Assembly (NCBI GenBank): GCA_051532055.1
Contig: JAOPTX010000001.1
Location: forward strand, 28,581-92,580
Origin: Fibrobacterales bacterium
Lineage (GTDB): Bacteria > Fibrobacterota > Fibrobacteria > Fibrobacterales > JAOPTW01
DNA: 64,000 nt
Reading direction: 5' to 3'
Part shown: piece after piece, positions 1-64,000 of the stretch
Position numbering within the stretch: position 1 is the first letter of the stretch
Layout of the letters: each line of letters opens with the position of its first letter
The notes under the pieces: generated by a model
The model's input: the letters and a program-made list of their open reading frames with translations, nothing else
The model's database searches: none
What the model was told of the DNA's origin: nothing
Position numbers and translations under genes: made by a program

Positions 1-1
1 A

Positions 2-1237
2 CTCTTCTGAAGCGAGGAGCTTCTGAGTCGATTGAGAACGATTGTTTTGAATAATTATGTCTTGATCTTTGAGCTTAAGAAGTTGATCCTCAATTGCCCA
101 ACCATACTCACAGTTTTCAATAACTCCTTGTAAAAAGCCAAGAGTTGCGGGTTTCCAACACATGATATCTGAACCAGATATAGATCGAGTGCTACATGCA
201 AGAAACCCTGCAAATAAAAAGGAACTCTCTGCGCCTTCTGATGCATGTATTTGAGCAAGAACTTCAAGAAGAGCTGAATCTTTTGGTTGTACAAAAAGAG
301 GTGTGTTATGTTTGTGCGAAAGTAAACTTGCTCTGTCGATAAGCTCAGTAAAGCTTGCATCAACTTCATCAAGGATAGTAATGGATGATAATGACTCAGA
401 ATAGTCTTTTAATAGTTCTTCAAGTGCTTCAAAATGATTCTCTATAGTAAGCTCTGATATCAGTATAATATGTTGCTTATTGCGTGCACGAGTCTTCTTA
501 ATAAGTTTATTAAGTGTAGTACACCAACCAGCGACTTCAAGAAGTTGGTCATTTTTAAAAAGTGCTTGGGTACTCTGTTCGATAAATGATTCGAGTTGTT
601 TGATTACCTCTTTTGCCCCTTCATTGAGGAGCTTGTACCCTGGTTCAGAACCAGCCACTGAGTCAACAAAGTTTTGAGCAGGACTATTACCAGCAGAGGC
701 TGTATTTACTTGACCGAGTATGGCGTTAATTGTGTCGTCATTCGATGTAGTAGTTTGAGTCGCAATATCAGGTATAGACGGCTGAACAACATCAAACATT
801 GCATTGATAATATCTTCTTTTGTAGAACCTTGTAATTGGATAGCCGTGAGGTCTTTATTAAAAGTCTCAAAATCAATTGTTCTATTCTGTGCATCTTTGC
901 AAATTGCAAGCGCTGCTCTCGTTTGATTGAGTAATGGAATATCAAGTTTTAAAGGTTGGGTTGTTGCTATTTCTCTTCCAGTAATAACAACGGATCCAAA
1001 AAGGTCACCACTATATAGAGGAGTCTCGACATTACAAGAAATAGGAATTGTTGCTGAGAGGCACCCTTCTATTGAAGCCAATGTTTCGTTATTGACTACG
1101 ATAGGTGAAAAGGATGAGAACGATCGAGGTAACACAATGGCATGGTGCGCCTCAGAAAGATTAGTATTTATTTTTTTCGCGGATGTCGACGGGTTTGTTG
1201 AAACACCTGTCGAGACAAAGGTCTCTTCAATTTTCAT
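2..1237 (-). CDS. Partial ORF running off the left edge (>=412 aa); putative highly diverged TssB-TssC-like sheath fusion protein
   Basis: Not in the ORF track. Manual translation from ATG at 1237 (MKIEETFVSTG...) stays open to the window edge. Segments align by eye and in order with the local TssB and TssC, e.g. VIKQLESFIEQSTQALFKNDQLLEVAGW vs QVAYIDEKISSQLDEIFHNEAFQKLESSW. The ORF is confident; the product is tentative. Confidence 0.6.
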   Translation of the reverse strand, partial: MKIEETFVSTGVSTNPSTSAKKINTNLSEAHHAIVLPRSFSSFSPIVVNNETLASIEGCLSATIPISCNVETPLYSGDLFGSVVITGREIATTQPLKLDIPLLNQTRAALAICKDAQNRTIDFETFNKDLTAIQLQGSTKEDIINAMFDVVQPSIPDIATQTTTSNDDTINAILGQVNTASAGNSPAQNFVDSVAGSEPGYKLLNEGAKEVIKQLESFIEQSTQALFKNDQLLEVAGWCTTLNKLIKKTRARNKQHIILISELTIENHFEALEELLKDYSESLSSITILDEVDASFTELIDRASLLSHKHNTPLFVQPKDSALLEVLAQIHASEGAESSFLFAGFLACSTRSISGSDIMCWKPATLGFLQGVIENCEYGWAIEDQLLKLKDQDIIIQNNRSQSTQKLLASEE

Positions 1238-1245
1238 AGAAAAAC

Positions 1246-1851
1246 CTAGTAAGAAAGTACGCTATTGACTTGAACGTCATCAATGATGGGGTCTAAAGTG
1301 GATGCAGTTTCATTAAAGAAAAAGAGATATACAAGTCCTGCAACGCCAGCAGCTCCAAGGACACCACCTGCTACTTTTAGTCCGTTACCTGATACAACAG
1401 ATGCTGATGATGATTGAAAAAATTCTTCAGAGATCATGTTGAGATTTTTGCTAATTCCGCCATCAACGTAGTTATGAGCAACAGTTACAGTTTTACCCGC
1501 AGTTACATCAAATAGTTCACAATGTACAGTAGTTGTGCCATCTTTCTTCTCAATAGAAGGAATGATGAGATAATCAGTTTCAAGAGCGGTACCAAGCTCT
1601 TTTTTACAGCTTGCTTCACAGCGAGTAGGAACCATAACGCCTTTGCGCTCAAGCATCGAGTCACGTTTGCGGAGACTCATAACGTTCACTGCGTCATTTA
1701 CGGCTAAAATGGTGATAAATCGTTCTTGGATATCTTCGATAACAGCAGAGTTTTCAATGCCTTGAGCATCAAAATCAAGTACCGATGCGGTAGGGGCATC
1801 TGCAAAAAGAGCTGAGGCTGTCAAAGTAAGTGCTACGAGTAATGAACGCAT
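1246..1851 (-). CDS. Exported protein with a CsgG/TolB-N-like domain and a C-terminal Gly-rich hydrophobic helix
   Basis: Likely start is ATG 1851, preceded by GGAG. Signal peptide MRSLLVALTLTASALFA; pattern SVLDFDA...C...C..ELG..LETDYLI; C-terminal VAGGVLGAAGVAGLVYLFFF. Confidence 0.6.
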   Translation of the reverse strand: MRSLLVALTLTASALFADAPTASVLDFDAQGIENSAVIEDIQERFITILAVNDAVNVMSLRKRDSMLERKGVMVPTRCEASCKKELGTALETDYLIIPSIEKKDGTTTVHCELFDVTAGKTVTVAHNYVDGGISKNLNMISEEFFQSSSASVVSGNGLKVAGGVLGAAGVAGLVYLFFFNETASTLDPIIDDVQVNSVLSY

Positions 1852-1963
1852 TGTATCTCCGGTGGTATAAAATTTCGAATGCCTAGTAAATATGGTTAAT
1901 TTCGGGTATTTATTCAATGAAAGTAAACGGGATATTACATGAATAGTGATGGTTTTTTGAGGG

Positions 1964-1983
1964 ATTGTGATGTGGGTCACAAT
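1964..1983. promoter_or_regulatory. CRP/FNR-family binding box (TGTGA-N6-TCACA)
   Basis: ATTGTGA-TGTGGG-TCACAAT is a perfect match to the CRP core consensus, in a divergent intergenic region. Confidence 0.55.
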
Positions 1984-2178
1984 GAGGGGATGGGGATACA
2001 TTAATTAAAGGCTTTACTCATAGGATTATAGAGCCTTTGGGCAAAAAATGTGTATCATGGAATATGAATGTAGGGACTACAAAAGGGTATTACCAGATTC
2101 AATAGAATCATTAAATGCTCTTTGGAGAGAGGGCCTTGAGTTATTACTTTTATAAAAAAACTAAAAAAGACTCAGGTT

Positions 2179-2772
2179 ATGAAATTTCTATTTGCTTCGG
2201 TTCTCTTTTCAATGATAATTGTCGGTTGTGGGAGAACTCCGGTTAAAGTTGGTAATGTTGATGAATCCAAGCTCGTTGATTGGAAAGAGATCCGTGATAT
2301 GGGACTTGAAAAATCAGTTGAGAAATATTTGGGTAAGGTTATTACTGTTACTGATTTACACTCATTAGGATTTAAGGCAAAAAATGAAGAGCGGGGGAAT
2401 GCTTGTTTAATTTCATTTAGACCACAAGAAGCTAAGAATTGGTCAAAAGAAGGTGTCTTGCCAGGGGAAGGTGATAGAATTATCACTCCTGAGGGAATAA
2501 ATGAGACAGGAATCAGTATTTTCTTTAATTATGGATCGGAAGCAGTGAGTTGGACGAAACATTCGAAAATACGAATAGATTCGACTGATAATTCAGAAAT
2601 TATTTTTCTCCCTAGTCATGACTTTTGTGGTAGGTGCCAATGGGATGAGGAAAATGATAATTTGTGCGTTGAAGAGAGTCCAATGCTTAAGGTCACCGGA
2701 AGGGTAATAGCTATGCGCTCAATGAAGGGCATTATTGGTTTAGATTTAATCCCTATAGGCTATGAATATTAA
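2179..2772 (+). CDS. Lipoprotein, copy A (possible OB-fold; candidate T6SS immunity protein)
   Basis: Lipobox IVGC; near-identical paralog at 3267-3860; KYLGKVITVT...LKVTGRV resembles tRNA_anti-like OB-fold lipoproteins. Confidence 0.75.
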   Translation: MKFLFASVLFSMIIVGCGRTPVKVGNVDESKLVDWKEIRDMGLEKSVEKYLGKVITVTDLHSLGFKAKNEERGNACLISFRPQEAKNWSKEGVLPGEGDRIITPEGINETGISIFFNYGSEAVSWTKHSKIRIDSTDNSEIIFLPSHDFCGRCQWDEENDNLCVEESPMLKVTGRVIAMRSMKGIIGLDLIPIGYEY

Positions 2773-2814
2773 GGCTCTCAAAACTTACTCATATAATTAG
2801 TTATCCTTATGATC

Positions 2815-3130
2815 TATGAGTTCGGGCACAATTTTTTCTAGAAAAACCTTCTTGTTAGTTAAAACAGTTTTTAATAAATACTAATCGATCATTTTTTAGG
2901 GGGGGGCTGGGGAATTACAAGAAATACTTTTCAATGTTCTTTGGTGTATATTGAGAAAAGATCGCTAGATAATTAGTGGCTCACTCCATCTCTGCTTCAG
3001 AGTGCACCTTTAGATTTTACATATATTGATCATAAAAACATAGTATACTCGTTTTTTGCACTGAATATAATTTCTTCGCCCATCCCCCTTTTTAGTCTTT
3101 TCTTCTATCCATCTTGTGAAACTTAATATG
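2815..3130 (-). pseudogene. Decayed fragment of the 3' end of the 1179-aa gene (4093-7632)
   Basis: Minus strand reads NLKVHSEAEME*ATNYLAIFSQY, versus NLKAHSEAENEWGTNDLEVFPQF in the intact gene. Nucleotide similarity to ~4096-4400 with stops and indels. Confidence 0.85.
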
Positions 3131-3266
3131 ATTGTAATGGTCCTATATTTACCTCTTTCTATATACAGAGGATTCGGTCTCTATTAGGCTCTGGTTATAA
3201 GCTATTATAGTTGCAACCCATATTGATATTATTACATTTAAACAAAACTCTTCTAATGGATTAATA

Positions 3267-3860
3267 ATGAAAAAGTTAATTGCTCTTTTAATTGTATCAA
3301 TAGTATTGATTGGCTGTGGACGTACACCAATACGTGTTGGTAATGTTGATGAATCCAAGCTCGTTGATTGGAAAGAGATCCGTGATATGGGACTTGAAAA
3401 ATCAGTTGAGAAATATTTGGGTAAGGTTATTACTGTTACTGATTTACACTCATTAGGATTTAATGCAAAAAATGAAGAGCGGGGGAATGCTTGTTTAATT
3501 TCATTTAGACCACAAGAAACAAAGCGATGGCAACGTGAGGGATTATCACCTAGTGAAGGGGATTGGGTCGTTACATCTGAAGGCATTCATGCTACTGGAT
3601 TCAGTATTTTCTTTAATTATGGATCGGAAGCAGTGAGGTGGACGAAACATTCGAAAATTCGTATAGATTCGACTGATAATTCAGAAATTATTTTTCTCCC
3701 TAGTCATGATTTTTGTGGTAGGTGCCAATGGGATGAGGAAAATGAGAATTTGTGTGTTGAAGAGAGCCCAATACTTAAGGTCACCGGAAGGGTAATAGCT
3801 ATGCGCTCAATGAAGGGCACTATTGGTTTAGATTTAATCCCTATAGGCTATGAATATTAA
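3267..3860 (+). CDS. Lipoprotein, copy B (candidate T6SS immunity protein)
   Basis: Lipobox LIGC; 197 aa paralog of 2179-2772; convergent with the 1179-aa gene. Confidence 0.75.
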   Translation: MKKLIALLIVSIVLIGCGRTPIRVGNVDESKLVDWKEIRDMGLEKSVEKYLGKVITVTDLHSLGFNAKNEERGNACLISFRPQETKRWQREGLSPSEGDWVVTSEGIHATGFSIFFNYGSEAVRWTKHSKIRIDSTDNSEIIFLPSHDFCGRCQWDEENENLCVEESPILKVTGRVIAMRSMKGTIGLDLIPIGYEY

Positions 3861-4029
3861 TCTATTGGAATTATAGAGAAATTTACACCTAATATAATTG
3901 TAAATCGATCGAATTTTTTGTGGAACAATATGATGGTTGGATTGTTACTCAAAGGATAATTAAGATTTTTTTTACAATGCTTCAGCGGTTATTCGATAGA
4001 CAAAACGATTGAATTGTAGAATTGATGGC

Positions 4030-4070
4030 TCTATGGTTCGAATATTAGTCTTAAATATTCGAACCATAGA
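4030..4070. terminator. 17-bp perfect inverted repeat between convergent genes
   Basis: TCTATGGTTCGAATATT-agtctta-AATATTCGAACCATAGA. Confidence 0.7.
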
Positions 4071-4092
4071 ACTGTGTATTCGTCTTAAACAA

Positions 4093-7000
4093 TTATTTAT
4101 GAGCTAAGGCAATTTTTTCAGAAATGATAAAGCGTTCAGTTTTGTCTCCATCACCATCATCCTCTTTGTGACAGCCCACAAAAAGGTACTCTTCTCCATC
4201 TTTCAAGGCAAACTGCGGAAAGACTTCCAAATCATTCGTACCCCATTCATTTTCCGCTTCAGAGTGCGCCTTTAAATTGTGCATTTTATTTATATCAAAT
4301 CCAATTGTAAACTGGTTTTGAGTATTAAGTACAATTTCTTGTGCAATCCACTCTTTAGCTTTTTCTTCTTTTCCATCCATTTGACGGTATTTAATAGGGT
4401 CATCGCCTCGTAAAACAAAAGTATCATCTTCTCTCAGGCGAATAAATATTTTGGTATCATTGAAGTTCTTAACAGTCACATCCCAATATATCATAGAGCT
4501 TTTTGTACGTGAAGTATTAAGTTTACAGTTAACAAGTTCTGGGAAGTACAATTTCAGATCAGCTTCCAATTTTCTTTCCGGAGCTTTATCATCAGGGTTG
4601 ATCCAAAGATTAATTTTTGAATATTCACCCTGAGCATCTTTAGAACGCCCTTTTGAGCAATACTCCAATAGTTTTCCAAGGTCAAGGTCTTTACCTGTTT
4701 CACTGTCCTTTTGTACTTCTCTAACGTACTGAGAGCCTTGAGAAAGAGTAAATTCACTTCTTAACCAGTTTTTAAATTCATCATAAGTGTCAGTATCAAT
4801 GTTTTTTTCATCAACACACGAGATATTTTTAACTAATGCATCTTTAGTTGTTTCCCCATTCTCTGTACCATAAATTAAACCAGTACCTTTGCAATTACTT
4901 AATTCGGTGTATCCTGCATACCATTGAATGGAATCACCCCATTTAATTCCGGCAGTAGGAGTTTGCCATAAATAACTATTAATAGTGAAACGCCCTTCTC
5001 CAAATCGAAAATAATAACTCGGCACATTAAGAGTATTACCCAAAAATTTTGCTTCTCTAAGTAACACCGCAGTACCTTTATCGACTTCAACAAGGTTTGC
5101 ATTGGCAACACTTGTTTGCCAGCTTAGAATACTGATCTGGGCAAAAGCAGGTGCATTAAACGAAAGTTTCAATAGAGAAGGATCAAACCCCCACCGGCTC
5201 TTTTCTTTAGGATCAGTTTTAGTATAATCCATTTCAAATTCAACACCGGCGACTGCATCTAATTTAAGTGCAGCACCAATATATACATGGACATCAATCC
5301 AACTAAATACTTCCTTAATGATATTGCCCATTTGAAAATTAGTTTTGTCGTCTTCTATACCATGTTTCATAGCATCTGGTAGAACGTCCTTACCATTTTT
5401 CTTTTTATAGGCGCTTCCTTTGGCTCCTGGCATGCTAGAGAGTTTTCCCCAAGCTGCATGGAGGTCAAGTGTGACTGAAAATTCAGAAAGGCCTTCTGCT
5501 TCATTGCCACGAAGGCCGAAGCTCATTTTCATTTTGTCGAGGTGTTTTTCAAAAAGAGAAAGCTCTGCTCCACCAGCATTTTTTGCTTTATCTAAAAGAG
5601 CTTTTTGCTCTTTTGCAGTCTTGGCATCTTTCCAGGTGAGCTCGAATTCAACGAAGGCTTCGATTTTAGCTTTAAGTTTTAATATAACAGCATATATTAA
5701 CCATTGCATATAGGGAATGGGAAGGGGACGGCCTATTGGAGCGGGGAATTGTTTGATTTTTTCCCCCTCAATAAGAGGAAAGGTGATTGGTATTTTAGTC
5801 ACCTTCTCAGCTTTCATCACACTTTGTGTAAATGAGGCAAAAACACCACGAGCCATTTTCCCAGCAGAATCTCTATCGGGTTTTTTCCAAAAAGGCTTTT
5901 TCTTTCCTTCCATTAAATCTTGAAATTCTTGGGCTTCTTCTTTACGGGTTTTTAAATGTTCAATATAATGGGCGGGTGTTTGACAGAGCATCAAATCGGT
6001 TATTTGATCATAAAGAAATTTGGTAAAACCATAGGTTTTAGGATGCTTTTTTTGAGCGTTATCCATTGTATCAAAGAATTTCTTGGATAAATTTTGTGCT
6101 TGCTTTAAGACCTCTTTTTCATCCCATTTTTTAGGGGCCTCTCCTTCCTTGGGTAATTTTTTTGATTTTTCGTCTCCAAATTCATTGAATCCCCAAATGG
6201 CGAAACTGGTAAAAACTTCAGATGCCTTTAAAAATTTCATGAGATCAATCACTTGATCAGAACACTCTTTTGCTATCTCACTATCTGATTTAACTTTACC
6301 TGGTTTTTGCTTGTAGTTCTTAATAAGGTGTTCCGAGTAAGCTTGAGCAAACCTGTTTATAATGACCCAAACAATAGAAGTCCCAAACCATATGGCAGGA
6401 TTAACTGAATGCTCTTTCTCGGTTTCTTTTGTAAGCTTTTGAAGCTCTTTATCCATATTTTCAAGAGCTTCAATCATGTCTTTAGGATAGAGTCCAACAT
6501 AAAGGAGGTTTTTTCGTTTCTTTTCTCCGTCGTCGCCCTTTTCTATCTTATAATCTGTAAGTCTTGCACGTCTCCATGAATGATTAGGAGCAAGCTGTGG
6601 ATTGTAGGTTTTTGTTCCGGGAACACCTTTGATGGCATCCTGACTATTCATGCTATCGACAATTCCAACAGCGTCATTATCCTCAGGATTCATCTCCCAG
6701 GGAATGTCGGGGTTTCGTGCCCATACTTTAAGCCAGCACCCACATTCAAAATGGTCAAGATACTCTTTACCTGCTGCGATACTTGATTCATTCCGAGCTG
6801 CGACAAGTTCTTTAAATTCTTTTTTGGTATATCGGTTTTTGACAATTGCATTCAGTTTATACCGAATAATTCCTTTATCGCGATCCGATTCATCAAGCAT
6901 TACTTTAAGCTTACTGTCAACTACGCCACCACTAATAAATGGATCTGCTTTTATAGCAGGTGAACCATTATTACCCAAAATTTTAGCTTCGAACCAACCT

Positions 7001-7632
7001 GAACGGGGGGCATCATCAACTACAAATCCATTGTTAATGGCTCGTCTACTTTTGTTCCCACCTATGGTGGCTGGTTGTAAAAAGGCCCAAACATCAACAT
7101 TGGGATAAATAGTTGAGCCGATGAATGTTGATGATGAAATTTCTACTATAATCCATTGTTGTACAGCATTAACAATTTTTCCAACTACCAATCGTTCTTC
7201 TCGGTTCTCTTCTTTTTCAGCTTCGACATGTGCCCAGGGTGCACCGAGTTGTTCGTATTTCTCAGGCTCTTTTTTAGACGAATCAAAAAAGAATAAATCA
7301 TCGTACATATATGAGTTGAACTTATTTGGGAAGAATTTCTTCATGAAATCTTCTTTTTCTTCCTCCTCTAAAGCTTTTGATTGCTCTAACATAGCTTGAC
7401 GCAATGTTTCGGTGGTATCATCTTTTAAATGATCAGGTTCAAAAGGCGAAACAAAAATTTCAGAACCCATTTTTTTGAAATCATCTAAATCAGGTTCATG
7501 GAGTTTTGGTAAGGATGCTTTATGAGTGAAATCATTATCATCCTGATTATTCCAGAAAATCTTAACTGAGTTCCACCCACCTTTTCCTGTAGGTTGCTTA
7601 ATAGATGTTGAAGTAGAGTTTGAATTTGACAT
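4093..7632 (-). CDS. 1179-aa protein of unknown function; candidate T6SS cargo effector
   Basis: Last gene of the DUF2169-PAAR-LysM operon; no signal peptide; one hydrophobic stretch (PAIWFGTSIVWVII); beta-rich C-terminal half; no catalytic motif recognised. Confidence 0.6.
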   Translation of the reverse strand: MSNSNSTSTSIKQPTGKGGWNSVKIFWNNQDDNDFTHKASLPKLHEPDLDDFKKMGSEIFVSPFEPDHLKDDTTETLRQAMLEQSKALEEEEKEDFMKKFFPNKFNSYMYDDLFFFDSSKKEPEKYEQLGAPWAHVEAEKEENREERLVVGKIVNAVQQWIIVEISSSTFIGSTIYPNVDVWAFLQPATIGGNKSRRAINNGFVVDDAPRSGWFEAKILGNNGSPAIKADPFISGGVVDSKLKVMLDESDRDKGIIRYKLNAIVKNRYTKKEFKELVAARNESSIAAGKEYLDHFECGCWLKVWARNPDIPWEMNPEDNDAVGIVDSMNSQDAIKGVPGTKTYNPQLAPNHSWRRARLTDYKIEKGDDGEKKRKNLLYVGLYPKDMIEALENMDKELQKLTKETEKEHSVNPAIWFGTSIVWVIINRFAQAYSEHLIKNYKQKPGKVKSDSEIAKECSDQVIDLMKFLKASEVFTSFAIWGFNEFGDEKSKKLPKEGEAPKKWDEKEVLKQAQNLSKKFFDTMDNAQKKHPKTYGFTKFLYDQITDLMLCQTPAHYIEHLKTRKEEAQEFQDLMEGKKKPFWKKPDRDSAGKMARGVFASFTQSVMKAEKVTKIPITFPLIEGEKIKQFPAPIGRPLPIPYMQWLIYAVILKLKAKIEAFVEFELTWKDAKTAKEQKALLDKAKNAGGAELSLFEKHLDKMKMSFGLRGNEAEGLSEFSVTLDLHAAWGKLSSMPGAKGSAYKKKNGKDVLPDAMKHGIEDDKTNFQMGNIIKEVFSWIDVHVYIGAALKLDAVAGVEFEMDYTKTDPKEKSRWGFDPSLLKLSFNAPAFAQISILSWQTSVANANLVEVDKGTAVLLREAKFLGNTLNVPSYYFRFGEGRFTINSYLWQTPTAGIKWGDSIQWYAGYTELSNCKGTGLIYGTENGETTKDALVKNISCVDEKNIDTDTYDEFKNWLRSEFTLSQGSQYVREVQKDSETGKDLDLGKLLEYCSKGRSKDAQGEYSKINLWINPDDKAPERKLEADLKLYFPELVNCKLNTSRTKSSMIYWDVTVKNFNDTKIFIRLREDDTFVLRGDDPIKYRQMDGKEEKAKEWIAQEIVLNTQNQFTIGFDINKMHNLKAHSEAENEWGTNDLEVFPQFALKDGEEYLFVGCHKEDDGDGDKTERFIISEKIALAHK

Positions 7633-7634
7633 AG

Positions 7635-8744
7635 TTACTCTTCGTTTAAGTCAGTTCGATAAGGAGGGACACGCGGTCCTGAAAGTGAGGCAAGGTCAGA
7701 TGAATCAAGGTCAGATCCTGAAGGGCCTTCTTGCTGTAAGTTTTTCAAGTATGCTTCTCGGGAATATGCGGTTCCATCTGTACGGTTAAAGGTGAATCCT
7801 TGAATACCGTAGCTTACTGGTATACCCTCAGGAGCTACAAGGAGTACTTGAGAGTAATCATCAATAGAAAATGAATAGAGGGGGGTGGCTTTAGTATCGA
7901 CAATATATACATCAAAAAACTTCTCATCTGAAAACTCAATCGGTTCTCCAGCAGGATTTAATAGACTCACTGATAAATATCCGCCTGGATATTTCCAAGA
8001 CTTCCCGTTGAGGTATTGTTTATCCCATTGATAGAGTATAAATGTTGCTACGAGGGGGTTTTCAGAAATTGAGGGTATTGTTAACGTTGTATTCTCAGGG
8101 ATGACATCGCTATTGTCAAAAACTCCTTCATTAGCTTCGAGAATAATTTCCCAGCTAGGTAAAGAATATTCTTGAGCAATTCCTTTTAGGGAGTCACCTT
8201 TAAGACTTGTATAGGTCGTTTCTATTTCTGGGCCATTTCCTGCAGATTTGTTTTTTTCAAGAAAATGGTAAAATGCCTTAAGCATGGTCTCATCAAAGCT
8301 TTCAAAAGTGAGAGGCTGATTATTTTCATTGACACCTGTTATTTCATGCCAAATGGGCATGTCACCATTAAGGTATCCTGCAAAGGTGAGCAGTTCACCT
8401 AGTTTTTGAACAGATATTATGTGGGGGTGATTGTCATGAAGTGGATAAGGAAATGAGTCAAGATTGTTATTACTTTCCAGCTCTGTATCGGATGCTTCAG
8501 GAAGAATCATAAACCGTGAAGGCATAAGGTTAGGATTGTTTACCGTACTTTCTAAGTCAACTAATTCACAGAGTGCAGGGTAATTTAGATTACGAACACC
8601 CTGTAGAGCAGTTTCGTAACCTGATTCGTCTTCAATTTTTATGAGCCTATCAGCAAGCCATTTAATCGTTAGCTCTGGCTTTACAACTACTTTCTGCTCA
8701 CCTGACTTAACTGATTCCTTAAAATTATCTTTTAATCTAGCCAT
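7635..8744 (-). CDS. LysM-domain protein with a probable PG_binding_1-like domain
   Basis: LysM-like YTSLKGDSLKGIAQEYSLPSWEIILEAN...IPENTTLTIP. VQKLGELLTFAGY...FDETMLKAFYHF resembles a peptidoglycan-binding three-helix domain. Confidence 0.7.
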   Translation of the reverse strand: MARLKDNFKESVKSGEQKVVVKPELTIKWLADRLIKIEDESGYETALQGVRNLNYPALCELVDLESTVNNPNLMPSRFMILPEASDTELESNNNLDSFPYPLHDNHPHIISVQKLGELLTFAGYLNGDMPIWHEITGVNENNQPLTFESFDETMLKAFYHFLEKNKSAGNGPEIETTYTSLKGDSLKGIAQEYSLPSWEIILEANEGVFDNSDVIPENTTLTIPSISENPLVATFILYQWDKQYLNGKSWKYPGGYLSVSLLNPAGEPIEFSDEKFFDVYIVDTKATPLYSFSIDDYSQVLLVAPEGIPVSYGIQGFTFNRTDGTAYSREAYLKNLQQEGPSGSDLDSSDLASLSGPRVPPYRTDLNEE

Positions 8745-9835
8745 TATTCAACCTCCTCAGGCAACACTTCAACAGTTGCTCTACCAGGTGGAACATCTTC
8801 CAACATAATGTTACCATCACCATCTGTTGTAGCTTCAACAATGGCGCCAGTCGCAAAATGGACTTTCACATTTCTATCTGCAACAGGATTTTCTTCAGGG
8901 TCTACAAGTGTCGTTTCATAAGTAGAAGTAACCTTAACAGCAGAAGCAACAGCTATAAGATGTTCGGCAGTCATAAAACAGTTGAGTGAACTCACTTCTA
9001 TATCATCTTGACTAACAACCATATCTATATGATCCTCAGTCAACGTCCAACTCACCTCAATAGCCTCACCAGAAATACTTGCATCAATAGTCTCAAGTAC
9101 ATGCTGATCCTTATTATTCACCAGAGCCATAACTTGAACTTTACACGGCCCATCCTCAAAACCAGGCGCTTCACAAGTAATAGTAACTGCTTCATCTTGT
9201 TTCACAGGGTCAGCGCCAATCTCAGCATTACATAAATCCTTAACTTTTATCTCAACACTTCCAGCATCTGGGTAGCCTTCATAATGTGCAGTACCTTCAG
9301 AATTACTGGTACCAATGAGCTCTTCACCAGCTGGGTCAGTCATCGTATAGGGAACACCATTTACCGGTTTACCGGCTGCATCTAAAAATTCAATATCAAC
9401 AATGTGAAGCTCTGTGGGCTCTGCAAGTTCTTTTACTTCAACAGCAGATATGCCACCAGGACCTTTTGTTGCTGCTTTAGCGGCACTCGCTGCGGCAGCT
9501 GCGGCGCCACCGCCTCCACCTCCGGCACCAGGGCCGATAAGAACGGTCATCTCACCAAGAATTATGGTAGATGGGGGGCCAACACAGACAGCCATGTCAC
9601 CCATTACTGCTGCGGGCATTTTACCAATGAGTACGGTTGGGGAACCGGGACCACTGATAGGACCGCCAACATGGGGTATAGGGGCAGGCGCAGGTGTGGC
9701 CATCGGACACATATGCATATCTGTTAAACGGGCTGCAGGCATTTTTCCGATCATTACTGTCGGACATCCTGGGCCACTGATCATACCACCGTGTGCGGTA
9801 GAATCCATGAGTCGTGCGGCTGGTTTACCGGCCAT
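8744..9835 (-). CDS. PAAR-domain spike protein with a C-terminal extension
   Basis: Motifs PAARLMD, PAARLTD and PAAVMGD with His/Cys ligands; Gly/Ala linker; two transthyretin-like segments (LDAAGKPVNGVPY...GTSNSEG; LVDPEENPVADRNV...TTDGDG). Confidence 0.93.
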   Translation of the reverse strand: MAGKPAARLMDSTAHGGMISGPGCPTVMIGKMPAARLTDMHMCPMATPAPAPIPHVGGPISGPGSPTVLIGKMPAAVMGDMAVCVGPPSTIILGEMTVLIGPGAGGGGGGAAAAAASAAKAATKGPGGISAVEVKELAEPTELHIVDIEFLDAAGKPVNGVPYTMTDPAGEELIGTSNSEGTAHYEGYPDAGSVEIKVKDLCNAEIGADPVKQDEAVTITCEAPGFEDGPCKVQVMALVNNKDQHVLETIDASISGEAIEVSWTLTEDHIDMVVSQDDIEVSSLNCFMTAEHLIAVASAVKVTSTYETTLVDPEENPVADRNVKVHFATGAIVEATTDGDGNIMLEDVPPGRATVEVLPEEVE

Positions 9836-10910
9836 TGAACACCTCCATGCCGAATTTAAAATCAGAAAAATCTTTCATAGATTCCACACCTTCATAAAAA
9901 CTAGAAGCGCGCCAGACCAGGGTAAGTTGATTGGTCTCTTTGTGAATTTCTACGGTCTGAATAACAGTATCCATAATTTGAAGCCCGGTGCCGACATTAA
10001 GCCATGCCTTCATAGTAATACCGGGAAGTTTACATTCAAATTTGGGATGGTCTGCATCCATGTACATCATTCTGATTGTTTCGTCGCCCTTGAGATACGG
10101 AAGTCGCATCCCTGTTTGGGCACTGTTGTAGAATAAGGGGTTGATTAAAGGGGTGGGGTCACCGAGGGACTGGGGATCAGCACCATTAGCCAGCTGTTCT
10201 TTTCTGGCCGCTTCATTAGCGATGTGTTGTTCCATGGGGAGTCCTGCGTGCAAATATCGTGGGTAGCTATTTTTAGCTACAGGTCCCAACCCTACAGGGT
10301 CAGGTGCTTTTTTCCAATTGTTATAGTCTTTAAGAATTAGCTTCTCAGGAGTCAGTAAATTATAGGGATCTTCTAGATTAGGGAGTTCAAGCTCATGAAG
10401 AGATTCAGCCTTGTCTTTTACAACAAAGCCTTTGCCTGCAGGGTTCTTTTGATAAGTGTATTGTACACCTTCATCAGATTTTCCATCAATTCCACCATAG
10501 GCTAAACCGGAGTGAATAGGCATTTCATCAAATAATTCGGGTTCAGTAAACTCAAATCCAAAAGGTGTTTTATTTACCTTTCGGTTTCCGAAAACTCGTA
10601 TCTGTTTTATAAAGTTGCCAATGCCAACAGCGAGGTCAAAGTATTTTGCTCGCTTCCCATTGGGCGCTATTGCCTTACCTTTAAACAGAACATCAGTTGC
10701 AGGTTTAAATGCTACAAGATCTGATTCATGTTTAATGGGGTCGGTAATTGGGTTGTCACCATAATATTCATCACTATCGTGAAAAGGAATGGGGGCATCT
10801 TTATCGATTTGAGCGATAAGACCATGTTCGAAATTGAATGTCTCTTTCCCAAGTACAGACAGTATGGGCGTACCGTCTGGTGATGTTCCTGGGATTATTC
10901 TCGTAAACAT
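9825..10910 (-). CDS. DUF2169-family T6SS accessory (chaperone/adaptor) protein
   Basis: Motifs ESDLVAFKPATDV, RVFGNR, LAYGG, NPAGKGF, LPNLEDP, FYNSA, LVWRA; overlaps the PAAR gene. Confidence 0.9.
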   Translation of the reverse strand: MFTRIIPGTSPDGTPILSVLGKETFNFEHGLIAQIDKDAPIPFHDSDEYYGDNPITDPIKHESDLVAFKPATDVLFKGKAIAPNGKRAKYFDLAVGIGNFIKQIRVFGNRKVNKTPFGFEFTEPELFDEMPIHSGLAYGGIDGKSDEGVQYTYQKNPAGKGFVVKDKAESLHELELPNLEDPYNLLTPEKLILKDYNNWKKAPDPVGLGPVAKNSYPRYLHAGLPMEQHIANEAARKEQLANGADPQSLGDPTPLINPLFYNSAQTGMRLPYLKGDETIRMMYMDADHPKFECKLPGITMKAWLNVGTGLQIMDTVIQTVEIHKETNQLTLVWRASSFYEGVESMKDFSDFKFGMEVFNGR

Positions 10911-11118
10911 AGTTTTAGTTCCAAAAGTTTCTTCAATAGGTAAAACAAAATATCAACTCGCTGGGTTAAAAAGCAATTATTCTAAATACACTGTGTATAC
11001 CAATAAGGTCGTCACTGTAGTTGTTAATAAAAAGTTTGACACTCTTTTTCAAAATAAAATGCTTCCCACTGCTCAAGTCTTAAACAGTTAGGAGTAAATT
11101 ATATAAAAAAAAGGGTGA

Positions 11119-11568
11119 TTAATTGTTTTGTAAATAATCGTTTACAAATAGCCGTCCAAGGTCGTCAACTGCTTTGAGGAGTTCAAGCTCTTTGTATTCA
11201 CCCATCTTCCAGGTATCCCATGTCGCAGCATCAACCTGCTTATTGTTAAAGCCCAGATAGGCTCCTTGGTGTACTTGGAGAGAAAGATGGGCTACATAGG
11301 TACCCTGGTTACTACTAATTGCATTTATAAAGAGCTTTAAAATCACACTACTTGAATTTTCAATTTTAAAGCCACGTCTCTTAAGTCGTTTTGAAATAAT
11401 TTCACGATACTCTTTTTCAAAGTGTTTGAGTTCTGTATTGCAATGTACCCGAACTTCAACTCCAAACTGTTTGAGGTTACGCAGGGTTTTACCACCATAA
11501 TAGACATCTGATGCACAAAGAGGGGCTAATAAAAGAAGGAGGGCTATAAGAAATTTCATGGTTACCAT
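11119..11568 (-). CDS. Exported hypothetical protein
   Basis: Signal peptide MKFLIALLLLLAPLCA (probable start 11559); no family recognised. Confidence 0.65.
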   Translation of the reverse strand: MVTMKFLIALLLLLAPLCASDVYYGGKTLRNLKQFGVEVRVHCNTELKHFEKEYREIISKRLKRRGFKIENSSSVILKLFINAISSNQGTYVAHLSLQVHQGAYLGFNNKQVDAATWDTWKMGEYKELELLKAVDDLGRLFVNDYLQNN

Positions 11569-11697
11569 TTTTGAGGTATTTTAAGTGAAAAATAGCAAAA
11601 AGAGCTTTTTTCAAAGGGTTTAATGCATAAAAAAGTTAGTAAGAATTGAGTTGAAATCTGGTGATTTTCTATAAAAACACAATTTGTGCCTTTAAAG

Positions 11698-11713
11698 TGT
11701 GATCTGTATCATA
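11698..11713. promoter_or_regulatory. CRP-like box
   Basis: TGTGA-TCTGTA-TCATA, one mismatch to the core, in a divergent intergenic region upstream of the NlpC/P60 gene. Confidence 0.45.
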
Positions 11714-11776
11714 CCTCCGTTTTGACCTTTCCTATTTTTAGTTATATTTGTCAGAAATAACCAGATAATTGAGATT

Positions 11777-12295
11777 ATGCCAAAATTCCTAATAGCAATC
11801 ACTATCGCATTTTTATTCATAGGATGTGCAGGAAATCCACAAGTTCGTACTGTTCATGTTGAGAAAGAGTTTTCCAGAGCCGGTGGTAAAAATATAAATG
11901 AGAAACTTGTCAAATGGCGAGAAATCAAAAAAGAGAAATTGAAAGAAGTTGCAGATAGTTATTTGGGAGTCCCATACCTATGGGGCGGCAACACGCGTAA
12001 AGGTATAGACTGCTCGGCTTTTATTAGAGCAGTGTTTAAAGAGGTCTACGATCTTGATATGCCCAGAAGAGCGACATGGCAGGGTGAGTTTGGTGTTTTT
12101 ATATTCAAATACAATATTCAACCGGGTGATTTGGTCTTTTTTGGTCCCGATCCAGAAGACATTACTCATGTTGGGCTCTATATGGGGGATGGTAAATTTA
12201 TAAATGCAACATCCTCTGGCGGAGTAAAATACTCAGGCCTTGATGAAAAGTATTGGGCTAAGCAATATCAGTTTGCTAAACGATTTGTTTATTAA
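11777..12295 (+). CDS. NlpC/P60 (C40) peptidoglycan endopeptidase lipoprotein
   Basis: Lipobox FIGC; YLGVPYLWGG...GIDCSAF...GDLVFF...HVGLY catalytic Cys/His pattern. Confidence 0.93.
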   Translation: MPKFLIAITIAFLFIGCAGNPQVRTVHVEKEFSRAGGKNINEKLVKWREIKKEKLKEVADSYLGVPYLWGGNTRKGIDCSAFIRAVFKEVYDLDMPRRATWQGEFGVFIFKYNIQPGDLVFFGPDPEDITHVGLYMGDGKFINATSSGGVKYSGLDEKYWAKQYQFAKRFVY

Positions 12296-12327
12296 AAAGA
12301 TCTTTAAAGTCTAGCATTATGATTGTG

Positions 12328-12355
12328 GGTTCAGAACATCTCTGAACCTTTTTTT
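12328..12355 (+). terminator. Rho-independent terminator
   Basis: GGTTCAGA-acatc-TCTGAACC followed by a T-run. Confidence 0.8.
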
Positions 12356-12536
12356 GTTTCCTAGATTAATCTGGTGTAGGCAGGTGATTAATTGGTTGGA
12401 GTAGCCTTGTAATAGAGTTATAGGCAAAGCTATAGTATGAACTAAAGCTTAAGCTGGTATACTTTAAATTCAAGTAGTTCGGTTAGCTTGGGTGGGACTG
12501 ATTAGTTCTTTTATTCCGATCTGTATAGGAAACAAT

Positions 12537-12569
12537 AAAAAAAGGCTGTCCTTAAATAGGTAACAGCCT
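12537..12569 (-). terminator. Rho-independent terminator
   Basis: AGGCTGT...ACAGCCT stem with an A-run on the left (U-tail on the minus strand). Confidence 0.65.
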
Positions 12570-12598
12570 CTTCTTTAATAGAGTAATGAGGGGATTAA

Positions 12599-13504
12599 TT
12601 AGCGTTTAAGCTTGTTTAATTCACCTTTGAGGTATTGAACCTCTTTCATCAGGAACTCAACTTTCTCTTCAAGACTCATGTTTGAGGCAGGTGCAGAAGA
12701 TTGATCATTCATAGATGATGAGTTACTTTTACGGTTTTTTGTTATAGTGAGGGGAACACCATATTTTGTTAATATCTCGTCAAACTTTGATGCCCCAGAC
12801 CCTGAACCATATACTACTGATTTTACTGCCTTATTTATTTTAGAAAGAAGCTTTGGAAATTTTTTGTTTACACCCATTACATACTCTTCTTCAGTAAGTG
12901 TAAGATCAAGTGTTTTAACCCGTGGGTTTACCGTTGCTTCGTAGTCAAGAATAACTTTATCAGCGATAATTGCATCAACTTCGTTATTTGCAAGTAAATC
13001 ATAGGTCTCTGACATTTTGGTAACAAGCTCAACTTTTGCCTTCTTAATAAACTTTTTAAGAAACGTATTACCTGTTGATGCCGCTACTGCAGCAACATAT
13101 TTCCCATTTAAGTCTATGGCAGAAAAGACTCGATTATCTTTTTTCTTGGTCATTATTCCAAGACCCGTTTTATAATACGGTGCAGTGTAGATAATACCGT
13201 CTTTCTTATTTTCTTTTACGGTAGAGATAAGAAGGTCGATTCTATCTTTCTTGAGCTTCTTTTTACCCTCTCTCAGATTAGAAATCTCGATGATTCGAAA
13301 TCGTACACCGAGTTTTGTTGCAACAGCTGCAGCTAACTCATATTCAACACCTTTTAGGGTGCTCTGTTTCATTTTACCGAAAGGAGCGGTGCTCGTGAGC
13401 ATACCTACTGTTAGAGCATCTTTTTCAATTGCTCTAAAGCTGCGACTAAACGCTGGTGAACATGAGAGGGCAATAATTATTAGTAAAGAAATTAGGTGTT
13501 TCAT
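12599..13504 (-). CDS. Solute-binding protein family 3 (amino-acid type) with a C-terminal coiled-coil tail
   Basis: LTVG...APF...GVEYELA..VA..LG...IDL.IS...YTAPYY...DLNGK.VA; signal peptide from MKHLIS (13504). Confidence 0.85.
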   Translation of the reverse strand: MKHLISLLIIIALSCSPAFSRSFRAIEKDALTVGMLTSTAPFGKMKQSTLKGVEYELAAAVATKLGVRFRIIEISNLREGKKKLKKDRIDLLISTVKENKKDGIIYTAPYYKTGLGIMTKKKDNRVFSAIDLNGKYVAAVAASTGNTFLKKFIKKAKVELVTKMSETYDLLANNEVDAIIADKVILDYEATVNPRVKTLDLTLTEEEYVMGVNKKFPKLLSKINKAVKSVVYGSGSGASKFDEILTKYGVPLTITKNRKSNSSSMNDQSSAPASNMSLEEKVEFLMKEVQYLKGELNKLKR

Positions 13505-13527
13505 TCTCTTCTCCATTTCTTTTGAAT

Positions 13528-15225
13528 CTATTTAAGTTCAGTAACACATCTAAAGCCAATAAATTTAGCGCCTTTAGATGAAGCCATATCGACGAGTCGA
13601 TCAGGGTTAGTACAGCGTTCAGATGGCATATTGTATGAACAACCAGCATGAAAGGCGGTTGAAGCACTTTCACCAACACCCTCTTCTACAACCCATTCTG
13701 AAACATTGCCTAAAATGTGATTTAAGGTGTTTCCTTGATTGATCGAGGTTACAGCTTGCGGTTTGTCTGTAGAGTTCACAATGCTTTTCGGGGCGACACT
13801 TGATGTACTGAATTCTTTCTTCCACTCTTCTGCTGTAGGGAGACGTTTGTTTTTCCATTGAGCATAAGCCATAGCATTTGCATAACTCACATTTACAACA
13901 GGATAATCTTTATATTCAGGATTTCTGAAATAGTCTTCAATTTCTGGAAATCCAGGGTCGATAGGATAAGTAGTGCGAGTACGGTCACAAAATTCTTTGT
14001 ATTCAGCATTAGTCACTTCAGATCTGTCAAAAATGAGAGCTGCTTCAGCGTTTTTGGCTGCCGTTGAGTCATAGCTAAAGCTTGGTGTATACTCACCTTG
14101 TGTCACAGGGCGCGATTCAGATTTTTTACCAATTAGATCAAATGAGAGCGCGGCAGAGAGATTAAAGCCGATGTATTTTTCAGTTTTGTCACCCATTACT
14201 GAAAAAGGAATCCCTGCTTGGATTGTGAAGCTGTTAGTGACATCAAAAATAGCACCGATTTCTAAGCCTGCTCTAAATGATACAGAGTCGAGAACGGTTC
14301 CAGCACTATCTTTTTCTAATTGATAATTACCATTTATAGAAAGAAATGGGAGAACAGGGCCAAGCAAGTATCCTGCTTGAATATCCGCAGTAACAATGTC
14401 GCCTAACTTAATCTGGTTGTTATCAATATCAGAAAAATTGTATTCATATCCCAATTGACCAAGAAATTCTGCTCCATAAAAACTTTGAAGAGTAATGAGG
14501 TCTGCTGCAATGGAGTATGCATTTGTTGTATGGCCAACTTCATTTTGGTCACCATTCGCAAATTTAAAATCAACGTTTATGGCAGAATTTATTGGGCGAT
14601 GAGTGTATTTAAAGCCTGCGGTTATATCCATTCGAGAAAAGGCCTTCTCAGCATTGTCTTTGCCAATTGACGCGTAGGGAAGGCGCGCATGTAATTCAAT
14701 ATTCATGGGGAGTCCCACGCGAAGAATAATGGGCATCATATACTGCTTGCCTAAATTGTCGTTAGCATAAGAAACATCCTCGCCGGTATTCACTACAGTG
14801 GTTACATTCTCATCATTGGTTTCTGTTTTCGTCCCTGTTTGGTAGCTACCGTTTCTATGTTGATAAGCATATCCCAATTCAAACTGAAGGTAGCCTGGAG
14901 CTACAGAAAGATTTTCATTAAGGAATGATTTGTTGCGGTACAAAAAGTCATGCTCAATTTTTTCAGTTTCATCGAGGTCTATTGAGACTTCGTATTTTGC
15001 AGACTTGAAAATGGGTTTAATGGGCTTAAGAGTGACATTGTGTTTACCCAATACCATTTTGTCGTTAGTATAGGGCGTTACCTCTTGCTCTGTAATGTCG
15101 TTTAAAATAACCGTAGCACTATCAGGTGTAGTGGTTACTTCGAGTGTGCCAAATCGTGGACTTGCAGCGAAAGTCTGTATGGCTAGTATTGATGCTGTTG
15201 CGGTAATTATAGTTATTTTTTTCAC
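13528..15225 (-). CDS. Exported PEGA + outer-membrane beta-barrel-like + FGE-sulfatase (SUMF1/TagR-like) domain protein
   Basis: Probable GTG start at 15225 gives a signal peptide. GTLEVTTTPDSATV is PEGA-like; alternating beta-strands end in NLSAALSF; DRSEVTNAEY, PVVNVSY, RLPTAEEW, GNVSEW and IGFRC are FGE-sulfatase motifs. Confidence 0.8.
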   Translation of the reverse strand: MKKITIITATASILAIQTFAASPRFGTLEVTTTPDSATVILNDITEQEVTPYTNDKMVLGKHNVTLKPIKPIFKSAKYEVSIDLDETEKIEHDFLYRNKSFLNENLSVAPGYLQFELGYAYQHRNGSYQTGTKTETNDENVTTVVNTGEDVSYANDNLGKQYMMPIILRVGLPMNIELHARLPYASIGKDNAEKAFSRMDITAGFKYTHRPINSAINVDFKFANGDQNEVGHTTNAYSIAADLITLQSFYGAEFLGQLGYEYNFSDIDNNQIKLGDIVTADIQAGYLLGPVLPFLSINGNYQLEKDSAGTVLDSVSFRAGLEIGAIFDVTNSFTIQAGIPFSVMGDKTEKYIGFNLSAALSFDLIGKKSESRPVTQGEYTPSFSYDSTAAKNAEAALIFDRSEVTNAEYKEFCDRTRTTYPIDPGFPEIEDYFRNPEYKDYPVVNVSYANAMAYAQWKNKRLPTAEEWKKEFSTSSVAPKSIVNSTDKPQAVTSINQGNTLNHILGNVSEWVVEEGVGESASTAFHAGCSYNMPSERCTNPDRLVDMASSKGAKFIGFRCVTELK

Positions 15226-15340
15226 TGTTACTATTCTCTTCGTTTTATAGTGATAAATGTCAATAAGCACTTCAAAAATAGTATAAACTGAGTAAATTTA
15301 ATGTTAAATTCGCAAATCATCTATATACGGTTTAACTTTT

Positions 15341-16660
15341 ATGATAAAGAAAATTTCTTGGCTAGAGGGAATGGCCCTGCTTCCCCATCATTTTCAGCAG
15401 GCTGAAAAGTATTATGAATCTCTTATTTCTTCTAAAATTATTGCACTTAACCCCCATGCATTTGGCTTCACTTCGCTTACAGTAGACTCATATGCACTTG
15501 CAAATGGTGTGTTTTCTATCCAAGAGTGCAAAGGGATATTCCCGAGTGGTCTTTATTTTGAGTCTAATGACGTAGAAAATCTTGTTGAATCTCGTTCAGT
15601 GGGTGAAATGTTCCCTGCTGAGAAGGAGACTCTAGACGTATTTCTTGCAGCTCCGCTTGTTGAAGATACGAAAGCTAATGTGAGTGATGATAAATTGTCC
15701 AGCTCCGCACTCTTCATAAAAGATCAAAAAACAGTTCCCGATGTAAACACGGGCTCTAATTCAAAAGCAGTTACCTATTCAAAATTGAATTTAAAAGTCG
15801 TATTTGAAGGTGAGCAAATAACTGGATATGAAGTCCTTAAAGTGGCAGAGCTCAAAAGAAACTTGCAAGCTCAAATAGCAGTGAGTGATACTTTCATGCC
15901 AATAACGCTGGCTCCTGTAGCGGCTCCCTATGTACAACAGAATTTAAAAAAGGTTATTGACAAAGCAACAGAGAAACAGACTTGGCTTATTGGCCAAAAC
16001 TTGGTAATGGGTGGAGAGAATCTCTCGAGTTGTATGCTCTTAATGACTCTGAATCAGTTTTTACCTGTGTTAAATAGTTACTATATAAATTCTAATACTT
16101 CTACAGAACAATTATATATCAAGTTGTTAGAATTTGCGGGGGCATTATGCACTACGAATCCTGTGGTAAAATCAAGTGAACTGCCTATTTATAACCATGC
16201 AAGTCAGCAACATTGTTTCGGAAAGCTCTTTGATGGACTTAAGGCTCTTCTGGAAGCATCTGTTGATCTTCGCTATGAATTAACAAAAATGAAACAGAGT
16301 ACAGCGGGTGAGTATCAGGGTGATTTAACCAATGCTAATCCGTCAATTTATTCTGAGGTATTTCTTGCTATTGATTCTCCACTTGATACCCAGACATTAG
16401 TTACTCAAGTGAAGCAGATAGGTAGAGCGGCACCGATTGACAAACTCAAGAGCCTTGTTGTGTCAGCACTTCCTGGTATAGATATTGATTATGTTCTCGA
16501 CCCGCCGCTTACTATTAGCCCAAAACCCGAGAAAACCTATTTTAAACTATCCAATACTCATCCTCTGTGGAAAGATGTAGTTGCAACTCGAATATTTGGG
16601 CTGCACCTTCCTCCTGCAATAACGGTAACTGCAGTGGAAATCATTGGACTTAAATCTTAA
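15341..16660 (+). CDS. tssK: T6SS baseplate subunit TssK
   Basis: N-terminal WLEGMALLPHHFQQ motif; C-terminal SALPG...YF.L....W. Confidence 0.93.
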   Translation: MIKKISWLEGMALLPHHFQQAEKYYESLISSKIIALNPHAFGFTSLTVDSYALANGVFSIQECKGIFPSGLYFESNDVENLVESRSVGEMFPAEKETLDVFLAAPLVEDTKANVSDDKLSSSALFIKDQKTVPDVNTGSNSKAVTYSKLNLKVVFEGEQITGYEVLKVAELKRNLQAQIAVSDTFMPITLAPVAAPYVQQNLKKVIDKATEKQTWLIGQNLVMGGENLSSCMLLMTLNQFLPVLNSYYINSNTSTEQLYIKLLEFAGALCTTNPVVKSSELPIYNHASQQHCFGKLFDGLKALLEASVDLRYELTKMKQSTAGEYQGDLTNANPSIYSEVFLAIDSPLDTQTLVTQVKQIGRAAPIDKLKSLVVSALPGIDIDYVLDPPLTISPKPEKTYFKLSNTHPLWKDVVATRIFGLHLPPAITVTAVEIIGLKS

Positions 16661-16680
16661 AAGAGTATGAAAGGCAGACA

Positions 16681-17298
16681 ATGAATAGTTCTTTTATAAA
16701 GCATGCTGCTCCCTTAATTAACATGGGGGTTCAGATTCAGAGTGTTCAATTTGAATCGCCAGCAAAGCTACAAGAAGATATCCTTGAAAAAACTGAAGCA
16801 TTTGTTGAAGCGGCAATTGCAACGGGTAAAAGTGATGGGGAAGTTGAAGAGGCGAAATATGGTCTTTTGTCATTTCTTGATGAACTCATATTTAAAAACA
16901 GTAGCATAGGCTATGAATGGCTTGAATATCGTCTTATGATGAAAGTTTTTAATGATCAGCTCGCAGGTGAAAGCTTTTTTACAAAATTTGACACCTTTGT
17001 AAATGATGATACAAAACGAGATTTAGCTGAATTCTATGGAGTATTGATGCTCCTTGGATTTCAAGGAAAATTTCAGCTCGAAGGCCTTGAGGGACTTCAA
17101 CTTAAAATTAAAGAGGTAACAGATATACTGTATCCTAATGCAGAAGGCGCGGTTCCTGACCTCTCTAAATTTGCTACCATAGCCCCAGGGACTCTCCCTC
17201 GTGAAAAAAGTGGGAAATCTTTTCTACTCTACGCTTTTGGGTTGGTAATACTCTCTGGAATTGCGTATATGGCACTTCTTACATTCGCTCAGGTATAA
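16681..17298 (+). CDS. tssL: T6SS membrane subunit TssL (DotU), no OmpA domain
   Basis: AKYGLLSFLDE...W...L...AGESFF...LLGFQGKF; C-terminal TM helix. Confidence 0.92.
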   Translation: MNSSFIKHAAPLINMGVQIQSVQFESPAKLQEDILEKTEAFVEAAIATGKSDGEVEEAKYGLLSFLDELIFKNSSIGYEWLEYRLMMKVFNDQLAGESFFTKFDTFVNDDTKRDLAEFYGVLMLLGFQGKFQLEGLEGLQLKIKEVTDILYPNAEGAVPDLSKFATIAPGTLPREKSGKSFLLYAFGLVILSGIAYMALLTFAQV

Positions 17299-17315
17299 CA
17301 AGAATAGGACTATTA

Positions 17316-20300
17316 ATGAAAGCGATAAAATCACTCTTTTTTTGGATCTGCGTAGGCATCATAGCTTTGGCTGTAGGTTTTTATTTTACAGCACCCATGA
17401 TGGGTCTTGATGACTCTCTTTATAATATACTGATTTCAGCGGCTATAGCAGTGCTGGGGCTCTCTATCAGTTTTTTAATAAAGATGAAAAAGCATTATAA
17501 CTCTATTCAAAAGAAAAAACCAAAGTCTAATGCTGCAGAGTGGGAGACAAGTTGGCAAAAACCATTAGCTGATGAAACAAAAGAAATTCTCAAACGCATT
17601 CAAGAGGTTTACAAAAAAACCAATGTAAGTATTGAGAAAACTAAATTTTTTCTTGTTATAGGCCAAAAAGGTTCTGGTAAGAGTACACTTATTCGTGAAA
17701 GCGGCCATCACATGCGTTATATCTTTCCTACAGCTCGCGATAAGCAGCAGCGAAGACAGATATTCTTTAATTGGAGTGTTTCGGATAATGCAGTCTATAT
17801 AGAGGCTCCCAGTGATTATCTGGCTAATGGAGACAAAGTTGCTCAAGAACTTCTCTTTTTGTTAGAACTTCTTCGTGATGAACCTAAGAAAAAAACGCTC
17901 GATGGTATTATAGTAACTGAGAAGGTTCACGATTTAGCCGATAACGATAACGCTAAAGCTCGTGCACAGGTTAATAGAAAGACAGTTGAAGGAGTTATGG
18001 CTCAGATTCAATTGGAACTTCCCGTCTATGTTGCTCTGACTAATCTTGATACACTACCAGGTGCCAAACTCTATTGCGATGCACATGAAGAGAGTTTTCT
18101 AAATCAAAGCTTTGGTGTTTCAATAAAACATTCTGAAGCAAAAGATACCCGTTCTGTTTTTGATAAACGGTATGGTGAACTCCTTGATGGTCTCTATGAT
18201 AATCAAATGTTTAGTATGTATTCCCAACAAAAAAAGGGAATTGCTCCTGTCGAGACCTATGCATTTGTAAGAGGCCTTGAGGAACGCAGAGCTAACATTG
18301 GTGATTATGTCGAGATACTTTGTAAAAAAGGTTTGACTAAAGAGATAAGTTATTTCCGTGGTCTTTATTTTACTGGAGTAGAGTCAGTGGCGAAAGATCA
18401 GCCATCGGCAGCGCCAGTCGCACCGGCTCTTGACCCTTTTGGAGGAGCTGCCTTTTTTGAAGATGAAGGCTCGACAGTTTCTGCTGCACCAGAAGTGAAT
18501 GCCATTGAAGAGCCTGAGCCAGTACTTGGTGGTCTCAGTTATTTCGCCCATGCTTTTCTTGCATGGGTTGAAGGAGAAAAAGAGCTTGCTCGGTATCCCA
18601 AATATCGTCAAAGTAGTATGTCTCGTTCCGCTGCCCTCATCTCATTTCTATTGTTCCTTGGGGCTGCAGGTGTTGCAGGTTATGGGGTATATGGATTTAC
18701 TATGAGCAAGGTATTGTTGAATAGATGGGAAGAATTAGTTAATGATGCCCGACGCCTCAAGTGGAGTCAGCCAAAAACTATAATTCGCGAATTTTCGAAA
18801 TATGATGGATTGAGATTAGCAATTGAGGATATAGAAGAGAATAGATCGCTCAAAATTGCTCCAGGCTTCTATCCAGATGGAAAAATTTTACCGAAAGCAG
18901 AAAAGAAACATATTGTACTTTCTCATGCATTAACTAGAAACTGCCTTAAAACTCTTGAAAAAGAACTGAATAATAGGCTGACTGCTGGTGTGAGAGATTC
19001 AGAGAGAACAGAGGTGTATAACGATTTTAAATTATATGCTTCATTAACTACTGCCGGTAAGGGCAATTACGATAAGATGAATGTGGACTCTGTTGGGGCA
19101 GGACTTGCAAGAAAGTGGTATAAGCTGTTAGGAATAACACCATATACTGCATCTCAACATATTAAAGAGACATTACCATTGAATGCGCGGCTCTATGCTC
19201 AGTATTTAATAGATGAAAGAGTCCATAAAGGGAGTAAACTTTATGTAGCAAACCCTGCACTTGTCAAAAAGGCACGAAGAGCTTTAGCAGGCGAGAGTGA
19301 AGTTGAAGCAATTTATCAAGCTATGTTAGAGGCGGGAAATAGTGCACCAGCACTGCGTTTATCTGACCTGGGTATTGAAGAGAATAGTATAATTATTAAT
19401 GCCGGTGAGGTTCCTGCAGCTTATACAAAAGCCGTATACGACTCAGTTATAAAACCATTCTTTACTAAGACTAATAGTGCTCAGGGGGATTGGGTTCTAG
19501 GAAAAGATAAAGAGAAATCTACAGTGAGTAAAGAACTGGAAGAGAAAGTGATGAACAAGTATTATCGTGATTATGCATATACTTGGAGAAGCTTTATTAA
19601 AAATATCACCACAAAACGTACGCCAGATTTACAAAGACTCTCAGAAAAACTTATTTCACTTGCAAGTGCTTCTCAAGACGAAACATTACTTGGCCTTCGG
19701 GCATTTATAGAGCATGTTTCGATAAATACAAATCTTGTGATGGACCTTTCTGGAGCAAAAAACCTCGCCAATAAAGTGAGTGGCCCCAACAAAAAGCTAA
19801 ATAATAAAATGAAAGTAGTACGCCGGTATCAAGACGATATACCTGAATCAATGCTCTCTCCACAAGAACGACTTTCTAAAAAGTTTAGTGGTTTCTCAGT
19901 ACTTACCGAACAAGTGCGAGGGAAAAAATTTGATGACTATTTTGAGGATCTTGTAAAAACTTCGAAGTTTTTAATTGAAACTACAGGTAATCCAAATGAA
20001 GCAATAACATTCTTAGGGGAGCTATTTAAAGGCGATCGAAAGAATCCTGCAAATCATGCATATTCGGCGGCCCAAGCATATATAGATGAAGTGCCAGCAC
20101 GGCAACAAGATCTTCTTAAAAATACTCTTCTCCTTATTGTCAGAGAGGTAGTCAACTCAGTAGTTTCCTATGCTTCTATAGGCCTGCAAGAAGAGTATGA
20201 AAAACAAGTGGTAACTAATTATGAGTCATACTTACAGGCATCTTTTCCCTTTGATCATGAGGAACGAGAAAAAATGGCTTCACTTGAAGATCTTACCTTT

Positions 20301-20912
20301 ATATTTGGAGGAAAATCTGGGACCTTCACTAATTTTTATAAGAAAATCTATGACTTTATTGATATGAAGAGTGATTACTGTGGTTTAAAAGAGTGGAAGG
20401 GGATTTCTATGCCTTTTTCGAGTAAAGCTCTTAAAGGTATTCATAAAGCATTTAAGATACAAGAAGCACTCTTTCATCCTAATGTCGATAGATTAAGACA
20501 ATATCAGCTTAAACACAAATTTATGGCTGTAAAAAGAGCGAACCTTGTTATGCGCTACGGCAATGAAGAGTATTCAGTGATGCGTGGTGAAGATCAAAAG
20601 GTTTTTACTATGAAATGGCCAGATCAGAAACTTGAAGGGATTTCAGTTGAAGTCGAGACAGTTGATGACACCTACACAAAAAATTACAAAGGTGTATGGG
20701 GTTTGATTTCTATGGTTAGAGATATTGGGGAGAAGCGAAATCAAAATACTGTAGAGATTAATTGGCCGATAAAAGCAAAATCTTATTACATCAGTGTTGA
20801 CGGTGAAATCCAGGTAGACCGGCGCTTTAATCCGCTCATTGTCAGAGACTTTTTCATTTTGCCGATTGAATACACGTTGGTTGAAGAGCCGAATTTAGAA
20901 GAAAAAGAGTAA
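17316..20912 (+). CDS. tssM: T6SS membrane subunit TssM (IcmF)
   Basis: Two N-terminal TMs, Walker A GQKGSGKST, LPVYV, FRGLYFT, a third TM, and a periplasmic domain with FPF and WGL. Confidence 0.92.
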   Translation: MKAIKSLFFWICVGIIALAVGFYFTAPMMGLDDSLYNILISAAIAVLGLSISFLIKMKKHYNSIQKKKPKSNAAEWETSWQKPLADETKEILKRIQEVYKKTNVSIEKTKFFLVIGQKGSGKSTLIRESGHHMRYIFPTARDKQQRRQIFFNWSVSDNAVYIEAPSDYLANGDKVAQELLFLLELLRDEPKKKTLDGIIVTEKVHDLADNDNAKARAQVNRKTVEGVMAQIQLELPVYVALTNLDTLPGAKLYCDAHEESFLNQSFGVSIKHSEAKDTRSVFDKRYGELLDGLYDNQMFSMYSQQKKGIAPVETYAFVRGLEERRANIGDYVEILCKKGLTKEISYFRGLYFTGVESVAKDQPSAAPVAPALDPFGGAAFFEDEGSTVSAAPEVNAIEEPEPVLGGLSYFAHAFLAWVEGEKELARYPKYRQSSMSRSAALISFLLFLGAAGVAGYGVYGFTMSKVLLNRWEELVNDARRLKWSQPKTIIREFSKYDGLRLAIEDIEENRSLKIAPGFYPDGKILPKAEKKHIVLSHALTRNCLKTLEKELNNRLTAGVRDSERTEVYNDFKLYASLTTAGKGNYDKMNVDSVGAGLARKWYKLLGITPYTASQHIKETLPLNARLYAQYLIDERVHKGSKLYVANPALVKKARRALAGESEVEAIYQAMLEAGNSAPALRLSDLGIEENSIIINAGEVPAAYTKAVYDSVIKPFFTKTNSAQGDWVLGKDKEKSTVSKELEEKVMNKYYRDYAYTWRSFIKNITTKRTPDLQRLSEKLISLASASQDETLLGLRAFIEHVSINTNLVMDLSGAKNLANKVSGPNKKLNNKMKVVRRYQDDIPESMLSPQERLSKKFSGFSVLTEQVRGKKFDDYFEDLVKTSKFLIETTGNPNEAITFLGELFKGDRKNPANHAYSAAQAYIDEVPARQQDLLKNTLLLIVREVVNSVVSYASIGLQEEYEKQVVTNYESYLQASFPFDHEEREKMASLEDLTFIFGGKSGTFTNFYKKIYDFIDMKSDYCGLKEWKGISMPFSSKALKGIHKAFKIQEALFHPNVDRLRQYQLKHKFMAVKRANLVMRYGNEEYSVMRGEDQKVFTMKWPDQKLEGISVEVETVDDTYTKNYKGVWGLISMVRDIGEKRNQNTVEINWPIKAKSYYISVDGEIQVDRRFNPLIVRDFFILPIEYTLVEEPNLEEKE

Positions 20913-20914
20913 AA

Positions 20915-20930
20915 AGTGATGACTGTCACA
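20915..20930. promoter_or_regulatory. CRP-like box upstream of tssA
   Basis: AGTGA-TGACTG-TCACA, one mismatch, in the 139-bp tssM-tssA gap. Confidence 0.45.
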
Positions 20931-21051
20931 CTCAAAGGTGTCGGAATGTAAATTAGAATTAACACTTTCATTTTTACCTTGATAGTTGTTATATTCTCTC
21001 ATCATAAGTTGGTAGTTTAAACATTCAGTAAAAAAGATACGAAAAATAATT

Positions 21052-22704
21052 ATGAGCGAAGCAGTAGCAGAAGAAGAAAAAACAGTAACAGAAGCAGTTT
21101 CAAAAGAAGCAGCTGAGCCGAAAAATTCTGAAGAGAATTCAGAGGCAGTTGTTGAAGACACTGCCCTGACTGTTGAACTCTGTACTCCAATTCCAGGTAG
21201 TGACCCCTGTGGAGAAGATCCAAAGTATAATCATGAATTTGAGGTTATTAAAGGTGAGATCGCAAAACCTGGATCTCGTAACTTTGAGGTAGTAGCTCAA
21301 AACTGTCATATTGTTTTAACGAAACAAGCTAAAGATATAACAACCTTTTCGTATTATATCTTAGCTTCGGCAATGGATAATGGTATTGAAGATTTTTGCT
21401 CCGTTATAGTTGCATTCTCACGTCAGTTAAGTGAACATTGGGATACGATACATCCAACTCGTGAACGTGCACGTATGAATTCGCTCTCATGGCTTAATGA
21501 AGAACGTACTCTTGGTATGCTTGAAAAAGTTGAGGTTTCTGAAGCAATACATCCTCTGTTACTTGCTGCAAAAGAGGCATTAGAGAACATAAAAACTCTT
21601 ACTTTTGAAAAATTTCCTGATTCACCACCATCTATTAAAGGGTTGGTGCAGCAGGTTGAAAAATGGGTTAAGGCAACAAAGCCACAAGAGAAAAAAGCTG
21701 ATGCTCCTACGCCTACAGTATCTAGTGCGTCAGCAACAGTAGCGCCTACAGGCCAGGGAAGCACTCCCATGGTTGACATGGGGAGCAAGACTGATGCTCA
21801 AAAAAATCTTCAAAAAATAGCTATTTTCCTCACAACTCAAGAAAGATCAAATCCATTGGGGTATAAACTACTCCGTATGGTTAAATGGCAAGAGTTACAA
21901 TCCGAGCCTAAAGCTGAAGCAGGAAAAACACTTTTTGCTCCTCCAATTGCACAACGTGTGAGTTTTTACCAAAACTTGGTGCAGCAACAAAATTGGGATG
22001 GAGTTATTGAAAAATCTGAGACAGTTTTTACTGAACCAGGGCTTCATTTTTGGTTTGACCTACAACACTATGTCTGTCAGGCACTCACAGCTAAAGGTGG
22101 AACCTATGCGCAGTGTGCTATAGCAATTAAAACAGAGCTTGTTGGACTTCTTAGTAGAGTGCCTACTCTTAAAGATTTAAAATATAAAGATGACACCCCT
22201 TTTGCGAGTAGCCAGACGAAAGAGTGGCTTGATGAAATTGCATCAGAAGTAGGAGGGGGAAGTTCTGTTCCCACTCAAGTATCGACAAAGAAGTCTGCAG
22301 ACCTCAAGACTGATTTGGTTGCAGCAGAAGAGATGCTTGGAAAAGGTAAATTTGAAGATGCGCTCTATTTAATTCAATCAGGCTGTGCCTATGGAAGCTT
22401 GAAAGAAGTGTGCGAAAGAAAAACGGTTATGGCACGTATGTGCTACCAGAATAATCAGCATTTTATAGCTGACAGTTTATTGAGTGAACTTGATGAAGAA
22501 ATTCAGAAAAGAGCACTTGTAGAGTGGGATTCTGACTTCTGTATAGAGGTTTGGACCCAGCATATCAAAGTACTTTCTACAATTACCGAGATGAGTACTG
22601 TTGATGTTGCGGATAAAGAGGCTATTAAGATTCGTTTACGCGATACTTACAAGCGTTTAAGTAATGTAAACCCACTTTCTGCAACGAAACTTAATTTTGT
22701 GTGA
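21052..22704 (+). CDS. tssA: T6SS TssA (ImpA_N + VasJ-type C-terminus)
   Basis: PIPGSDPCGEDPKY...KD...W..IHP ImpA_N pattern; FWFDLQ and Y.DDTPFAS..T.EWL. Confidence 0.9.
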   Translation: MSEAVAEEEKTVTEAVSKEAAEPKNSEENSEAVVEDTALTVELCTPIPGSDPCGEDPKYNHEFEVIKGEIAKPGSRNFEVVAQNCHIVLTKQAKDITTFSYYILASAMDNGIEDFCSVIVAFSRQLSEHWDTIHPTRERARMNSLSWLNEERTLGMLEKVEVSEAIHPLLLAAKEALENIKTLTFEKFPDSPPSIKGLVQQVEKWVKATKPQEKKADAPTPTVSSASATVAPTGQGSTPMVDMGSKTDAQKNLQKIAIFLTTQERSNPLGYKLLRMVKWQELQSEPKAEAGKTLFAPPIAQRVSFYQNLVQQQNWDGVIEKSETVFTEPGLHFWFDLQHYVCQALTAKGGTYAQCAIAIKTELVGLLSRVPTLKDLKYKDDTPFASSQTKEWLDEIASEVGGGSSVPTQVSTKKSADLKTDLVAAEEMLGKGKFEDALYLIQSGCAYGSLKEVCERKTVMARMCYQNNQHFIADSLLSELDEEIQKRALVEWDSDFCIEVWTQHIKVLSTITEMSTVDVADKEAIKIRLRDTYKRLSNVNPLSATKLNFV

Positions 22705-22737
22705 ATTTAGAACATAAACTAAAAAGGAGAGAGCGCT

Positions 22738-23262
22738 ATGGCAGGCTCAAGTTATCAAAATGAAATACCACCGGCTCGCGTCAATATACAATTGAGCGTC
22801 GATAAAGGTGATGGTCAAAAAAAGATGGAACTTCCACTTAAGATGTTGATTCTTGGTGATTTCACTGGTAAAAAGGACTCTACACGAGTTACTGATCGTG
22901 AAAAAATCAATATCAACAAAAATAATTTTAATCAAGTAATGGAATCACTCGACCTCAAAGTGAGTACTGTTGTTGAAAATAAATTAAGTAAAGATGGTGG
23001 AGATATCAAAGTAAATCTCGATATTAAAAGCATGAAAGATTTTACTCCTGCTGAGGTTGCTCGTCAGGTGCCAGAAGTTTCAAAATTAATGGCAGCACGG
23101 AATCTTATCAGAGATCTTGGTTCGAATTTACTTGATAATCGTGAATTCCGTAAAAGAATGGAAGCGATTGTTAAAGACAAAACTGCAATGGAGAGTCTCT
23201 TAGCTGAACTCGATAAAGTACAACCACTTAAAGAAGATGCACCAGCTGCAGAAGCTGAATAG
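22738..23262 (+). CDS. tssB: T6SS sheath small subunit TssB
   Basis: ARVNI...ELPLKMLILGDF...SMKDFTP..VARQVP. Confidence 0.97.
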   Translation: MAGSSYQNEIPPARVNIQLSVDKGDGQKKMELPLKMLILGDFTGKKDSTRVTDREKININKNNFNQVMESLDLKVSTVVENKLSKDGGDIKVNLDIKSMKDFTPAEVARQVPEVSKLMAARNLIRDLGSNLLDNREFRKRMEAIVKDKTAMESLLAELDKVQPLKEDAPAAEAE

Positions 23263-23273
23263 AGGAGAGTATA

Positions 23274-24755
23274 ATGGCTGAACAAGGCTTAGAATACATA
23301 TATGAATCAATGAATCTTGATCTTCCTGAACAGGAAGTAGATCTCAATAACTACAAAGAATCAGAAGCTCTTTTTGATCAATCAGCAAACGAGCGACTCG
23401 GAGCTGCACTTCGTATTTTCATCGAAAGTGTTTCTGAATCAGCTACATCAATTGATAAAATTGATAAAGCAATGATTGATGCACAGGTTGCATATATTGA
23501 TGAAAAAATTTCTTCACAACTTGATGAAATTTTTCACAATGAAGCATTTCAAAAGCTTGAGTCATCTTGGAGAGGATTAAAGTTTCTTGTTGATCGTACA
23601 AATTTTAAAAAGAATATCAAAATTGAAGTGCTTAATGCTTCTAAAGAAGATATGGTAGAAGATTTTGAAGATTCACCAGAAATCATTCAATCTGCACTAT
23701 ACAAACATGTGTATACGGACGAATACGACACCCCAGGTGGAGAGCCTCTTGGTGCAATCGTTTCTAACTATGAATTCGGTTCTACTCCAATGGATGTTAA
23801 CCTTCTTCAAAATTTTTCAAGTGTCTCTGCTGCAGCTCACTGTCCATTTATTGGTGCTGTTGGCCAAAAATTCTTTGGTAAAGATGATATCAATGAATTG
23901 CCACAAATTGAAGATCTTGAAAACTATATGGATCGTGCAGAATATACAAAATGGCGTTCATTCCGTGAATCTGAAGATTCTCGTTATGTAGGTCTGGTAC
24001 TTCCACGTTTCCTACTTCGCCACCCGTATGATCCTGAAGCGAATCCTGTTCGTGAGTTTAACTATCAGGAAAAAGTTACTGGTGATGACCATGAGAAATA
24101 TCTCTGGGGTAATGCATCATTTTCATTTGCAGCAAACATGACTCGTTCATTTGCTGATAACGGATGGTGTGTTCAAATCAGAGGACCACAAGCTGGTGGT
24201 AAAGTTGAAGACCTCCCAATCCATCTATATGATGTTGGTAAAGGTAATCAAATGAAAATTCCAACAGAAATTCTTATTCCTGAAACAAGAGAATTTGAAT
24301 TTGCTAATCAAGGATTTATTCCACTTAGTTTTTATAAAAATTCTGATTATGCATGTTTTTTCTCTGCGAATTCTACTCAAAAACCAGAAGAGTACGATTC
24401 ACCAGAAGCAACAGCTAACTGCAGAATCAATGCACGTCTTCCATACATCTTGTTGACATCACGCCTAGCACACTACCTCAAAGTGCTTCAACGTGAAAAC
24501 ATTGGCGCAACAAAAAGTGCGACAGTGCTACAGCAAGAGTTGAATACTTGGTTATCTGGTCTTGTAACAGAGATGCAGAATCCTAGTCCGGAGCTTGCAG
24601 CGACGCACCCACTCAGTTATGGAGAGGTAACTGTTGAAGAAAATGAGGATAACCCAGGATTCTTCAAAGTAGGAATGTCAGTTATACCACACTTTCAAGT
24701 AGAAGGTATTAATGTAAACCTCTCATTGGTATCTAAAATGCCGCAAGGCAAATAA
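23274..24755 (+). CDS. tssC: T6SS sheath large subunit TssC
   Basis: LESSWRGL, EYDTPGGEP, PRFLLR.PY, IRGPQAGG, ARLPY, HFQVEG. Confidence 0.98.
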   Translation: MAEQGLEYIYESMNLDLPEQEVDLNNYKESEALFDQSANERLGAALRIFIESVSESATSIDKIDKAMIDAQVAYIDEKISSQLDEIFHNEAFQKLESSWRGLKFLVDRTNFKKNIKIEVLNASKEDMVEDFEDSPEIIQSALYKHVYTDEYDTPGGEPLGAIVSNYEFGSTPMDVNLLQNFSSVSAAAHCPFIGAVGQKFFGKDDINELPQIEDLENYMDRAEYTKWRSFRESEDSRYVGLVLPRFLLRHPYDPEANPVREFNYQEKVTGDDHEKYLWGNASFSFAANMTRSFADNGWCVQIRGPQAGGKVEDLPIHLYDVGKGNQMKIPTEILIPETREFEFANQGFIPLSFYKNSDYACFFSANSTQKPEEYDSPEATANCRINARLPYILLTSRLAHYLKVLQRENIGATKSATVLQQELNTWLSGLVTEMQNPSPELAATHPLSYGEVTVEENEDNPGFFKVGMSVIPHFQVEGINVNLSLVSKMPQGK

Positions 24756-24811
24756 ACTTAAACTTAACCACTAAACATTAACTAAACAAATAATTAAAAA
24801 AGGATATAAAA

Positions 24812-25279
24812 ATGGCAATTCCAGCATATATGACAATCGATGGCATCCCAGGATCAGTAGCAGTAGCAGGTCGTGAAGACACTGTAGAAGTGCTCCAGTT
24901 TGATCACCAAGTATACATCCCAGTAGACCGTGATAACGGTAGCCTTACTGGTACACGTAAACATGGTGCTCTTGTGATCCATAAAGCATTCGATAAATCA
25001 TCATCAATTCTTTATCAACGTGTTTGTACTGGTGAAACAATTGCAAACATCAAAATTACATGGTACGAAATCACTGATCAAGGTGAAGAAAAAGCATACT
25101 ATGAGCACATTCTTGAAAACTGTAAAATCTCTTCAGTTCAGTCTTACATGCACAATGTTAAAGACAAAAACAAAGAGCAATTTGTTCATCAAGAAGAAGT
25201 AACAATCCGTTATGAAAAAATCACTTGGAACTTCCTTGATGGTAACTTGCAGCACACTGACCAGTGGAATGCACGTTAA
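24812..25279 (+). CDS. hcp: T6SS tube protein Hcp (TssD)
   Basis: MAIPAYM...GRE...G..TGTRKH...DKSS..L...YEKITW. Confidence 0.97.
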   Translation: MAIPAYMTIDGIPGSVAVAGREDTVEVLQFDHQVYIPVDRDNGSLTGTRKHGALVIHKAFDKSSSILYQRVCTGETIANIKITWYEITDQGEEKAYYEHILENCKISSVQSYMHNVKDKNKEQFVHQEEVTIRYEKITWNFLDGNLQHTDQWNAR

Positions 25280-25330
25280 TAACGGCTTATGTTTTGATTG
25301 ACTTCATTTGAGGTCTATCACCTACATTCA

Positions 25331-25380
25331 GGTCTGTCGCGTGTGTCAATTATTGGCAATACTCGGCAGGCCCTTTTTTT
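25331..25380 (+). terminator. Long hairpin plus T-run after hcp
   Basis: GGTCTGTCG...CGGCAGGCC stem with G-U pairs, followed by TTTTTTT. Confidence 0.75.
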
Positions 25381-25397
25381 AATGTGAATAGAGAACT

Positions 25398-25838
25398 ATG
25401 GTTGGATCGCGTAAAATAGAAGAGAGTCTCTTCGAAAAAATATCACAGCACTATGCTGATGGAACTCCGCTTAATGCCGTTCCACAGGAAGTACGACTTG
25501 TAAAAAGTATTAGTGATCATGTGACACGTTTGTTAAATACTCGGAAAGGTACAGTTCCCCATATGCCGGATTATGGTCTTACTGATGTGAGTGAAATATA
25601 TTCCAATTTACCAGGTAGTATCGAACAACTTCAACGCGAAATGACAACACTCATTAAAAAATATGAACCGAGACTCGAAAAAATTAGAGTTGAGGTGCTC
25701 CCTTTTGACCCATTTAGTTTTAAAATTGATTTCGACATACATGGAGTTATCAAAGGGGGACAAAGGGTATTTCTCACAACAGCTTTTAACGCCAATGGAC
25801 AAGTTTCAGTAGAATCAAAGAGAAAGAACTATGGCTGA
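25398..25838 (+). CDS. tssE: T6SS baseplate TssE (gp25-like)
   Basis: SI..H..RLLNTRKG....PDYGL.D...YEPRL. Confidence 0.93.
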   Translation: MVGSRKIEESLFEKISQHYADGTPLNAVPQEVRLVKSISDHVTRLLNTRKGTVPHMPDYGLTDVSEIYSNLPGSIEQLQREMTTLIKKYEPRLEKIRVEVLPFDPFSFKIDFDIHGVIKGGQRVFLTTAFNANGQVSVESKRKNYG

Positions 25839-27603
25839 TTTCTTACATTATTATCAGGAAGAACTTCGCTATCTCAGTGACTCAGGAAAAGAGTTTGCTG
25901 ATCGATACCCTGATGTTGCTCACTACCTGAATATGTCTGCAAATGAGGATCGTGACCCGTATGTGGAACGTCTTTTCCAAGGTTTTGCTTTTTTAGGTTC
26001 CCGAATACAAGAGAAACTCCATGACGATTTTCCCGAAATAACTCACAATGTAATGGAGATGGTTGCTCCTGACTATTTAAGAGCTTTTCCATCTATAGCA
26101 CTGGTAGAGTTTAATTCTCCCCGTGGTATGCTTCCTCAGAGCTCAACTATAGTGAAAGGGACAGAAATACTATCAAACCCTAAGCCTGGTGTACCAAAAC
26201 CGTGTAAGTTTCAAACGACACAAGAGGTAGAAATACACCCTTTACAACTCAAGCAAACAACCGTAGAACATTCTGCACTTCATGGCTCAGAGATTAAGCT
26301 TTCTTTTGAAATTGAAGAAACTGTAGAACCAGCTGATTTACTTCTTGAGCATCTTGATCTATATCTTTCTGGTGAGGATGATATTGCCTGGTCTCTGCAC
26401 TATTTCTTAACAAATTCTATTACGGAAGTTATCTATAATGGAGAAGGAAAAACGGAGATATTTACACAGAACTGTACAGTGGTTCCCACTTTGAACTTAA
26501 TGACAAAGATTTTGCCGGAAAAGTCATCGATATTCTCCAACAGTCACTTGCTCCGTGAATATTTTTGTGCGATCGAGAAGTTTCGTTTTGTACGGGTAAA
26601 TAATCTTAATTGTGTCAAGCGATTGAATAGTGCTCGATCTTTTACACTGACCTTTAGATTTTCAGAAAACCTCCCCGATTCAATAGTACGCAAAATAAGT
26701 AATGAACATTTTAAGCTTTACTGCACTCCCGTAGTCAATATTTTTGAGCATGATGTAGACCCAATAACAATTAATAATAAACACTTTGAATATATAATTT
26801 ATCCTGATAATAATAATGACAAAGAGGTGTATAGTATAATTGATGTTTCAGGTAGGGGTAAGGCAGCGCATGAAGTCTTTAGAGCTTATGAACCGTATCA
26901 CAATTTTAGACATGCAAGTGCATCTAAAGGAACCGCTGCACAAGGTTTTACTTACGCAATTAAGCAGGAGGAGAAACGAGGTGGTGGTAAAAATAGCCTT
27001 ATTACTATAGATCGGCATGGGGGTATTCGCCATTATAAAGATGAATTTCTCTCAATTAAAGCTTACTGTACAAATGGTTTATTGCCTAGAGAAAAATTGA
27101 TGCAGAAGGATATATGTAATCCTGTACCTGGATTTCCTGATTTTTTCAAATTTTCAAATTTTACGCGGCCTACTCCTGTGATTCCTTCTGTACAAGAAAA
27201 ACACTATTATTGGAAAATTCTCAATCAGTTTAATATGAATATTAAGACACTCTGCAACGTTAATACATTTAAAGAGGTATTAGATTTATATGCTTGGGGT
27301 GTTAATGAAAAACAAAGAAAATGCATTGATACTATCGATACTGTAGAATGTAGCCAAGAAGCATTTTTTGACAAAGGTCATTTTGTTAGAGGAACTAAAG
27401 TAATGCTTTCTTTGGTTGATCCACAGTGTCAACGCTCTTCTTATGAAACATTATCACAGTATCGTTTACTCGGGGAAGTACTTAACCTTTTTATTAAAAA
27501 CTTTGTTTCAGCAAGTTATTTTGTCTCGTTAACAGTTATGGTGAAGCCTGTAATGATTGAGTTTGAGTGGCAACCCGGGAGGGCTCTATGTCACACAATT
27601 TAG
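25831..27603 (+). CDS. tssF: T6SS baseplate TssF
   Basis: YYQEELRYL...DPYVERLFQGFAFL; LREYF; LYCTPVVNIF; CTNG.LP. Confidence 0.95.
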   Translation: MADFLHYYQEELRYLSDSGKEFADRYPDVAHYLNMSANEDRDPYVERLFQGFAFLGSRIQEKLHDDFPEITHNVMEMVAPDYLRAFPSIALVEFNSPRGMLPQSSTIVKGTEILSNPKPGVPKPCKFQTTQEVEIHPLQLKQTTVEHSALHGSEIKLSFEIEETVEPADLLLEHLDLYLSGEDDIAWSLHYFLTNSITEVIYNGEGKTEIFTQNCTVVPTLNLMTKILPEKSSIFSNSHLLREYFCAIEKFRFVRVNNLNCVKRLNSARSFTLTFRFSENLPDSIVRKISNEHFKLYCTPVVNIFEHDVDPITINNKHFEYIIYPDNNNDKEVYSIIDVSGRGKAAHEVFRAYEPYHNFRHASASKGTAAQGFTYAIKQEEKRGGGKNSLITIDRHGGIRHYKDEFLSIKAYCTNGLLPREKLMQKDICNPVPGFPDFFKFSNFTRPTPVIPSVQEKHYYWKILNQFNMNIKTLCNVNTFKEVLDLYAWGVNEKQRKCIDTIDTVECSQEAFFDKGHFVRGTKVMLSLVDPQCQRSSYETLSQYRLLGEVLNLFIKNFVSASYFVSLTVMVKPVMIEFEWQPGRALCHTI

Positions 27604-28583
27604 AAGAACAGTTAATTTCGGAGTCTTACGACTATAACTTTTTTCAGTCAGTGCACCTTATTGAACGCTATTTAGTAAATCAAGCATCTTCAAATAGTTT
27701 TCGTTCAAGTATGCGAAACAGAGAGCTTATACAATTCAAAACTGATAATACCATATCTTTTCCTGGTAATGATGTTGTAAGTGTTGTGAAAGATCCGAAG
27801 AGTGGAGGCTATACTCTGGCTCTCTCATTTATGGGACTTTATGGAGTCTCATCACCACTGCCATCTTATTTCACCGAGCCTCTCAATAGAGGCCGTGAAG
27901 AGTTTGCGCCTCTCAGAAAATTTCTAGATATCTTTTCACATCGTGTATATTCACTTTTCTATCAATCTTGGAAAAAGTATCGGTATCAGATACAGTACAA
28001 TCCTAAACGCCCTGATGATTATTCAAAGGCGCTCTATACCCTCATTGGTCGTACTTCACAGTCGACCCATGCACCAGAAACTCCAGAATATCGAAAGGAG
28101 ATGGCTCGCCTATCTCTTTCTAAACAAGTCTTTCAAAGAGTACGTTCGTCGGCCAATCTTAAACGAACACTACAACACTATTTTGCATTTCCAAAAGTTG
28201 TGGTACAACAATTTGCTCCAAAGGAAATTACTAATCCTGCACCATGTACTATCGGAAGCTCTCGGGCAATATTGGGTGGGTCGGTATTGGGAAGTACAAT
28301 AATTGATCGCACAGGGGCTTTTCAGGTAGATATTGGCCCTTTGTCTCATACACAGTTTCAACGTTTTCTCCCAGATGCTATGGGGAAACTTGGAGTACTC
28401 CGTGGTGAAGTTAAAAAACTCGTTGATGAGTTTTTAGATGCACCACTAGAATATGGAATAACAGTTGCTTTGGATCATACGGATACAGAATGTATGGAAA
28501 AAGTAACCACACTTGGTAGTGGGGCATTGGGGTGGAATACCTGGCTCGGCTTACCTAATGAAGAAATTACACTTAACCTTTAG
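27567..28583 (+). CDS. tssG: T6SS baseplate TssG
   Basis: YNFFQ.V, FMGLYGVSSPLP, FLDIFSHR...W.KYR, LGWNTWLG. The start may be ATG 27588. Confidence 0.95.
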   Translation: MATREGSMSHNLEEQLISESYDYNFFQSVHLIERYLVNQASSNSFRSSMRNRELIQFKTDNTISFPGNDVVSVVKDPKSGGYTLALSFMGLYGVSSPLPSYFTEPLNRGREEFAPLRKFLDIFSHRVYSLFYQSWKKYRYQIQYNPKRPDDYSKALYTLIGRTSQSTHAPETPEYRKEMARLSLSKQVFQRVRSSANLKRTLQHYFAFPKVVVQQFAPKEITNPAPCTIGSSRAILGGSVLGSTIIDRTGAFQVDIGPLSHTQFQRFLPDAMGKLGVLRGEVKKLVDEFLDAPLEYGITVALDHTDTECMEKVTTLGSGALGWNTWLGLPNEEITLNL

Positions 28584-28591
28584 AGGAACCT

Positions 28592-31327
28592 ATGATCTCA
28601 GCAAGTATTAAAAATATTCTTGAAAAACTAAATACACTTTCTAAAAAGAATTTGGAAGGAGCGCTTGGAGCTTGTGTGACCAGAGGTCACTATGAAATAA
28701 CCACGATGCATTTTATCGCACAGTGTCTCGAAGATAGCTCTGGTGATCTCATGGAAATTCTTGATTTCTTTAAAGTGGACCCCAACTTATTTAGAAAAGC
28801 ACTAAATGAAGAACTTAAAGAGTATCAATCAGGGAATTCGGGAAAACCTGTTTTTTCACCCTCCTTCTTAAGTACACTAGAATTAGCATGGAGTGAAGCG
28901 ACACTTAATTTGAACTGCCTAGAAATCAGAACAGGATCAGTAGTCGTTGCACTCAGAAAAAATATGAATCTCGTGCCAGAAGGGCTTCAAGATTATTTTA
29001 AATTGATTCAAGCAGAAACACTCGTAAATCAATTTGGTGAAATAGTTGCAGCTTCACGTGAAGGCCAAGCGACTAAACACTCAACAAGTAAAGATGATAA
29101 TATTTCTGAGGACTCATTTTTAGGTACTTACACAGAAGATTTCGTAGCTTTTGCTAAGACAGGTAAAATTGACCCTATTTTTGGCAGAGATGATGAGATT
29201 CGTCAGACAATAGATATTTTGTCTCGTAGACGTAAAAATAACCCAATTTTTATCGGAGAAGCAGGTGTTGGTAAAACCGCTGTAGTTGAAGGTCTTGCCC
29301 TTAAAATTGCAGAGGGGGATGTTCCTGATGCCCTTAAAGATGTTGAATTGAGAAGTCTTGATATGGGAACTCTTTCGGCAGGAGCTGGTGTTCGTGGTGA
29401 ATTTGAAAACCGCTTGAAAGGTATTATTAATGAGATAAAAGAGTCTGATAAACACATCATTCTTTTTATTGATGAAGCACATACTATGATTGGTGCGGGT
29501 GGTGAAGCAGGAAAGAACGATGCTGCGAACCTATTAAAACCAGAACTTGCACGGGGTGATCTGAAGTGTATAGCGGCTACAACTTTTACTGAGTTTAGAA
29601 AATATTTTGAAAAAGATCCAGCTATTGCACGTAGATTTCAAGCGGTTACAATTGCAGAACCTGATCCAGAGTCTGCTGCAATAATGTTGAGAGGCCTTCG
29701 TGAAAAATATGAGGACTTCCATGGAGTTAAAATTTCTTATGAAGCAGTTAAAGCAGCTTGTGAATTTTCCAATAAATTTATTGCAGGCCGTCAATTACCC
29801 GATAAAGCAGTTGACCTTTTAGATACTGCTACAGCGCGTGTTAAAATGGGTCTTAAAACCAAGCCTGCGGCGTTACAAAATCTTGAACAAAGTATTTCGA
29901 ATCTTCAAATTGAGATTAAAACTCTTGAGAAAGATTTGAATGCAGGAATTCTTCTTGATGAAACACAACTCACAGATGCAAAAGGTCGCTTTGAAAACGC
30001 TCAAACAGTTGCAGCGACACTTACTAATGAGTGGAGTAAAGAGCTAGAACAAGTTAATGCAATTATTGCCTTTGAAGAAAAGGTTCAAGCGGCATCAGAT
30101 GCGGATAAGCCAGCTTTAAGAGCTGAGTTGAAAGAATTGTGGAAGGCACTTGAAGAAATTCAAAATGAAAAACCATTAGTACATGCCCACGTTACTCCTG
30201 CAGTTGTTGCACAAATTATTGAAGAGTGGACTGGAATCCCTGCTGGTAATATGATGAAATCAGAGGCAGCGACGCTTCTTGAACTTGGAGAAACAATCAA
30301 TAGACGTGTTATTGGTCAGCCCTGGGGAGTTGCCGAAATATCAAATACTATTCGTTCTGGTAAAATGGGCCTTACTAAAGCTGAAGCACCAATGGGTGTT
30401 TTTCTAGTAACCGGACCATCTGGTGTTGGTAAAACTGAAGTAGCACGTACAATCGCCGATCTAATGTTTGGTGGTGAACGTTCAGTAGTGACTATTAATA
30501 TGTCTGAATATCAAGATAGTATGTCCGTCACCCAATTGAAAGGTGCAAGTGCTGGTTACGTTGGTTATGGTGATGGTGGTATACTTACAGAGGGCGTTCG
30601 TAAAAACCCATATACTGTAGTTATTCTCGATGAAGTTGAAAAAGCGCATAAAGATGTATTGAACATGTTTTATCAGGTATTTGATCAAGGTATACTTAGA
30701 GATGGGGAAGGACGTGATATTAATTTCCGTAATACCGTTATTTTGATGACAAGTAATTTAGGTACAGATACTATCTGTAATATGGCTGTGGATGAAGAAA
30801 ACGATTATGAATATGGTGAATACTCAGAAGCAATAGTTGATGAGCTCACAGCGCACTTTGCCCCAGCTCTTTTGGCGCGATGTAAGGTTGTTCCATTCTT
30901 GCCTTTAGGATATGATTCACTACAAAAAATTATTGCTATTAAACTCAATAAAGTAGCGAATACTCTCATGAATACTCATGGTGTCACACTTGCGGTATCA
31001 CCAAAAATTATTGAGAAAGTAGTTAACCAGTGTACTCTTATGCAGTCTGGTGCACGTAACATTGATACTATTCTTGATCAACAGATTTTACCGGAAATTT
31101 CTAAAAACCTTTTGATTAATGTTGCTGATGAAAAAGTTGTAACACACCTCTTTATTTCAGTTGATGATGAAGGGCACTATCAGTTCTATTTTTCTGAAGG
31201 TGATTTTGATGCTCCTGAACTCAATGAAAATATTGAAGAAGTTGAGAATGAAATAGAATTGACTTCGGAAGAAAGTTCCGAAGCAGAACCTGATGCAGTC
31301 TCTGAAGAGACTACTGATGCACAGTAG
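28592..31327 (+). CDS. tssH: T6SS AAA+ ATPase ClpV (TssH)
   Basis: Two Walker A motifs (GEAGVGKT, GPSGVGKT), RRRKNNP, GYVGYG.GG.LTE. Confidence 0.96.
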   Translation: MISASIKNILEKLNTLSKKNLEGALGACVTRGHYEITTMHFIAQCLEDSSGDLMEILDFFKVDPNLFRKALNEELKEYQSGNSGKPVFSPSFLSTLELAWSEATLNLNCLEIRTGSVVVALRKNMNLVPEGLQDYFKLIQAETLVNQFGEIVAASREGQATKHSTSKDDNISEDSFLGTYTEDFVAFAKTGKIDPIFGRDDEIRQTIDILSRRRKNNPIFIGEAGVGKTAVVEGLALKIAEGDVPDALKDVELRSLDMGTLSAGAGVRGEFENRLKGIINEIKESDKHIILFIDEAHTMIGAGGEAGKNDAANLLKPELARGDLKCIAATTFTEFRKYFEKDPAIARRFQAVTIAEPDPESAAIMLRGLREKYEDFHGVKISYEAVKAACEFSNKFIAGRQLPDKAVDLLDTATARVKMGLKTKPAALQNLEQSISNLQIEIKTLEKDLNAGILLDETQLTDAKGRFENAQTVAATLTNEWSKELEQVNAIIAFEEKVQAASDADKPALRAELKELWKALEEIQNEKPLVHAHVTPAVVAQIIEEWTGIPAGNMMKSEAATLLELGETINRRVIGQPWGVAEISNTIRSGKMGLTKAEAPMGVFLVTGPSGVGKTEVARTIADLMFGGERSVVTINMSEYQDSMSVTQLKGASAGYVGYGDGGILTEGVRKNPYTVVILDEVEKAHKDVLNMFYQVFDQGILRDGEGRDINFRNTVILMTSNLGTDTICNMAVDEENDYEYGEYSEAIVDELTAHFAPALLARCKVVPFLPLGYDSLQKIIAIKLNKVANTLMNTHGVTLAVSPKIIEKVVNQCTLMQSGARNIDTILDQQILPEISKNLLINVADEKVVTHLFISVDDEGHYQFYFSEGDFDAPELNENIEEVENEIELTSEESSEAEPDAVSEETTDAQ

Positions 31328-31335
31328 GAGGATTT

Positions 31336-33489
31336 ATGAGTTCTGCAGATACCACAATCTATAGACTAACTGTTTCTGGACTTCCTGAAGATCAGTTTAC
31401 GGTACTCTCATTTTCTGGAATTGAAGAAGTTGCTATAGGATATAGTTACAAGGTAGTTGCCATTAGCAATGAGACTGACTTGAGTTATGATGAGCTTATA
31501 GGAATTCAAACCTCATTTGAAGTTAAGATAGCTGACGAAGCAATTTTGCACCATGGCATAATCACTGAAATCGATGAGGAACCTTTCATCGACAATAGAG
31601 CTCAATATACTTTGACTATTGAACCGAAACATTCACTGCTTAAGTATACCACTCAAAGTAGAATATTTCAGGAAATGAGTGTGCAAGAGATAGTGCAAGA
31701 AGTACTTGAAGGTGCTGGGCTCACATCAAATGATTTTTCATTTGAATTAAATGGGAGCTATGATCCATTAGAATTTACTGCTCAATACAATGAGTCTGAC
31801 TTTAATTTTATTCAGCGCCTAATGGAGTATAATGGAATTTACTATTTCTTTGATCATGAAGGCGACTCAGAAATTTTAAAAATTTGTGATGACAATGCTG
31901 CGTTTGGAGAAATGCAACTTGAGGCGCAACTCCGTTATCAACCAAATGCGGATATGGTTACACCAGAGCTTAATACTGTTCGATCCATAAATCGTCAGCG
32001 CAAAATGGTAACTGGCAAAGTTACTATGAAAGATTACAATTATTCTCAACCTGAGACTAATATTTTTGGAACTGCTGAAGCAGATGTTGGAGTAGGAGAG
32101 TTTTATCAGTTTGCTGATACAATGGGTACTACTGACCAAGCAAACTCACTTGCTACTTTACGTAAGGAGATGTTAGTTTGTCGTAAAGATGTGATCAGGA
32201 TTCGCTCGAGTTGTCATCAAATTAAATCGGGATATCAATGTACAATTGATGACGATGGTATTTATGGGTTTGATTCAGACTATCTTGTTCTTCGTGTTGA
32301 ACATCGAGGTTCACAAGAGGCTTCTGTTTTAGGTGAAGGTGCTGCTACAGGATATATGAATGTATTTCACTGTATTGATGCATCAGTAACTTTTAGACCT
32401 ATGTTTACTGTTAAAAAGCCTAAAATAGAAGGGCTTATGACGGTGAAAGTTGATGGGCCAGAAGATGATTATGCTTATTTGGATGATACTGGGCGCTATA
32501 AAGTCAAAATGCCGTATGATCTTTCCGACGCTTCAGATGGAACTGCGAGTCTTCCTGTACGTTTATCCCAACCTTATTCGGGGAGCAACTACGGAATGCA
32601 CTTTCCTGTGCACATGGGTTGTGATCTAGTTATTGGCTTTGAAAATGGGGATATTGATAAACCTATAGCTGTAGGTACAGCACCAAATCCATCTCAAAGC
32701 TCACCGGTAAGTAGTGCAAATAAGAGTGAAAGTATTATTAAGACCGCTTCTGGGCATCAGTTTCGTATGGATGACCTTGAAGATAAAACTAAAATTGATT
32801 TGATGACTACTGGTGGACATAATCTTGAGTTCAATGATGATGCAGAAATGCAACAGATTAAGATTACTTCAACGGGTGAACATCAGGTATTGATTGATGA
32901 CACAAATGAAATGATTATCATTAATACCAAAGAAAATAAATCGACCATTACAATGGATAATCCCAATGAGTTTACCTCTATTGAGACAGCTACCGGACAT
33001 CTTATTAAGATGGATGATGCAAATGAGCTTATTGCTATTCAAAGTGGTGCAGGCCATGCTATTCAGATTCATGATGGTGATGGTTTAATTACATTGCAAG
33101 ATGCTGATGGTTCGCATGTAATTCAGATAGATGCTTCAGGTACTATAAGTGTAACTACGAGTGGTGATATCGAAATGAAAGCAGATGGTGCCATTAATAT
33201 GGATGGTGATGAAGTAAATATTACAGGCCATTCTGCAGTAAATATTACATCTGATATGGGAGATGTTGCCATTGAAGGCATGAACCTTAATGCTAAAAGT
33301 TCTGCTGGTGATGTTGCTATAGAGGCAGCAATGAATGCAAATCTTAAGGGCGGTATGAACCTTGCATTAGAAGGTGGATTAAATCTTGAGGCTAAAGCAG
33401 GACTTGAGGGTAAATTTACTGGAACAATGGTGACCACTGAAGGCTCAGCAATGATGACCGTCAAAGGTGGTTTGGTAATGATAAACTAG
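31336..33489 (+). CDS. vgrG: T6SS spike VgrG (TssI) with gp5-like beta-repeat C-terminus
   Basis: SRIFQ, QYNESDFNFIQRL, DYNY, GMHFP...F.NGDIDKP; repeated T..GH...DD units; ends KGGLVMIN. Confidence 0.95.
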   Translation: MSSADTTIYRLTVSGLPEDQFTVLSFSGIEEVAIGYSYKVVAISNETDLSYDELIGIQTSFEVKIADEAILHHGIITEIDEEPFIDNRAQYTLTIEPKHSLLKYTTQSRIFQEMSVQEIVQEVLEGAGLTSNDFSFELNGSYDPLEFTAQYNESDFNFIQRLMEYNGIYYFFDHEGDSEILKICDDNAAFGEMQLEAQLRYQPNADMVTPELNTVRSINRQRKMVTGKVTMKDYNYSQPETNIFGTAEADVGVGEFYQFADTMGTTDQANSLATLRKEMLVCRKDVIRIRSSCHQIKSGYQCTIDDDGIYGFDSDYLVLRVEHRGSQEASVLGEGAATGYMNVFHCIDASVTFRPMFTVKKPKIEGLMTVKVDGPEDDYAYLDDTGRYKVKMPYDLSDASDGTASLPVRLSQPYSGSNYGMHFPVHMGCDLVIGFENGDIDKPIAVGTAPNPSQSSPVSSANKSESIIKTASGHQFRMDDLEDKTKIDLMTTGGHNLEFNDDAEMQQIKITSTGEHQVLIDDTNEMIIINTKENKSTITMDNPNEFTSIETATGHLIKMDDANELIAIQSGAGHAIQIHDGDGLITLQDADGSHVIQIDASGTISVTTSGDIEMKADGAINMDGDEVNITGHSAVNITSDMGDVAIEGMNLNAKSSAGDVAIEAAMNANLKGGMNLALEGGLNLEAKAGLEGKFTGTMVTTEGSAMMTVKGGLVMIN

Positions 33490-33499
33490 GGTTAAGAGT

Positions 33500-34540
33500 A
33501 TGTGGCAGACAACACTTATCCCTGGCTATAAACCAGATGGTACACCGATATTGAGTGTACTAGCTAAAGAAACCTATCGCTATACCAATGGGACAATGGC
33601 TGAAGTTGATACTGATGCCCCCATTGAACTCTACGAAGAGGATAGTTATTATGGTGAAGGGGACCCCACAAAGGACCCTTTAAAACATGAATCGGACCTT
33701 GTAGCTTTTAAGCCATCAACTGATGTGATCTTTATTGGTAAGGCAGAGTGCCCGAATGGTAAAAAAGCACGGTTTTTTGATTTAACCGTGGCGGTTAATG
33801 AACTTTTTAAGACGGTTCGGGTAATAGGGAACCGCACAGCGTTAGTAACACCTTCGGGTCTTACCTTTTCGGAGCCAGAACTTTTTGAGTCGATGCCTCT
33901 TCATTTTGGACTTGCGTATGGTGGTTCTGATAGTGAGTCAGACCCTGAGTATGACTACGTATATGCTCCTAATCCAATAGGGAAGGGTTATATTATTAAA
34001 AATAATCCATTAGTTCTTCATGGGTTGGAACTTCCCAATCTTGAGGACCCTCATCACTTACTAACTCCTGATTCATTAGTTCTTAAAAACCACGAACGTT
34101 GGAAGACTATGCCAGTACCGTGTGCTCTTGGATATCGATCAAAGCATGGAATCGATCGGATGATGCTGATTCAAAAAGGTGTTGAGCCGGGGAGAGAAGG
34201 CGATGCTGATATAAAAGGATATGTACATCCTTCTTTTTATAACGGTGCATCGATGGAAATGACTTTGCCTTTGCTGCAAGGTGGTGAACGTATTACTATG
34301 ATGTATATGGACCCTGAACATCCTAAGTTTCACTTTCAGTTGCCCGCTGAACAACCTATGCTCTGGCTGAATACTGGAATAGGAATCCGTGAAGCAAAAG
34401 CAACTCTCCAAACAGTTGAAGTTTATAAACCGACGAATCAGGTCACACTTCTTTGGCGTGGTGAATTTGTATACCCTGGTCCAGAGGCCTTTGGTTCATT
34501 TACAGCTCTTGAATATGGAGCTACTACAGTAATTAATTAA
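33500..34540 (+). CDS. DUF2169-family T6SS accessory protein (paralog of 9825-10910)
   Basis: ESDLVAFKPSTDV, LAYGG, NPIGKG, LPNLEDP, FYNGA, LLWRG. Confidence 0.9.
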   Translation: MWQTTLIPGYKPDGTPILSVLAKETYRYTNGTMAEVDTDAPIELYEEDSYYGEGDPTKDPLKHESDLVAFKPSTDVIFIGKAECPNGKKARFFDLTVAVNELFKTVRVIGNRTALVTPSGLTFSEPELFESMPLHFGLAYGGSDSESDPEYDYVYAPNPIGKGYIIKNNPLVLHGLELPNLEDPHHLLTPDSLVLKNHERWKTMPVPCALGYRSKHGIDRMMLIQKGVEPGREGDADIKGYVHPSFYNGASMEMTLPLLQGGERITMMYMDPEHPKFHFQLPAEQPMLWLNTGIGIREAKATLQTVEVYKPTNQVTLLWRGEFVYPGPEAFGSFTALEYGATTVIN

Positions 34541-34545
34541 AAAGA

Positions 34546-34582
34546 ACCAGCTCCTACGTTCTCGTAAAAGCTGGGCTCCTTT
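34546..34582 (+). terminator. Probable terminator hairpin ending the T6SS operon
   Basis: CCAGCT..TACG-ttct-CGTA..AGCTGG, imperfect stem with a weak tail. Confidence 0.45.
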
Positions 34583-34591
34583 GTCAGAACT

Positions 34592-35418
34592 CTATATATC
34601 TATTCTAAACCCATTTGTAGTAATGCAATAGAAAGCATAGTGCTCAAATACTTCATCGAGATGAGTATGAATATGTTCACTGAGAGAAGGTGGCGATATA
34701 TTGGATATTGCGGTAGTAAAATTTATTTTCCATCGTGTAAAATGAATGAGCTCTGGAGTATAAAAGGTGAGCTCCCATTCAGGCCCAATTTTTATTTGTG
34801 AATGAAATCAAAAATAGTATTTACTTTAATCTAAGAGACCCAAGTTATGAGTGTGGATTTGTAGAGTTACTTTAATTATGGGACTATCTGTTTTTTGTTG
34901 TTCAATATATTGAACAAGTGTGAGTCGAGTGTGCGCGTTGAAAGAATCACTTCTTAATTCTATCTGTTGGATTATATCGCCACGAAAATATCGGTATTTA
35001 TTTCTGAGTTGACAATATCTTATAAGATGCTAGTGGTCCTTATAATGTATAAGCCCTATTGGTTCAATAACGGGTTCGGTTGTCTCACTTTTTTTTGATG
35101 CATAGATAATTAGAAGGTTTTTTGATCCTGTGATAGCCTGTTGTATCTCATTAATAGTTTGAGGGGTACTCGTTTTTTCAAATGGTTTTTGGCGATGGAT
35201 AGAAATCGAGTACATTGGACTGGGGGGAGTCAGTACCCTTCGAGTAAAAAATATCCAGCCTCTGCTCCTGTGAGAACTCCAGCTCGTTCAAGGGCTCGAA
35301 TGTCGAGATACATTGTTCTGAGGCTTAATTAAAATCTCTCAGCGATCTCTTTAGTTGTGATAATTTGTTTGGATTGGAGTTGTATGAGGATTGTCGAGAG
35401 TCTGTCTATTCTATTTTG
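34592..35418 (-). pseudogene. Pseudogene of a YafY-like HTH-WYL-WCX transcriptional regulator
   Basis: Minus strand reads NRIDRLSTILIQLQSK...IAERF*LSLRTMYLDIRALERAGV...GY*LPPV, then after a frameshift/deletion IQQAI...IEPIGL...DH*HLIRYCQLR...FR.D. It has at least 5 in-frame stops and no start codon. Confidence 0.88.
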
Positions 35419-35574
35419 CTCTAAGAATAGTAAGGGATGAATAAATAGCAATGGGAGAAGAATAGTAGCATTGCAATCTTGTAATTTATGAATAGTCGCT
35501 TATTTTTCCTGTCATGATGAACCTGAGCATTGTAGATTTATTGGTAAGAATAAACAGAAAGATATGGAGTTACC

Positions 35575-35886
35575 ATGAGAAAAATGCCACTATTTATTGT
35601 TGTACTTATTGCTTTGTTGGGGAGTGCATCAATCGCATTTGCTTGCGGAAGTTGTGACAAGCCAGAGTGTAAAAAAAGTGAAAAAATAGAGTGTTCTAAA
35701 AAAGATCATTCCAAGTGTGATAAAGTGAAGTGTAGTAAAGTAACATGCGATAAAACACCAGAAGAGTGTGCAAAAGCTAAGAAAGACTGTACTAAAAAAG
35801 AGTGCCCTAAAAGTGCTATGAAAGAAGATGAAAAACCGAAATGTCATAGAGGGACTGCTCAAGAAAAAGCTGAAGGAGTTCTCTAG
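35575..35886 (+). CDS. Exported Cys/Lys-rich small protein (possible metal-binding protein or second RiPP precursor)
   Basis: GGAG RBS, signal peptide, 11 Cys in repeated C-x-K units. Confidence 0.75.
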   Translation: MRKMPLFIVVLIALLGSASIAFACGSCDKPECKKSEKIECSKKDHSKCDKVKCSKVTCDKTPEECAKAKKDCTKKECPKSAMKEDEKPKCHRGTAQEKAEGVL

Positions 35887-35906
35887 TATCTATCAGTGAT
35901 AATATT

Positions 35907-35941
35907 AAAAAAAACAGTAAGGTTACCTTACTGTTTTTTTT
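35907..35941. terminator. Bidirectional rho-independent terminator
   Basis: A-run, CAGTAAGG-tta-CCTTACTG, T-run. Confidence 0.85.
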
Positions 35942-36061
35942 ATGCTCTTTTCTTAACTGCATACAAACTTGTAAAATAAAAAAAGAACAGACAGAAAGTG
36001 TAAGTATTGGAGTTTTAGTATGACGAATGCCTATAGATTAACTCACCAAATAGGAATACTA

Positions 36062-36565
36062 ATGAAAAATAATCTCGTAAAACTCGCAATTGCTGGCATG
36101 CTTGCCGGAGGAATTTCAGCATGCTCTGAAGATCTACAAACATCAACTAATGCTCCAACATCGGCTCATGAAGCTTTTAAAATATCGTGTGAAGAGCAGG
36201 GTGGGACGTATCAATTTAATGAAAATTGTGCAGCGAACCACGAGTGCGCTGGCCTTGCAATTAGTAAAGAGGGTGTTGTCGATAGTGAATGTGCAGGTAA
36301 AACAGCCTGCGATGGATCGGCTGTTTGTAATGGAGTAGAGAAAGCATCGAGTGCTGCAACTCAGCCAATGAGTTCTACTGCAGCAATGACTCTAGCAAAA
36401 TTTAAAGCTGATTGTAGTAGCATTGGGACTGTTTCAGAACATATATGTGGTGGGCATAACGATTGTAAAGGCCAGTCATTTAATGAAGACACGGGTGTAG
36501 TTGCTACACATGATTGCAAAGGTTTGGCTACCTGTAAAGGTGCATCTTGTGTGGTTGAAGGCTAA
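36062..36565 (+). CDS. Cys-rich lipoprotein; putative MNIO-modified RiPP precursor (bufferin-like), two tandem repeats
   Basis: Start MKNNLV (36062), lipobox ISAC, two 6-Cys units containing CxxxxxC[AKD]G pairs; directly upstream of DUF692. Confidence 0.8.
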   Translation: MKNNLVKLAIAGMLAGGISACSEDLQTSTNAPTSAHEAFKISCEEQGGTYQFNENCAANHECAGLAISKEGVVDSECAGKTACDGSAVCNGVEKASSAATQPMSSTAAMTLAKFKADCSSIGTVSEHICGGHNDCKGQSFNEDTGVVATHDCKGLATCKGASCVVEG

Positions 36566-36568
36566 TAG

Positions 36569-37411
36569 ATGGGTTCAATGAGAAATCAATTTAAGAATAT
36601 GGGAGTGGGAGTGGGGTTGCGTATACCGCACTACTCCTATATTTTTGAACATAACCCTCAGGTTGATTTTTTCGAAATAATATCCGAAAATTTTATGGTT
36701 GATGGGGGATTACCCATAAGAAATCTTGAGCGAATACTTGAGCAGTATCGAGTAGTTCAACATGGAGTTTCGATGAATTTGGGCTCTGTTGATCCACTCG
36801 ATTTTAAATATCTAGCAGACCTAAAAAAACTCGCGGATAAAACGGACACTCCGTACGTCACTGATCATCTTTGTTGGAGTGGTGCTGGGGGAGCCCATCA
36901 CCATGACTTGTTGCCATTGCCTTATACTGAAGAAAATGCCCAATACATTGCTGCGCGGGCTCATATTGTCCAAGATTATTTAGAACGACCTTTAGGGTTA
37001 GAAAACCTTTCGAGCTATGTATCATTTGAAAACTCAACGCTGACTGAGTGGGAGTTTTATAATCGCGTTATAGAGCTCTCTGACTGTTATTATATGCTTG
37101 ATATAAATAATGTATATGTGTCGGCAATCAATCAAAAATTTGACCCTAAAGAGTATATTTCTTCGATTGATTTTAATAAAGTAACTCAAGTACACATTGC
37201 AGGGCATACAGTGAATCCTGATGGAACTATTTTGGACACTCATGATATGCCTGTGTGTGATGCAGTGTGGGAACTCTACCGTATGAGTTGGGAGTTGTCA
37301 GGGAAAGGCTTTTCAACTCTCTTGGAGTGGGATGGGAATTTTCTTTCCTTTCCTGATACAATTGCAGAAGCTGAGAAAGCAAAACAGTATCAGGGGGTCG
37401 CAGTTGGTTAA
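36569..37411 (+). CDS. DUF692 multinuclear non-heme iron oxidase (MNIO)
   Basis: GVGLR.PH, EIISENFM, HGVSM, DHLCW, DLLPLP, LENLSSY, LDINNVYVS, HIAGH, DTH, LLEWD. Confidence 0.96.
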   Translation: MGSMRNQFKNMGVGVGLRIPHYSYIFEHNPQVDFFEIISENFMVDGGLPIRNLERILEQYRVVQHGVSMNLGSVDPLDFKYLADLKKLADKTDTPYVTDHLCWSGAGGAHHHDLLPLPYTEENAQYIAARAHIVQDYLERPLGLENLSSYVSFENSTLTEWEFYNRVIELSDCYYMLDINNVYVSAINQKFDPKEYISSIDFNKVTQVHIAGHTVNPDGTILDTHDMPVCDAVWELYRMSWELSGKGFSTLLEWDGNFLSFPDTIAEAEKAKQYQGVAVG

Positions 37412-38252
37412 AGAACCAAAACCACCGAAAAGTCTGACTATATTTCAACAAGAATTTAGTCAGGCCTTAACAACGCCCTATGACTTCTCAACAGGTAGGG
37501 TAGAGCATCAACACTTTCTTTATAAACCTTATTTACTCTCACTTATTAAAACTCAGGGGGAGCGGTCAGAAGCAGAACATTTCGATGTGTATAATCAACA
37601 GTATTGGTTTAGATTATTCACAGCAATCCAGAGTGATTTCCCTTTATTGCGCCATACCCTTTCAGCATGGGAATTGAATCAATTGGTTACAGAGTATTTA
37701 GCAAGGTACCCATCACAGCACCCTTCGCTCAATCATCTCACTGATCAATTCTTGCAATTTATGGGTGAAAGCCATTCTTGGAATACTGATCTTACAAGGG
37801 AAATTGCAGCAATTGAATGTGCATTTGTTACTGCTTTTTCAAAATTACAAAAACCTGGGCTTATTCCCCTGAGTGAAGCCGAACTCAGCAGCATAGGGAG
37901 TGAAAAGCTAATATTTCAGGAACCTTTTACCTTACTTAATGAGTCATGGGATATCCTTGAGAATAGGGCACTTGTGTTTAAAGATGCTGATGATATCATT
38001 ACTCCCAATTTTAAAAAGGTTAATGGTTGGTGGGCTCTCTATCAATATAATGATGTTCTCGATGTGATAAAACTTTCAGAAATGGAGCATGCACTTTTAA
38101 AACACTTATACGAAGGAATTCCCTTAGAAAATGCTTTGGAGCAGGTTTTTAATATTTTGGAAGCCCATGAACAACAACACTTATTTTCTTTGATTCCTAT
38201 CTGGTTTAAGCGTTGGGTTCACTGTGGACTTATTGTAGGGCACTCCCTCTAA
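37404..38252 (+). CDS. DUF2063-type MNIO partner protein (HvfC/BufC-like)
   Basis: VYNQQYWFRL...DFP.L...YL..YPS....L; probable TTG start at 37404 overlapping the MNIO stop. Confidence 0.85.
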   Translation: MVKEPKPPKSLTIFQQEFSQALTTPYDFSTGRVEHQHFLYKPYLLSLIKTQGERSEAEHFDVYNQQYWFRLFTAIQSDFPLLRHTLSAWELNQLVTEYLARYPSQHPSLNHLTDQFLQFMGESHSWNTDLTREIAAIECAFVTAFSKLQKPGLIPLSEAELSSIGSEKLIFQEPFTLLNESWDILENRALVFKDADDIITPNFKKVNGWWALYQYNDVLDVIKLSEMEHALLKHLYEGIPLENALEQVFNILEAHEQQHLFSLIPIWFKRWVHCGLIVGHSL

Positions 38253-38385
38253 TTTTTTAATTTTTGATGGTTCTAGTATGTTTTTAGGGAATTATATGGT
38301 GTTATTAGACTTTCTGTTTAGAAGAATTGTAATTAAATACTGTTATTACATGTCATATGAGTCTTAAAAGTGGTACCATACGAGT

Positions 38386-39465
38386 ATGAGAAGTAAACCA
38401 CAATTGCTCAATCAAATGCTGATTATTATGTCAGTTTCTATACTTGTTATCGTCCTGATGCTATGGAATTCAGCATTGACGATGAGAGACCAAGCAATTG
38501 GATCGGTAAAAAATGCTCTGGTTCTTGCGGCTCATTCTATCTCTGCTGAATTTCAAAGTACGGTTGGTCAAGTTGAACTCTATGCGCAATTACCGATGCT
38601 CAAAGAGATGGAATCTGTAGAATTTTTGCCCTTCTTGAAAAGTGAACTTGATCGCCACAAGGGGCGCTATGAAAAATTTATTGTAGGAACGCGCGATGGA
38701 TACTTTTACAATACTGCTGGTGGTAATCCTTATGTAGGTAATTTGCGTACCTTTGATGACACGGCACAGGGTGCACAACCAAAGACTATTGTGGGGAGGG
38801 ACTATTGGAAGTACACTGTGGGTGCTAACGATTTTCATGTGACTAAATCAATAATATCTGAGCCAATGATATCCTACACAACAGGCGCAAAACAGGTAGT
38901 TATTGCGAGTTCTATTATAGGAAAGCGTGGAATTGTTGATGGAATGGTAGGAGTGAGCATTACTTGGGAACGTATAGAACAGGTATTCAAAAAACTATCA
39001 GGTGCCTATTTTAATCAATATAGCTGGGATCCTAAAGTGGCACTTATTTCTCACAATGCTTCATATTGGTATCATTGGGATAAAAATAAAACACTGAAGC
39101 TTAAGAGAGACTCAACTGGGGCTCTTGTGTATGATGCGCGAGGTCAGACTATAACTGAATCTTTTTCACTTTACCAAGAAAAAAATCCTCGTTTGAGAGA
39201 TGAGCATAAGAGAATTTTATTTGACCGAACTATTGGATTTTTAGAACTTGAAGAGGCTTATGATGAATCAGAGAGAATAATTTTTTATGCCCCTATCCGC
39301 GAAACGGGCTATATTCTAATGCTCGAAGTAGACAGTGAATTATTACTTGAGGAGATTGATTATATCCAAGGTCTCTATCTACTTATCGTCATTCTTTGTT
39401 TGAGTACTATCATTGTTATTGTTTTGAGAGTGATCACTATAACTAAAGAAGAAAAATTTGAATGA
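38386..39465 (+). CDS. Membrane-anchored Cache-domain sensor without a cytoplasmic output domain
   Basis: TM-[RDYW...SEPMIS.TTG....VIA...G.VG]-TM, with a stop ~10 aa after the second TM. Confidence 0.75.
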   Translation: MRSKPQLLNQMLIIMSVSILVIVLMLWNSALTMRDQAIGSVKNALVLAAHSISAEFQSTVGQVELYAQLPMLKEMESVEFLPFLKSELDRHKGRYEKFIVGTRDGYFYNTAGGNPYVGNLRTFDDTAQGAQPKTIVGRDYWKYTVGANDFHVTKSIISEPMISYTTGAKQVVIASSIIGKRGIVDGMVGVSITWERIEQVFKKLSGAYFNQYSWDPKVALISHNASYWYHWDKNKTLKLKRDSTGALVYDARGQTITESFSLYQEKNPRLRDEHKRILFDRTIGFLELEEAYDESERIIFYAPIRETGYILMLEVDSELLLEEIDYIQGLYLLIVILCLSTIIVIVLRVITITKEEKFE

Positions 39466-39490
39466 GTTCAGAAATAAAGGGGCCGTTGGC

Positions 39491-40336
39491 TTACTCTGTT
39501 AATATGAGTTGTTGTGGTTGTTCTAATAATTCTAAATCGGTTACTTTTTGAATGACATTTCTTATAACCATACTTGCAAGTACATTACCGTAAATTATGG
39601 TCATGTGGGCAACTGATCCATTTATTTCTGCTTTGGTGTGGCACCAGTCGTGTGCTTCAAATTTCTCATCAGGAGCATCTTTAACGGTACTAGAACAATA
39701 ACAATGGTGTGAGCCATCTTGAGAAGATGTATGGGTAATATCTAATGGGACTTCATCGCTATAGACACATTGGAAATCACCAGAAAAACCGCGTTTTCTG
39801 AGGCGTTTCCGAAGCATCTTACTGAGGCCACAATGACGTGTCTTCCAGATTGAATTTTGTTTAATCTGAAGAGGATCCATTTTGTTACCGGCACCCATAG
39901 CTGAAAAGAGGGTGGTATCACTGTTATAAGCATGCTCAATAAGTGATACCTTAGGACTTAAGCTATCTATGGCGTCAATAACGTAATCAAATTGAGATAA
40001 TTTGAAGGAATCACGTGTTGTATCATCGTATTTTCCGTGAACAGTCTCAATCGTTGCGCGTGGATTTATTGTAAGAAGCCGATCTTTAAGTTCCATTACT
40101 TTTGAACGACCAATATTTTTAGCCGTCGCTTGGAGTTGTCGGTTTATATTGGTAATGCAAACAACATCGGAATCTACTATTGTTAGGTGATGTATACCCG
40201 ATCGTATTAGGGACTCAGCGCACCAACTTCCAACACCACCTACTCCAAAAATGATGACTTCAGTAGTGTTTAGTGCTTGAATAGCAGTGCTCCCTGTAAT
40301 GAGCTCTAATCTTTGAAATATTGGGTGGACTTTCAT
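39491..40336 (-). CDS. tcdA: tRNA threonylcarbamoyladenosine dehydratase (ThiF family)
   Basis: GVGGVGSW.AE.L.RSG, D.D.V..TNINRQ, DAIDS, MGAG.K.DP, VYS.E. Confidence 0.9.
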   Translation of the reverse strand: MKVHPIFQRLELITGSTAIQALNTTEVIIFGVGGVGSWCAESLIRSGIHHLTIVDSDVVCITNINRQLQATAKNIGRSKVMELKDRLLTINPRATIETVHGKYDDTTRDSFKLSQFDYVIDAIDSLSPKVSLIEHAYNSDTTLFSAMGAGNKMDPLQIKQNSIWKTRHCGLSKMLRKRLRKRGFSGDFQCVYSDEVPLDITHTSSQDGSHHCYCSSTVKDAPDEKFEAHDWCHTKAEINGSVAHMTIIYGNVLASMVIRNVIQKVTDLELLEQPQQLILTE

Positions 40337-40352
40337 AGAGGGCAAATATAGG

Positions 40353-40421
40353 AAAAGTCAACTCTCCCGACATGAGGAAATGAGTTGAAAGAGTTGACTT
40401 TTTGAAAAAAAAGTCAACTCT
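40353..40421. repeat. Three copies of the 13-mer AAAAGTCAACTCT (direct-inverted-direct)
   Basis: Copies at 40353-40365, 40390-40402 (inverted) and 40409-40421. Confidence 0.85.
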
Positions 40422-40441
40422 GGATTTAAGGTGTTGTGAAA

Positions 40442-40933
40442 CTAAAACTCTTCTCTAGAATTGGTACTTTCTGCATCTACATCCCAGTGATCAGGTGCAC
40501 CCACAAAATCTCCAATATCTTCTAAAAGTCTACTATGTTTTTTTTCCTCATCAGAAAGTGCATTAAAAAGCACTTTTAAATCAGAATTATCACTCTCTTC
40601 TGCTTGTTTTGCATAAAAAGCAGAAGCTTCATCTTCTACTTTCGCTGCATTGTAATAAAGTTCTTTCTGTTTTTTGTCTAGGCCAAAAAGTTTATCACTT
40701 TTTTTGATAGTTTCAAAGACATTTTGAGCTTCGTCAGCCAATGAATCCTTGGCTTTAGAGGGCACTGAAACTTTATTTTGAAGTTCTTTAATAATACGAT
40801 AGTGTTCAATTTCTTCATCTGCTAGCATAGTAAATATTTTTTTAAAACCAGGAGTGGTACTTTTATCTGCGAGATCACGATAAAAGAGTTCGCCATCTTT
40901 CTCCATTTTAAGGGCAAATTCGAAGATATCCAT
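40442..40933 (-). CDS. Rubrerythrin/ferritin-like protein
   Basis: A..ME.DG..FY...F..LA.EE.EH repeated twice (ExxH di-iron motifs). Confidence 0.9.
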   Translation of the reverse strand: MDIFEFALKMEKDGELFYRDLADKSTTPGFKKIFTMLADEEIEHYRIIKELQNKVSVPSKAKDSLADEAQNVFETIKKSDKLFGLDKKQKELYYNAAKVEDEASAFYAKQAEESDNSDLKVLFNALSDEEKKHSRLLEDIGDFVGAPDHWDVDAESTNSREEF

Positions 40934-41107
40934 TGGGTTTCCTTATGTTCAGTAGGTAGTGTTTAAAAATTCTAGAAATTTTTGAGATCTTTTGATGATT
41001 AACTAGCGGCTTCTTAATATTCTTGTCAGATTTGAAACGTTCAAACCTATTCTTAAGATACAACATTGTACTATCAGATAGAAATTAGCTCTATTTTGTT
41101 ATATGTT

Positions 41108-41136
41108 TCGACAATAGTTGTTTAAACAACTATAAT
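41108..41136 (+). promoter_or_regulatory. Sigma70-type promoter with an overlapping 20-bp palindromic operator
   Basis: TCGACA-17 bp-TATAAT; palindrome ATAGTTGTTT|AAACAACTAT at 41114-41133. Confidence 0.8.
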
Positions 41137-41165
41137 ATGAAGAGACTTTAAATTATGGATTTACA

Positions 41166-41414
41166 ATGTCAAAACCAACAATTGCATCACGAAAACCAGT
41201 AATGGCAGAACTTGAAGCAGGGAAAACATATTACTACTGTACCTGTGGTAAATCGGCCAATCAACCCTTTTGCGATGGGGCGCATGCAGGGAGTGAATTC
41301 TCACCATTAGCCTATACATCTGAAGAGACCAAGAAGGCTGCCTTGTGTGCATGTAAGCATACGAAAAATGGCCCTTTTTGCGACGGTTCCCATCGTTCAT
41401 TGCCAGAAGAGTAA
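41166..41414 (+). CDS. Double CDGSH iron-sulfur domain protein
   Basis: CTCGKS.NQPFCDGAH and CACKHT.N.PFCDGSH. Confidence 0.95.
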   Translation: MSKPTIASRKPVMAELEAGKTYYYCTCGKSANQPFCDGAHAGSEFSPLAYTSEETKKAALCACKHTKNGPFCDGSHRSLPEE

Positions 41415-41435
41415 TTGGCTATAAGGTTTATTACT

Positions 41436-41915
41436 ATGAGTATTGAAGAGGAAATTCACCAGACTCAACCCCTGCGCTCAGTAGGGGAATCATTAATACT
41501 AAATGTGGTGAAAACTGCTGATTTGCTGAAAGGGAACATGGATGTTGTACTGAAACCTTATGAGCTTTCACAAACGCAGTTTAATATTTTAAGGATTTGT
41601 AAAGGTTCTCGAGGAAAGGGCATTACTTGTAGTGAGATATCTGATAGACTTGTAACAAAGGTCCCTGACGTTACACGGCTTCTAGATAGAATGGAAAAAA
41701 AAGGACTCGTATACCGAAAGCGATGTACGGCTGACCGAAGAGTGATATGGATTTTTATTTCTGAGAAGGGAGAGGATGTTGTCGTTAAAGCTTCTGAGAA
41801 AATTAATAAAAATGTTGATGCGGTAACTCTTCTACTAGAAAATGAAGTGGTTCTATCTGCAATTACAGTACTAGAAAAGTTACGAAATAATATAAATAAT
41901 AAGGAGACAGGATGA
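41436..41915 (+). CDS. MarR-family transcriptional regulator
   Basis: QFNILRI...TRLLDRMEKKGLV.R....DRR; probable start ATG 41436. Confidence 0.92.
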   Translation: MSIEEEIHQTQPLRSVGESLILNVVKTADLLKGNMDVVLKPYELSQTQFNILRICKGSRGKGITCSEISDRLVTKVPDVTRLLDRMEKKGLVYRKRCTADRRVIWIFISEKGEDVVVKASEKINKNVDAVTLLLENEVVLSAITVLEKLRNNINNKETG

Positions 41916-42502
41916 AAAGCATACAAAAATTAGTAGGGATTGTATTGGTAGTAAGCTCTATTGCGAGTTGGGCGAATACGTATAGTATTGATACACAAAA
42001 AAGTGTCATGAAATGGGTAGGTAAAAAAGTTGTTGGGGGTCACGATGGGATTGTGAAAATAAAGGAGGGGACGGTATCCACCAATAAAGGTCAGGTTGTA
42101 GGTACAATAGTGATAGATATGCAATCAATAGAGAATAGCGACCTAACGGACCCTACCTACAAAGCAAAGCTCGAAGGGCATCTTAAAAATGCAGACTTTT
42201 TTGATGTTGAAAAGTACCCAACAGCAACTTTTGATATTGTTAAAGCACAGAAAACCCCAAAGGGGGCATATACTCTTACTGGTAATTTAACTATTAAAGA
42301 TAAGACGCACCCTATTACTTTTGATGCTGCGGTAATTGATCAAGGGTCACAAAAAATACTGAAATCTACATTTTCTATCGATAGAACAAAATGGGGGGTC
42401 GTTTACAACTCAAAAGGCTTTTTTGATATTAAGAGTTTGGGAGATAAATTAATCCTTGATGACATCGAGTTTGTGCTTGATATTACTTTAGTTGAACAAT
42501 AA
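41912..42502 (+). CDS. YceI-family protein
   Basis: W.GKKV.G.H.G, HLK..DFFDVEKYPTA.F, GNLTIK, IDRTKWG. Confidence 0.93.
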   Translation: MKSIQKLVGIVLVVSSIASWANTYSIDTQKSVMKWVGKKVVGGHDGIVKIKEGTVSTNKGQVVGTIVIDMQSIENSDLTDPTYKAKLEGHLKNADFFDVEKYPTATFDIVKAQKTPKGAYTLTGNLTIKDKTHPITFDAAVIDQGSQKILKSTFSIDRTKWGVVYNSKGFFDIKSLGDKLILDDIEFVLDITLVEQ

Positions 42503-42513
42503 CGATAAAAGTA

Positions 42514-42786
42514 TTATCCCTCAAGCTGAGGCTTGGGGGTGTACCATGAAAGTCTATAAATAATTGAAGCGGCGAGAGTTCCCCAGGCTAGGTATCGTAC
42601 GATTTCATAAAGTGGCGTTGCACCAAATATTAACTCACTCGCACTTATCTTTAGGCCATAACTCATAACTAAAAGAATGAAAGTTATAACTGGACCAATA
42701 TATTTTCGGTCTTTTCTCTTTATGTAGAGAATAGAAAAGACAGTTAAATGAACGATAAAGAGAATGAGCAGTGCAATGTTCCACAT
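42514..42786 (-). CDS. Small membrane protein (3 TM)
   Basis: Hydrophobic ORF; probable start MWNIALL, with GGAG upstream. Confidence 0.6.
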   Translation of the reverse strand: MWNIALLILFIVHLTVFSILYIKRKDRKYIGPVITFILLVMSYGLKISASELIFGATPLYEIVRYLAWGTLAASIIYRLSWYTPKPQLEG

Positions 42787-42897
42787 AAGTGACTCCAGCT
42801 TGTTTAACAAAAATATACATACGATGACGCAGGGTTCGAATAATTGGATAGGATTCGTTTGTTTTCTTAACCCTTTTTACAACTTTGAAGCACTAGA

Positions 42898-43260
42898 TTA
42901 TTGATTGACTGTATAAGCTTGTAGTGTTTTAAGGTCAACAAACTCAAGTGCAGAGATGTGAGTCCCTTCAAGGTAGACTAATGGGGCTCTCCCTGCATTA
43001 AATGCCTCAACCCACCTTTGTAGACAGAGGCACCAGCGGTCTCCTGATTTTAGTCCTTGAAATTGCCATCCAGGAACAGGGGTTGATAGGTCATTACCCA
43101 CAGATGCACTGAAAGTTAAAAAATCTTCATCGACTTGTACGCACACTGTGTGCATTCCAGCGTCATCATAGCTGGTATCACAACAACCTGTTCTAAAAAA
43201 ACCGGTCATAGGGTCTATACTACATGATTCTAGGTTGGTACCAAGGACATTGAGGGCCAT
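42898..43260 (-). CDS. DUF2237 family protein
   Basis: NVLG..L..CS.DP.TGFFR.GCC.T...D.G.H.VC...GNDLSTP...GDRWCLC. Confidence 0.92.
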   Translation of the reverse strand: MALNVLGTNLESCSIDPMTGFFRTGCCDTSYDDAGMHTVCVQVDEDFLTFSASVGNDLSTPVPGWQFQGLKSGDRWCLCLQRWVEAFNAGRAPLVYLEGTHISALEFVDLKTLQAYTVNQ

Positions 43261-43382
43261 AGAATACTCCAAAATTAACTGAAAAGATAAAATTAGATTA
43301 TCTAATTAATATTCTATCACTTGGAGAATCTTCTTACAACTTAGCAATGGAGTTGTATAGATATGACACATACATAAGTGAT

Positions 43383-43757
43383 TTATTTATGTGCTTCAAT
43401 AAGACTTTTCAATTCACTCTCTAAAAGATGTATCTCTATAACAGGCTTGTGAAATAGTTTTTTAGAAATGGTATTTACTGGGAGAAAGTCTTCGGATAGT
43501 TGGTACTCTGGAGAACCAGTACAGAGAAGACAGGGTATAAATATGTTTTGTTTGATAAGAGTACGGATGAAGTCTGGGCCTCCCATTCCAGGAAGTCTGA
43601 GGTCGACAATTATACTTGATATGTTACTCTGTTTAACAATTTCTAGGGCATCTTCAGCTGAGGCCGCTTCAAAAATTGTCCATTCACAATCTTCAAAAAA
43701 GTCTACGAGACTTTGCCTTACGGCTTGATCGTCATCTATAATAAGTACGCTATACAT
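43383..43757 (-). CDS. Single-domain response regulator receiver
   Basis: LIIDDD...DLRLPGM.G...TG...KP. Confidence 0.9.
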   Translation of the reverse strand: MYSVLIIDDDQAVRQSLVDFFEDCEWTIFEAASAEDALEIVKQSNISSIIVDLRLPGMGGPDFIRTLIKQNIFIPCLLCTGSPEYQLSEDFLPVNTISKKLFHKPVIEIHLLESELKSLIEAHK

Positions 43758-46058
43758 TTATTGTCCATTTATATGAGTAATTGGGAGTCGAATAATAAAT
43801 GTTGAACCTGATTCCGGTTCAGATTCAACATACATTTCACCATTGTGATTTTCTGAAATAATAAAGTAAGAGACACTCAGGCCAAGTCCTGTTCCGACAC
43901 CAACAGCTTTAGTTGTGTAGAATGGTTCGAAAATTCTTGAGCGAATTTCTTCGGGTATACCAGGGCCATTATCTTCAATTTCAATTTGCACTACATCAAG
44001 GTCTGCAATGTTTTTAAGGCGAATAATAAATGTTGGTGGTGGAGTGTTAAGATTGTCTGTCGCTAATTGAGAAAAATGTTCGTACATAGCTTCAGCGCCA
44101 TTTCGGAGTATATTGAGGAGTACTTGCTGTATTTTTACTTCTTCACATTGTACTTGTGGAGTTGTGGTGTCATACTCTTTGATAATATCGATGGTCTTGA
44201 AATCATAGGATTTTTTGATATCGTAGTCTGTAGATGCTAATATAAGTGTTCTATCGAGTAAGGATACCATGTCGTGTAATTCAAATTCATCGTCAGTTTT
44301 ACGAGCAAAACTGAGCATATTACTGACAATATGTGCTGCTCTACCGCCTGCCTCTTTGATAGAACTAATCATACGATCGATTCCTCGTTTTGACACATAG
44401 CGTTGAAGTGCTTCAAGATCGATATCGAGCTCTTCAGCGACAGCAATATTTGCAGAAAGTGTGTTATTAGTGAGTCTATTTTCGAGGTTTATGGTGTTCT
44501 GTATTATTCCGCCAAGGGGGTTATTAATTTCATGGGCCATACCTGCAGCGAGCCCTCCCACAGAGAGCATTTTCTCATTTTGTACTAAGAGTTCTTGTGA
44601 ATTTTTCCGTTCTGTAATATCTCGGGCAATCTCAATGAGAAGGGTGTCACTAATGATTGTAGTACTGAGAAGTGCTATTCGCTTTGAACCATCTGATTGT
44701 ATAAATTCAACCTCCCCCATGTCAATAGGGGTATTGCTTCCGATAGCTCTTTTGAGACGATCAGCAGCCCCCTTGGGTGAAACATCTTGTATGGTCAGAG
44801 TTTTGAGTTCATCAACTGACCTTCCGGTTAATTGTTCTGCTGCACTATTAGCATCGGTAAGTAGACCTGTAGTAGGATTTACTAAAAATACTGCATTATC
44901 AGAACGTTCGAACAAGGTTCTATAAATTTCATCACTGGTCTGAAGGGCTTCTTTGGTTTTGGTAAACTCAGAAATATCTCTAATTGAAGCGAGTAATATT
45001 ATTTTACCTTCGAGCTCAATTCGAGATAAAATAATTGAGCATTCAAAATCGGATGAATCATTTTTGGTGTAAGTCCATTCAAAAAAATGCGTCCCTTTTT
45101 GGAGAGCTATCTCAAAATATTTTTCTGTAAGTGATCGAGATGTTTCACTATTTGGTTGAAATGTAGGGGATATGTCTACAGGGCTTAAACCAATAAGTTT
45201 ATTTTTGTGAGTAATATTAAACATCGAAATTGCGGTAGAGTTACAGTCGATGATAGTTCCTGAAGGTTCAATAAGAAAAATAGTGTCTTTGGTTGATTCA
45301 AAAAAAGTTCGGAATTTAGTTTCACTTGACTTGAGCCGGGCCTCAATTTGAGATCGTTCTACAATTTCTCGATTGAGATTTGAAATTTTTTCTTGAATAT
45401 TATTGCGCATTGCTTGAAAGCGCCGAGCAAGATGGCCAATCTCATCATTTTTATAGTGATCCATAAGTGAATTAAACTTGCTGTCTGAATCGGTATCTAT
45501 AAATTGGGCAAGAGTTTTAATAGGACGTACGACTGAATAAAAAAGTGTAATAGAAAGAGCAATAATAAAGAAGAGTACTACGAATAAAATAAAACGTAAC
45601 TGCCTAAGTGCAGAGTCAAGAATGTTTTCTTTTAAAAAATGATCGGTCAATTGGACTGTCACCATTGCAACAAGCCTGCTTTTGTAAAAAACTGAAAGGG
45701 TCTCTTTAAACTCTGTTTCCGGTATGTCATGATTGAGGGAAATAATTTTCCATGTAAGGTCTCGTCCTTTACTCAGCATAATAGTACTTGAAGAATCGTA
45801 ATATATACTTATTGCTGAAATGTTTTTATTTTGCATCTCTGCAATGAGCGTATTTTGTAGAATATCAAAATCAATATCCCAAACAGGTTTTGCCAGGGAT
45901 TGACTCAGACGAGCGGTAATAGCCCCTAACTCATTTTTAAGCATATAGGTGTCTGACTCTATTTTACTCTGGTACCAATAGACTGTGGCACCAGTTGTAA
46001 AAAGAGATACAATAACTATCATGAGCAAATTTATTTTAATATTAAGAGAAAGCTTCAT
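43758..46058 (-). CDS. Membrane PAS-PAS sensor histidine kinase
   Basis: Two TMs, HAMP, two PAS, AHEINNPL, N-box, DNGPG, GTGLGL. Confidence 0.93.
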   Translation of the reverse strand: MKLSLNIKINLLMIVIVSLFTTGATVYWYQSKIESDTYMLKNELGAITARLSQSLAKPVWDIDFDILQNTLIAEMQNKNISAISIYYDSSSTIMLSKGRDLTWKIISLNHDIPETEFKETLSVFYKSRLVAMVTVQLTDHFLKENILDSALRQLRFILFVVLFFIIALSITLFYSVVRPIKTLAQFIDTDSDSKFNSLMDHYKNDEIGHLARRFQAMRNNIQEKISNLNREIVERSQIEARLKSSETKFRTFFESTKDTIFLIEPSGTIIDCNSTAISMFNITHKNKLIGLSPVDISPTFQPNSETSRSLTEKYFEIALQKGTHFFEWTYTKNDSSDFECSIILSRIELEGKIILLASIRDISEFTKTKEALQTSDEIYRTLFERSDNAVFLVNPTTGLLTDANSAAEQLTGRSVDELKTLTIQDVSPKGAADRLKRAIGSNTPIDMGEVEFIQSDGSKRIALLSTTIISDTLLIEIARDITERKNSQELLVQNEKMLSVGGLAAGMAHEINNPLGGIIQNTINLENRLTNNTLSANIAVAEELDIDLEALQRYVSKRGIDRMISSIKEAGGRAAHIVSNMLSFARKTDDEFELHDMVSLLDRTLILASTDYDIKKSYDFKTIDIIKEYDTTTPQVQCEEVKIQQVLLNILRNGAEAMYEHFSQLATDNLNTPPPTFIIRLKNIADLDVVQIEIEDNGPGIPEEIRSRIFEPFYTTKAVGVGTGLGLSVSYFIISENHNGEMYVESEPESGSTFIIRLPITHINGQ

Positions 46059-46069
46059 TATAGTCCTGG

Positions 46070-48361
46070 TTAGCTCTGTGAACTTGTAAGGTGAGGTGGC
46101 GTTACTTTTGGGATGCGGTCAATTGGAAGGGAAATTATGAAATGTGCTCCAAGGGATTCTGAAGGTTCAACATGGAGGGTGCCACAATGGTTTTCTGTAA
46201 TAATAAAATAGGAGACACTGAGTCCAAGACCAGTCCCAACTCCAACTGGTTTCGTAGTAAAAAACGGTTCAAAAATTCTTTTACTTATTTCGTCACTCAT
46301 TCCTGGTCCATTGTCTAGTATAGAAATTATCACTGAATTACTATCCTTTGAACGTTTAAGGGTAAAGGTAAACTCGGGAGATGGGTGTGTCCCACCTTTT
46401 TCAATGATTTCAGTATAGTAAGCTGTCATTGCTTCGGCGCCATTTCGAATAATATTTAAGAGCACCTGTTGTATTTTTGAAGCCTCACAAGGAACTTCTG
46501 GTAAATTATCTTCATAATTTCGAATCATGGATATTGATTTTATATCAATAGATTTTTTTAAATCGTAGTCAGTCGAAGCTATCTGAATAACAGAGTCTAA
46601 TAATTCTGTGATATTATGGGTAGAGAATCGATCCCCATCCTTTCGAGCAAATGAGAGCATATTTTGTACAATTGATGTAGCACGATTTCCCGCATCTTTG
46701 AGAAGAAAAAACATTCGCGGAATATTTCGCAAATCCATATAGGATTGTAGTGCAGACAATGAGAGACCGGCTTCTTTTGCTGCAGCTATATTTGCATTGA
46801 GTTCTCTATTGGTTAGACGGTTAATGATGTTCTCTGCATTTTGTAGTATGCCGCCAAGGGGATTATTTATTTCATGGGCCATACCTGCTGCAAGTCCGCC
46901 AACAGATAGCATTTTTTCATTTTGAACAACGACTTCTTCCATTTTTACATACTCGGTAACATTATCAATACGAATAACGACACCAGAAATACCTTTGGTA
47001 TTATGTGGATAAATTGTGATGTCTTCGTAATAGATTTGATTGTTGCGTGTGTAGAGTTGCTTTGGGATTGATCGTTCTTTGAATGATGCTTGCACTTCAC
47101 GGACAATGAGTTCTATATACTTGAGCCTCGGAATAAGATCAAACAGTGACTTTCCAAATGCATCATTAAAAGGGAGATTGGTCATTTGTATAGTGCTCTG
47201 GTTCCAGTGGGTAACTCGGAGGTCGGAATCAAGGGCAATGAGCATAGAGGGCATAGAGTCAATGACACTTTTTATCATAACTTTGGAAGAATGGAGCGCG
47301 TTTTCACGACTCTTTATATCAAAAGACATTTGATTCATGGTATGGGCTAGTTTTGAAAACTCTTTAAAGTAGATAGGGGAATCAATAGTTTGATAGACCC
47401 CCTGTGAGATAGCCTCACTATTTTTATTCAGTATTGTAAGGGAACGGGTTATTAGAGAACTCGATTGATGAGCAATTATAAGTGCGACAGTTCCAATGAC
47501 GATTGTTGCAATAATAAGCCATTTAATCATTTCATATATAGGGGCTGTTGTTTGCTCTGCAGGTTGATAGACTGATACTTTCCAAAGCGTCGTAGGTAAA
47601 AAGAGCGAATAGACCATTTGATCAATGCCATCGTATGGAAGAACAGATTCAATTATAGCGCCATTCCATCTGTTTTTACTATCAATAAAATGGGGGTCAT
47701 ATTCTCTGAGTCTAACTTTTTCTTGATCATTATGAGATATAAAAACACCGCGTTGGTCTGTAATTGATATGTATCTACTTTCGAAATTTTCATGGACAGC
47801 AGCAGTAGATAATACTTCAATTTCTTGAAGTGAAATGAAAAGAGTGATGAGTTTTGAATTGTGTTTTTTAGAAAGAGTGGTACTAACAACATTGAGTTGA
47901 TCAGACATAAAACTAGAAGACCAATAGGGTTCTTTTTGAGAAATGCCTATTTTATAATAGTCGTGCCCACTTACATCTATTCCAATCATTGTGGAGTCTT
48001 CAGGGTATATATATTCGGAAATTCCATCCGCATTGACAATTTGAAGTCCAAGAAGATGAGAATGAGCACCTATAATAAAATCAATTGATTCCTTGAGTTG
48101 TGGAGTAATACTATCATTATATGCGTGGAGAACGGTTTCTACTTTTTTTAGATCTTCGAGGGGCTCCATTATATATCGTTCCACACTTCGTGCAATAACT
48201 GAAACATGTTCTTTATTGGCAAGTGATAACTCTTTGGTGAGGGTGTTTGAAGATATGAATGCACCAAAGGCCCCGAGAAGAACGATAGGAATCAAAATAC
48301 CTAAGAGAAATAGCCCTATGAAGAACTGTTTAATATTAATTGACTTCAGAAATATGGACAT
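46070..48361 (-). CDS. Cache-HAMP-PAS sensor histidine kinase
   Basis: TM-Cache-TM, PAS, AHEINNPL, DNGPG, GTGLGL. Confidence 0.93.
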   Translation of the reverse strand: MSIFLKSINIKQFFIGLFLLGILIPIVLLGAFGAFISSNTLTKELSLANKEHVSVIARSVERYIMEPLEDLKKVETVLHAYNDSITPQLKESIDFIIGAHSHLLGLQIVNADGISEYIYPEDSTMIGIDVSGHDYYKIGISQKEPYWSSSFMSDQLNVVSTTLSKKHNSKLITLFISLQEIEVLSTAAVHENFESRYISITDQRGVFISHNDQEKVRLREYDPHFIDSKNRWNGAIIESVLPYDGIDQMVYSLFLPTTLWKVSVYQPAEQTTAPIYEMIKWLIIATIVIGTVALIIAHQSSSLITRSLTILNKNSEAISQGVYQTIDSPIYFKEFSKLAHTMNQMSFDIKSRENALHSSKVMIKSVIDSMPSMLIALDSDLRVTHWNQSTIQMTNLPFNDAFGKSLFDLIPRLKYIELIVREVQASFKERSIPKQLYTRNNQIYYEDITIYPHNTKGISGVVIRIDNVTEYVKMEEVVVQNEKMLSVGGLAAGMAHEINNPLGGILQNAENIINRLTNRELNANIAAAKEAGLSLSALQSYMDLRNIPRMFFLLKDAGNRATSIVQNMLSFARKDGDRFSTHNITELLDSVIQIASTDYDLKKSIDIKSISMIRNYEDNLPEVPCEASKIQQVLLNIIRNGAEAMTAYYTEIIEKGGTHPSPEFTFTLKRSKDSNSVIISILDNGPGMSDEISKRIFEPFFTTKPVGVGTGLGLSVSYFIITENHCGTLHVEPSESLGAHFIISLPIDRIPKVTPPHLTSSQS

Positions 48362-49442
48362 AATGGTTATTAATTATTTGGTAGAGTGAAAATTTGCGGT
48401 TGACATCTCCATACTTGTCAATTGAATAACTATCAGTGAGCCCCTGAAAGTTTTTTATGGAAGTAAGTGATTTTTTAATGGCTATACTTTTAAACGTACG
48501 TGATTCAGTTGCCGCAATAGAATAGATGTACATAACTTCATAGGCAAATCGTGCTGCGAAACTTGGCTCCATATCAAAGCGATCTTTAAAGCGTTTATTA
48601 AAAAGGTGTTCTGCTTCAGAGGGAATTGTTGTTTTGTACGAATCAACAAGAATCATTTTTTCAACACTTTTACCGCCGTACAACTCTACTTTTGATATTT
48701 TTGTCCACATAGTTCCATATAGTTGAGCTTTATAATTAGTTTTGAATAACTGTTGGGCGACTCCTGCTGCATCGATGCCGCTCGAAGCAAAAATTATTCC
48801 ATCGGGTTGGAAGTGTTGTGCTTGATTCGCATAGAGTCTCAGAGAATCTTTGCTATGGATTCCTACGATATTTATCGTTACATTGTGAGGAGTGAGTGTT
48901 TCTGTAGCGCCTTTAATTATTGAACTCACATATTCAGGATTAGTGCTATCAACAACAATCACTATTGATTTTAACTTTTTACGGAGAATATCTTTTGATA
49001 TCCATTTAGATTGATAAATTGCTGATGTATTCACCCGAAAAAAGTGATCGTCAATTCCTGAATACTTATCAGAGCTTACGGTAGGGCTAAATACAATGGT
49101 ACTTGCCTTTTCTGTATTCTTGAGTATGGCTGGAACCATGGTACTTAAAAATGGGCCAATAATAAGAGGGATATTGTTTTGTACCAGTTCTTTGACTTGT
49201 TGCTCTGCGCGCTGTTTATCACCGGCGTGATCTTTTATGACTAATACAATAGGGTGTCCATTAATTCCACCTTCTTTGTTTATTTGCTCAATAGCTAGTG
49301 AGAGACCTGCGCGGGCGTTAATTCCGAGTTGAGATTTTCTGCCAGATAAATTGCTCATGAAACCAATTTCTATAGGTGGCTTTGCACACTGTACTATAGA
49401 AATTAAAATAAGGCTGAGTATCAATAGTGGGGATTTTTTCAT
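48336..49442 (-). CDS. Branched-chain amino-acid-type periplasmic binding protein (Peripla_BP_6)
   Basis: IG....LSG....G....G..LA..IN..GGING; probable start MKKSP (49442), lipobox-like IVQC. Confidence 0.88.
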   Translation of the reverse strand: MKKSPLLILSLILISIVQCAKPPIEIGFMSNLSGRKSQLGINARAGLSLAIEQINKEGGINGHPIVLVIKDHAGDKQRAEQQVKELVQNNIPLIIGPFLSTMVPAILKNTEKASTIVFSPTVSSDKYSGIDDHFFRVNTSAIYQSKWISKDILRKKLKSIVIVVDSTNPEYVSSIIKGATETLTPHNVTINIVGIHSKDSLRLYANQAQHFQPDGIIFASSGIDAAGVAQQLFKTNYKAQLYGTMWTKISKVELYGGKSVEKMILVDSYKTTIPSEAEHLFNKRFKDRFDMEPSFAARFAYEVMYIYSIAATESRTFKSIAIKKSLTSIKNFQGLTDSYSIDKYGDVNRKFSLYQIINNHYVHISEVN

Positions 49443-49458
49443 GGTGACATCAGCATGG

Positions 49459-50799
49459 TTAATGAAGGCTCTGTATAGAAAACTCAAAGAGGAGAGATTG
49501 TTCCGAAGATTTAGAAATAGATATTTTCCAATGAAGCATCGTTATAATACAGTGAAATTCATTAATGACTTGAATATTGTCTGCTGGGCCAAACAGTGAG
49601 GCTATATGATTTGAAATTAGGTCGGGTAAAATAATACAGTGATGTATTGTTATGAGTGCAGTCGTTGTATCGGAGTCGGCTTGGAGAGAAAGTTCAATTT
49701 TTTTGGTTTCATTCGCAACGGTATCTAGTGAGATTGCAGCTTTAAAAGATTTAAAGAGTAGATCTATAAAGAGTTCTTTTGAAGATTTTACAAAGTATTT
49801 GGCCGGCATATCTACAACAATTTCAATGCCATGGTCTTGAAAAGATTTCATAAATATATCGAGAGTATTTTCTATCAATGTATTGATTTCAGTAATGCTA
49901 CTGATGTTTTCATCATCTATAAATTTTCGGTATGAATTTAAAATATGGGTCACTTCATCACTTTTAGCGATAATTCGATTTTGATTCACTTCCATAGTGT
50001 TGATGGTATTCACAAAACTATCTTTAATAGATTTCAAAAATGAGAGTAGATGTCCTGCTTTATCTTGTGTTACCAAAAAATCATAGAGATCAGATGAATG
50101 ATCATCAAGGAGAGTACATACCTCTCTGAGTTTATCTGTAGGAAGGGACTTAATATCTTTATTGAGAACATAAATTGCAGTATTAATACTATTCATGCTG
50201 TTGCCAATGTTATGAATAACATCTATAGCTATATCTGCTTGCCCTGCTTTATGGGCACTATCAATGAGAAGGTTTTGTGTTTTGCCAAGGGCATTGGTTC
50301 GCTCTTCAATAATCTCTTCAAGATGGGTTTGGTAGTGCTTGAGTTCTCTGTTTTTAGTGGTTAACTCTTTGGTTTGTGTCGTAACTTTTTGTTCAAGTTC
50401 TTCCTGATAGCGCTCTTTCTCTTTAAGGAGTTCATACTTTTCTAGGAGGCGCTCAATGGTGATGGTGAGTATTGAAAAATCCCTGATAGGCTTGAGTACA
50501 TAGTCCCAAGCCCCTTTATGGAGTGCTTCTATTACATCTTCGGCAACGCCGTTTCCTGATAATACAATGATGGGAGTTTTGAGTTCTTTTCCTCGCACAT
50601 ATTCAATTAATTCCATACCAGTTTTTTCTGGCATACGCATATCAGTTATAATGAGATCGGCTGGATGAGAATCGATTAGTTCACATCCCTCGCGTCCATT
50701 GGTTGCGGTGAAAATTTGATAACCACAATCTTCAAGAAATGCTTGGACACTAAAAAGTATCGAACTGTCATCATCAATCAGGATTATTGTTTTTCCCAT
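49459..50799 (-). CDS. Receiver + coiled coil + degenerate histidine-kinase-like region
   Basis: Intact REC domain (DDD, DMRMP, KP); VIHNIGN H-box-like motif; no N or G boxes. Confidence 0.8.
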   Translation of the reverse strand: MGKTIILIDDDSSILFSVQAFLEDCGYQIFTATNGREGCELIDSHPADLIITDMRMPEKTGMELIEYVRGKELKTPIIVLSGNGVAEDVIEALHKGAWDYVLKPIRDFSILTITIERLLEKYELLKEKERYQEELEQKVTTQTKELTTKNRELKHYQTHLEEIIEERTNALGKTQNLLIDSAHKAGQADIAIDVIHNIGNSMNSINTAIYVLNKDIKSLPTDKLREVCTLLDDHSSDLYDFLVTQDKAGHLLSFLKSIKDSFVNTINTMEVNQNRIIAKSDEVTHILNSYRKFIDDENISSITEINTLIENTLDIFMKSFQDHGIEIVVDMPAKYFVKSSKELFIDLLFKSFKAAISLDTVANETKKIELSLQADSDTTTALITIHHCIILPDLISNHIASLFGPADNIQVINEFHCIITMLHWKISISKSSEQSLLFEFSIQSLH

Positions 50800-51029
50800 G
50801 ATTGCCTTTAGGTAGTATTTGTATGATATTACTATAAAAATGCCTATTTATTCAATTTATTCGTCTAAAAAAAAGCATTTAAGATTGTTTTGTGGTTTCA
50901 TTTGTAAGCAAGGATACTAAGGTGGGTAACATTCTACATTTATGCAATTGTTTCGCACTCATTTGAATAATTTCACCATAGATCAAGTAAAGATTTATAT
51001 TAGTACCATATCTTTTATTGAAACTACCT

Positions 51030-51761
51030 ATGAGTCAAAATCGTTTTTATACCCTATTAAATATTGCTTACGATGAACTATTTCCTCTGAAAGAGGTGAC
51101 TAAAATATTTTTTGATTGCTATCTCAATCGAGATGCACATGTGTTGGATATAGGCTGTGCTACAGGGGCACTCAGTTCATTTTTTGCAAAAAGAGTGCAA
51201 AAAGTTGTTGGAATCGATGTAAATCAAGCGCTTTTAGAAAGAGCGTCAAATGAGGCACATAGACGTGGGGTTGTTATCGACTTCCACAAGGCCTCTATGG
51301 TCAATTTGCACGAGTATGTGAATTCTAATTCCCAGTCTCTTATAAGTTGTATTGGAAATACCTTACCGCATCTTCATAGTGATGAAGAGTGTATCGCTTT
51401 TTTAACTGCGTGTAAGCAAACTCTTGTACAAGGCTGTCCTCTTATTATACAGATCGTCAATTATGATTGGGTATTAACAGATGAAATTAAAGAACTCCCT
51501 CTTATAGATACAGAATCTTATCACTTCAGGAGGACCTATTCGAAAGTACGCACTGATGGCCTTATTGATTTTTCCATGGTCTTAAAAGAGACTGCAAGTG
51601 GCAAAAAATCGAAATCAACTATTCAATTAAATCCTATAACACAAGAAAAGTTAAAATTTTTCCTCAAAACTGCTGGATTTCATGGGATATCACTATATGG
51701 GTCTTTTGAAAGAGAACCGCTAGGGCCTCAATCAAAAGGTTTAATCGTTGAAGCTATATAA
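51030..51761 (+). CDS. Class I SAM-dependent methyltransferase
   Basis: VLDIGCATG; CIGNTLPHL. Confidence 0.9.
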   Translation: MSQNRFYTLLNIAYDELFPLKEVTKIFFDCYLNRDAHVLDIGCATGALSSFFAKRVQKVVGIDVNQALLERASNEAHRRGVVIDFHKASMVNLHEYVNSNSQSLISCIGNTLPHLHSDEECIAFLTACKQTLVQGCPLIIQIVNYDWVLTDEIKELPLIDTESYHFRRTYSKVRTDGLIDFSMVLKETASGKKSKSTIQLNPITQEKLKFFLKTAGFHGISLYGSFEREPLGPQSKGLIVEAI

Positions 51762-51899
51762 GTTAACTAAGTATCAGAGTTATTAATTTGATAATTTTTT
51801 CCTAAAAAAAGTAAAAGGCTCGATTCCTTTCTGAGAGTGTAGTATAATAGTGCGATAGAACTGAAAAACAACTCTCACATTAAGCAGTAGGAATCACTC

Positions 51900-53525
51900 A
51901 TGAATCCTGATATACAACAAAAAGTTTTTGATCTTACGGAAGCAATAAAAGCTGTAGAATTTGAAACGGTTGAACTTTTGATTAATGACCTTCTTAAAGG
52001 TGATGACAAAAGAATAATACAAAAAGTGATTGTTGAATTGAGTAAAATAGATGAAAATCTTATTGAGGCACTCTCCTACTATTTGTCGAGAAATATTAAT
52101 ACAATTGAAGAAGTTCCCATTCTACAAGAAATCTTATTTGCGAAAATTTTGTCACGTCAGAACACCATTATTGATCTTTTAGAAAAATCTGACGAAGATG
52201 AGGAACGAAAATTTTATGTCTATGTGATCGGTGAACTCCGTATAGAAATGGCTGTACCAGTGCTAGAAAAGCAGCTTGCACGAACCACTTCTGAATCGTA
52301 TATTGTCTTTATAATAAAAGCCCTCGGGAAAGTTGGTGATGCTGCAGATGCACGTATGATATCTGACTTTTTATATGCTCCAAGCCGTTCTCTTATAACC
52401 GAAGCCATTAGGGCTCTCGGGGCAATTGGGTCTCATACCGCAATTAAACAACTCGCTGAACGCATGGGGACTGATGCTGAATTTGATTCTCTTATTATTG
52501 ATCAATTTGCTAAGGTACAAGATCATTTAAGTATCGAAAAATTAAATGAAACGATGGCTTCTCATACGGCACACATCAGAACGTATGGTAAAACAAAACT
52601 CATTGATATTGGTCCCAAAGTACTTCCGGTAATTTTGGAAAACTTGGTGAGTGATGATATTGATTTTGTGATTCATACCCTAAACGTTTTGGCAGAAATG
52701 GATGATGAATCAGCGATAAAACCAATAAGAGATTTGCTACATGGTGAACCACGTGATGCAAATATAAGGTTTGCAGCCTATGAAGCACTCGGGAAACTTC
52801 CCTTTCAGAAAGTGGCCTATGCCCTTGCAGATGGGCTAAATGATTCAGTTGATAATGTACGAGTGGCTGCGGCTAAAGCGATAAATAATAACTATTCTGA
52901 GGTATTGGGGGCTGGGGTCAAAAATTTGATTCAGTCATCTGCTTTTAATAGTGATGAAATAATTTCTGCAATTGTAGAGTCAGAGTCTGACCACATTTTT
53001 CTGACACTCATCGATGATGATGATTTCAAAGAGAGGATATTTACTTATATTCGCGAACAAGCACACGCTGAAGTGGTTAAATTCTTTACCGTCATTTTAA
53101 CAAAAAACAATAGGGCTGAACTCGTTGTTGAGTTGGCAAATATAGTTGAAAAAGAAAGTACTGAAGTGTTAATTTATGCTGTTGATGACTCTCGTATGAT
53201 ACTCAATATTTACCGAAGTGCCCTTCATAAACTTGGTTTTGAATGCAAACTTTTTGAATTCCCTGAAACAGTACTTCAACAGGTTCAAGATGATAAGCCG
53301 AAGTTGATTTTCACTGACCTCAATATGCCGGTCTATTCAGGGATCGATTTGACTAAAGAGCTTCGTAAAACCTATTCAAAAGAAGAGATTCCTATTGTGA
53401 TGGTGACTACTCAAAGTGATATTCAAGATAAAAATGCGGCAACTGATGCAGGAGTAAACATTGTTTTGAACAAACCATTTACGCCCGAAGATCTTAAAGA
53501 AGCATTAAATCAATTTGGATTATAA
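51900..53525 (+). CDS. HEAT-repeat protein with a C-terminal response regulator receiver
   Basis: Repeated ALG helices (RFAAYEALG, VRVAAAKA); C-terminal AVDDS...TDLNMP...KPF. Confidence 0.88.
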   Translation: MNPDIQQKVFDLTEAIKAVEFETVELLINDLLKGDDKRIIQKVIVELSKIDENLIEALSYYLSRNINTIEEVPILQEILFAKILSRQNTIIDLLEKSDEDEERKFYVYVIGELRIEMAVPVLEKQLARTTSESYIVFIIKALGKVGDAADARMISDFLYAPSRSLITEAIRALGAIGSHTAIKQLAERMGTDAEFDSLIIDQFAKVQDHLSIEKLNETMASHTAHIRTYGKTKLIDIGPKVLPVILENLVSDDIDFVIHTLNVLAEMDDESAIKPIRDLLHGEPRDANIRFAAYEALGKLPFQKVAYALADGLNDSVDNVRVAAAKAINNNYSEVLGAGVKNLIQSSAFNSDEIISAIVESESDHIFLTLIDDDDFKERIFTYIREQAHAEVVKFFTVILTKNNRAELVVELANIVEKESTEVLIYAVDDSRMILNIYRSALHKLGFECKLFEFPETVLQQVQDDKPKLIFTDLNMPVYSGIDLTKELRKTYSKEEIPIVMVTTQSDIQDKNAATDAGVNIVLNKPFTPEDLKEALNQFGL

Positions 53526-53538
53526 TTAAAAAAAATAA

Positions 53539-54096
53539 TTAGAATATGGTTTCGATCAAGACCCAATCAAGAAGGTGAGCAGTGCAGTCTTCTCCATCGC
53601 ATTGTTCAAAATTAACTCCCTTCATAAAGTATTCACTGCTATGACACTGAGAACATTCATAGAGTCCTGCAATTGCACAGCAGGTAGGGTTATTTGAGTA
53701 GTCAGTTCCATTTGGAATTTCGACAATACTTAATTGATCAATGGGGGCACCCATAATATGAGTATGGGCAATTTTGTGATTTTTATTGACGAAGAATTGG
53801 CCTCTTTGCTGATAGATTGCAATAGAGTCGTTTAGATAGGCTTTATTTAGAGCGCCTTCAATTTCTGAATCAACTCCCACAAGACAAAATTTAACTCCGC
53901 GATCTTCGTAATCAGAGAGAAGAGATACCAGTGAAATTATGTAGAGATAATCAATTTCGTGAAGGAGCGCAATATTAAGAGCAATTCTATAGCAGTGGTT
54001 TTTGATCGCAGTATCAAGAGTGTAAGTAAGTTCTTCAATTGAACTTTCTTTACTCTCATTTGGCTTAAAAATTATTTCGAGGTACTGCTCTATCAC
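53539..54096 (-). CDS. STAS-like domain + C-terminal Cys-rich (zinc-ribbon-like) protein
   Basis: IALNIALLHEID...GVKFCLVG is STAS-like; AGLYECSQC...FEQC....C. Confidence 0.55.
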   Translation of the reverse strand: MIEQYLEIIFKPNESKESSIEELTYTLDTAIKNHCYRIALNIALLHEIDYLYIISLVSLLSDYEDRGVKFCLVGVDSEIEGALNKAYLNDSIAIYQQRGQFFVNKNHKIAHTHIMGAPIDQLSIVEIPNGTDYSNNPTCCAIAGLYECSQCHSSEYFMKGVNFEQCDGEDCTAHLLDWVLIETIF

Positions 54097-54185
54097 AAGA
54101 TTTACCTTAGAATTATATAGTTGAAATATAATAAATCAGGTTCTACAGATAGGGACAGAGTGAGTGATGCCCTAAAAATTGTCAT

Positions 54186-54371
54186 TTAGTAATGGGGTGG
54201 TGGTGTATTTTCGACAGTCCCATCATCACCCATACCTTCCTGAACTTTATAAATAAGTTGCTCGAGTGCATCAATTTGGTCTTGTTGCTGTGTTATAATG
54301 GTATTCAAGGTGTCGATCATATCTTCTTGATAACTAAATTTTTTCTCAAGCTCGATTATGCGATCTTCCAT
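54186..54371 (-). CDS. slyX: SlyX protein
   Basis: RIIELE.K.SYQE..I..LN...QQ..I; C-terminal PPPHY. Confidence 0.92.
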   Translation of the reverse strand: MEDRIIELEKKFSYQEDMIDTLNTIITQQQDQIDALEQLIYKVQEGMGDDGTVENTPPPHY

Positions 54372-54492
54372 ACAGCCTCATCTAATATTTCTATATTTAT
54401 GGCAAATATAGAAATTCACTTAAAAGCCGTCCCATAATTGCGAAATTGGTTCAGAATAATGATAATAACCGTAATTGGAGCAGAAGGGCTAT

Positions 54493-55188
54493 ATGCGACT
54501 CGATAAATTTATAGCAGATACCACAAACTTGTCACGAAAAGAGGCGGGAAAAGTTATTAAGCAAGGCCGTATTGCCGTTGCTGGTGTAGTTAATAAAAAA
54601 GCGTCTGATCATGTGGACGTTGATACCGAAGTGAGTATCGACGGTGACTTACTTATCCTACGCACAGACATCTATATTATGATGCATAAACCCAAAGGGG
54701 TGATTTGTAGTACCAAAGATTCTCATAATGAGACCGTTCTTGCTTTTCTTGATGACGATATCAAAATGCGGTTACCTGCAGCAGCGGGAAGACTCGATAA
54801 AGATGTTACAGGGCTCGTTCTTCTAACCAATGATGGAGTATGGAATCACAATATAACCTCTCCTCGAAAAGACAAATTTAAAATTTATCAAGTGATTGCT
54901 CGAGATATTCTCTCAGAAAAAGATGTTACTCTATTTAAAAAGGGCATTACCCTTTCAGGAGATGATACTCCGTGTAAACCTGCAGAGTTGATACTCAAAG
55001 GTGATAAAGAGGCAGAGCTTCGTATTACAGAAGGACGATATCACCAGGTGAAACGTATGTTCGAATCAATTGAAAACGAAGTGGTAGAACTACACCGTAC
55101 TGAAATTGCAGGTATCGTTCTTGATCAGGAATTACAACCTGGTGAATGGAGAGAGTTAACAGAAGAAGAAATTGCAGTCGGTCGGTAA
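54493..55188 (+). CDS. rsuA: 16S rRNA pseudouridine synthase RsuA family
   Basis: MRLDKF S4 domain, HKPKG, GRLDKD.TGL, EGRYHQVKRMF. Confidence 0.9.
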   Translation: MRLDKFIADTTNLSRKEAGKVIKQGRIAVAGVVNKKASDHVDVDTEVSIDGDLLILRTDIYIMMHKPKGVICSTKDSHNETVLAFLDDDIKMRLPAAAGRLDKDVTGLVLLTNDGVWNHNITSPRKDKFKIYQVIARDILSEKDVTLFKKGITLSGDDTPCKPAELILKGDKEAELRITEGRYHQVKRMFESIENEVVELHRTEIAGIVLDQELQPGEWRELTEEEIAVGR

Positions 55189-55195
55189 TATACTT

Positions 55196-56431
55196 TTAAA
55201 AGCAGACCTGATTTCGTCCTTTGTTTTTTGCTTTATATAGAGCTCTATCAGCAGCTTTTATCACTTCATCAGTGGTGATCAGTTGGTCGCTGCGTTCAGC
55301 AACTCCCATACTCACCGTAATTTGGACAATTCGAGCGATCTTAAAAGTTGATCGGTGCTGTTTTCCTTTCGAGTTTCTTTTGGGTCTGAGGCGGCTCCGA
55401 ATAGACATTTGATATTCAGAGATTGATTGTCTGAGATCTTCAATATGGGGAACAGCTTTTTTTATAGATGCTCTATTGAAAACTACAGCAAACTCTTCAC
55501 CCCCATATCGAAATGCTTGACCACCACCGGTAACTTGTCGTACTTTAGATGCGACTAATTGTAATACCTGATCACCGACATCATGCCCATAATCATCATT
55601 GAATTTTTTAAAGTGATCAATGTCTACCATGGCTATTGAGTAGTTGCGTCCAAGTGAAAAAAGATACTCATTCAGAGCACGTCGCCCAGGAATGTTGGTA
55701 AGTTCATCACGATACGCCATGTTATATGATGTTTGTAAAATACCAATGAGAAGGGCTAGGGCTGCACCAGTGTAACCAATGAGGAATTGGAGGTCATTCT
55801 GGGCGCTGCTATAAGTTGCCATCAGTATTATCAATGAGCCAATAAGGCTTCCTTCAATATGAGAGTGTTTATAGAGCCATTTAGCAGTACCAACTATTAA
55901 AGCCAGAACGAGGAGGATCACCGCAAGGTCGGGGAGTCCTTCATAGGAACCTTTGCTTGAGGACCAAATATCCATGCCAAAGAAATTTCGTGCAATACCA
56001 GAGTTCCGGTGAGTGAGTGAGTATAGAATAAAGAGTTCAAGTGCGAGAAGAAGGGCTTTTATAAGGCCAGAGCTACAGAGCAGTACTCTGTTTTTGGAGG
56101 TGGCGAAGAGGAAGTAGTTTAGAGGGATGAGTGTAGCGGTAACTAAAAGAATTGCAGTATGTGAAATACTATGAGGAACGAGAAAGGTTTGCCCAAGGCA
56201 CCAATAGCAGAAGGTTATGGTTACTATAACAAAGAGGGCATTGTTTTTATTAAACCGTAAGGTAATAATTGCTGTAACTCCAAGAATAACATAAGGGAGT
56301 AAAAAGAGAAGTTCTGGGGGTGATATAAGGAGGTCTGCAAGGTAGGTGTTTAGAATAAGAACCATGACCAAAAGAATCACTGGAGCAATAGTTGTTTCGA
56401 GGAGCCCTTTAAAAATTCGTTGATAGATCAT
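55196..56431 (-). CDS. Membrane diguanylate cyclase
   Basis: Multi-TM N-terminus; DELT...RR, DIDHFKKFND.YGH..GD, RYGGEEF. Confidence 0.93.
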   Translation of the reverse strand: MIYQRIFKGLLETTIAPVILLVMVLILNTYLADLLISPPELLFLLPYVILGVTAIITLRFNKNNALFVIVTITFCYWCLGQTFLVPHSISHTAILLVTATLIPLNYFLFATSKNRVLLCSSGLIKALLLALELFILYSLTHRNSGIARNFFGMDIWSSSKGSYEGLPDLAVILLVLALIVGTAKWLYKHSHIEGSLIGSLIILMATYSSAQNDLQFLIGYTGAALALLIGILQTSYNMAYRDELTNIPGRRALNEYLFSLGRNYSIAMVDIDHFKKFNDDYGHDVGDQVLQLVASKVRQVTGGGQAFRYGGEEFAVVFNRASIKKAVPHIEDLRQSISEYQMSIRSRLRPKRNSKGKQHRSTFKIARIVQITVSMGVAERSDQLITTDEVIKAADRALYKAKNKGRNQVCF

Positions 56432-57384
56432 GAGTTCACCACATTTATTGGAGTACCCGCACTATATGCAGAAATATTATTTGTTGCCATTTCAATAAGC
56501 CGCTTGCGTGCCTCAACAGTTGCCCATCCAAAATGCGGGGTAATGATACAATTACTGAGAGACAAAAGAGGGTTGTTTTTTGAGGGAGGCTCTTCAGTTA
56601 ATACATCGAGTCCAGCGCCTGCAATCGTTTTATCTTGAAGAGCATCAGCAAGTGCCTTCTCATCAACAAGAGGGCCGCGACCTGTGTTAATAATAAATGC
56701 GGAAGATTTCATTGTTTTAAGAGTTGCTCCGTTAATCATCTCTTTGGTAGCATCGGTGAGGGGGCAATGGAGCGATATATAATCGCTTTCTGCAAAGAGT
56801 TCTTGCCGTGAAACGAATTGTATATGGGGTATGGTTTCCGATGGTATTGTTCTCGTGTGTACAATAGTTCTCATATTAAATGCCTGCCCAATGGTGATAA
56901 CTTTTTGAGCAATAGCCCCATATCCAATTACGCCTAGAGTCTTACCACTGAGTTCAACCAATGGATGGTTCCAGTATGAGAAATCTTGGCAAGAACTCCA
57001 GTCACCCCTATGGACACTCTGCGAGTGTTGTGCGGTAGAATGGGTATGTGCCAAAATAAAACTAAAGGTCAATTGCGCGACAGAGTCAGTACTATAGCCC
57101 GGTATGTTTGTTACGAGTATACCGTTCTTTTGGGCAAAGTCAATGTCTATTATGTTAAAGCCTGTGGCAAGGACACCAATATATTTAAGATCGGGGAGTT
57201 GCATAAGTGTCTCAGCATCGAGAACTACTTTATTAGTAAGAACTACTTCAGCACCGTGTGTACGTTTGACCACATCGCTAGGCTCTGTTCTGTCATACAG
57301 AGTTACGTCAGCAATATCGTGTAACAGGTCCCACGATAGATCGCCGGGATTACTGGTATAGCTATCAAGAATTACAACCTTCAC
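56428..57384 (-). CDS. D-2-hydroxyacid dehydrogenase (glycerate dehydrogenase/HprA-like)
   Basis: NPGDLSW, GYGAIA, SLHCPL, INTGRG, DVL..EP, TPH.GW. Confidence 0.92.
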   Translation of the reverse strand: MKVVILDSYTSNPGDLSWDLLHDIADVTLYDRTEPSDVVKRTHGAEVVLTNKVVLDAETLMQLPDLKYIGVLATGFNIIDIDFAQKNGILVTNIPGYSTDSVAQLTFSFILAHTHSTAQHSQSVHRGDWSSCQDFSYWNHPLVELSGKTLGVIGYGAIAQKVITIGQAFNMRTIVHTRTIPSETIPHIQFVSRQELFAESDYISLHCPLTDATKEMINGATLKTMKSSAFIINTGRGPLVDEKALADALQDKTIAGAGLDVLTEEPPSKNNPLLSLSNCIITPHFGWATVEARKRLIEMATNNISAYSAGTPINVVNS

Positions 57385-58268
57385 AGTCTATCAGCCTCCA
57401 AAAGGTTGATTGTATCATAAATTTTTAGAGTCGCTTTAGAGTTGTTGAGAGTGTAAAAATGGATACCTTGGACGTTGTTATAGACGAGATCACGTACCTG
57501 TTCTGTAGCCCAGTGCATACCAATTTTTTCAACGTCTTCATCGTTTTTTGCGTAGAGTACTGCTTTTTGAAGTCGCGCAGGAATACGAGAGCCAAGGGAA
57601 AGCTCGGCCATACGCACCATGCTCTTTTTAGTGGCAATGGGCATAATACCTGCTATTATAGGAACTGTAATACCTGCAAGCTCACAGCGCTCCTTAAAAT
57701 CATAAAAGTCGCGGTTGTCAAAAAAGAGTTGTGTCACGATGTAATCTGCACCAGCATCTACTTTAGCTTTCAAATACTCCATCTCTTTCAATCTATTAGG
57801 GGTGTCTGGGTGTCCTTCAGGGAAGCCCGCAACACCAATACCCATGTCGGGATGGTGTTCTTTAATAAATGAGACAAGATCACTTGCGTACTCAAATCCA
57901 TCTTCTGGTGCAATATCACGTAGGGTTCCGTCTTGCGGGAGATCGCCTTTGAGGGCAAGAATATTTTTCACACCATTTTTTGCATAATCGTCGAGCACTA
58001 TCTTCATTTCGGCACGGGTCGAGTTGACGCACGTGAGATGAGATACGACGGTAAGGTCAGTTTTTTCCATAATTTCGAGAATAATATCATGAGTCTTCTC
58101 TCGAGTAGAGCCTCCAGCACCATAGGTGACACTGACATAAGCGGGTTCGAGAGGCATGAGGTCACTAATTGAAGTGAAAAGTTTGCTCCATCCCTTGTCT
58201 GTTTTGGGAGGGAAAAATTCAAAGCTAAAAGTGATTTTGTGCTCTTTAAAGATATCGGCTATATGCAT
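57381..58268 (-). CDS. metF: 5,10-methylenetetrahydrofolate reductase
   Basis: SFEFFPPK, SVTYGAGG, HLTC, TQLFFD, HFYTLN. Confidence 0.96.
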   Translation of the reverse strand: MHIADIFKEHKITFSFEFFPPKTDKGWSKLFTSISDLMPLEPAYVSVTYGAGGSTREKTHDIILEIMEKTDLTVVSHLTCVNSTRAEMKIVLDDYAKNGVKNILALKGDLPQDGTLRDIAPEDGFEYASDLVSFIKEHHPDMGIGVAGFPEGHPDTPNRLKEMEYLKAKVDAGADYIVTQLFFDNRDFYDFKERCELAGITVPIIAGIMPIATKKSMVRMAELSLGSRIPARLQKAVLYAKNDEDVEKIGMHWATEQVRDLVYNNVQGIHFYTLNNSKATLKIYDTINLLEADRL

Positions 58269-58373
58269 GAGTAAGTCCAGGTGTGGGGATGTTCAATAAT
58301 ATAACTATTTTGCCTTAAAGTTGGTCTTAAAGGGCGAAAACAGGCATATTTACTCCTACTCTACAGGTATTCA

Positions 58374-59471
58374 TTACCATTTACGCATGAGCCATTCGAG
58401 CCCATATTTAAAAGAATATTTTTTCCAGTATGTTGTCGTCACTAAGAGTGCTAAAAGTGTAAGGAGTGTCATAAGCAGGGCAGTAGTTTCTGATGTGGAT
58501 CGAAAAAAACCAAGGGAGATGAGTAACTCTCTAAAAAGAAGAATGTGTACAAAGAGGAGGGTGAGTGAGCTCCGTCCTACTGATTCTATGCCAACCAGTA
58601 TAAGTGAATGCTGTCGCTTGGGGAGACGCATCAGAAGGCTCAATATCATGGTGGCGGTACCGGTTAAAAAGAGGAGCATTCCTGGACTAATGGGGTAAAA
58701 CAGGGGAGAGGGACTGCAGAGCCTGTTAATAAATGGATGGATGTGTAGGTCTTGAATAAAATAGCCCGTTACCATAAGGAGCACCCCGCATCCTTGAATA
58801 AGTAAGCTTTTTGTTATCACTGGGAAGAAATGAACATTGGGTCGAGGATTAATCGAAGGTTTGAAAAGGGAGAGGGAGAGCAGATAGAGGGGGGCCCATG
58901 ATAAGAGAGAGAATTGTCCTTGAATAAATGAAATTCTAAGGAATTGTTCCCAAAAGGGGAAGACTTTCATGTACAGGCTTGTACCTGACATATCAGTATT
59001 CGATAACATATCTGGTATAGAAAGATGGGTGATAAAAGTTGTATAGAGTATGAGTGATGAACTCGCACAGAGCCCTAAAAAGAGAGATGAGCGTTTTATT
59101 AAAAAAGGTGTAATTATGAGCATAACACCTAAAAAGTGAAGTATGTACCATGACTTCATTGAGAACCAGCTGGGAACGAGTAGATTGAGTATATAACCAA
59201 ATATGATAAGGAGTAAACCGCGTTTAGCAAAGAGGAGCCATGATGGGTTTTTGTGAAAGAGTAATAGGGAGCTGTACGCTGTAGCGGTAATGAAAAAGGG
59301 GGCGGCTAATCCACCCAATATAGAGAGAATAACAATGACAGGATAGTCATTAAAGGTCTCGCCGGGTAGAATCCCTCGCCAGAGCCATGACCCCAGGTGT
59401 TGTTCAACCATGAGAATCAGTGCGATACCTCTAAAAAAATCTAATCCATGAATACGTAATGTTTGGTTCAT
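58374..59471 (-). CDS. DUF1624/HGSNAT-like membrane protein
   Basis: RI.GLD..RG.A.ILM...H; multi-TM; C-terminal GLEWLMR. Confidence 0.8.
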   Translation of the reverse strand: MNQTLRIHGLDFFRGIALILMVEQHLGSWLWRGILPGETFNDYPVIVILSILGGLAAPFFITATAYSSLLLFHKNPSWLLFAKRGLLLIIFGYILNLLVPSWFSMKSWYILHFLGVMLIITPFLIKRSSLFLGLCASSSLILYTTFITHLSIPDMLSNTDMSGTSLYMKVFPFWEQFLRISFIQGQFSLLSWAPLYLLSLSLFKPSINPRPNVHFFPVITKSLLIQGCGVLLMVTGYFIQDLHIHPFINRLCSPSPLFYPISPGMLLFLTGTATMILSLLMRLPKRQHSLILVGIESVGRSSLTLLFVHILLFRELLISLGFFRSTSETTALLMTLLTLLALLVTTTYWKKYSFKYGLEWLMRKW

Positions 59472-59507
59472 AGAGATAAGATAAATATATTTGAATTGAG
59501 AATGCAG

Positions 59508-59551
59508 AAAAAAAAAGGCCCATTCTACATTGTAGAATGGGCCTTTTTTTT
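59508..59551. terminator. Bidirectional terminator after nqrF
   Basis: A-run, GGCCCATTCTAC...GTAGAATGGGCC, T-run. Confidence 0.9.
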
Positions 59552-59559
59552 CTTTTTAC

Positions 59560-60801
59560 TTAGATACCGAAGTCATCCGCATGGATCATCTTCTTCTCTA
59601 CGCCAAGATTATCAAGCATGGCGTGAACTGAGTCAGACATGATTGGAGGTCCACACATGTAGTACTCAATATCTTCAGGAGCTTCATGATCCTTTAGATG
59701 TAAGTCGTGTACCACGTTGTGAATATAGCCAACAGCACCGTCCCAATTATCACCTTCTTCAGGTTCAGAGAGTGCAATATGGAATTTGAAGTTGTCATGC
59801 TGTTCTTCAATAGCTCTAAAGAGAGGTTCGTAAAATATCTCTTTCTTAGAACGGGCACCGTAGTAGTAGGTTACTTTACGGCCAGTCTTAAGGGTATTGA
59901 AGAGGTGGAAAATATGTGATCTGAGTGGGGCCATACCAGCACCACCACCGACATATACCATCTCATTTTGAGTATCTTGAATATAGAACTCACCATAGGG
60001 GCCAGAAACGGTAACTTCGTCACCCTCTTTGAGATTAAAAATATATGATGACGCGAGTCCTGGAGGTACATCCGCAAAGCCACCTTTGGCACGATCCCAT
60101 GGAGGAGCACAAACACGTACATTCAACATGACAATACCTTTTTCTGCAGGGTATGATGCCATTGAGTATGCGCGAACCATCTCTGCCGGGTTCGTTGCTG
60201 AGAGATCCCACATTTTAAATTTATCCCATTCAGGTTTAAACTTTTCAGGGATATCCATCGTTTTGAATGAAAGGTCTTTATAGGCAGGGATCTTAATCTG
60301 TATGTAACCACCAGCTTTATAGTTGAGATCAAGCCCCTCGGGGAGTTCAATAACAAACTCTTTAATGTAGGTAGATACAGAGTTATTTGATTTAACCTTT
60401 GCCTTAAACTCTTGAATATTAAAGATCTCATCAGGGATCTGGAGCTTCAGGTCATTTTTCACTTTCATCTGACACGCTAGGCGCCAGTGGTCTTTAGCCT
60501 CTTTACGATTAACGTGGCCAGTCTCGGTTGGGAGAATGTCACCACCACCTTCAAGTACCTGACACGTACACATGCCGCAGGTACCACCACCACCACACGC
60601 AGAGGGGAGGTAGATGCCGTTATTCGTAAGAGCGTTTAATAGTGTAGTACCTGGAGATGTTACTTTTTTTAATGACGCATCGCCATTAATATCAAGCGCA
60701 ACTTCACCTTGTGCTACTAATTTGTTTTCTGCAATCAAAAGCACAAACACGAGTGCGAGAATGATTACCGTAAAAATTATGATTCCAATTACAACCATCA
60801 T
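59560..60801 (-). CDS. nqrF: Na+-translocating NADH:quinone reductase subunit F
   Basis: SACGGGGTCG.C 2Fe-2S motif, RAYSMA, GGGAGMAP, YMCGPP, DDFG. Confidence 0.96.
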   Translation of the reverse strand: MMVVIGIIIFTVIILALVFVLLIAENKLVAQGEVALDINGDASLKKVTSPGTTLLNALTNNGIYLPSACGGGGTCGMCTCQVLEGGGDILPTETGHVNRKEAKDHWRLACQMKVKNDLKLQIPDEIFNIQEFKAKVKSNNSVSTYIKEFVIELPEGLDLNYKAGGYIQIKIPAYKDLSFKTMDIPEKFKPEWDKFKMWDLSATNPAEMVRAYSMASYPAEKGIVMLNVRVCAPPWDRAKGGFADVPPGLASSYIFNLKEGDEVTVSGPYGEFYIQDTQNEMVYVGGGAGMAPLRSHIFHLFNTLKTGRKVTYYYGARSKKEIFYEPLFRAIEEQHDNFKFHIALSEPEEGDNWDGAVGYIHNVVHDLHLKDHEAPEDIEYYMCGPPIMSDSVHAMLDNLGVEKKMIHADDFGI

Positions 60802-60806
60802 GTCTC

Positions 60807-61412
60807 CTAAAGGCTAATGCCGGCAAATGCCATAAATGCCATAGCCATGAGTCCAGAAGCAATAAAGATACTTGGTGTACCTTTAAGACCTTTGGGCATG
60901 TGTGAATATTCAAGTTTTTGACGAATAGCAGCAAGACCAATAATTGCAAGCCAGAAGCCTACACCTGATCCAAAACCAAATACCGTTGCTTCAGCAATAT
61001 CGTATTTTCTCTCAACCATAAAGAGTGACGCTCCAAGAATAGAACAGTTCACTGTGATAAGAGGAAGAAAGATACCGAGTGATGCATAGAGTACGGGGGA
61101 TGATTTTTCGATGATCATCTCCACTACTTGTACCAATGCCGCAATTACCGCAATAAATGAGATAAAGGTGAGGTAGCTGAGGTCTACTTCAGGGAAACCA
61201 GCCCATGCAAGGGCCCCTTTTTCAAGTAGATATGAGTTGAGTAGCCAGTTCACTGGTGTTGCAAGGGTAAGAACAAAAATTACTGCAATACCGAGCCCCA
61301 TGGCGGTTTCGATCTTTTTTGAACAGGCGAGAAATGAACACATCCCTAAGAAGAATGCGAGAAGAATGTTCTCAACAAATATCGCCTTAATAGCTAAGTT
61401 AACTAATTCCAT
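60807..61412 (-). CDS. nqrE: Na+-NQR subunit E
   Basis: [21 protein letters not shown]. Confidence 0.95.
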
Positions 61413-62029
61413 TATTTAGCTCCTTTTTTAATAAGGTAGTTATTTTGTAACCAGCCGATGATTCCTACAAGAAAGAATGCACCAGGTGCAAGAACCATAA
61501 GGCCCATGTCCGTATAGCCAAGGTCATATAAGAAATCAGGAACAACTTTAAAACCAAACCATGAACCTGCTCCGAGAATTTCTCTAAACGTTGATACAAG
61601 AATGAGAATTACTCCATAGCCAATGCCACTACCAAACCCATCTAAGACTGAAACCAAAGGTTTATTACCGAGAGCAAATGCTTCTGCACGGCCCATAACA
61701 ATACAGTTGGTGATTATGAGGCCGACAAATACTGAAAGTTCTTTTGATGTTTGAAACAAAAATGCTTTTAATATTTGGTCTGTTAATATTACAAGTGTTG
61801 CTATAATAATGAGCTCAACAATCATACGAATCTTGCTAGGGATTGCATGACGAAGAAGTGATATGATTCCATTAGAAAGCATTACTACAACCATGAGTGA
61901 AATGGTCATCACTAGCGCTGTTTTTACTTGTGTTGTTACTGCAAGAGCAGAACAAACACCAAGGGTTTGTGTTAAAATTGGATTCTGAGCCAAGGTAGAC
62001 TCTTTAATCATCTCATTCATTTTACTCAT
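61412..62029 (-). CDS. nqrD: Na+-NQR subunit D
   Basis: [28 protein letters not shown]. Confidence 0.95.
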
Positions 62030-62768
62030 GAGAAGCCCCCTCTGATTCAGTTTTATTCTGTGCTATATAAGGCGCAAAGAAATCAAGATCTTTTTTCATG
62101 AATTCGTTGACCCCTTTAGCGGTAAGAGTAGCGCCTGCAATGCCATCAACTTCGTGGCTAAACGTCTTTGACTTTTCAAGGGCTTTTCCTTTTACAATGG
62201 TTATTGAAGCGATAGAGCCATCGGCATCGAGCACTTCTTTTCCTTTATAGTTATTGGTAAACCAATTTTTATCGATTTCCCCACCAAGACCAGGCGTCTC
62301 ACCATGAGAGTAAAAGGTTAATCCTTTAACGATGTTGAGGTTTTTCTCAAGAGCTAAATAGCCTTTGATTGTAGACCATAGCCCTTTGCCTGAAATAGGA
62401 AGACAGTACGCTTTAATGTCACTTCCTACTTTGTGTAGGTAGAGTGCGCGACGCTCTGTCTCATCTTCTTTGAGGTCTGTTGGTAGTATACCGTCAATAA
62501 TAGTACCCTTTGCATCTACTACTACACCTGTAATGTTCTCGGTATAGAGTTTTGAAATGGTAGTAGCTTGAATTGAACCAAAATAATCTTCAGTCTCTTC
62601 TTGGCCGCTTTCACGTACGTCGAGTGCTTTAATAATATTTTTCATCTTATCAATTCGAATGTTCTCTTCCTGGTAAGGCTTGAGATACTGAGCTGCAAAA
62701 GAGAGCAGCCCCGAACTAATGATACAGATAATTAGTGCAAATCTAATTGCTCGTTTATTTTCCTGCAC
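62022..62768 (-). CDS. nqrC: Na+-NQR subunit C
   Basis: GKGLWS, HGETPGLGGEI, VDGIAGATLT. Confidence 0.93.
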   Translation of the reverse strand: MQENKRAIRFALIICIISSGLLSFAAQYLKPYQEENIRIDKMKNIIKALDVRESGQEETEDYFGSIQATTISKLYTENITGVVVDAKGTIIDGILPTDLKEDETERRALYLHKVGSDIKAYCLPISGKGLWSTIKGYLALEKNLNIVKGLTFYSHGETPGLGGEIDKNWFTNNYKGKEVLDADGSIASITIVKGKALEKSKTFSHEVDGIAGATLTAKGVNEFMKKDLDFFAPYIAQNKTESEGASHE

Positions 62769-63984
62769 GTGCGAGCCTCCTTTTAATATTGCCTTGAATC
62801 ACATAGTGATCAATCAGTGGCGCGAATACATTCATAAATAGAATTGCAAGCATCATACCTTCTGGGTATGCAGGGTTCGCAACTCGAATGATTACAGCGA
62901 GTGCTCCGATAAGGGCACCATATACCCACTTACCTGTGTTAGTACCTGAGGCACTCACTGGGTCGGTAGCCATAAAGGCTGCACCAAAAGCAAATCCACC
63001 CATTACCCAGTGGTAATAGAAAGGAAGATGCATAAGACTATTTGATTCTGCCCCTGCAAATGCGTTAAAAATAAGAGCAACAATAGTTGAACCAACTAAT
63101 GTGCCCAGCATTATTCGGCCACTTCCAAGGCGGGTAAACACGAGGACTAACGCTCCAAGGAGACAGAGGAGTGCTGATGTTTCACCTGCTGATCCAGGCA
63201 CAAACCCCAGAAAGAGATTACTGAATGTAAAACCTACACTATTGAGTGAGTCAATAACCGCAGCACCAGTACCTTGTGAAGCAACAAGAAGCGGAGTCGC
63301 TCCTGAGTAGGCATCAACAAGTTTATCTGTTGTAGCATTTATCGCTCTCCATACACCATCACCAGAGATAAATGTTGGATATGAGAAGAAGATAAATGCA
63401 CGTGCGGTGAGTGCTGGATTAAGGAAGTTCATTCCTGAACCACCAAATACTTCTTTACCAATGATTACACCAAATGCAGTTCCTACAGCAACAACCCAAA
63501 GTGGTGTTGTAGGAGCAAGGGTGAGTGGTAGGAGCATGCCAGTTACAAAGAATCCTTCATTTACTTCGTGTCCACGAATCTGACCAAAGATTACCTCTAT
63601 CACTGATCCCGTAATATACGTTACCATGACGATAGGGAGCATAGCCCACATTCCATGAATGAAAGAATTAATGATTGTTGGTTCAATACCTGTAAATACC
63701 GTAAGGAGGTCGTTACTTGCAGTCAAACTGCTCAGTTTTTGAAATCCTACATTATAAAAGGCAAAGAGAAGACAGGGTATGATAGTCATAATAACAATCG
63801 ACATCATACGCTTTGAGTCAAGTGCATCTCGTACATGTACCCGTGAACTCGTCGTCTCATTAGGAGTTCTAATAAGAGTATCGAGTGCATCGGCCATTGC
63901 ATGTATTTTTTTGAATGGACCTTCTTTCGTAAGGTTCATCAATATGTCAGCGGGTTTTTCTAATAAGTCTTTTGTAAATCTCAT
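62755..63984 (-). CDS. nqrB: Na+-NQR subunit B
   Basis: HVRD..D.KR.M, KEVFGG.G.NFLNPAL, SGATPL, GETS, MATDPVS, YPEG.MLAIL. Confidence 0.95.
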   Translation of the reverse strand: MRFTKDLLEKPADILMNLTKEGPFKKIHAMADALDTLIRTPNETTSSRVHVRDALDSKRMMSIVIMTIIPCLLFAFYNVGFQKLSSLTASNDLLTVFTGIEPTIINSFIHGMWAMLPIVMVTYITGSVIEVIFGQIRGHEVNEGFFVTGMLLPLTLAPTTPLWVVAVGTAFGVIIGKEVFGGSGMNFLNPALTARAFIFFSYPTFISGDGVWRAINATTDKLVDAYSGATPLLVASQGTGAAVIDSLNSVGFTFSNLFLGFVPGSAGETSALLCLLGALVLVFTRLGSGRIMLGTLVGSTIVALIFNAFAGAESNSLMHLPFYYHWVMGGFAFGAAFMATDPVSASGTNTGKWVYGALIGALAVIIRVANPAYPEGMMLAILFMNVFAPLIDHYVIQGNIKRRLARAGK

Positions 63985-64000
63985 GTTATCCCTCCACCTG

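Follow-up and report, generated by a model that had tools for sequence, protein, structure and literature searches.

Positions 1–34540 of the window, a 64,000-nucleotide stretch from the genome of an uncultured marine Fibrobacterales bacterium (181 contigs, 94% complete), hold its only type VI secretion system (T6SS). This is a T6SS-i without a detectable TssJ that includes a lineage envelope module, a sheath paralogue and a variable cargo cassette; the accessory roles that we propose for them are probable. Within 15341–34540, Pfam and NCBIfam place all canonical T6SS-i core genes but one (12 of 13), in the order tssK-L-M-A-B-C-hcp-E-F-G-clpV-vgrG-DUF2169:

15341–20912, plus strand: tssK, tssL (short form) and tssM (Pfam, NCBIfam)
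15341–16660, plus strand: TssK (Pfam E 5e-84)
16681–17298, plus strand: TssL, short form (Pfam E 7e-26)
17316–20912, plus strand: TssM (Pfam IcmF-related E 4e-29)
21052–28583, plus strand: tssA (VasJ type), tssB, tssC, hcp, tssE, tssF and tssG (Pfam)
21052–22704, plus strand: TssA (Pfam VasJ E 2e-58)
22738–23262, plus strand: TssB (Pfam E 9e-51)
23274–24755, plus strand: TssC (Pfam E 9e-132)
24812–25279, plus strand: Hcp (Pfam E 2e-33)
25398–25838, plus strand: TssE (Pfam E 2e-14)
25831–27603, plus strand: TssF (Pfam E 6e-120)
27567–28583, plus strand: TssG (Pfam E 5e-67)
28592–34540, plus strand: clpV/tssH, vgrG and DUF2169 copy b (Pfam)
28592–31327, plus strand: ClpV (tssH) (Pfam)
31336–33489, plus strand: VgrG (Pfam E 3e-66)
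33500–34540, plus strand: DUF2169 copy b (Pfam E 2e-46)

Thus, every member of the core cluster named in the initial annotation (tssKLMABC-hcp-EFGH-vgrG-DUF2169) has its Pfam match. The machine is of the T6SS-i type, its tube, sheath, baseplate, ClpV and spike all being canonical, and vgrG has no second copy in the host genome. As judged from sequence, the true sheath is closest to its V. cholerae and M. xanthus counterparts (TssC scores 499 bits, E 1e-148, against V. cholerae VipB and 482 bits against M. xanthus). TssM is very divergent: its score against the solved EAEC TssM is only 26 bits. In the Pseudomonas aeruginosa H1-T6SS, the genes run tssA-B-C-hcp-E-F-G-clpV-vgrG, with a tssK-L-M block. 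The window shares this arrangement with that system (T6SS-i3, TagQRST), but its sheath is more distant from H1 TssC1 (399 bits), and, unlike H1, positions 1–34540 encode no TssJ, Fha, PpkA, PppA, TagF or TagST.

TssJ, a short, poorly conserved and divergent lipoprotein, is the usual outer-membrane anchor of T6SS. Its reported lack was borne out: the host genome gave no match to TIGR03352 and none at E<=1 to PF12790, a model whose cut-off was passed among the control genomes by E. coli only, and the core cluster has neither an unassigned ORF nor a gap big enough for TssJ. Across Fibrobacterota, 115 of 296 genomes carry a VipB sheath gene, whereas Pfam detects TssJ in 4 of 296; among the 115 with a sheath gene, 111 have no TssJ match. 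It could be argued that a cryptic, highly divergent TssJ lies at another site in the genome or in the portion missing from the assembly, with the accessory genes being additive helpers rather than replacements. The brevity and poor conservation of TssJ, the incompleteness and fragmentation of the assembly and the behaviour of PF12790 in the controls would allow for it; however, two independent models without a match, the phylum-wide pattern and the tightly packed core make it improbable. Systems lacking TssJ are already known, for example in Acinetobacter, where, in the excerpted text of PMC12949010, TslA/TsmK make up for the missing TssJ and the peptidoglycan hydrolase TagX is required. As far as excerpts of PMC12949010 and PMC13584744 describe it, the Acinetobacter system resembles ours in being a TssJ-less T6SS-i that depends on envelope factors particular to its lineage and on a peptidoglycan endopeptidase encoded within the cluster. 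The gene order differs, however, and, judging by their descriptions, the accessory proteins appear unrelated to TslA, TsmK and TagX. The T6SS-iii of Bacteroidota, with its membrane complex TssNOPQR, is another answer within the FCB group to absent TssJLM (PMC10781749); unlike it, the system described here retains TssK, TssL and TssM, and its core genes are those of T6SS-i.

The left flank of the core carries a conserved set of envelope genes:

13528–15225, minus strand: PEGA/outer-membrane barrel/FGE-like protein, 565 aa from GTG at 15225 (FGE E 9e-15, PEGA 20.7 bits)
12599–13516, minus strand: SBP_bac_3-like periplasmic protein with a coiled-coil tail (PF00497 E 2e-16)
11777–12295, plus strand: NlpC/P60 lipoprotein, candidate dedicated peptidoglycan endopeptidase (PF00877 E 3e-29; lipobox FIGC)
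11119–11568, minus strand: o149, periplasmic protein of 149 aa with a PelC/LptE-like fold (AF2 pLDDT 88.6; Foldseek)
1246–1851, minus strand: g251, periplasmic protein that has a signal peptide and is anchored in the membrane at its C terminus (orthologues; ORF open to 2001, likely start Met51)

The initial annotation described the first of these as a barrel/FGE protein. The FGE-sulfatase domain is clear (Pfam E 9e-15, within the ORF 13528–15270, which is open to 15270), and PEGA falls just under its cut-off (20.8 bits). The barrel is the weaker assignment, suggested by PF13557 matches (best E 1e-6) in 2 of 14 family members, compared with 11 of 14 for PEGA and 9 of 14 for FGE. Among the 53 genomes of families f1 and f5–f8, the barrel protein is present in 38 of 40 that are VipB-positive and 0 of 13 that are VipB-negative; these genomes are relatives rather than independent samples, so that co-occurrence counts overstate the support, and the genome counts include one unpublished genome, G253, without which each positive count is one lower. 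In genus g29, VipB occurs in just 2 of 12 genomes, exactly the two that have the barrel protein. In 21 genomes the gene shares a contig with VipB, at a distance of about 8–10 kb. It is divergent from tssK in the window and from tssK (10) or clpV (G274) in 11 of 11 loci fetched from f1 and f5–f8. No homologue was found in f4 or in T6SS-positive genomes of other classes (f11–f18), which also lack a Pfam TssJ; the barrel protein therefore cannot explain how the phylum as a whole copes without TssJ.

In f1 and f8 the SBP-like gene comes immediately after the barrel gene, and the NlpC/P60 gene keeps its position in all four f8 loci fetched. Orthologues of g251 (E<=1e-42), which has a weak TolB_N match (E 0.11), directly adjoin the o149 orthologue in G238 and 11 f8 genomes. 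A synteny comparison across relatives, proposed in the initial annotation, revealed the same order (g251-like, o149, NlpC, SBP, barrel, divergent from tssK) in 4 of 4 f8 loci. o149 was found in 25 of 77 genomes of the class, every one VipB-positive. Its alpha/beta model is best matched in Foldseek by PelC (5t11, E 5e-5), Cj1090c and LptE. As the sole small conserved secreted protein it might be suspected of being the cryptic TssJ, but that fold, and homologues with ordinary signal peptides and no conserved lipobox cysteine, argue otherwise. A small PelC/LptE-fold periplasmic protein encoded beside an outer-membrane barrel protein recalls PelB–PelC and LptD–LptE; unlike those pairs, o149 lacks the conserved lipobox, and its pairing with the barrel protein is a candidate one.

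The flank ends in a sheath-like gene:

1–1237, minus strand: g442, fused truncated TssB-TssC-like sheath paralogue, 442 aa (AF2, Foldseek, VIA-align)

The last 30 codons of this ORF (2–1237) occupy 90 nt beyond the window start (G000:C1:28492-29817). g442 has no Pfam match, neither the VipA nor the VipB model recognizing it. Its AF2 model (pLDDT 80.5, pTM 0.74), however, matches T6SS sheaths, which upholds the proposal of a second fused sheath-like gene. In Foldseek, VipB 3j9g was matched at E 1.3e-6, and contractile sheaths make up 23 of 23 matches at E<=1e-3. VIA-align superimposed residues 204–442 on VipB 61–365 (Z 17.2, rmsd 3.6, 238 residues), hhalign matched TssB (E 6e-4), and the best ESM Atlas clusters were fused VipA+VipB proteins (score 0.93). 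Thus, g442 shares the core fold of the V. cholerae VipA/VipB sheath (PDB 3j9g, 5mxn), the close relative of the true TssC, but joins a TssB-like part (residues about 28–150) and a TssC-like part in one 442-aa chain, without equivalents of VipB 1–60 (the TssC N-terminal segment) and 366–492 (the C-terminal gp25-like domain). Single-chain sheaths of AFP, PVC and Streptomyces CIS align with residues 28–442 at Z 14–15.5. The sheath paralogues Afp2–4 and Pvc2–4 are products of adjacent genes, and all are known to polymerise. These extracellular contractile injection systems likewise have more than one sheath-fold protein in one machine; unlike theirs, g442 is truncated and encoded apart from tssBC.

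The missing segments, the lack of a Pfam match and a location outside the T6SS cluster in f5 and f7 might suggest that g442 is the decaying remnant of a sheath gene, duplicated or foreign in origin, and has no role in the T6SS today. We regard this as very improbable. g442 occurs in 25 genomes, all VipB-positive and including 2 of 12 in g29; its matches are full-length with open frames in 24 of the 25 (G269 has fragments only, on one contig), and identity to the window's protein is 17–27% (tblastn) in seven fetched f5/f7 loci. In addition, the fold is confidently modelled, and in 6 of 6 f7 loci the homologue is followed by an FHA-SLT gene, one that lies within the T6SS loci of G244 and G016.

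These results show that the left flank belongs to the T6SS, as had been claimed: conserved envelope module and sheath paralogue alike. Neither o149 nor the FGE domain is present in f5 and f7, and g442 is missing from f8, indicating that the set is modular rather than a single fixed machine.

A less likely reading is that the PEGA/barrel/FGE and SBP-like module is an envelope sensor that controls when and where the T6SS assembles, rather than a structural TssJ substitute. In the P. aeruginosa H1-T6SS, TagQ/TagR/TagST act upstream of PpkA. SBP_bac_3 domains bind ligands. The barrel gene of G244 adjoins genes for an FHA-SLT protein and for a Ser/Thr kinase that has a PEGA domain itself, and a g442-like gene of G045 is found together with FecR/LysM, a CHASE2 kinase and FHA-SLT. 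According to the excerpted text of PMC13713981, TagQ keeps TagR, a periplasmic member of the FGE superfamily, at the outer membrane, and the FGE domain of TagR serves as a protein-binding module that binds PpkA. The window protein would similarly tie such a domain to the outer membrane, but by fusion to PEGA and a barrel, whereas in H1 a lipoprotein holds TagR. Against a sensor, Pfam finds no kinase, phosphatase or FHA protein in 1–34540, the host genome has no FHA-SLT, the barrel gene remains next to tssK even in the two families without the FGE domain (f5 and f7), and the module is coupled tightly to tssK rather than to regulators.

A cargo cassette is inserted between o149 and its usual neighbour, comprising DUF2169, PAAR, 369-aa and 1179-aa genes and two lipoprotein genes:

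9825–10910, minus strand: DUF2169 adaptor, copy a (PF09937 E 1e-55)
8744–9835, minus strand: PAAR protein with an Ig-like C-terminal domain (PF05488 E 9e-20)
7635–8744, minus strand: 369-aa protein, co-effector or chaperone candidate (LysM motif sub-threshold)
4093–7632, minus strand: 1179-aa orphan, candidate T6SS effector (variable relative to G238)
4030–4070, no strand: hairpin (17-bp stem) separating the convergent o197b and 1179-aa genes
3267–3860, plus strand: o197b, lipoprotein, candidate immunity protein (lipobox LIGC)
2179–2772, plus strand: o197a, lipoprotein, candidate immunity protein (lipobox IVGC)

Of the suggested PAAR-LysM-giant module, the PAAR protein, whose gene is the only one in the host genome, and the second DUF2169 (47% identical to copy b) stood, and LysM did not (18.9 bits, cut-off 20.9). 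The 1179-aa protein has no sequence match in Pfam, NCBIfam or PDB. o197a and o197b are near-identical tandem copies. Between the window and G238, two genomes of one genus, the variable genes are 27–29% identical (369-aa protein 29%; 1179-aa protein 28%, over residues 116–485 only; o197a 27%), compared with 88–100% for neighbouring genes.

Two further points were not supported. CRP-like boxes as a tie between flank and core do not exceed chance: TGTGA-N6-TCACA has 36 matches with <=2 mismatches (37.2 expected) and 6 with <=1 (3.05 expected; 10 of 100 shuffles reach 6). One perfect palindrome lies 5′ of the likely g251 start:

1966–1981, no strand: TGTGATGTGGGTCACA

No mobile-island signature was seen, GC being 0.35–0.43 inside and 0.35–0.42 outside.

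We found neither a catalogued T6SS subtype with the same accessory set nor a description of a fused second sheath-like T6SS protein in the literature, and in a 2026 review of T6SS accessory factors (PMC13584744) the terms barrel, PEGA, formylglycine, NlpC and sheath-like do not occur. Together with the co-occurrence of flank genes and T6SS in relatives, this supports the proposal of a lineage-specific T6SS variant. For its accessory proteins we infer roles as TssJ substitute, wall opener and sheath regulator. The barrel protein, its barrel lying in the outer membrane and its PEGA beta-sandwich and FGE-like domains on the periplasmic side, would stand in for the missing lipoprotein TssJ by connecting the TssM channel with the outer membrane, and o149 may be its periplasmic partner. 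The NlpC/P60 lipoprotein would make a local opening in the cell wall, as TagX or MltE does. Because it lacks both terminal TssC elements, g442 is more likely to cap, nucleate or limit the sheath than to build it. Loading of the 1179-aa orphan effector onto the genome's one VgrG would fall to the PAAR protein and the DUF2169 adaptors, and the two lipoproteins may shield the producer's periplasm.

We analysed the gene content of the T6SS locus (window positions 1-34540) by Pfam and NCBIfam scans of all ORFs of at least 100 aa in 1-40345. The window is the final 64 kb of a 92.6-kb contig from a genome of 5.17 Mb (181 contigs, 94% complete), whose closest named relatives are MAGs labelled Fibrobacterales bacterium. 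The locus is made up of the following features.

2-1237, minus strand: g442, a sheath-like ORF running past the window start (442 aa in full)
1246-1851, minus strand: g251, periplasmic, 200 aa, membrane-anchored at its C-terminus, farther left than o149
2179-2772 and 3267-3860, plus strand: two 197-aa lipoproteins
4093-7632, minus strand: 1179-aa protein
7635-8744, minus strand: 369-aa protein
8744-9835, minus strand: PAAR protein
9825-10910, minus strand: DUF2169a, a DUF2169 adaptor
11119-11568, minus strand: o149, a 149-aa secreted protein, behind the SBP-like and NlpC/P60 genes
Strand opposite to the barrel gene: NlpC/P60 lipoprotein (lipobox FIGC)
Behind the barrel gene: SBP_bac_3-like protein with a coiled-coil tail
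13528-15225, minus strand, divergent from tssK: barrel protein (signal peptide, PEGA, middle region, short FGE-sulfatase domain)
15341-34540, plus strand: unbroken array of tssK, tssL (short form), tssM, tssA (ImpA_N and VasJ), tssB, tssC, hcp, tssE, tssF, tssG, clpV, vgrG and a DUF2169 gene

The array holds 12 of the 13 canonical T6SS-i core genes in open frames (TssA, B, C, Hcp, E, F, G, ClpV, VgrG, K, L and M), as the initial annotation had read it. The genome carries one VgrG, one PAAR gene and one gene of the VipB (TssC sheath) family, our marker for T6SS presence, and the locus is therefore its only T6SS. Of the solved sheaths, V. cholerae VipB (499 bits) and M. xanthus TssC (482 bits) score highest against its TssC. 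TssM matched the solved E. coli TssM at just 26 bits and IcmF_C below threshold. The locus had been called an island; it is real, but we saw neither a compositional break nor, among the ORFs scanned by Pfam, an integrase or other mobility domain that would mark a mobile element. Since T6SS are widespread in the phylum (VipB match in 115 of 296 Fibrobacterota genomes), 'island' is to be read as 'locus'.

The core gene not found is tssJ. PF12790 and TIGR03352 gave no match at E≤1 in the 94%-complete genome, in agreement with the initial annotation, and within the core cluster there is no unassigned ORF or gap big enough for it. Among the same 296 genomes TssJ matched in 4, a count to be read with the shortness and divergence of TssJ, and the incompleteness of many of the genomes, in mind. 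To judge from these matches, the absence of TssJ is a phylum-level trait rather than a peculiarity of this genome.

The barrel protein is encoded next to tssK. A word-based search of 5.8 billion proteins with it returned 12 matches, only 5 of them full-length. PEGA scored 20.7 bits against a cut-off of 20.8; the FGE-sulfatase match (PF03781, E 9e-15, residues 402-493) lies in a secreted protein, and the middle region matched PF13557 (outer-membrane barrel) in 2 of 14 family members. Against PDB sequences the family profile matched only a 30-residue FGE motif and no barrel. Membership of PorK/GldK was not found: the TIGR03525 match is restricted to a short motif, and its 32.6 bits lie below the cut-off of 350. 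In an alignment, the proteins of families f1 and f8 (f numbers denote families within Fibrobacterota) have one PEGA, the barrel and the FGE domain, and those of f5 and f7 have two PEGA domains and the barrel, ending there. The cysteine pair of the FGE-like domain is present in f1 and not kept in f8, which makes catalysis unlikely.

We searched the phylum with the PEGA and barrel part of this protein. Matches were confined to f1, f5, f6, f7 and f8 (38 genomes; full-length in 34, partial in G245, G260, G265 and G269). Within these families, and counting the unpublished genome G253, the protein occurs in 38 of 40 VipB-positive and 0 of 13 VipB-negative genomes; the VipB-positive genomes without a match, G242 and G261, are each 78-79% complete. 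Genus g29 shows the same pattern, as VipB is present in 2 of its 12 genomes (G269 and G274), the sole two with the barrel protein. In 21 genomes the gene shares a contig with VipB, at a distance of ~8-10 kb. On comparing synteny across relatives, as the initial annotation had suggested, we found the barrel gene divergent from a core gene in all 11 fetched loci of these families (tssK in 10, clpV in one, G274).

How the accessory parts work we infer from these observations. Our preferred reading, a tentative one, is that the barrel protein takes TssJ's place as outer-membrane dock; its periplasmic PEGA and FGE-like domains would supply the docking that TssJ gives elsewhere. The main rival is a sensing role rather than a structural one, based on P. 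aeruginosa TagQ/TagR as described in the available part of PMC13713981. FGE-like domains are known in T6SS proteins, namely TagR and FGE-like immunity proteins (cited in the same available part of PMC13713981). No Pkinase, PP2C or FHA domain, as in the TagR-type partners PpkA, PppA and Fha, was found among the 26 island ORFs scanned. Complex prediction for the C-terminal 329 residues of TssM with the mature barrel protein gave a median score of 0.37, and a control with an unrelated chain 1 gave 0.64; we weigh this neither for nor against the dock. T6SS-positive genomes of f4 and of other classes had neither a TssJ nor a barrel match, which counts against a general TssJ-substitute role for the barrel protein.

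On sequence grounds, the left flank belongs to the T6SS. The order g251-like, o149, NlpC, SBP, barrel was kept in 4/4 fetched f8 loci, where clpV-vgrG adjoins g251. A word-based homologue search with o149 gave 2 matches, and a search of 77 genomes of the class found the protein in 25, all of them VipB-positive (f1 2/2, f4 12/20, f8 11/12, f5-f7 0/39). True orthologues of g251 (E≤1e-42) occur in f1 and in the 11 T6SS-positive f8 genomes, where they immediately adjoin o149; elsewhere, its domain often gives weaker matches.

Because o149 lies just upstream of tssK in f4 genomes, we examined it as a hidden TssJ. Its AF2 model (pLDDT 88.6) is alpha/beta, with two long helices packed on a four-stranded sheet, and its best Foldseek matches are PelC, Cj1090c and LptE, with no TssJ chain among the matches listed. 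The signal-peptide region of 10 aligned homologues has no conserved cysteine column, 8 of the 10 lacking any cysteine there. Given the PelC/LptE-like fold and homologues without a conserved lipobox, we dropped the identification with TssJ. The protein is similar to the small proteins that pair with PelB and LptD, both outer-membrane barrels.

Under the dock reading, o149 would be a possible partner of the barrel protein, and the NlpC/P60 lipoprotein would open the cell wall. We liken this set to TslA, TsmK and TagX, which compensate for TssJ loss in Acinetobacter (available part of PMC12949010).

In the f4 T6SS loci of G090 (loci L027/L028) and G087 (locus L032), tblastn with the window's proteins found only o149, tssK, tssL, tssB and tssC. 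TssM, TssA, Hcp and TssE/F/G were not found in the sequence examined around tssBC, which spans 36.5 kb for G090 and, for G087, its entire 15.6-kb contig. Their T6SS may be split or very divergent.

At the left end of the locus lies g442, which by sequence is nearly an orphan. Pfam gave no match at E≤10, including PF05591 and PF05943, BLASTP against TssC gave nothing significant, and its profile found no sheath among PDB sequences. A word-based homologue search returned 3 matches, and a profile search of 1.84 billion representatives returned 14, none of them a TssC. Profile alignment with hhalign gave a probability of 2.7% for TssC and of 29% for TssB (E 6e-4 over 73 columns), and a related-loci search with a 4-row alignment found only the same-genus MAG. 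A protein-language-model look-up placed 24 of 30 matches in clusters of fused VipA+VipB proteins of ~500 aa (score 0.93).

The predicted structure pointed the same way. In the AF2 model (14-row alignment; pLDDT 80.5, pTM 0.74), 23 of 23 Foldseek matches at E≤1e-3 were contractile sheaths, VipB first. Residues 204-442 align by VIA-align on VipB 61-365 (Z 17.2, rmsd 3.6 over 238 residues), and residues 28-442 align on the single-chain sheaths of AFP, PVC, pyocin and Streptomyces CIS (Z 14-15.5). The N-terminal part is TssB-like; in six f13 genomes the family profile also gave weak matches to the TssB genes that neighbour VipB. The sheath-fold matches together with this N-terminal part make 'fused sheath-like', the initial annotation's call for a second sheath gene, the right one. 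The protein is without the first ~60 residues of TssC and without the C-terminal gpW/gp25-like domain (PF18945), the model stopping where VipB 365 aligns; in the window's TssC this domain occupies residues 378-489. The C-terminus of HsiC/TssC is needed for polymerisation (available part of PMC3597794). As the polymerisation domain is truncated, we speculate that g442 is not a building block and would instead cap, nucleate or limit the length of the sheath.

Strong g442 matches occur in 25 genomes, all VipB-positive (f1 2, f5 1, f6 1, f7 21), with none in f8 or f4; in genus g29 they are again in G269 and G274. In families other than f1 the gene lies outside the T6SS cluster. It is followed in 6/6 fetched f7 loci by a gene fusing an FHA domain to a lytic transglycosylase (FHA-SLT), which is elsewhere found beside tssA (genome G016) and beside a barrel/tssK locus with a PEGA-bearing Ser/Thr kinase (genome G244). 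A search of the window's own genome did not find FHA-SLT, and the cluster-encoded wall enzyme there is NlpC/P60 in its place. Genome G045 (locus L051, 9631-16423) has a four-gene set of a distant g442-like 539-aa protein, FecR+LysM, a CHASE2 Ser/Thr kinase and FHA-SLT, which suggests a phospho-signalling module tied to sheath-like proteins.

In G244 (locus L026, 11053-14450) the FHA-SLT protein and the kinase adjoin the barrel/tssKLM locus, and the extracytoplasmic part of the kinase has Big_2 and PEGA, the latter a domain type shared with the barrel protein. The T6SS locus ends on its left at a 2369-aa adhesin with 18 Big_9/cadherin-like repeats, encoded upstream of the window (locus L002, 11260-18369) and convergent with g442. 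Open frames of ~580 aa in other classes of the phylum (G078:C123, G072:C58, G015:C63, G005:C8 and others) match VipB weakly (E 1e-38 to 1e-15); they may encode a different type of sheath or belong to a further contractile system.

The genes for o149 and g251 are neighbours in f8; here they are separated by a cassette of DUF2169a, PAAR with an Ig-like tail, the 369-aa protein, the 1179-aa orphan and the two near-identical 197-aa lipoproteins, whose genes are convergent with the 1179-aa gene. A DUF2169 adaptor (PF09937) and PAAR (PF05488) beside a variable cargo gene form the layout of a DUF2169-PAAR loading module. The initial annotation had described a PAAR-LysM-giant cargo module; PAAR and the 1179-aa gene stand, but LysM in the 369-aa protein is below threshold. 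In G238, a genome of the same genus, core and accessory genes are 85-100% identical, DUF2169a 98% and PAAR 88%, whereas the 369-aa, 1179-aa and lipoprotein genes reach only 27-29% over part of their length, as expected of an effector/immunity cassette that can be exchanged. The 1179-aa and 369-aa proteins matched no Pfam/NCBIfam family, toxin domain or PDB sequence. The 1179-aa protein and its lipoprotein partners are a candidate effector/immunity pair without a known domain, and, as the partners are lipoproteins, the toxin may act in the periplasm. The lipoprotein genes (2179-3860) are a tandem duplication with a period of 1088 bp, and one metatranscriptome contig has a joint that jumps back by 1088, which would fit a contig running across the repeat.

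Shared CRP-like boxes had been taken to tie the flank to the core, but in the window such boxes are at chance level and not enriched; sites with one mismatch occur between o149 and NlpC and between tssM and tssA, and a perfect palindrome (1966-1981) lies upstream of the likely g251 start. Scans for sigma-70 promoters and terminators were likewise at chance level. Window 1-20000 was compared with metatranscriptome contigs from the probable source sample (run X2): at ≥99% identity they cover 27 of its 30 bins (31/32 contigs). The organism reaches ~500x in the matching DNA run and the comparison had no silent stretch as control, so DNA carry-over is possible and this cover is a hint of expression only. 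The three empty bins carry no meaning. Run X3 had only a 0.07 share.

Beyond the T6SS locus, 35575-38252 encodes a pair of small, Cys-rich secreted proteins, of 103 aa and of 181 aa, the longer with a lipobox-like signal. Genes for an MbnB/DUF692 enzyme (E 4e-96) and for DUF2063 come next, a layout as in bufferin-type, metal-binding RiPP operons.

The above results establish gene content, the folds of two proteins, synteny and co-occurrence. TssJ-less T6SS-i systems and DUF2169-PAAR cargo modules are already known. In contrast, the PEGA/barrel T6SS protein, the PelC/LptE-like T6SS protein and the fused sheath paralogue are apparently undescribed: we found no description of them in the main texts (not supplements) of the literature searched, and the relevant terms have 0 occurrences in the available part of a 2026 review of T6SS accessory factors (PMC13584744). 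The sole T6SS mention found for Fibrobacteres is one sentence on Chitinispirillum alkaliphilum, reported to have a T6SS (available part of PMC4814513). With accessory genes that co-occur with VipB and these proteins not found described, the lineage-specific variant proposed from the sequence holds, and we regard the locus as a genuine, well-supported T6SS-i variant with several undescribed accessory proteins.

A broader proposal, which we consider rather doubtful, is that one class rebuilt the outer T6SS membrane complex. A PEGA barrel, in some families with a PelC/LptE-like partner, would replace TssJ as the dock of TssM, and a fused, truncated TssB-TssC would be a new sheath cap, nucleator or limiter, wired to FHA-SLT and Ser/Thr kinases in sister lineages. 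If true, this would be a third independent solution to TssJ loss, after TssNOPQR of Bacteroidota and TslA/TsmK of Acinetobacter, and the first T6SS with a dedicated third sheath-family protein. The fused VipA+VipB families linked to g442 by the look-up are larger, unannotated and found in Acidobacteriota, Pseudomonadota and Myxococcota, and given this link the role of g442 may reach well beyond Fibrobacterota. The field has yet to settle how the outer membrane is crossed by a T6SS that has no TssJ, and the available part of PMC12949010 gives the matter as unresolved for Acinetobacter. This locus and ~40 related genomes offer a concrete, phylogenetically supported list of testable candidates: one barrel protein, one PelC/LptE-like protein, one wall hydrolase and one sheath-fold protein.
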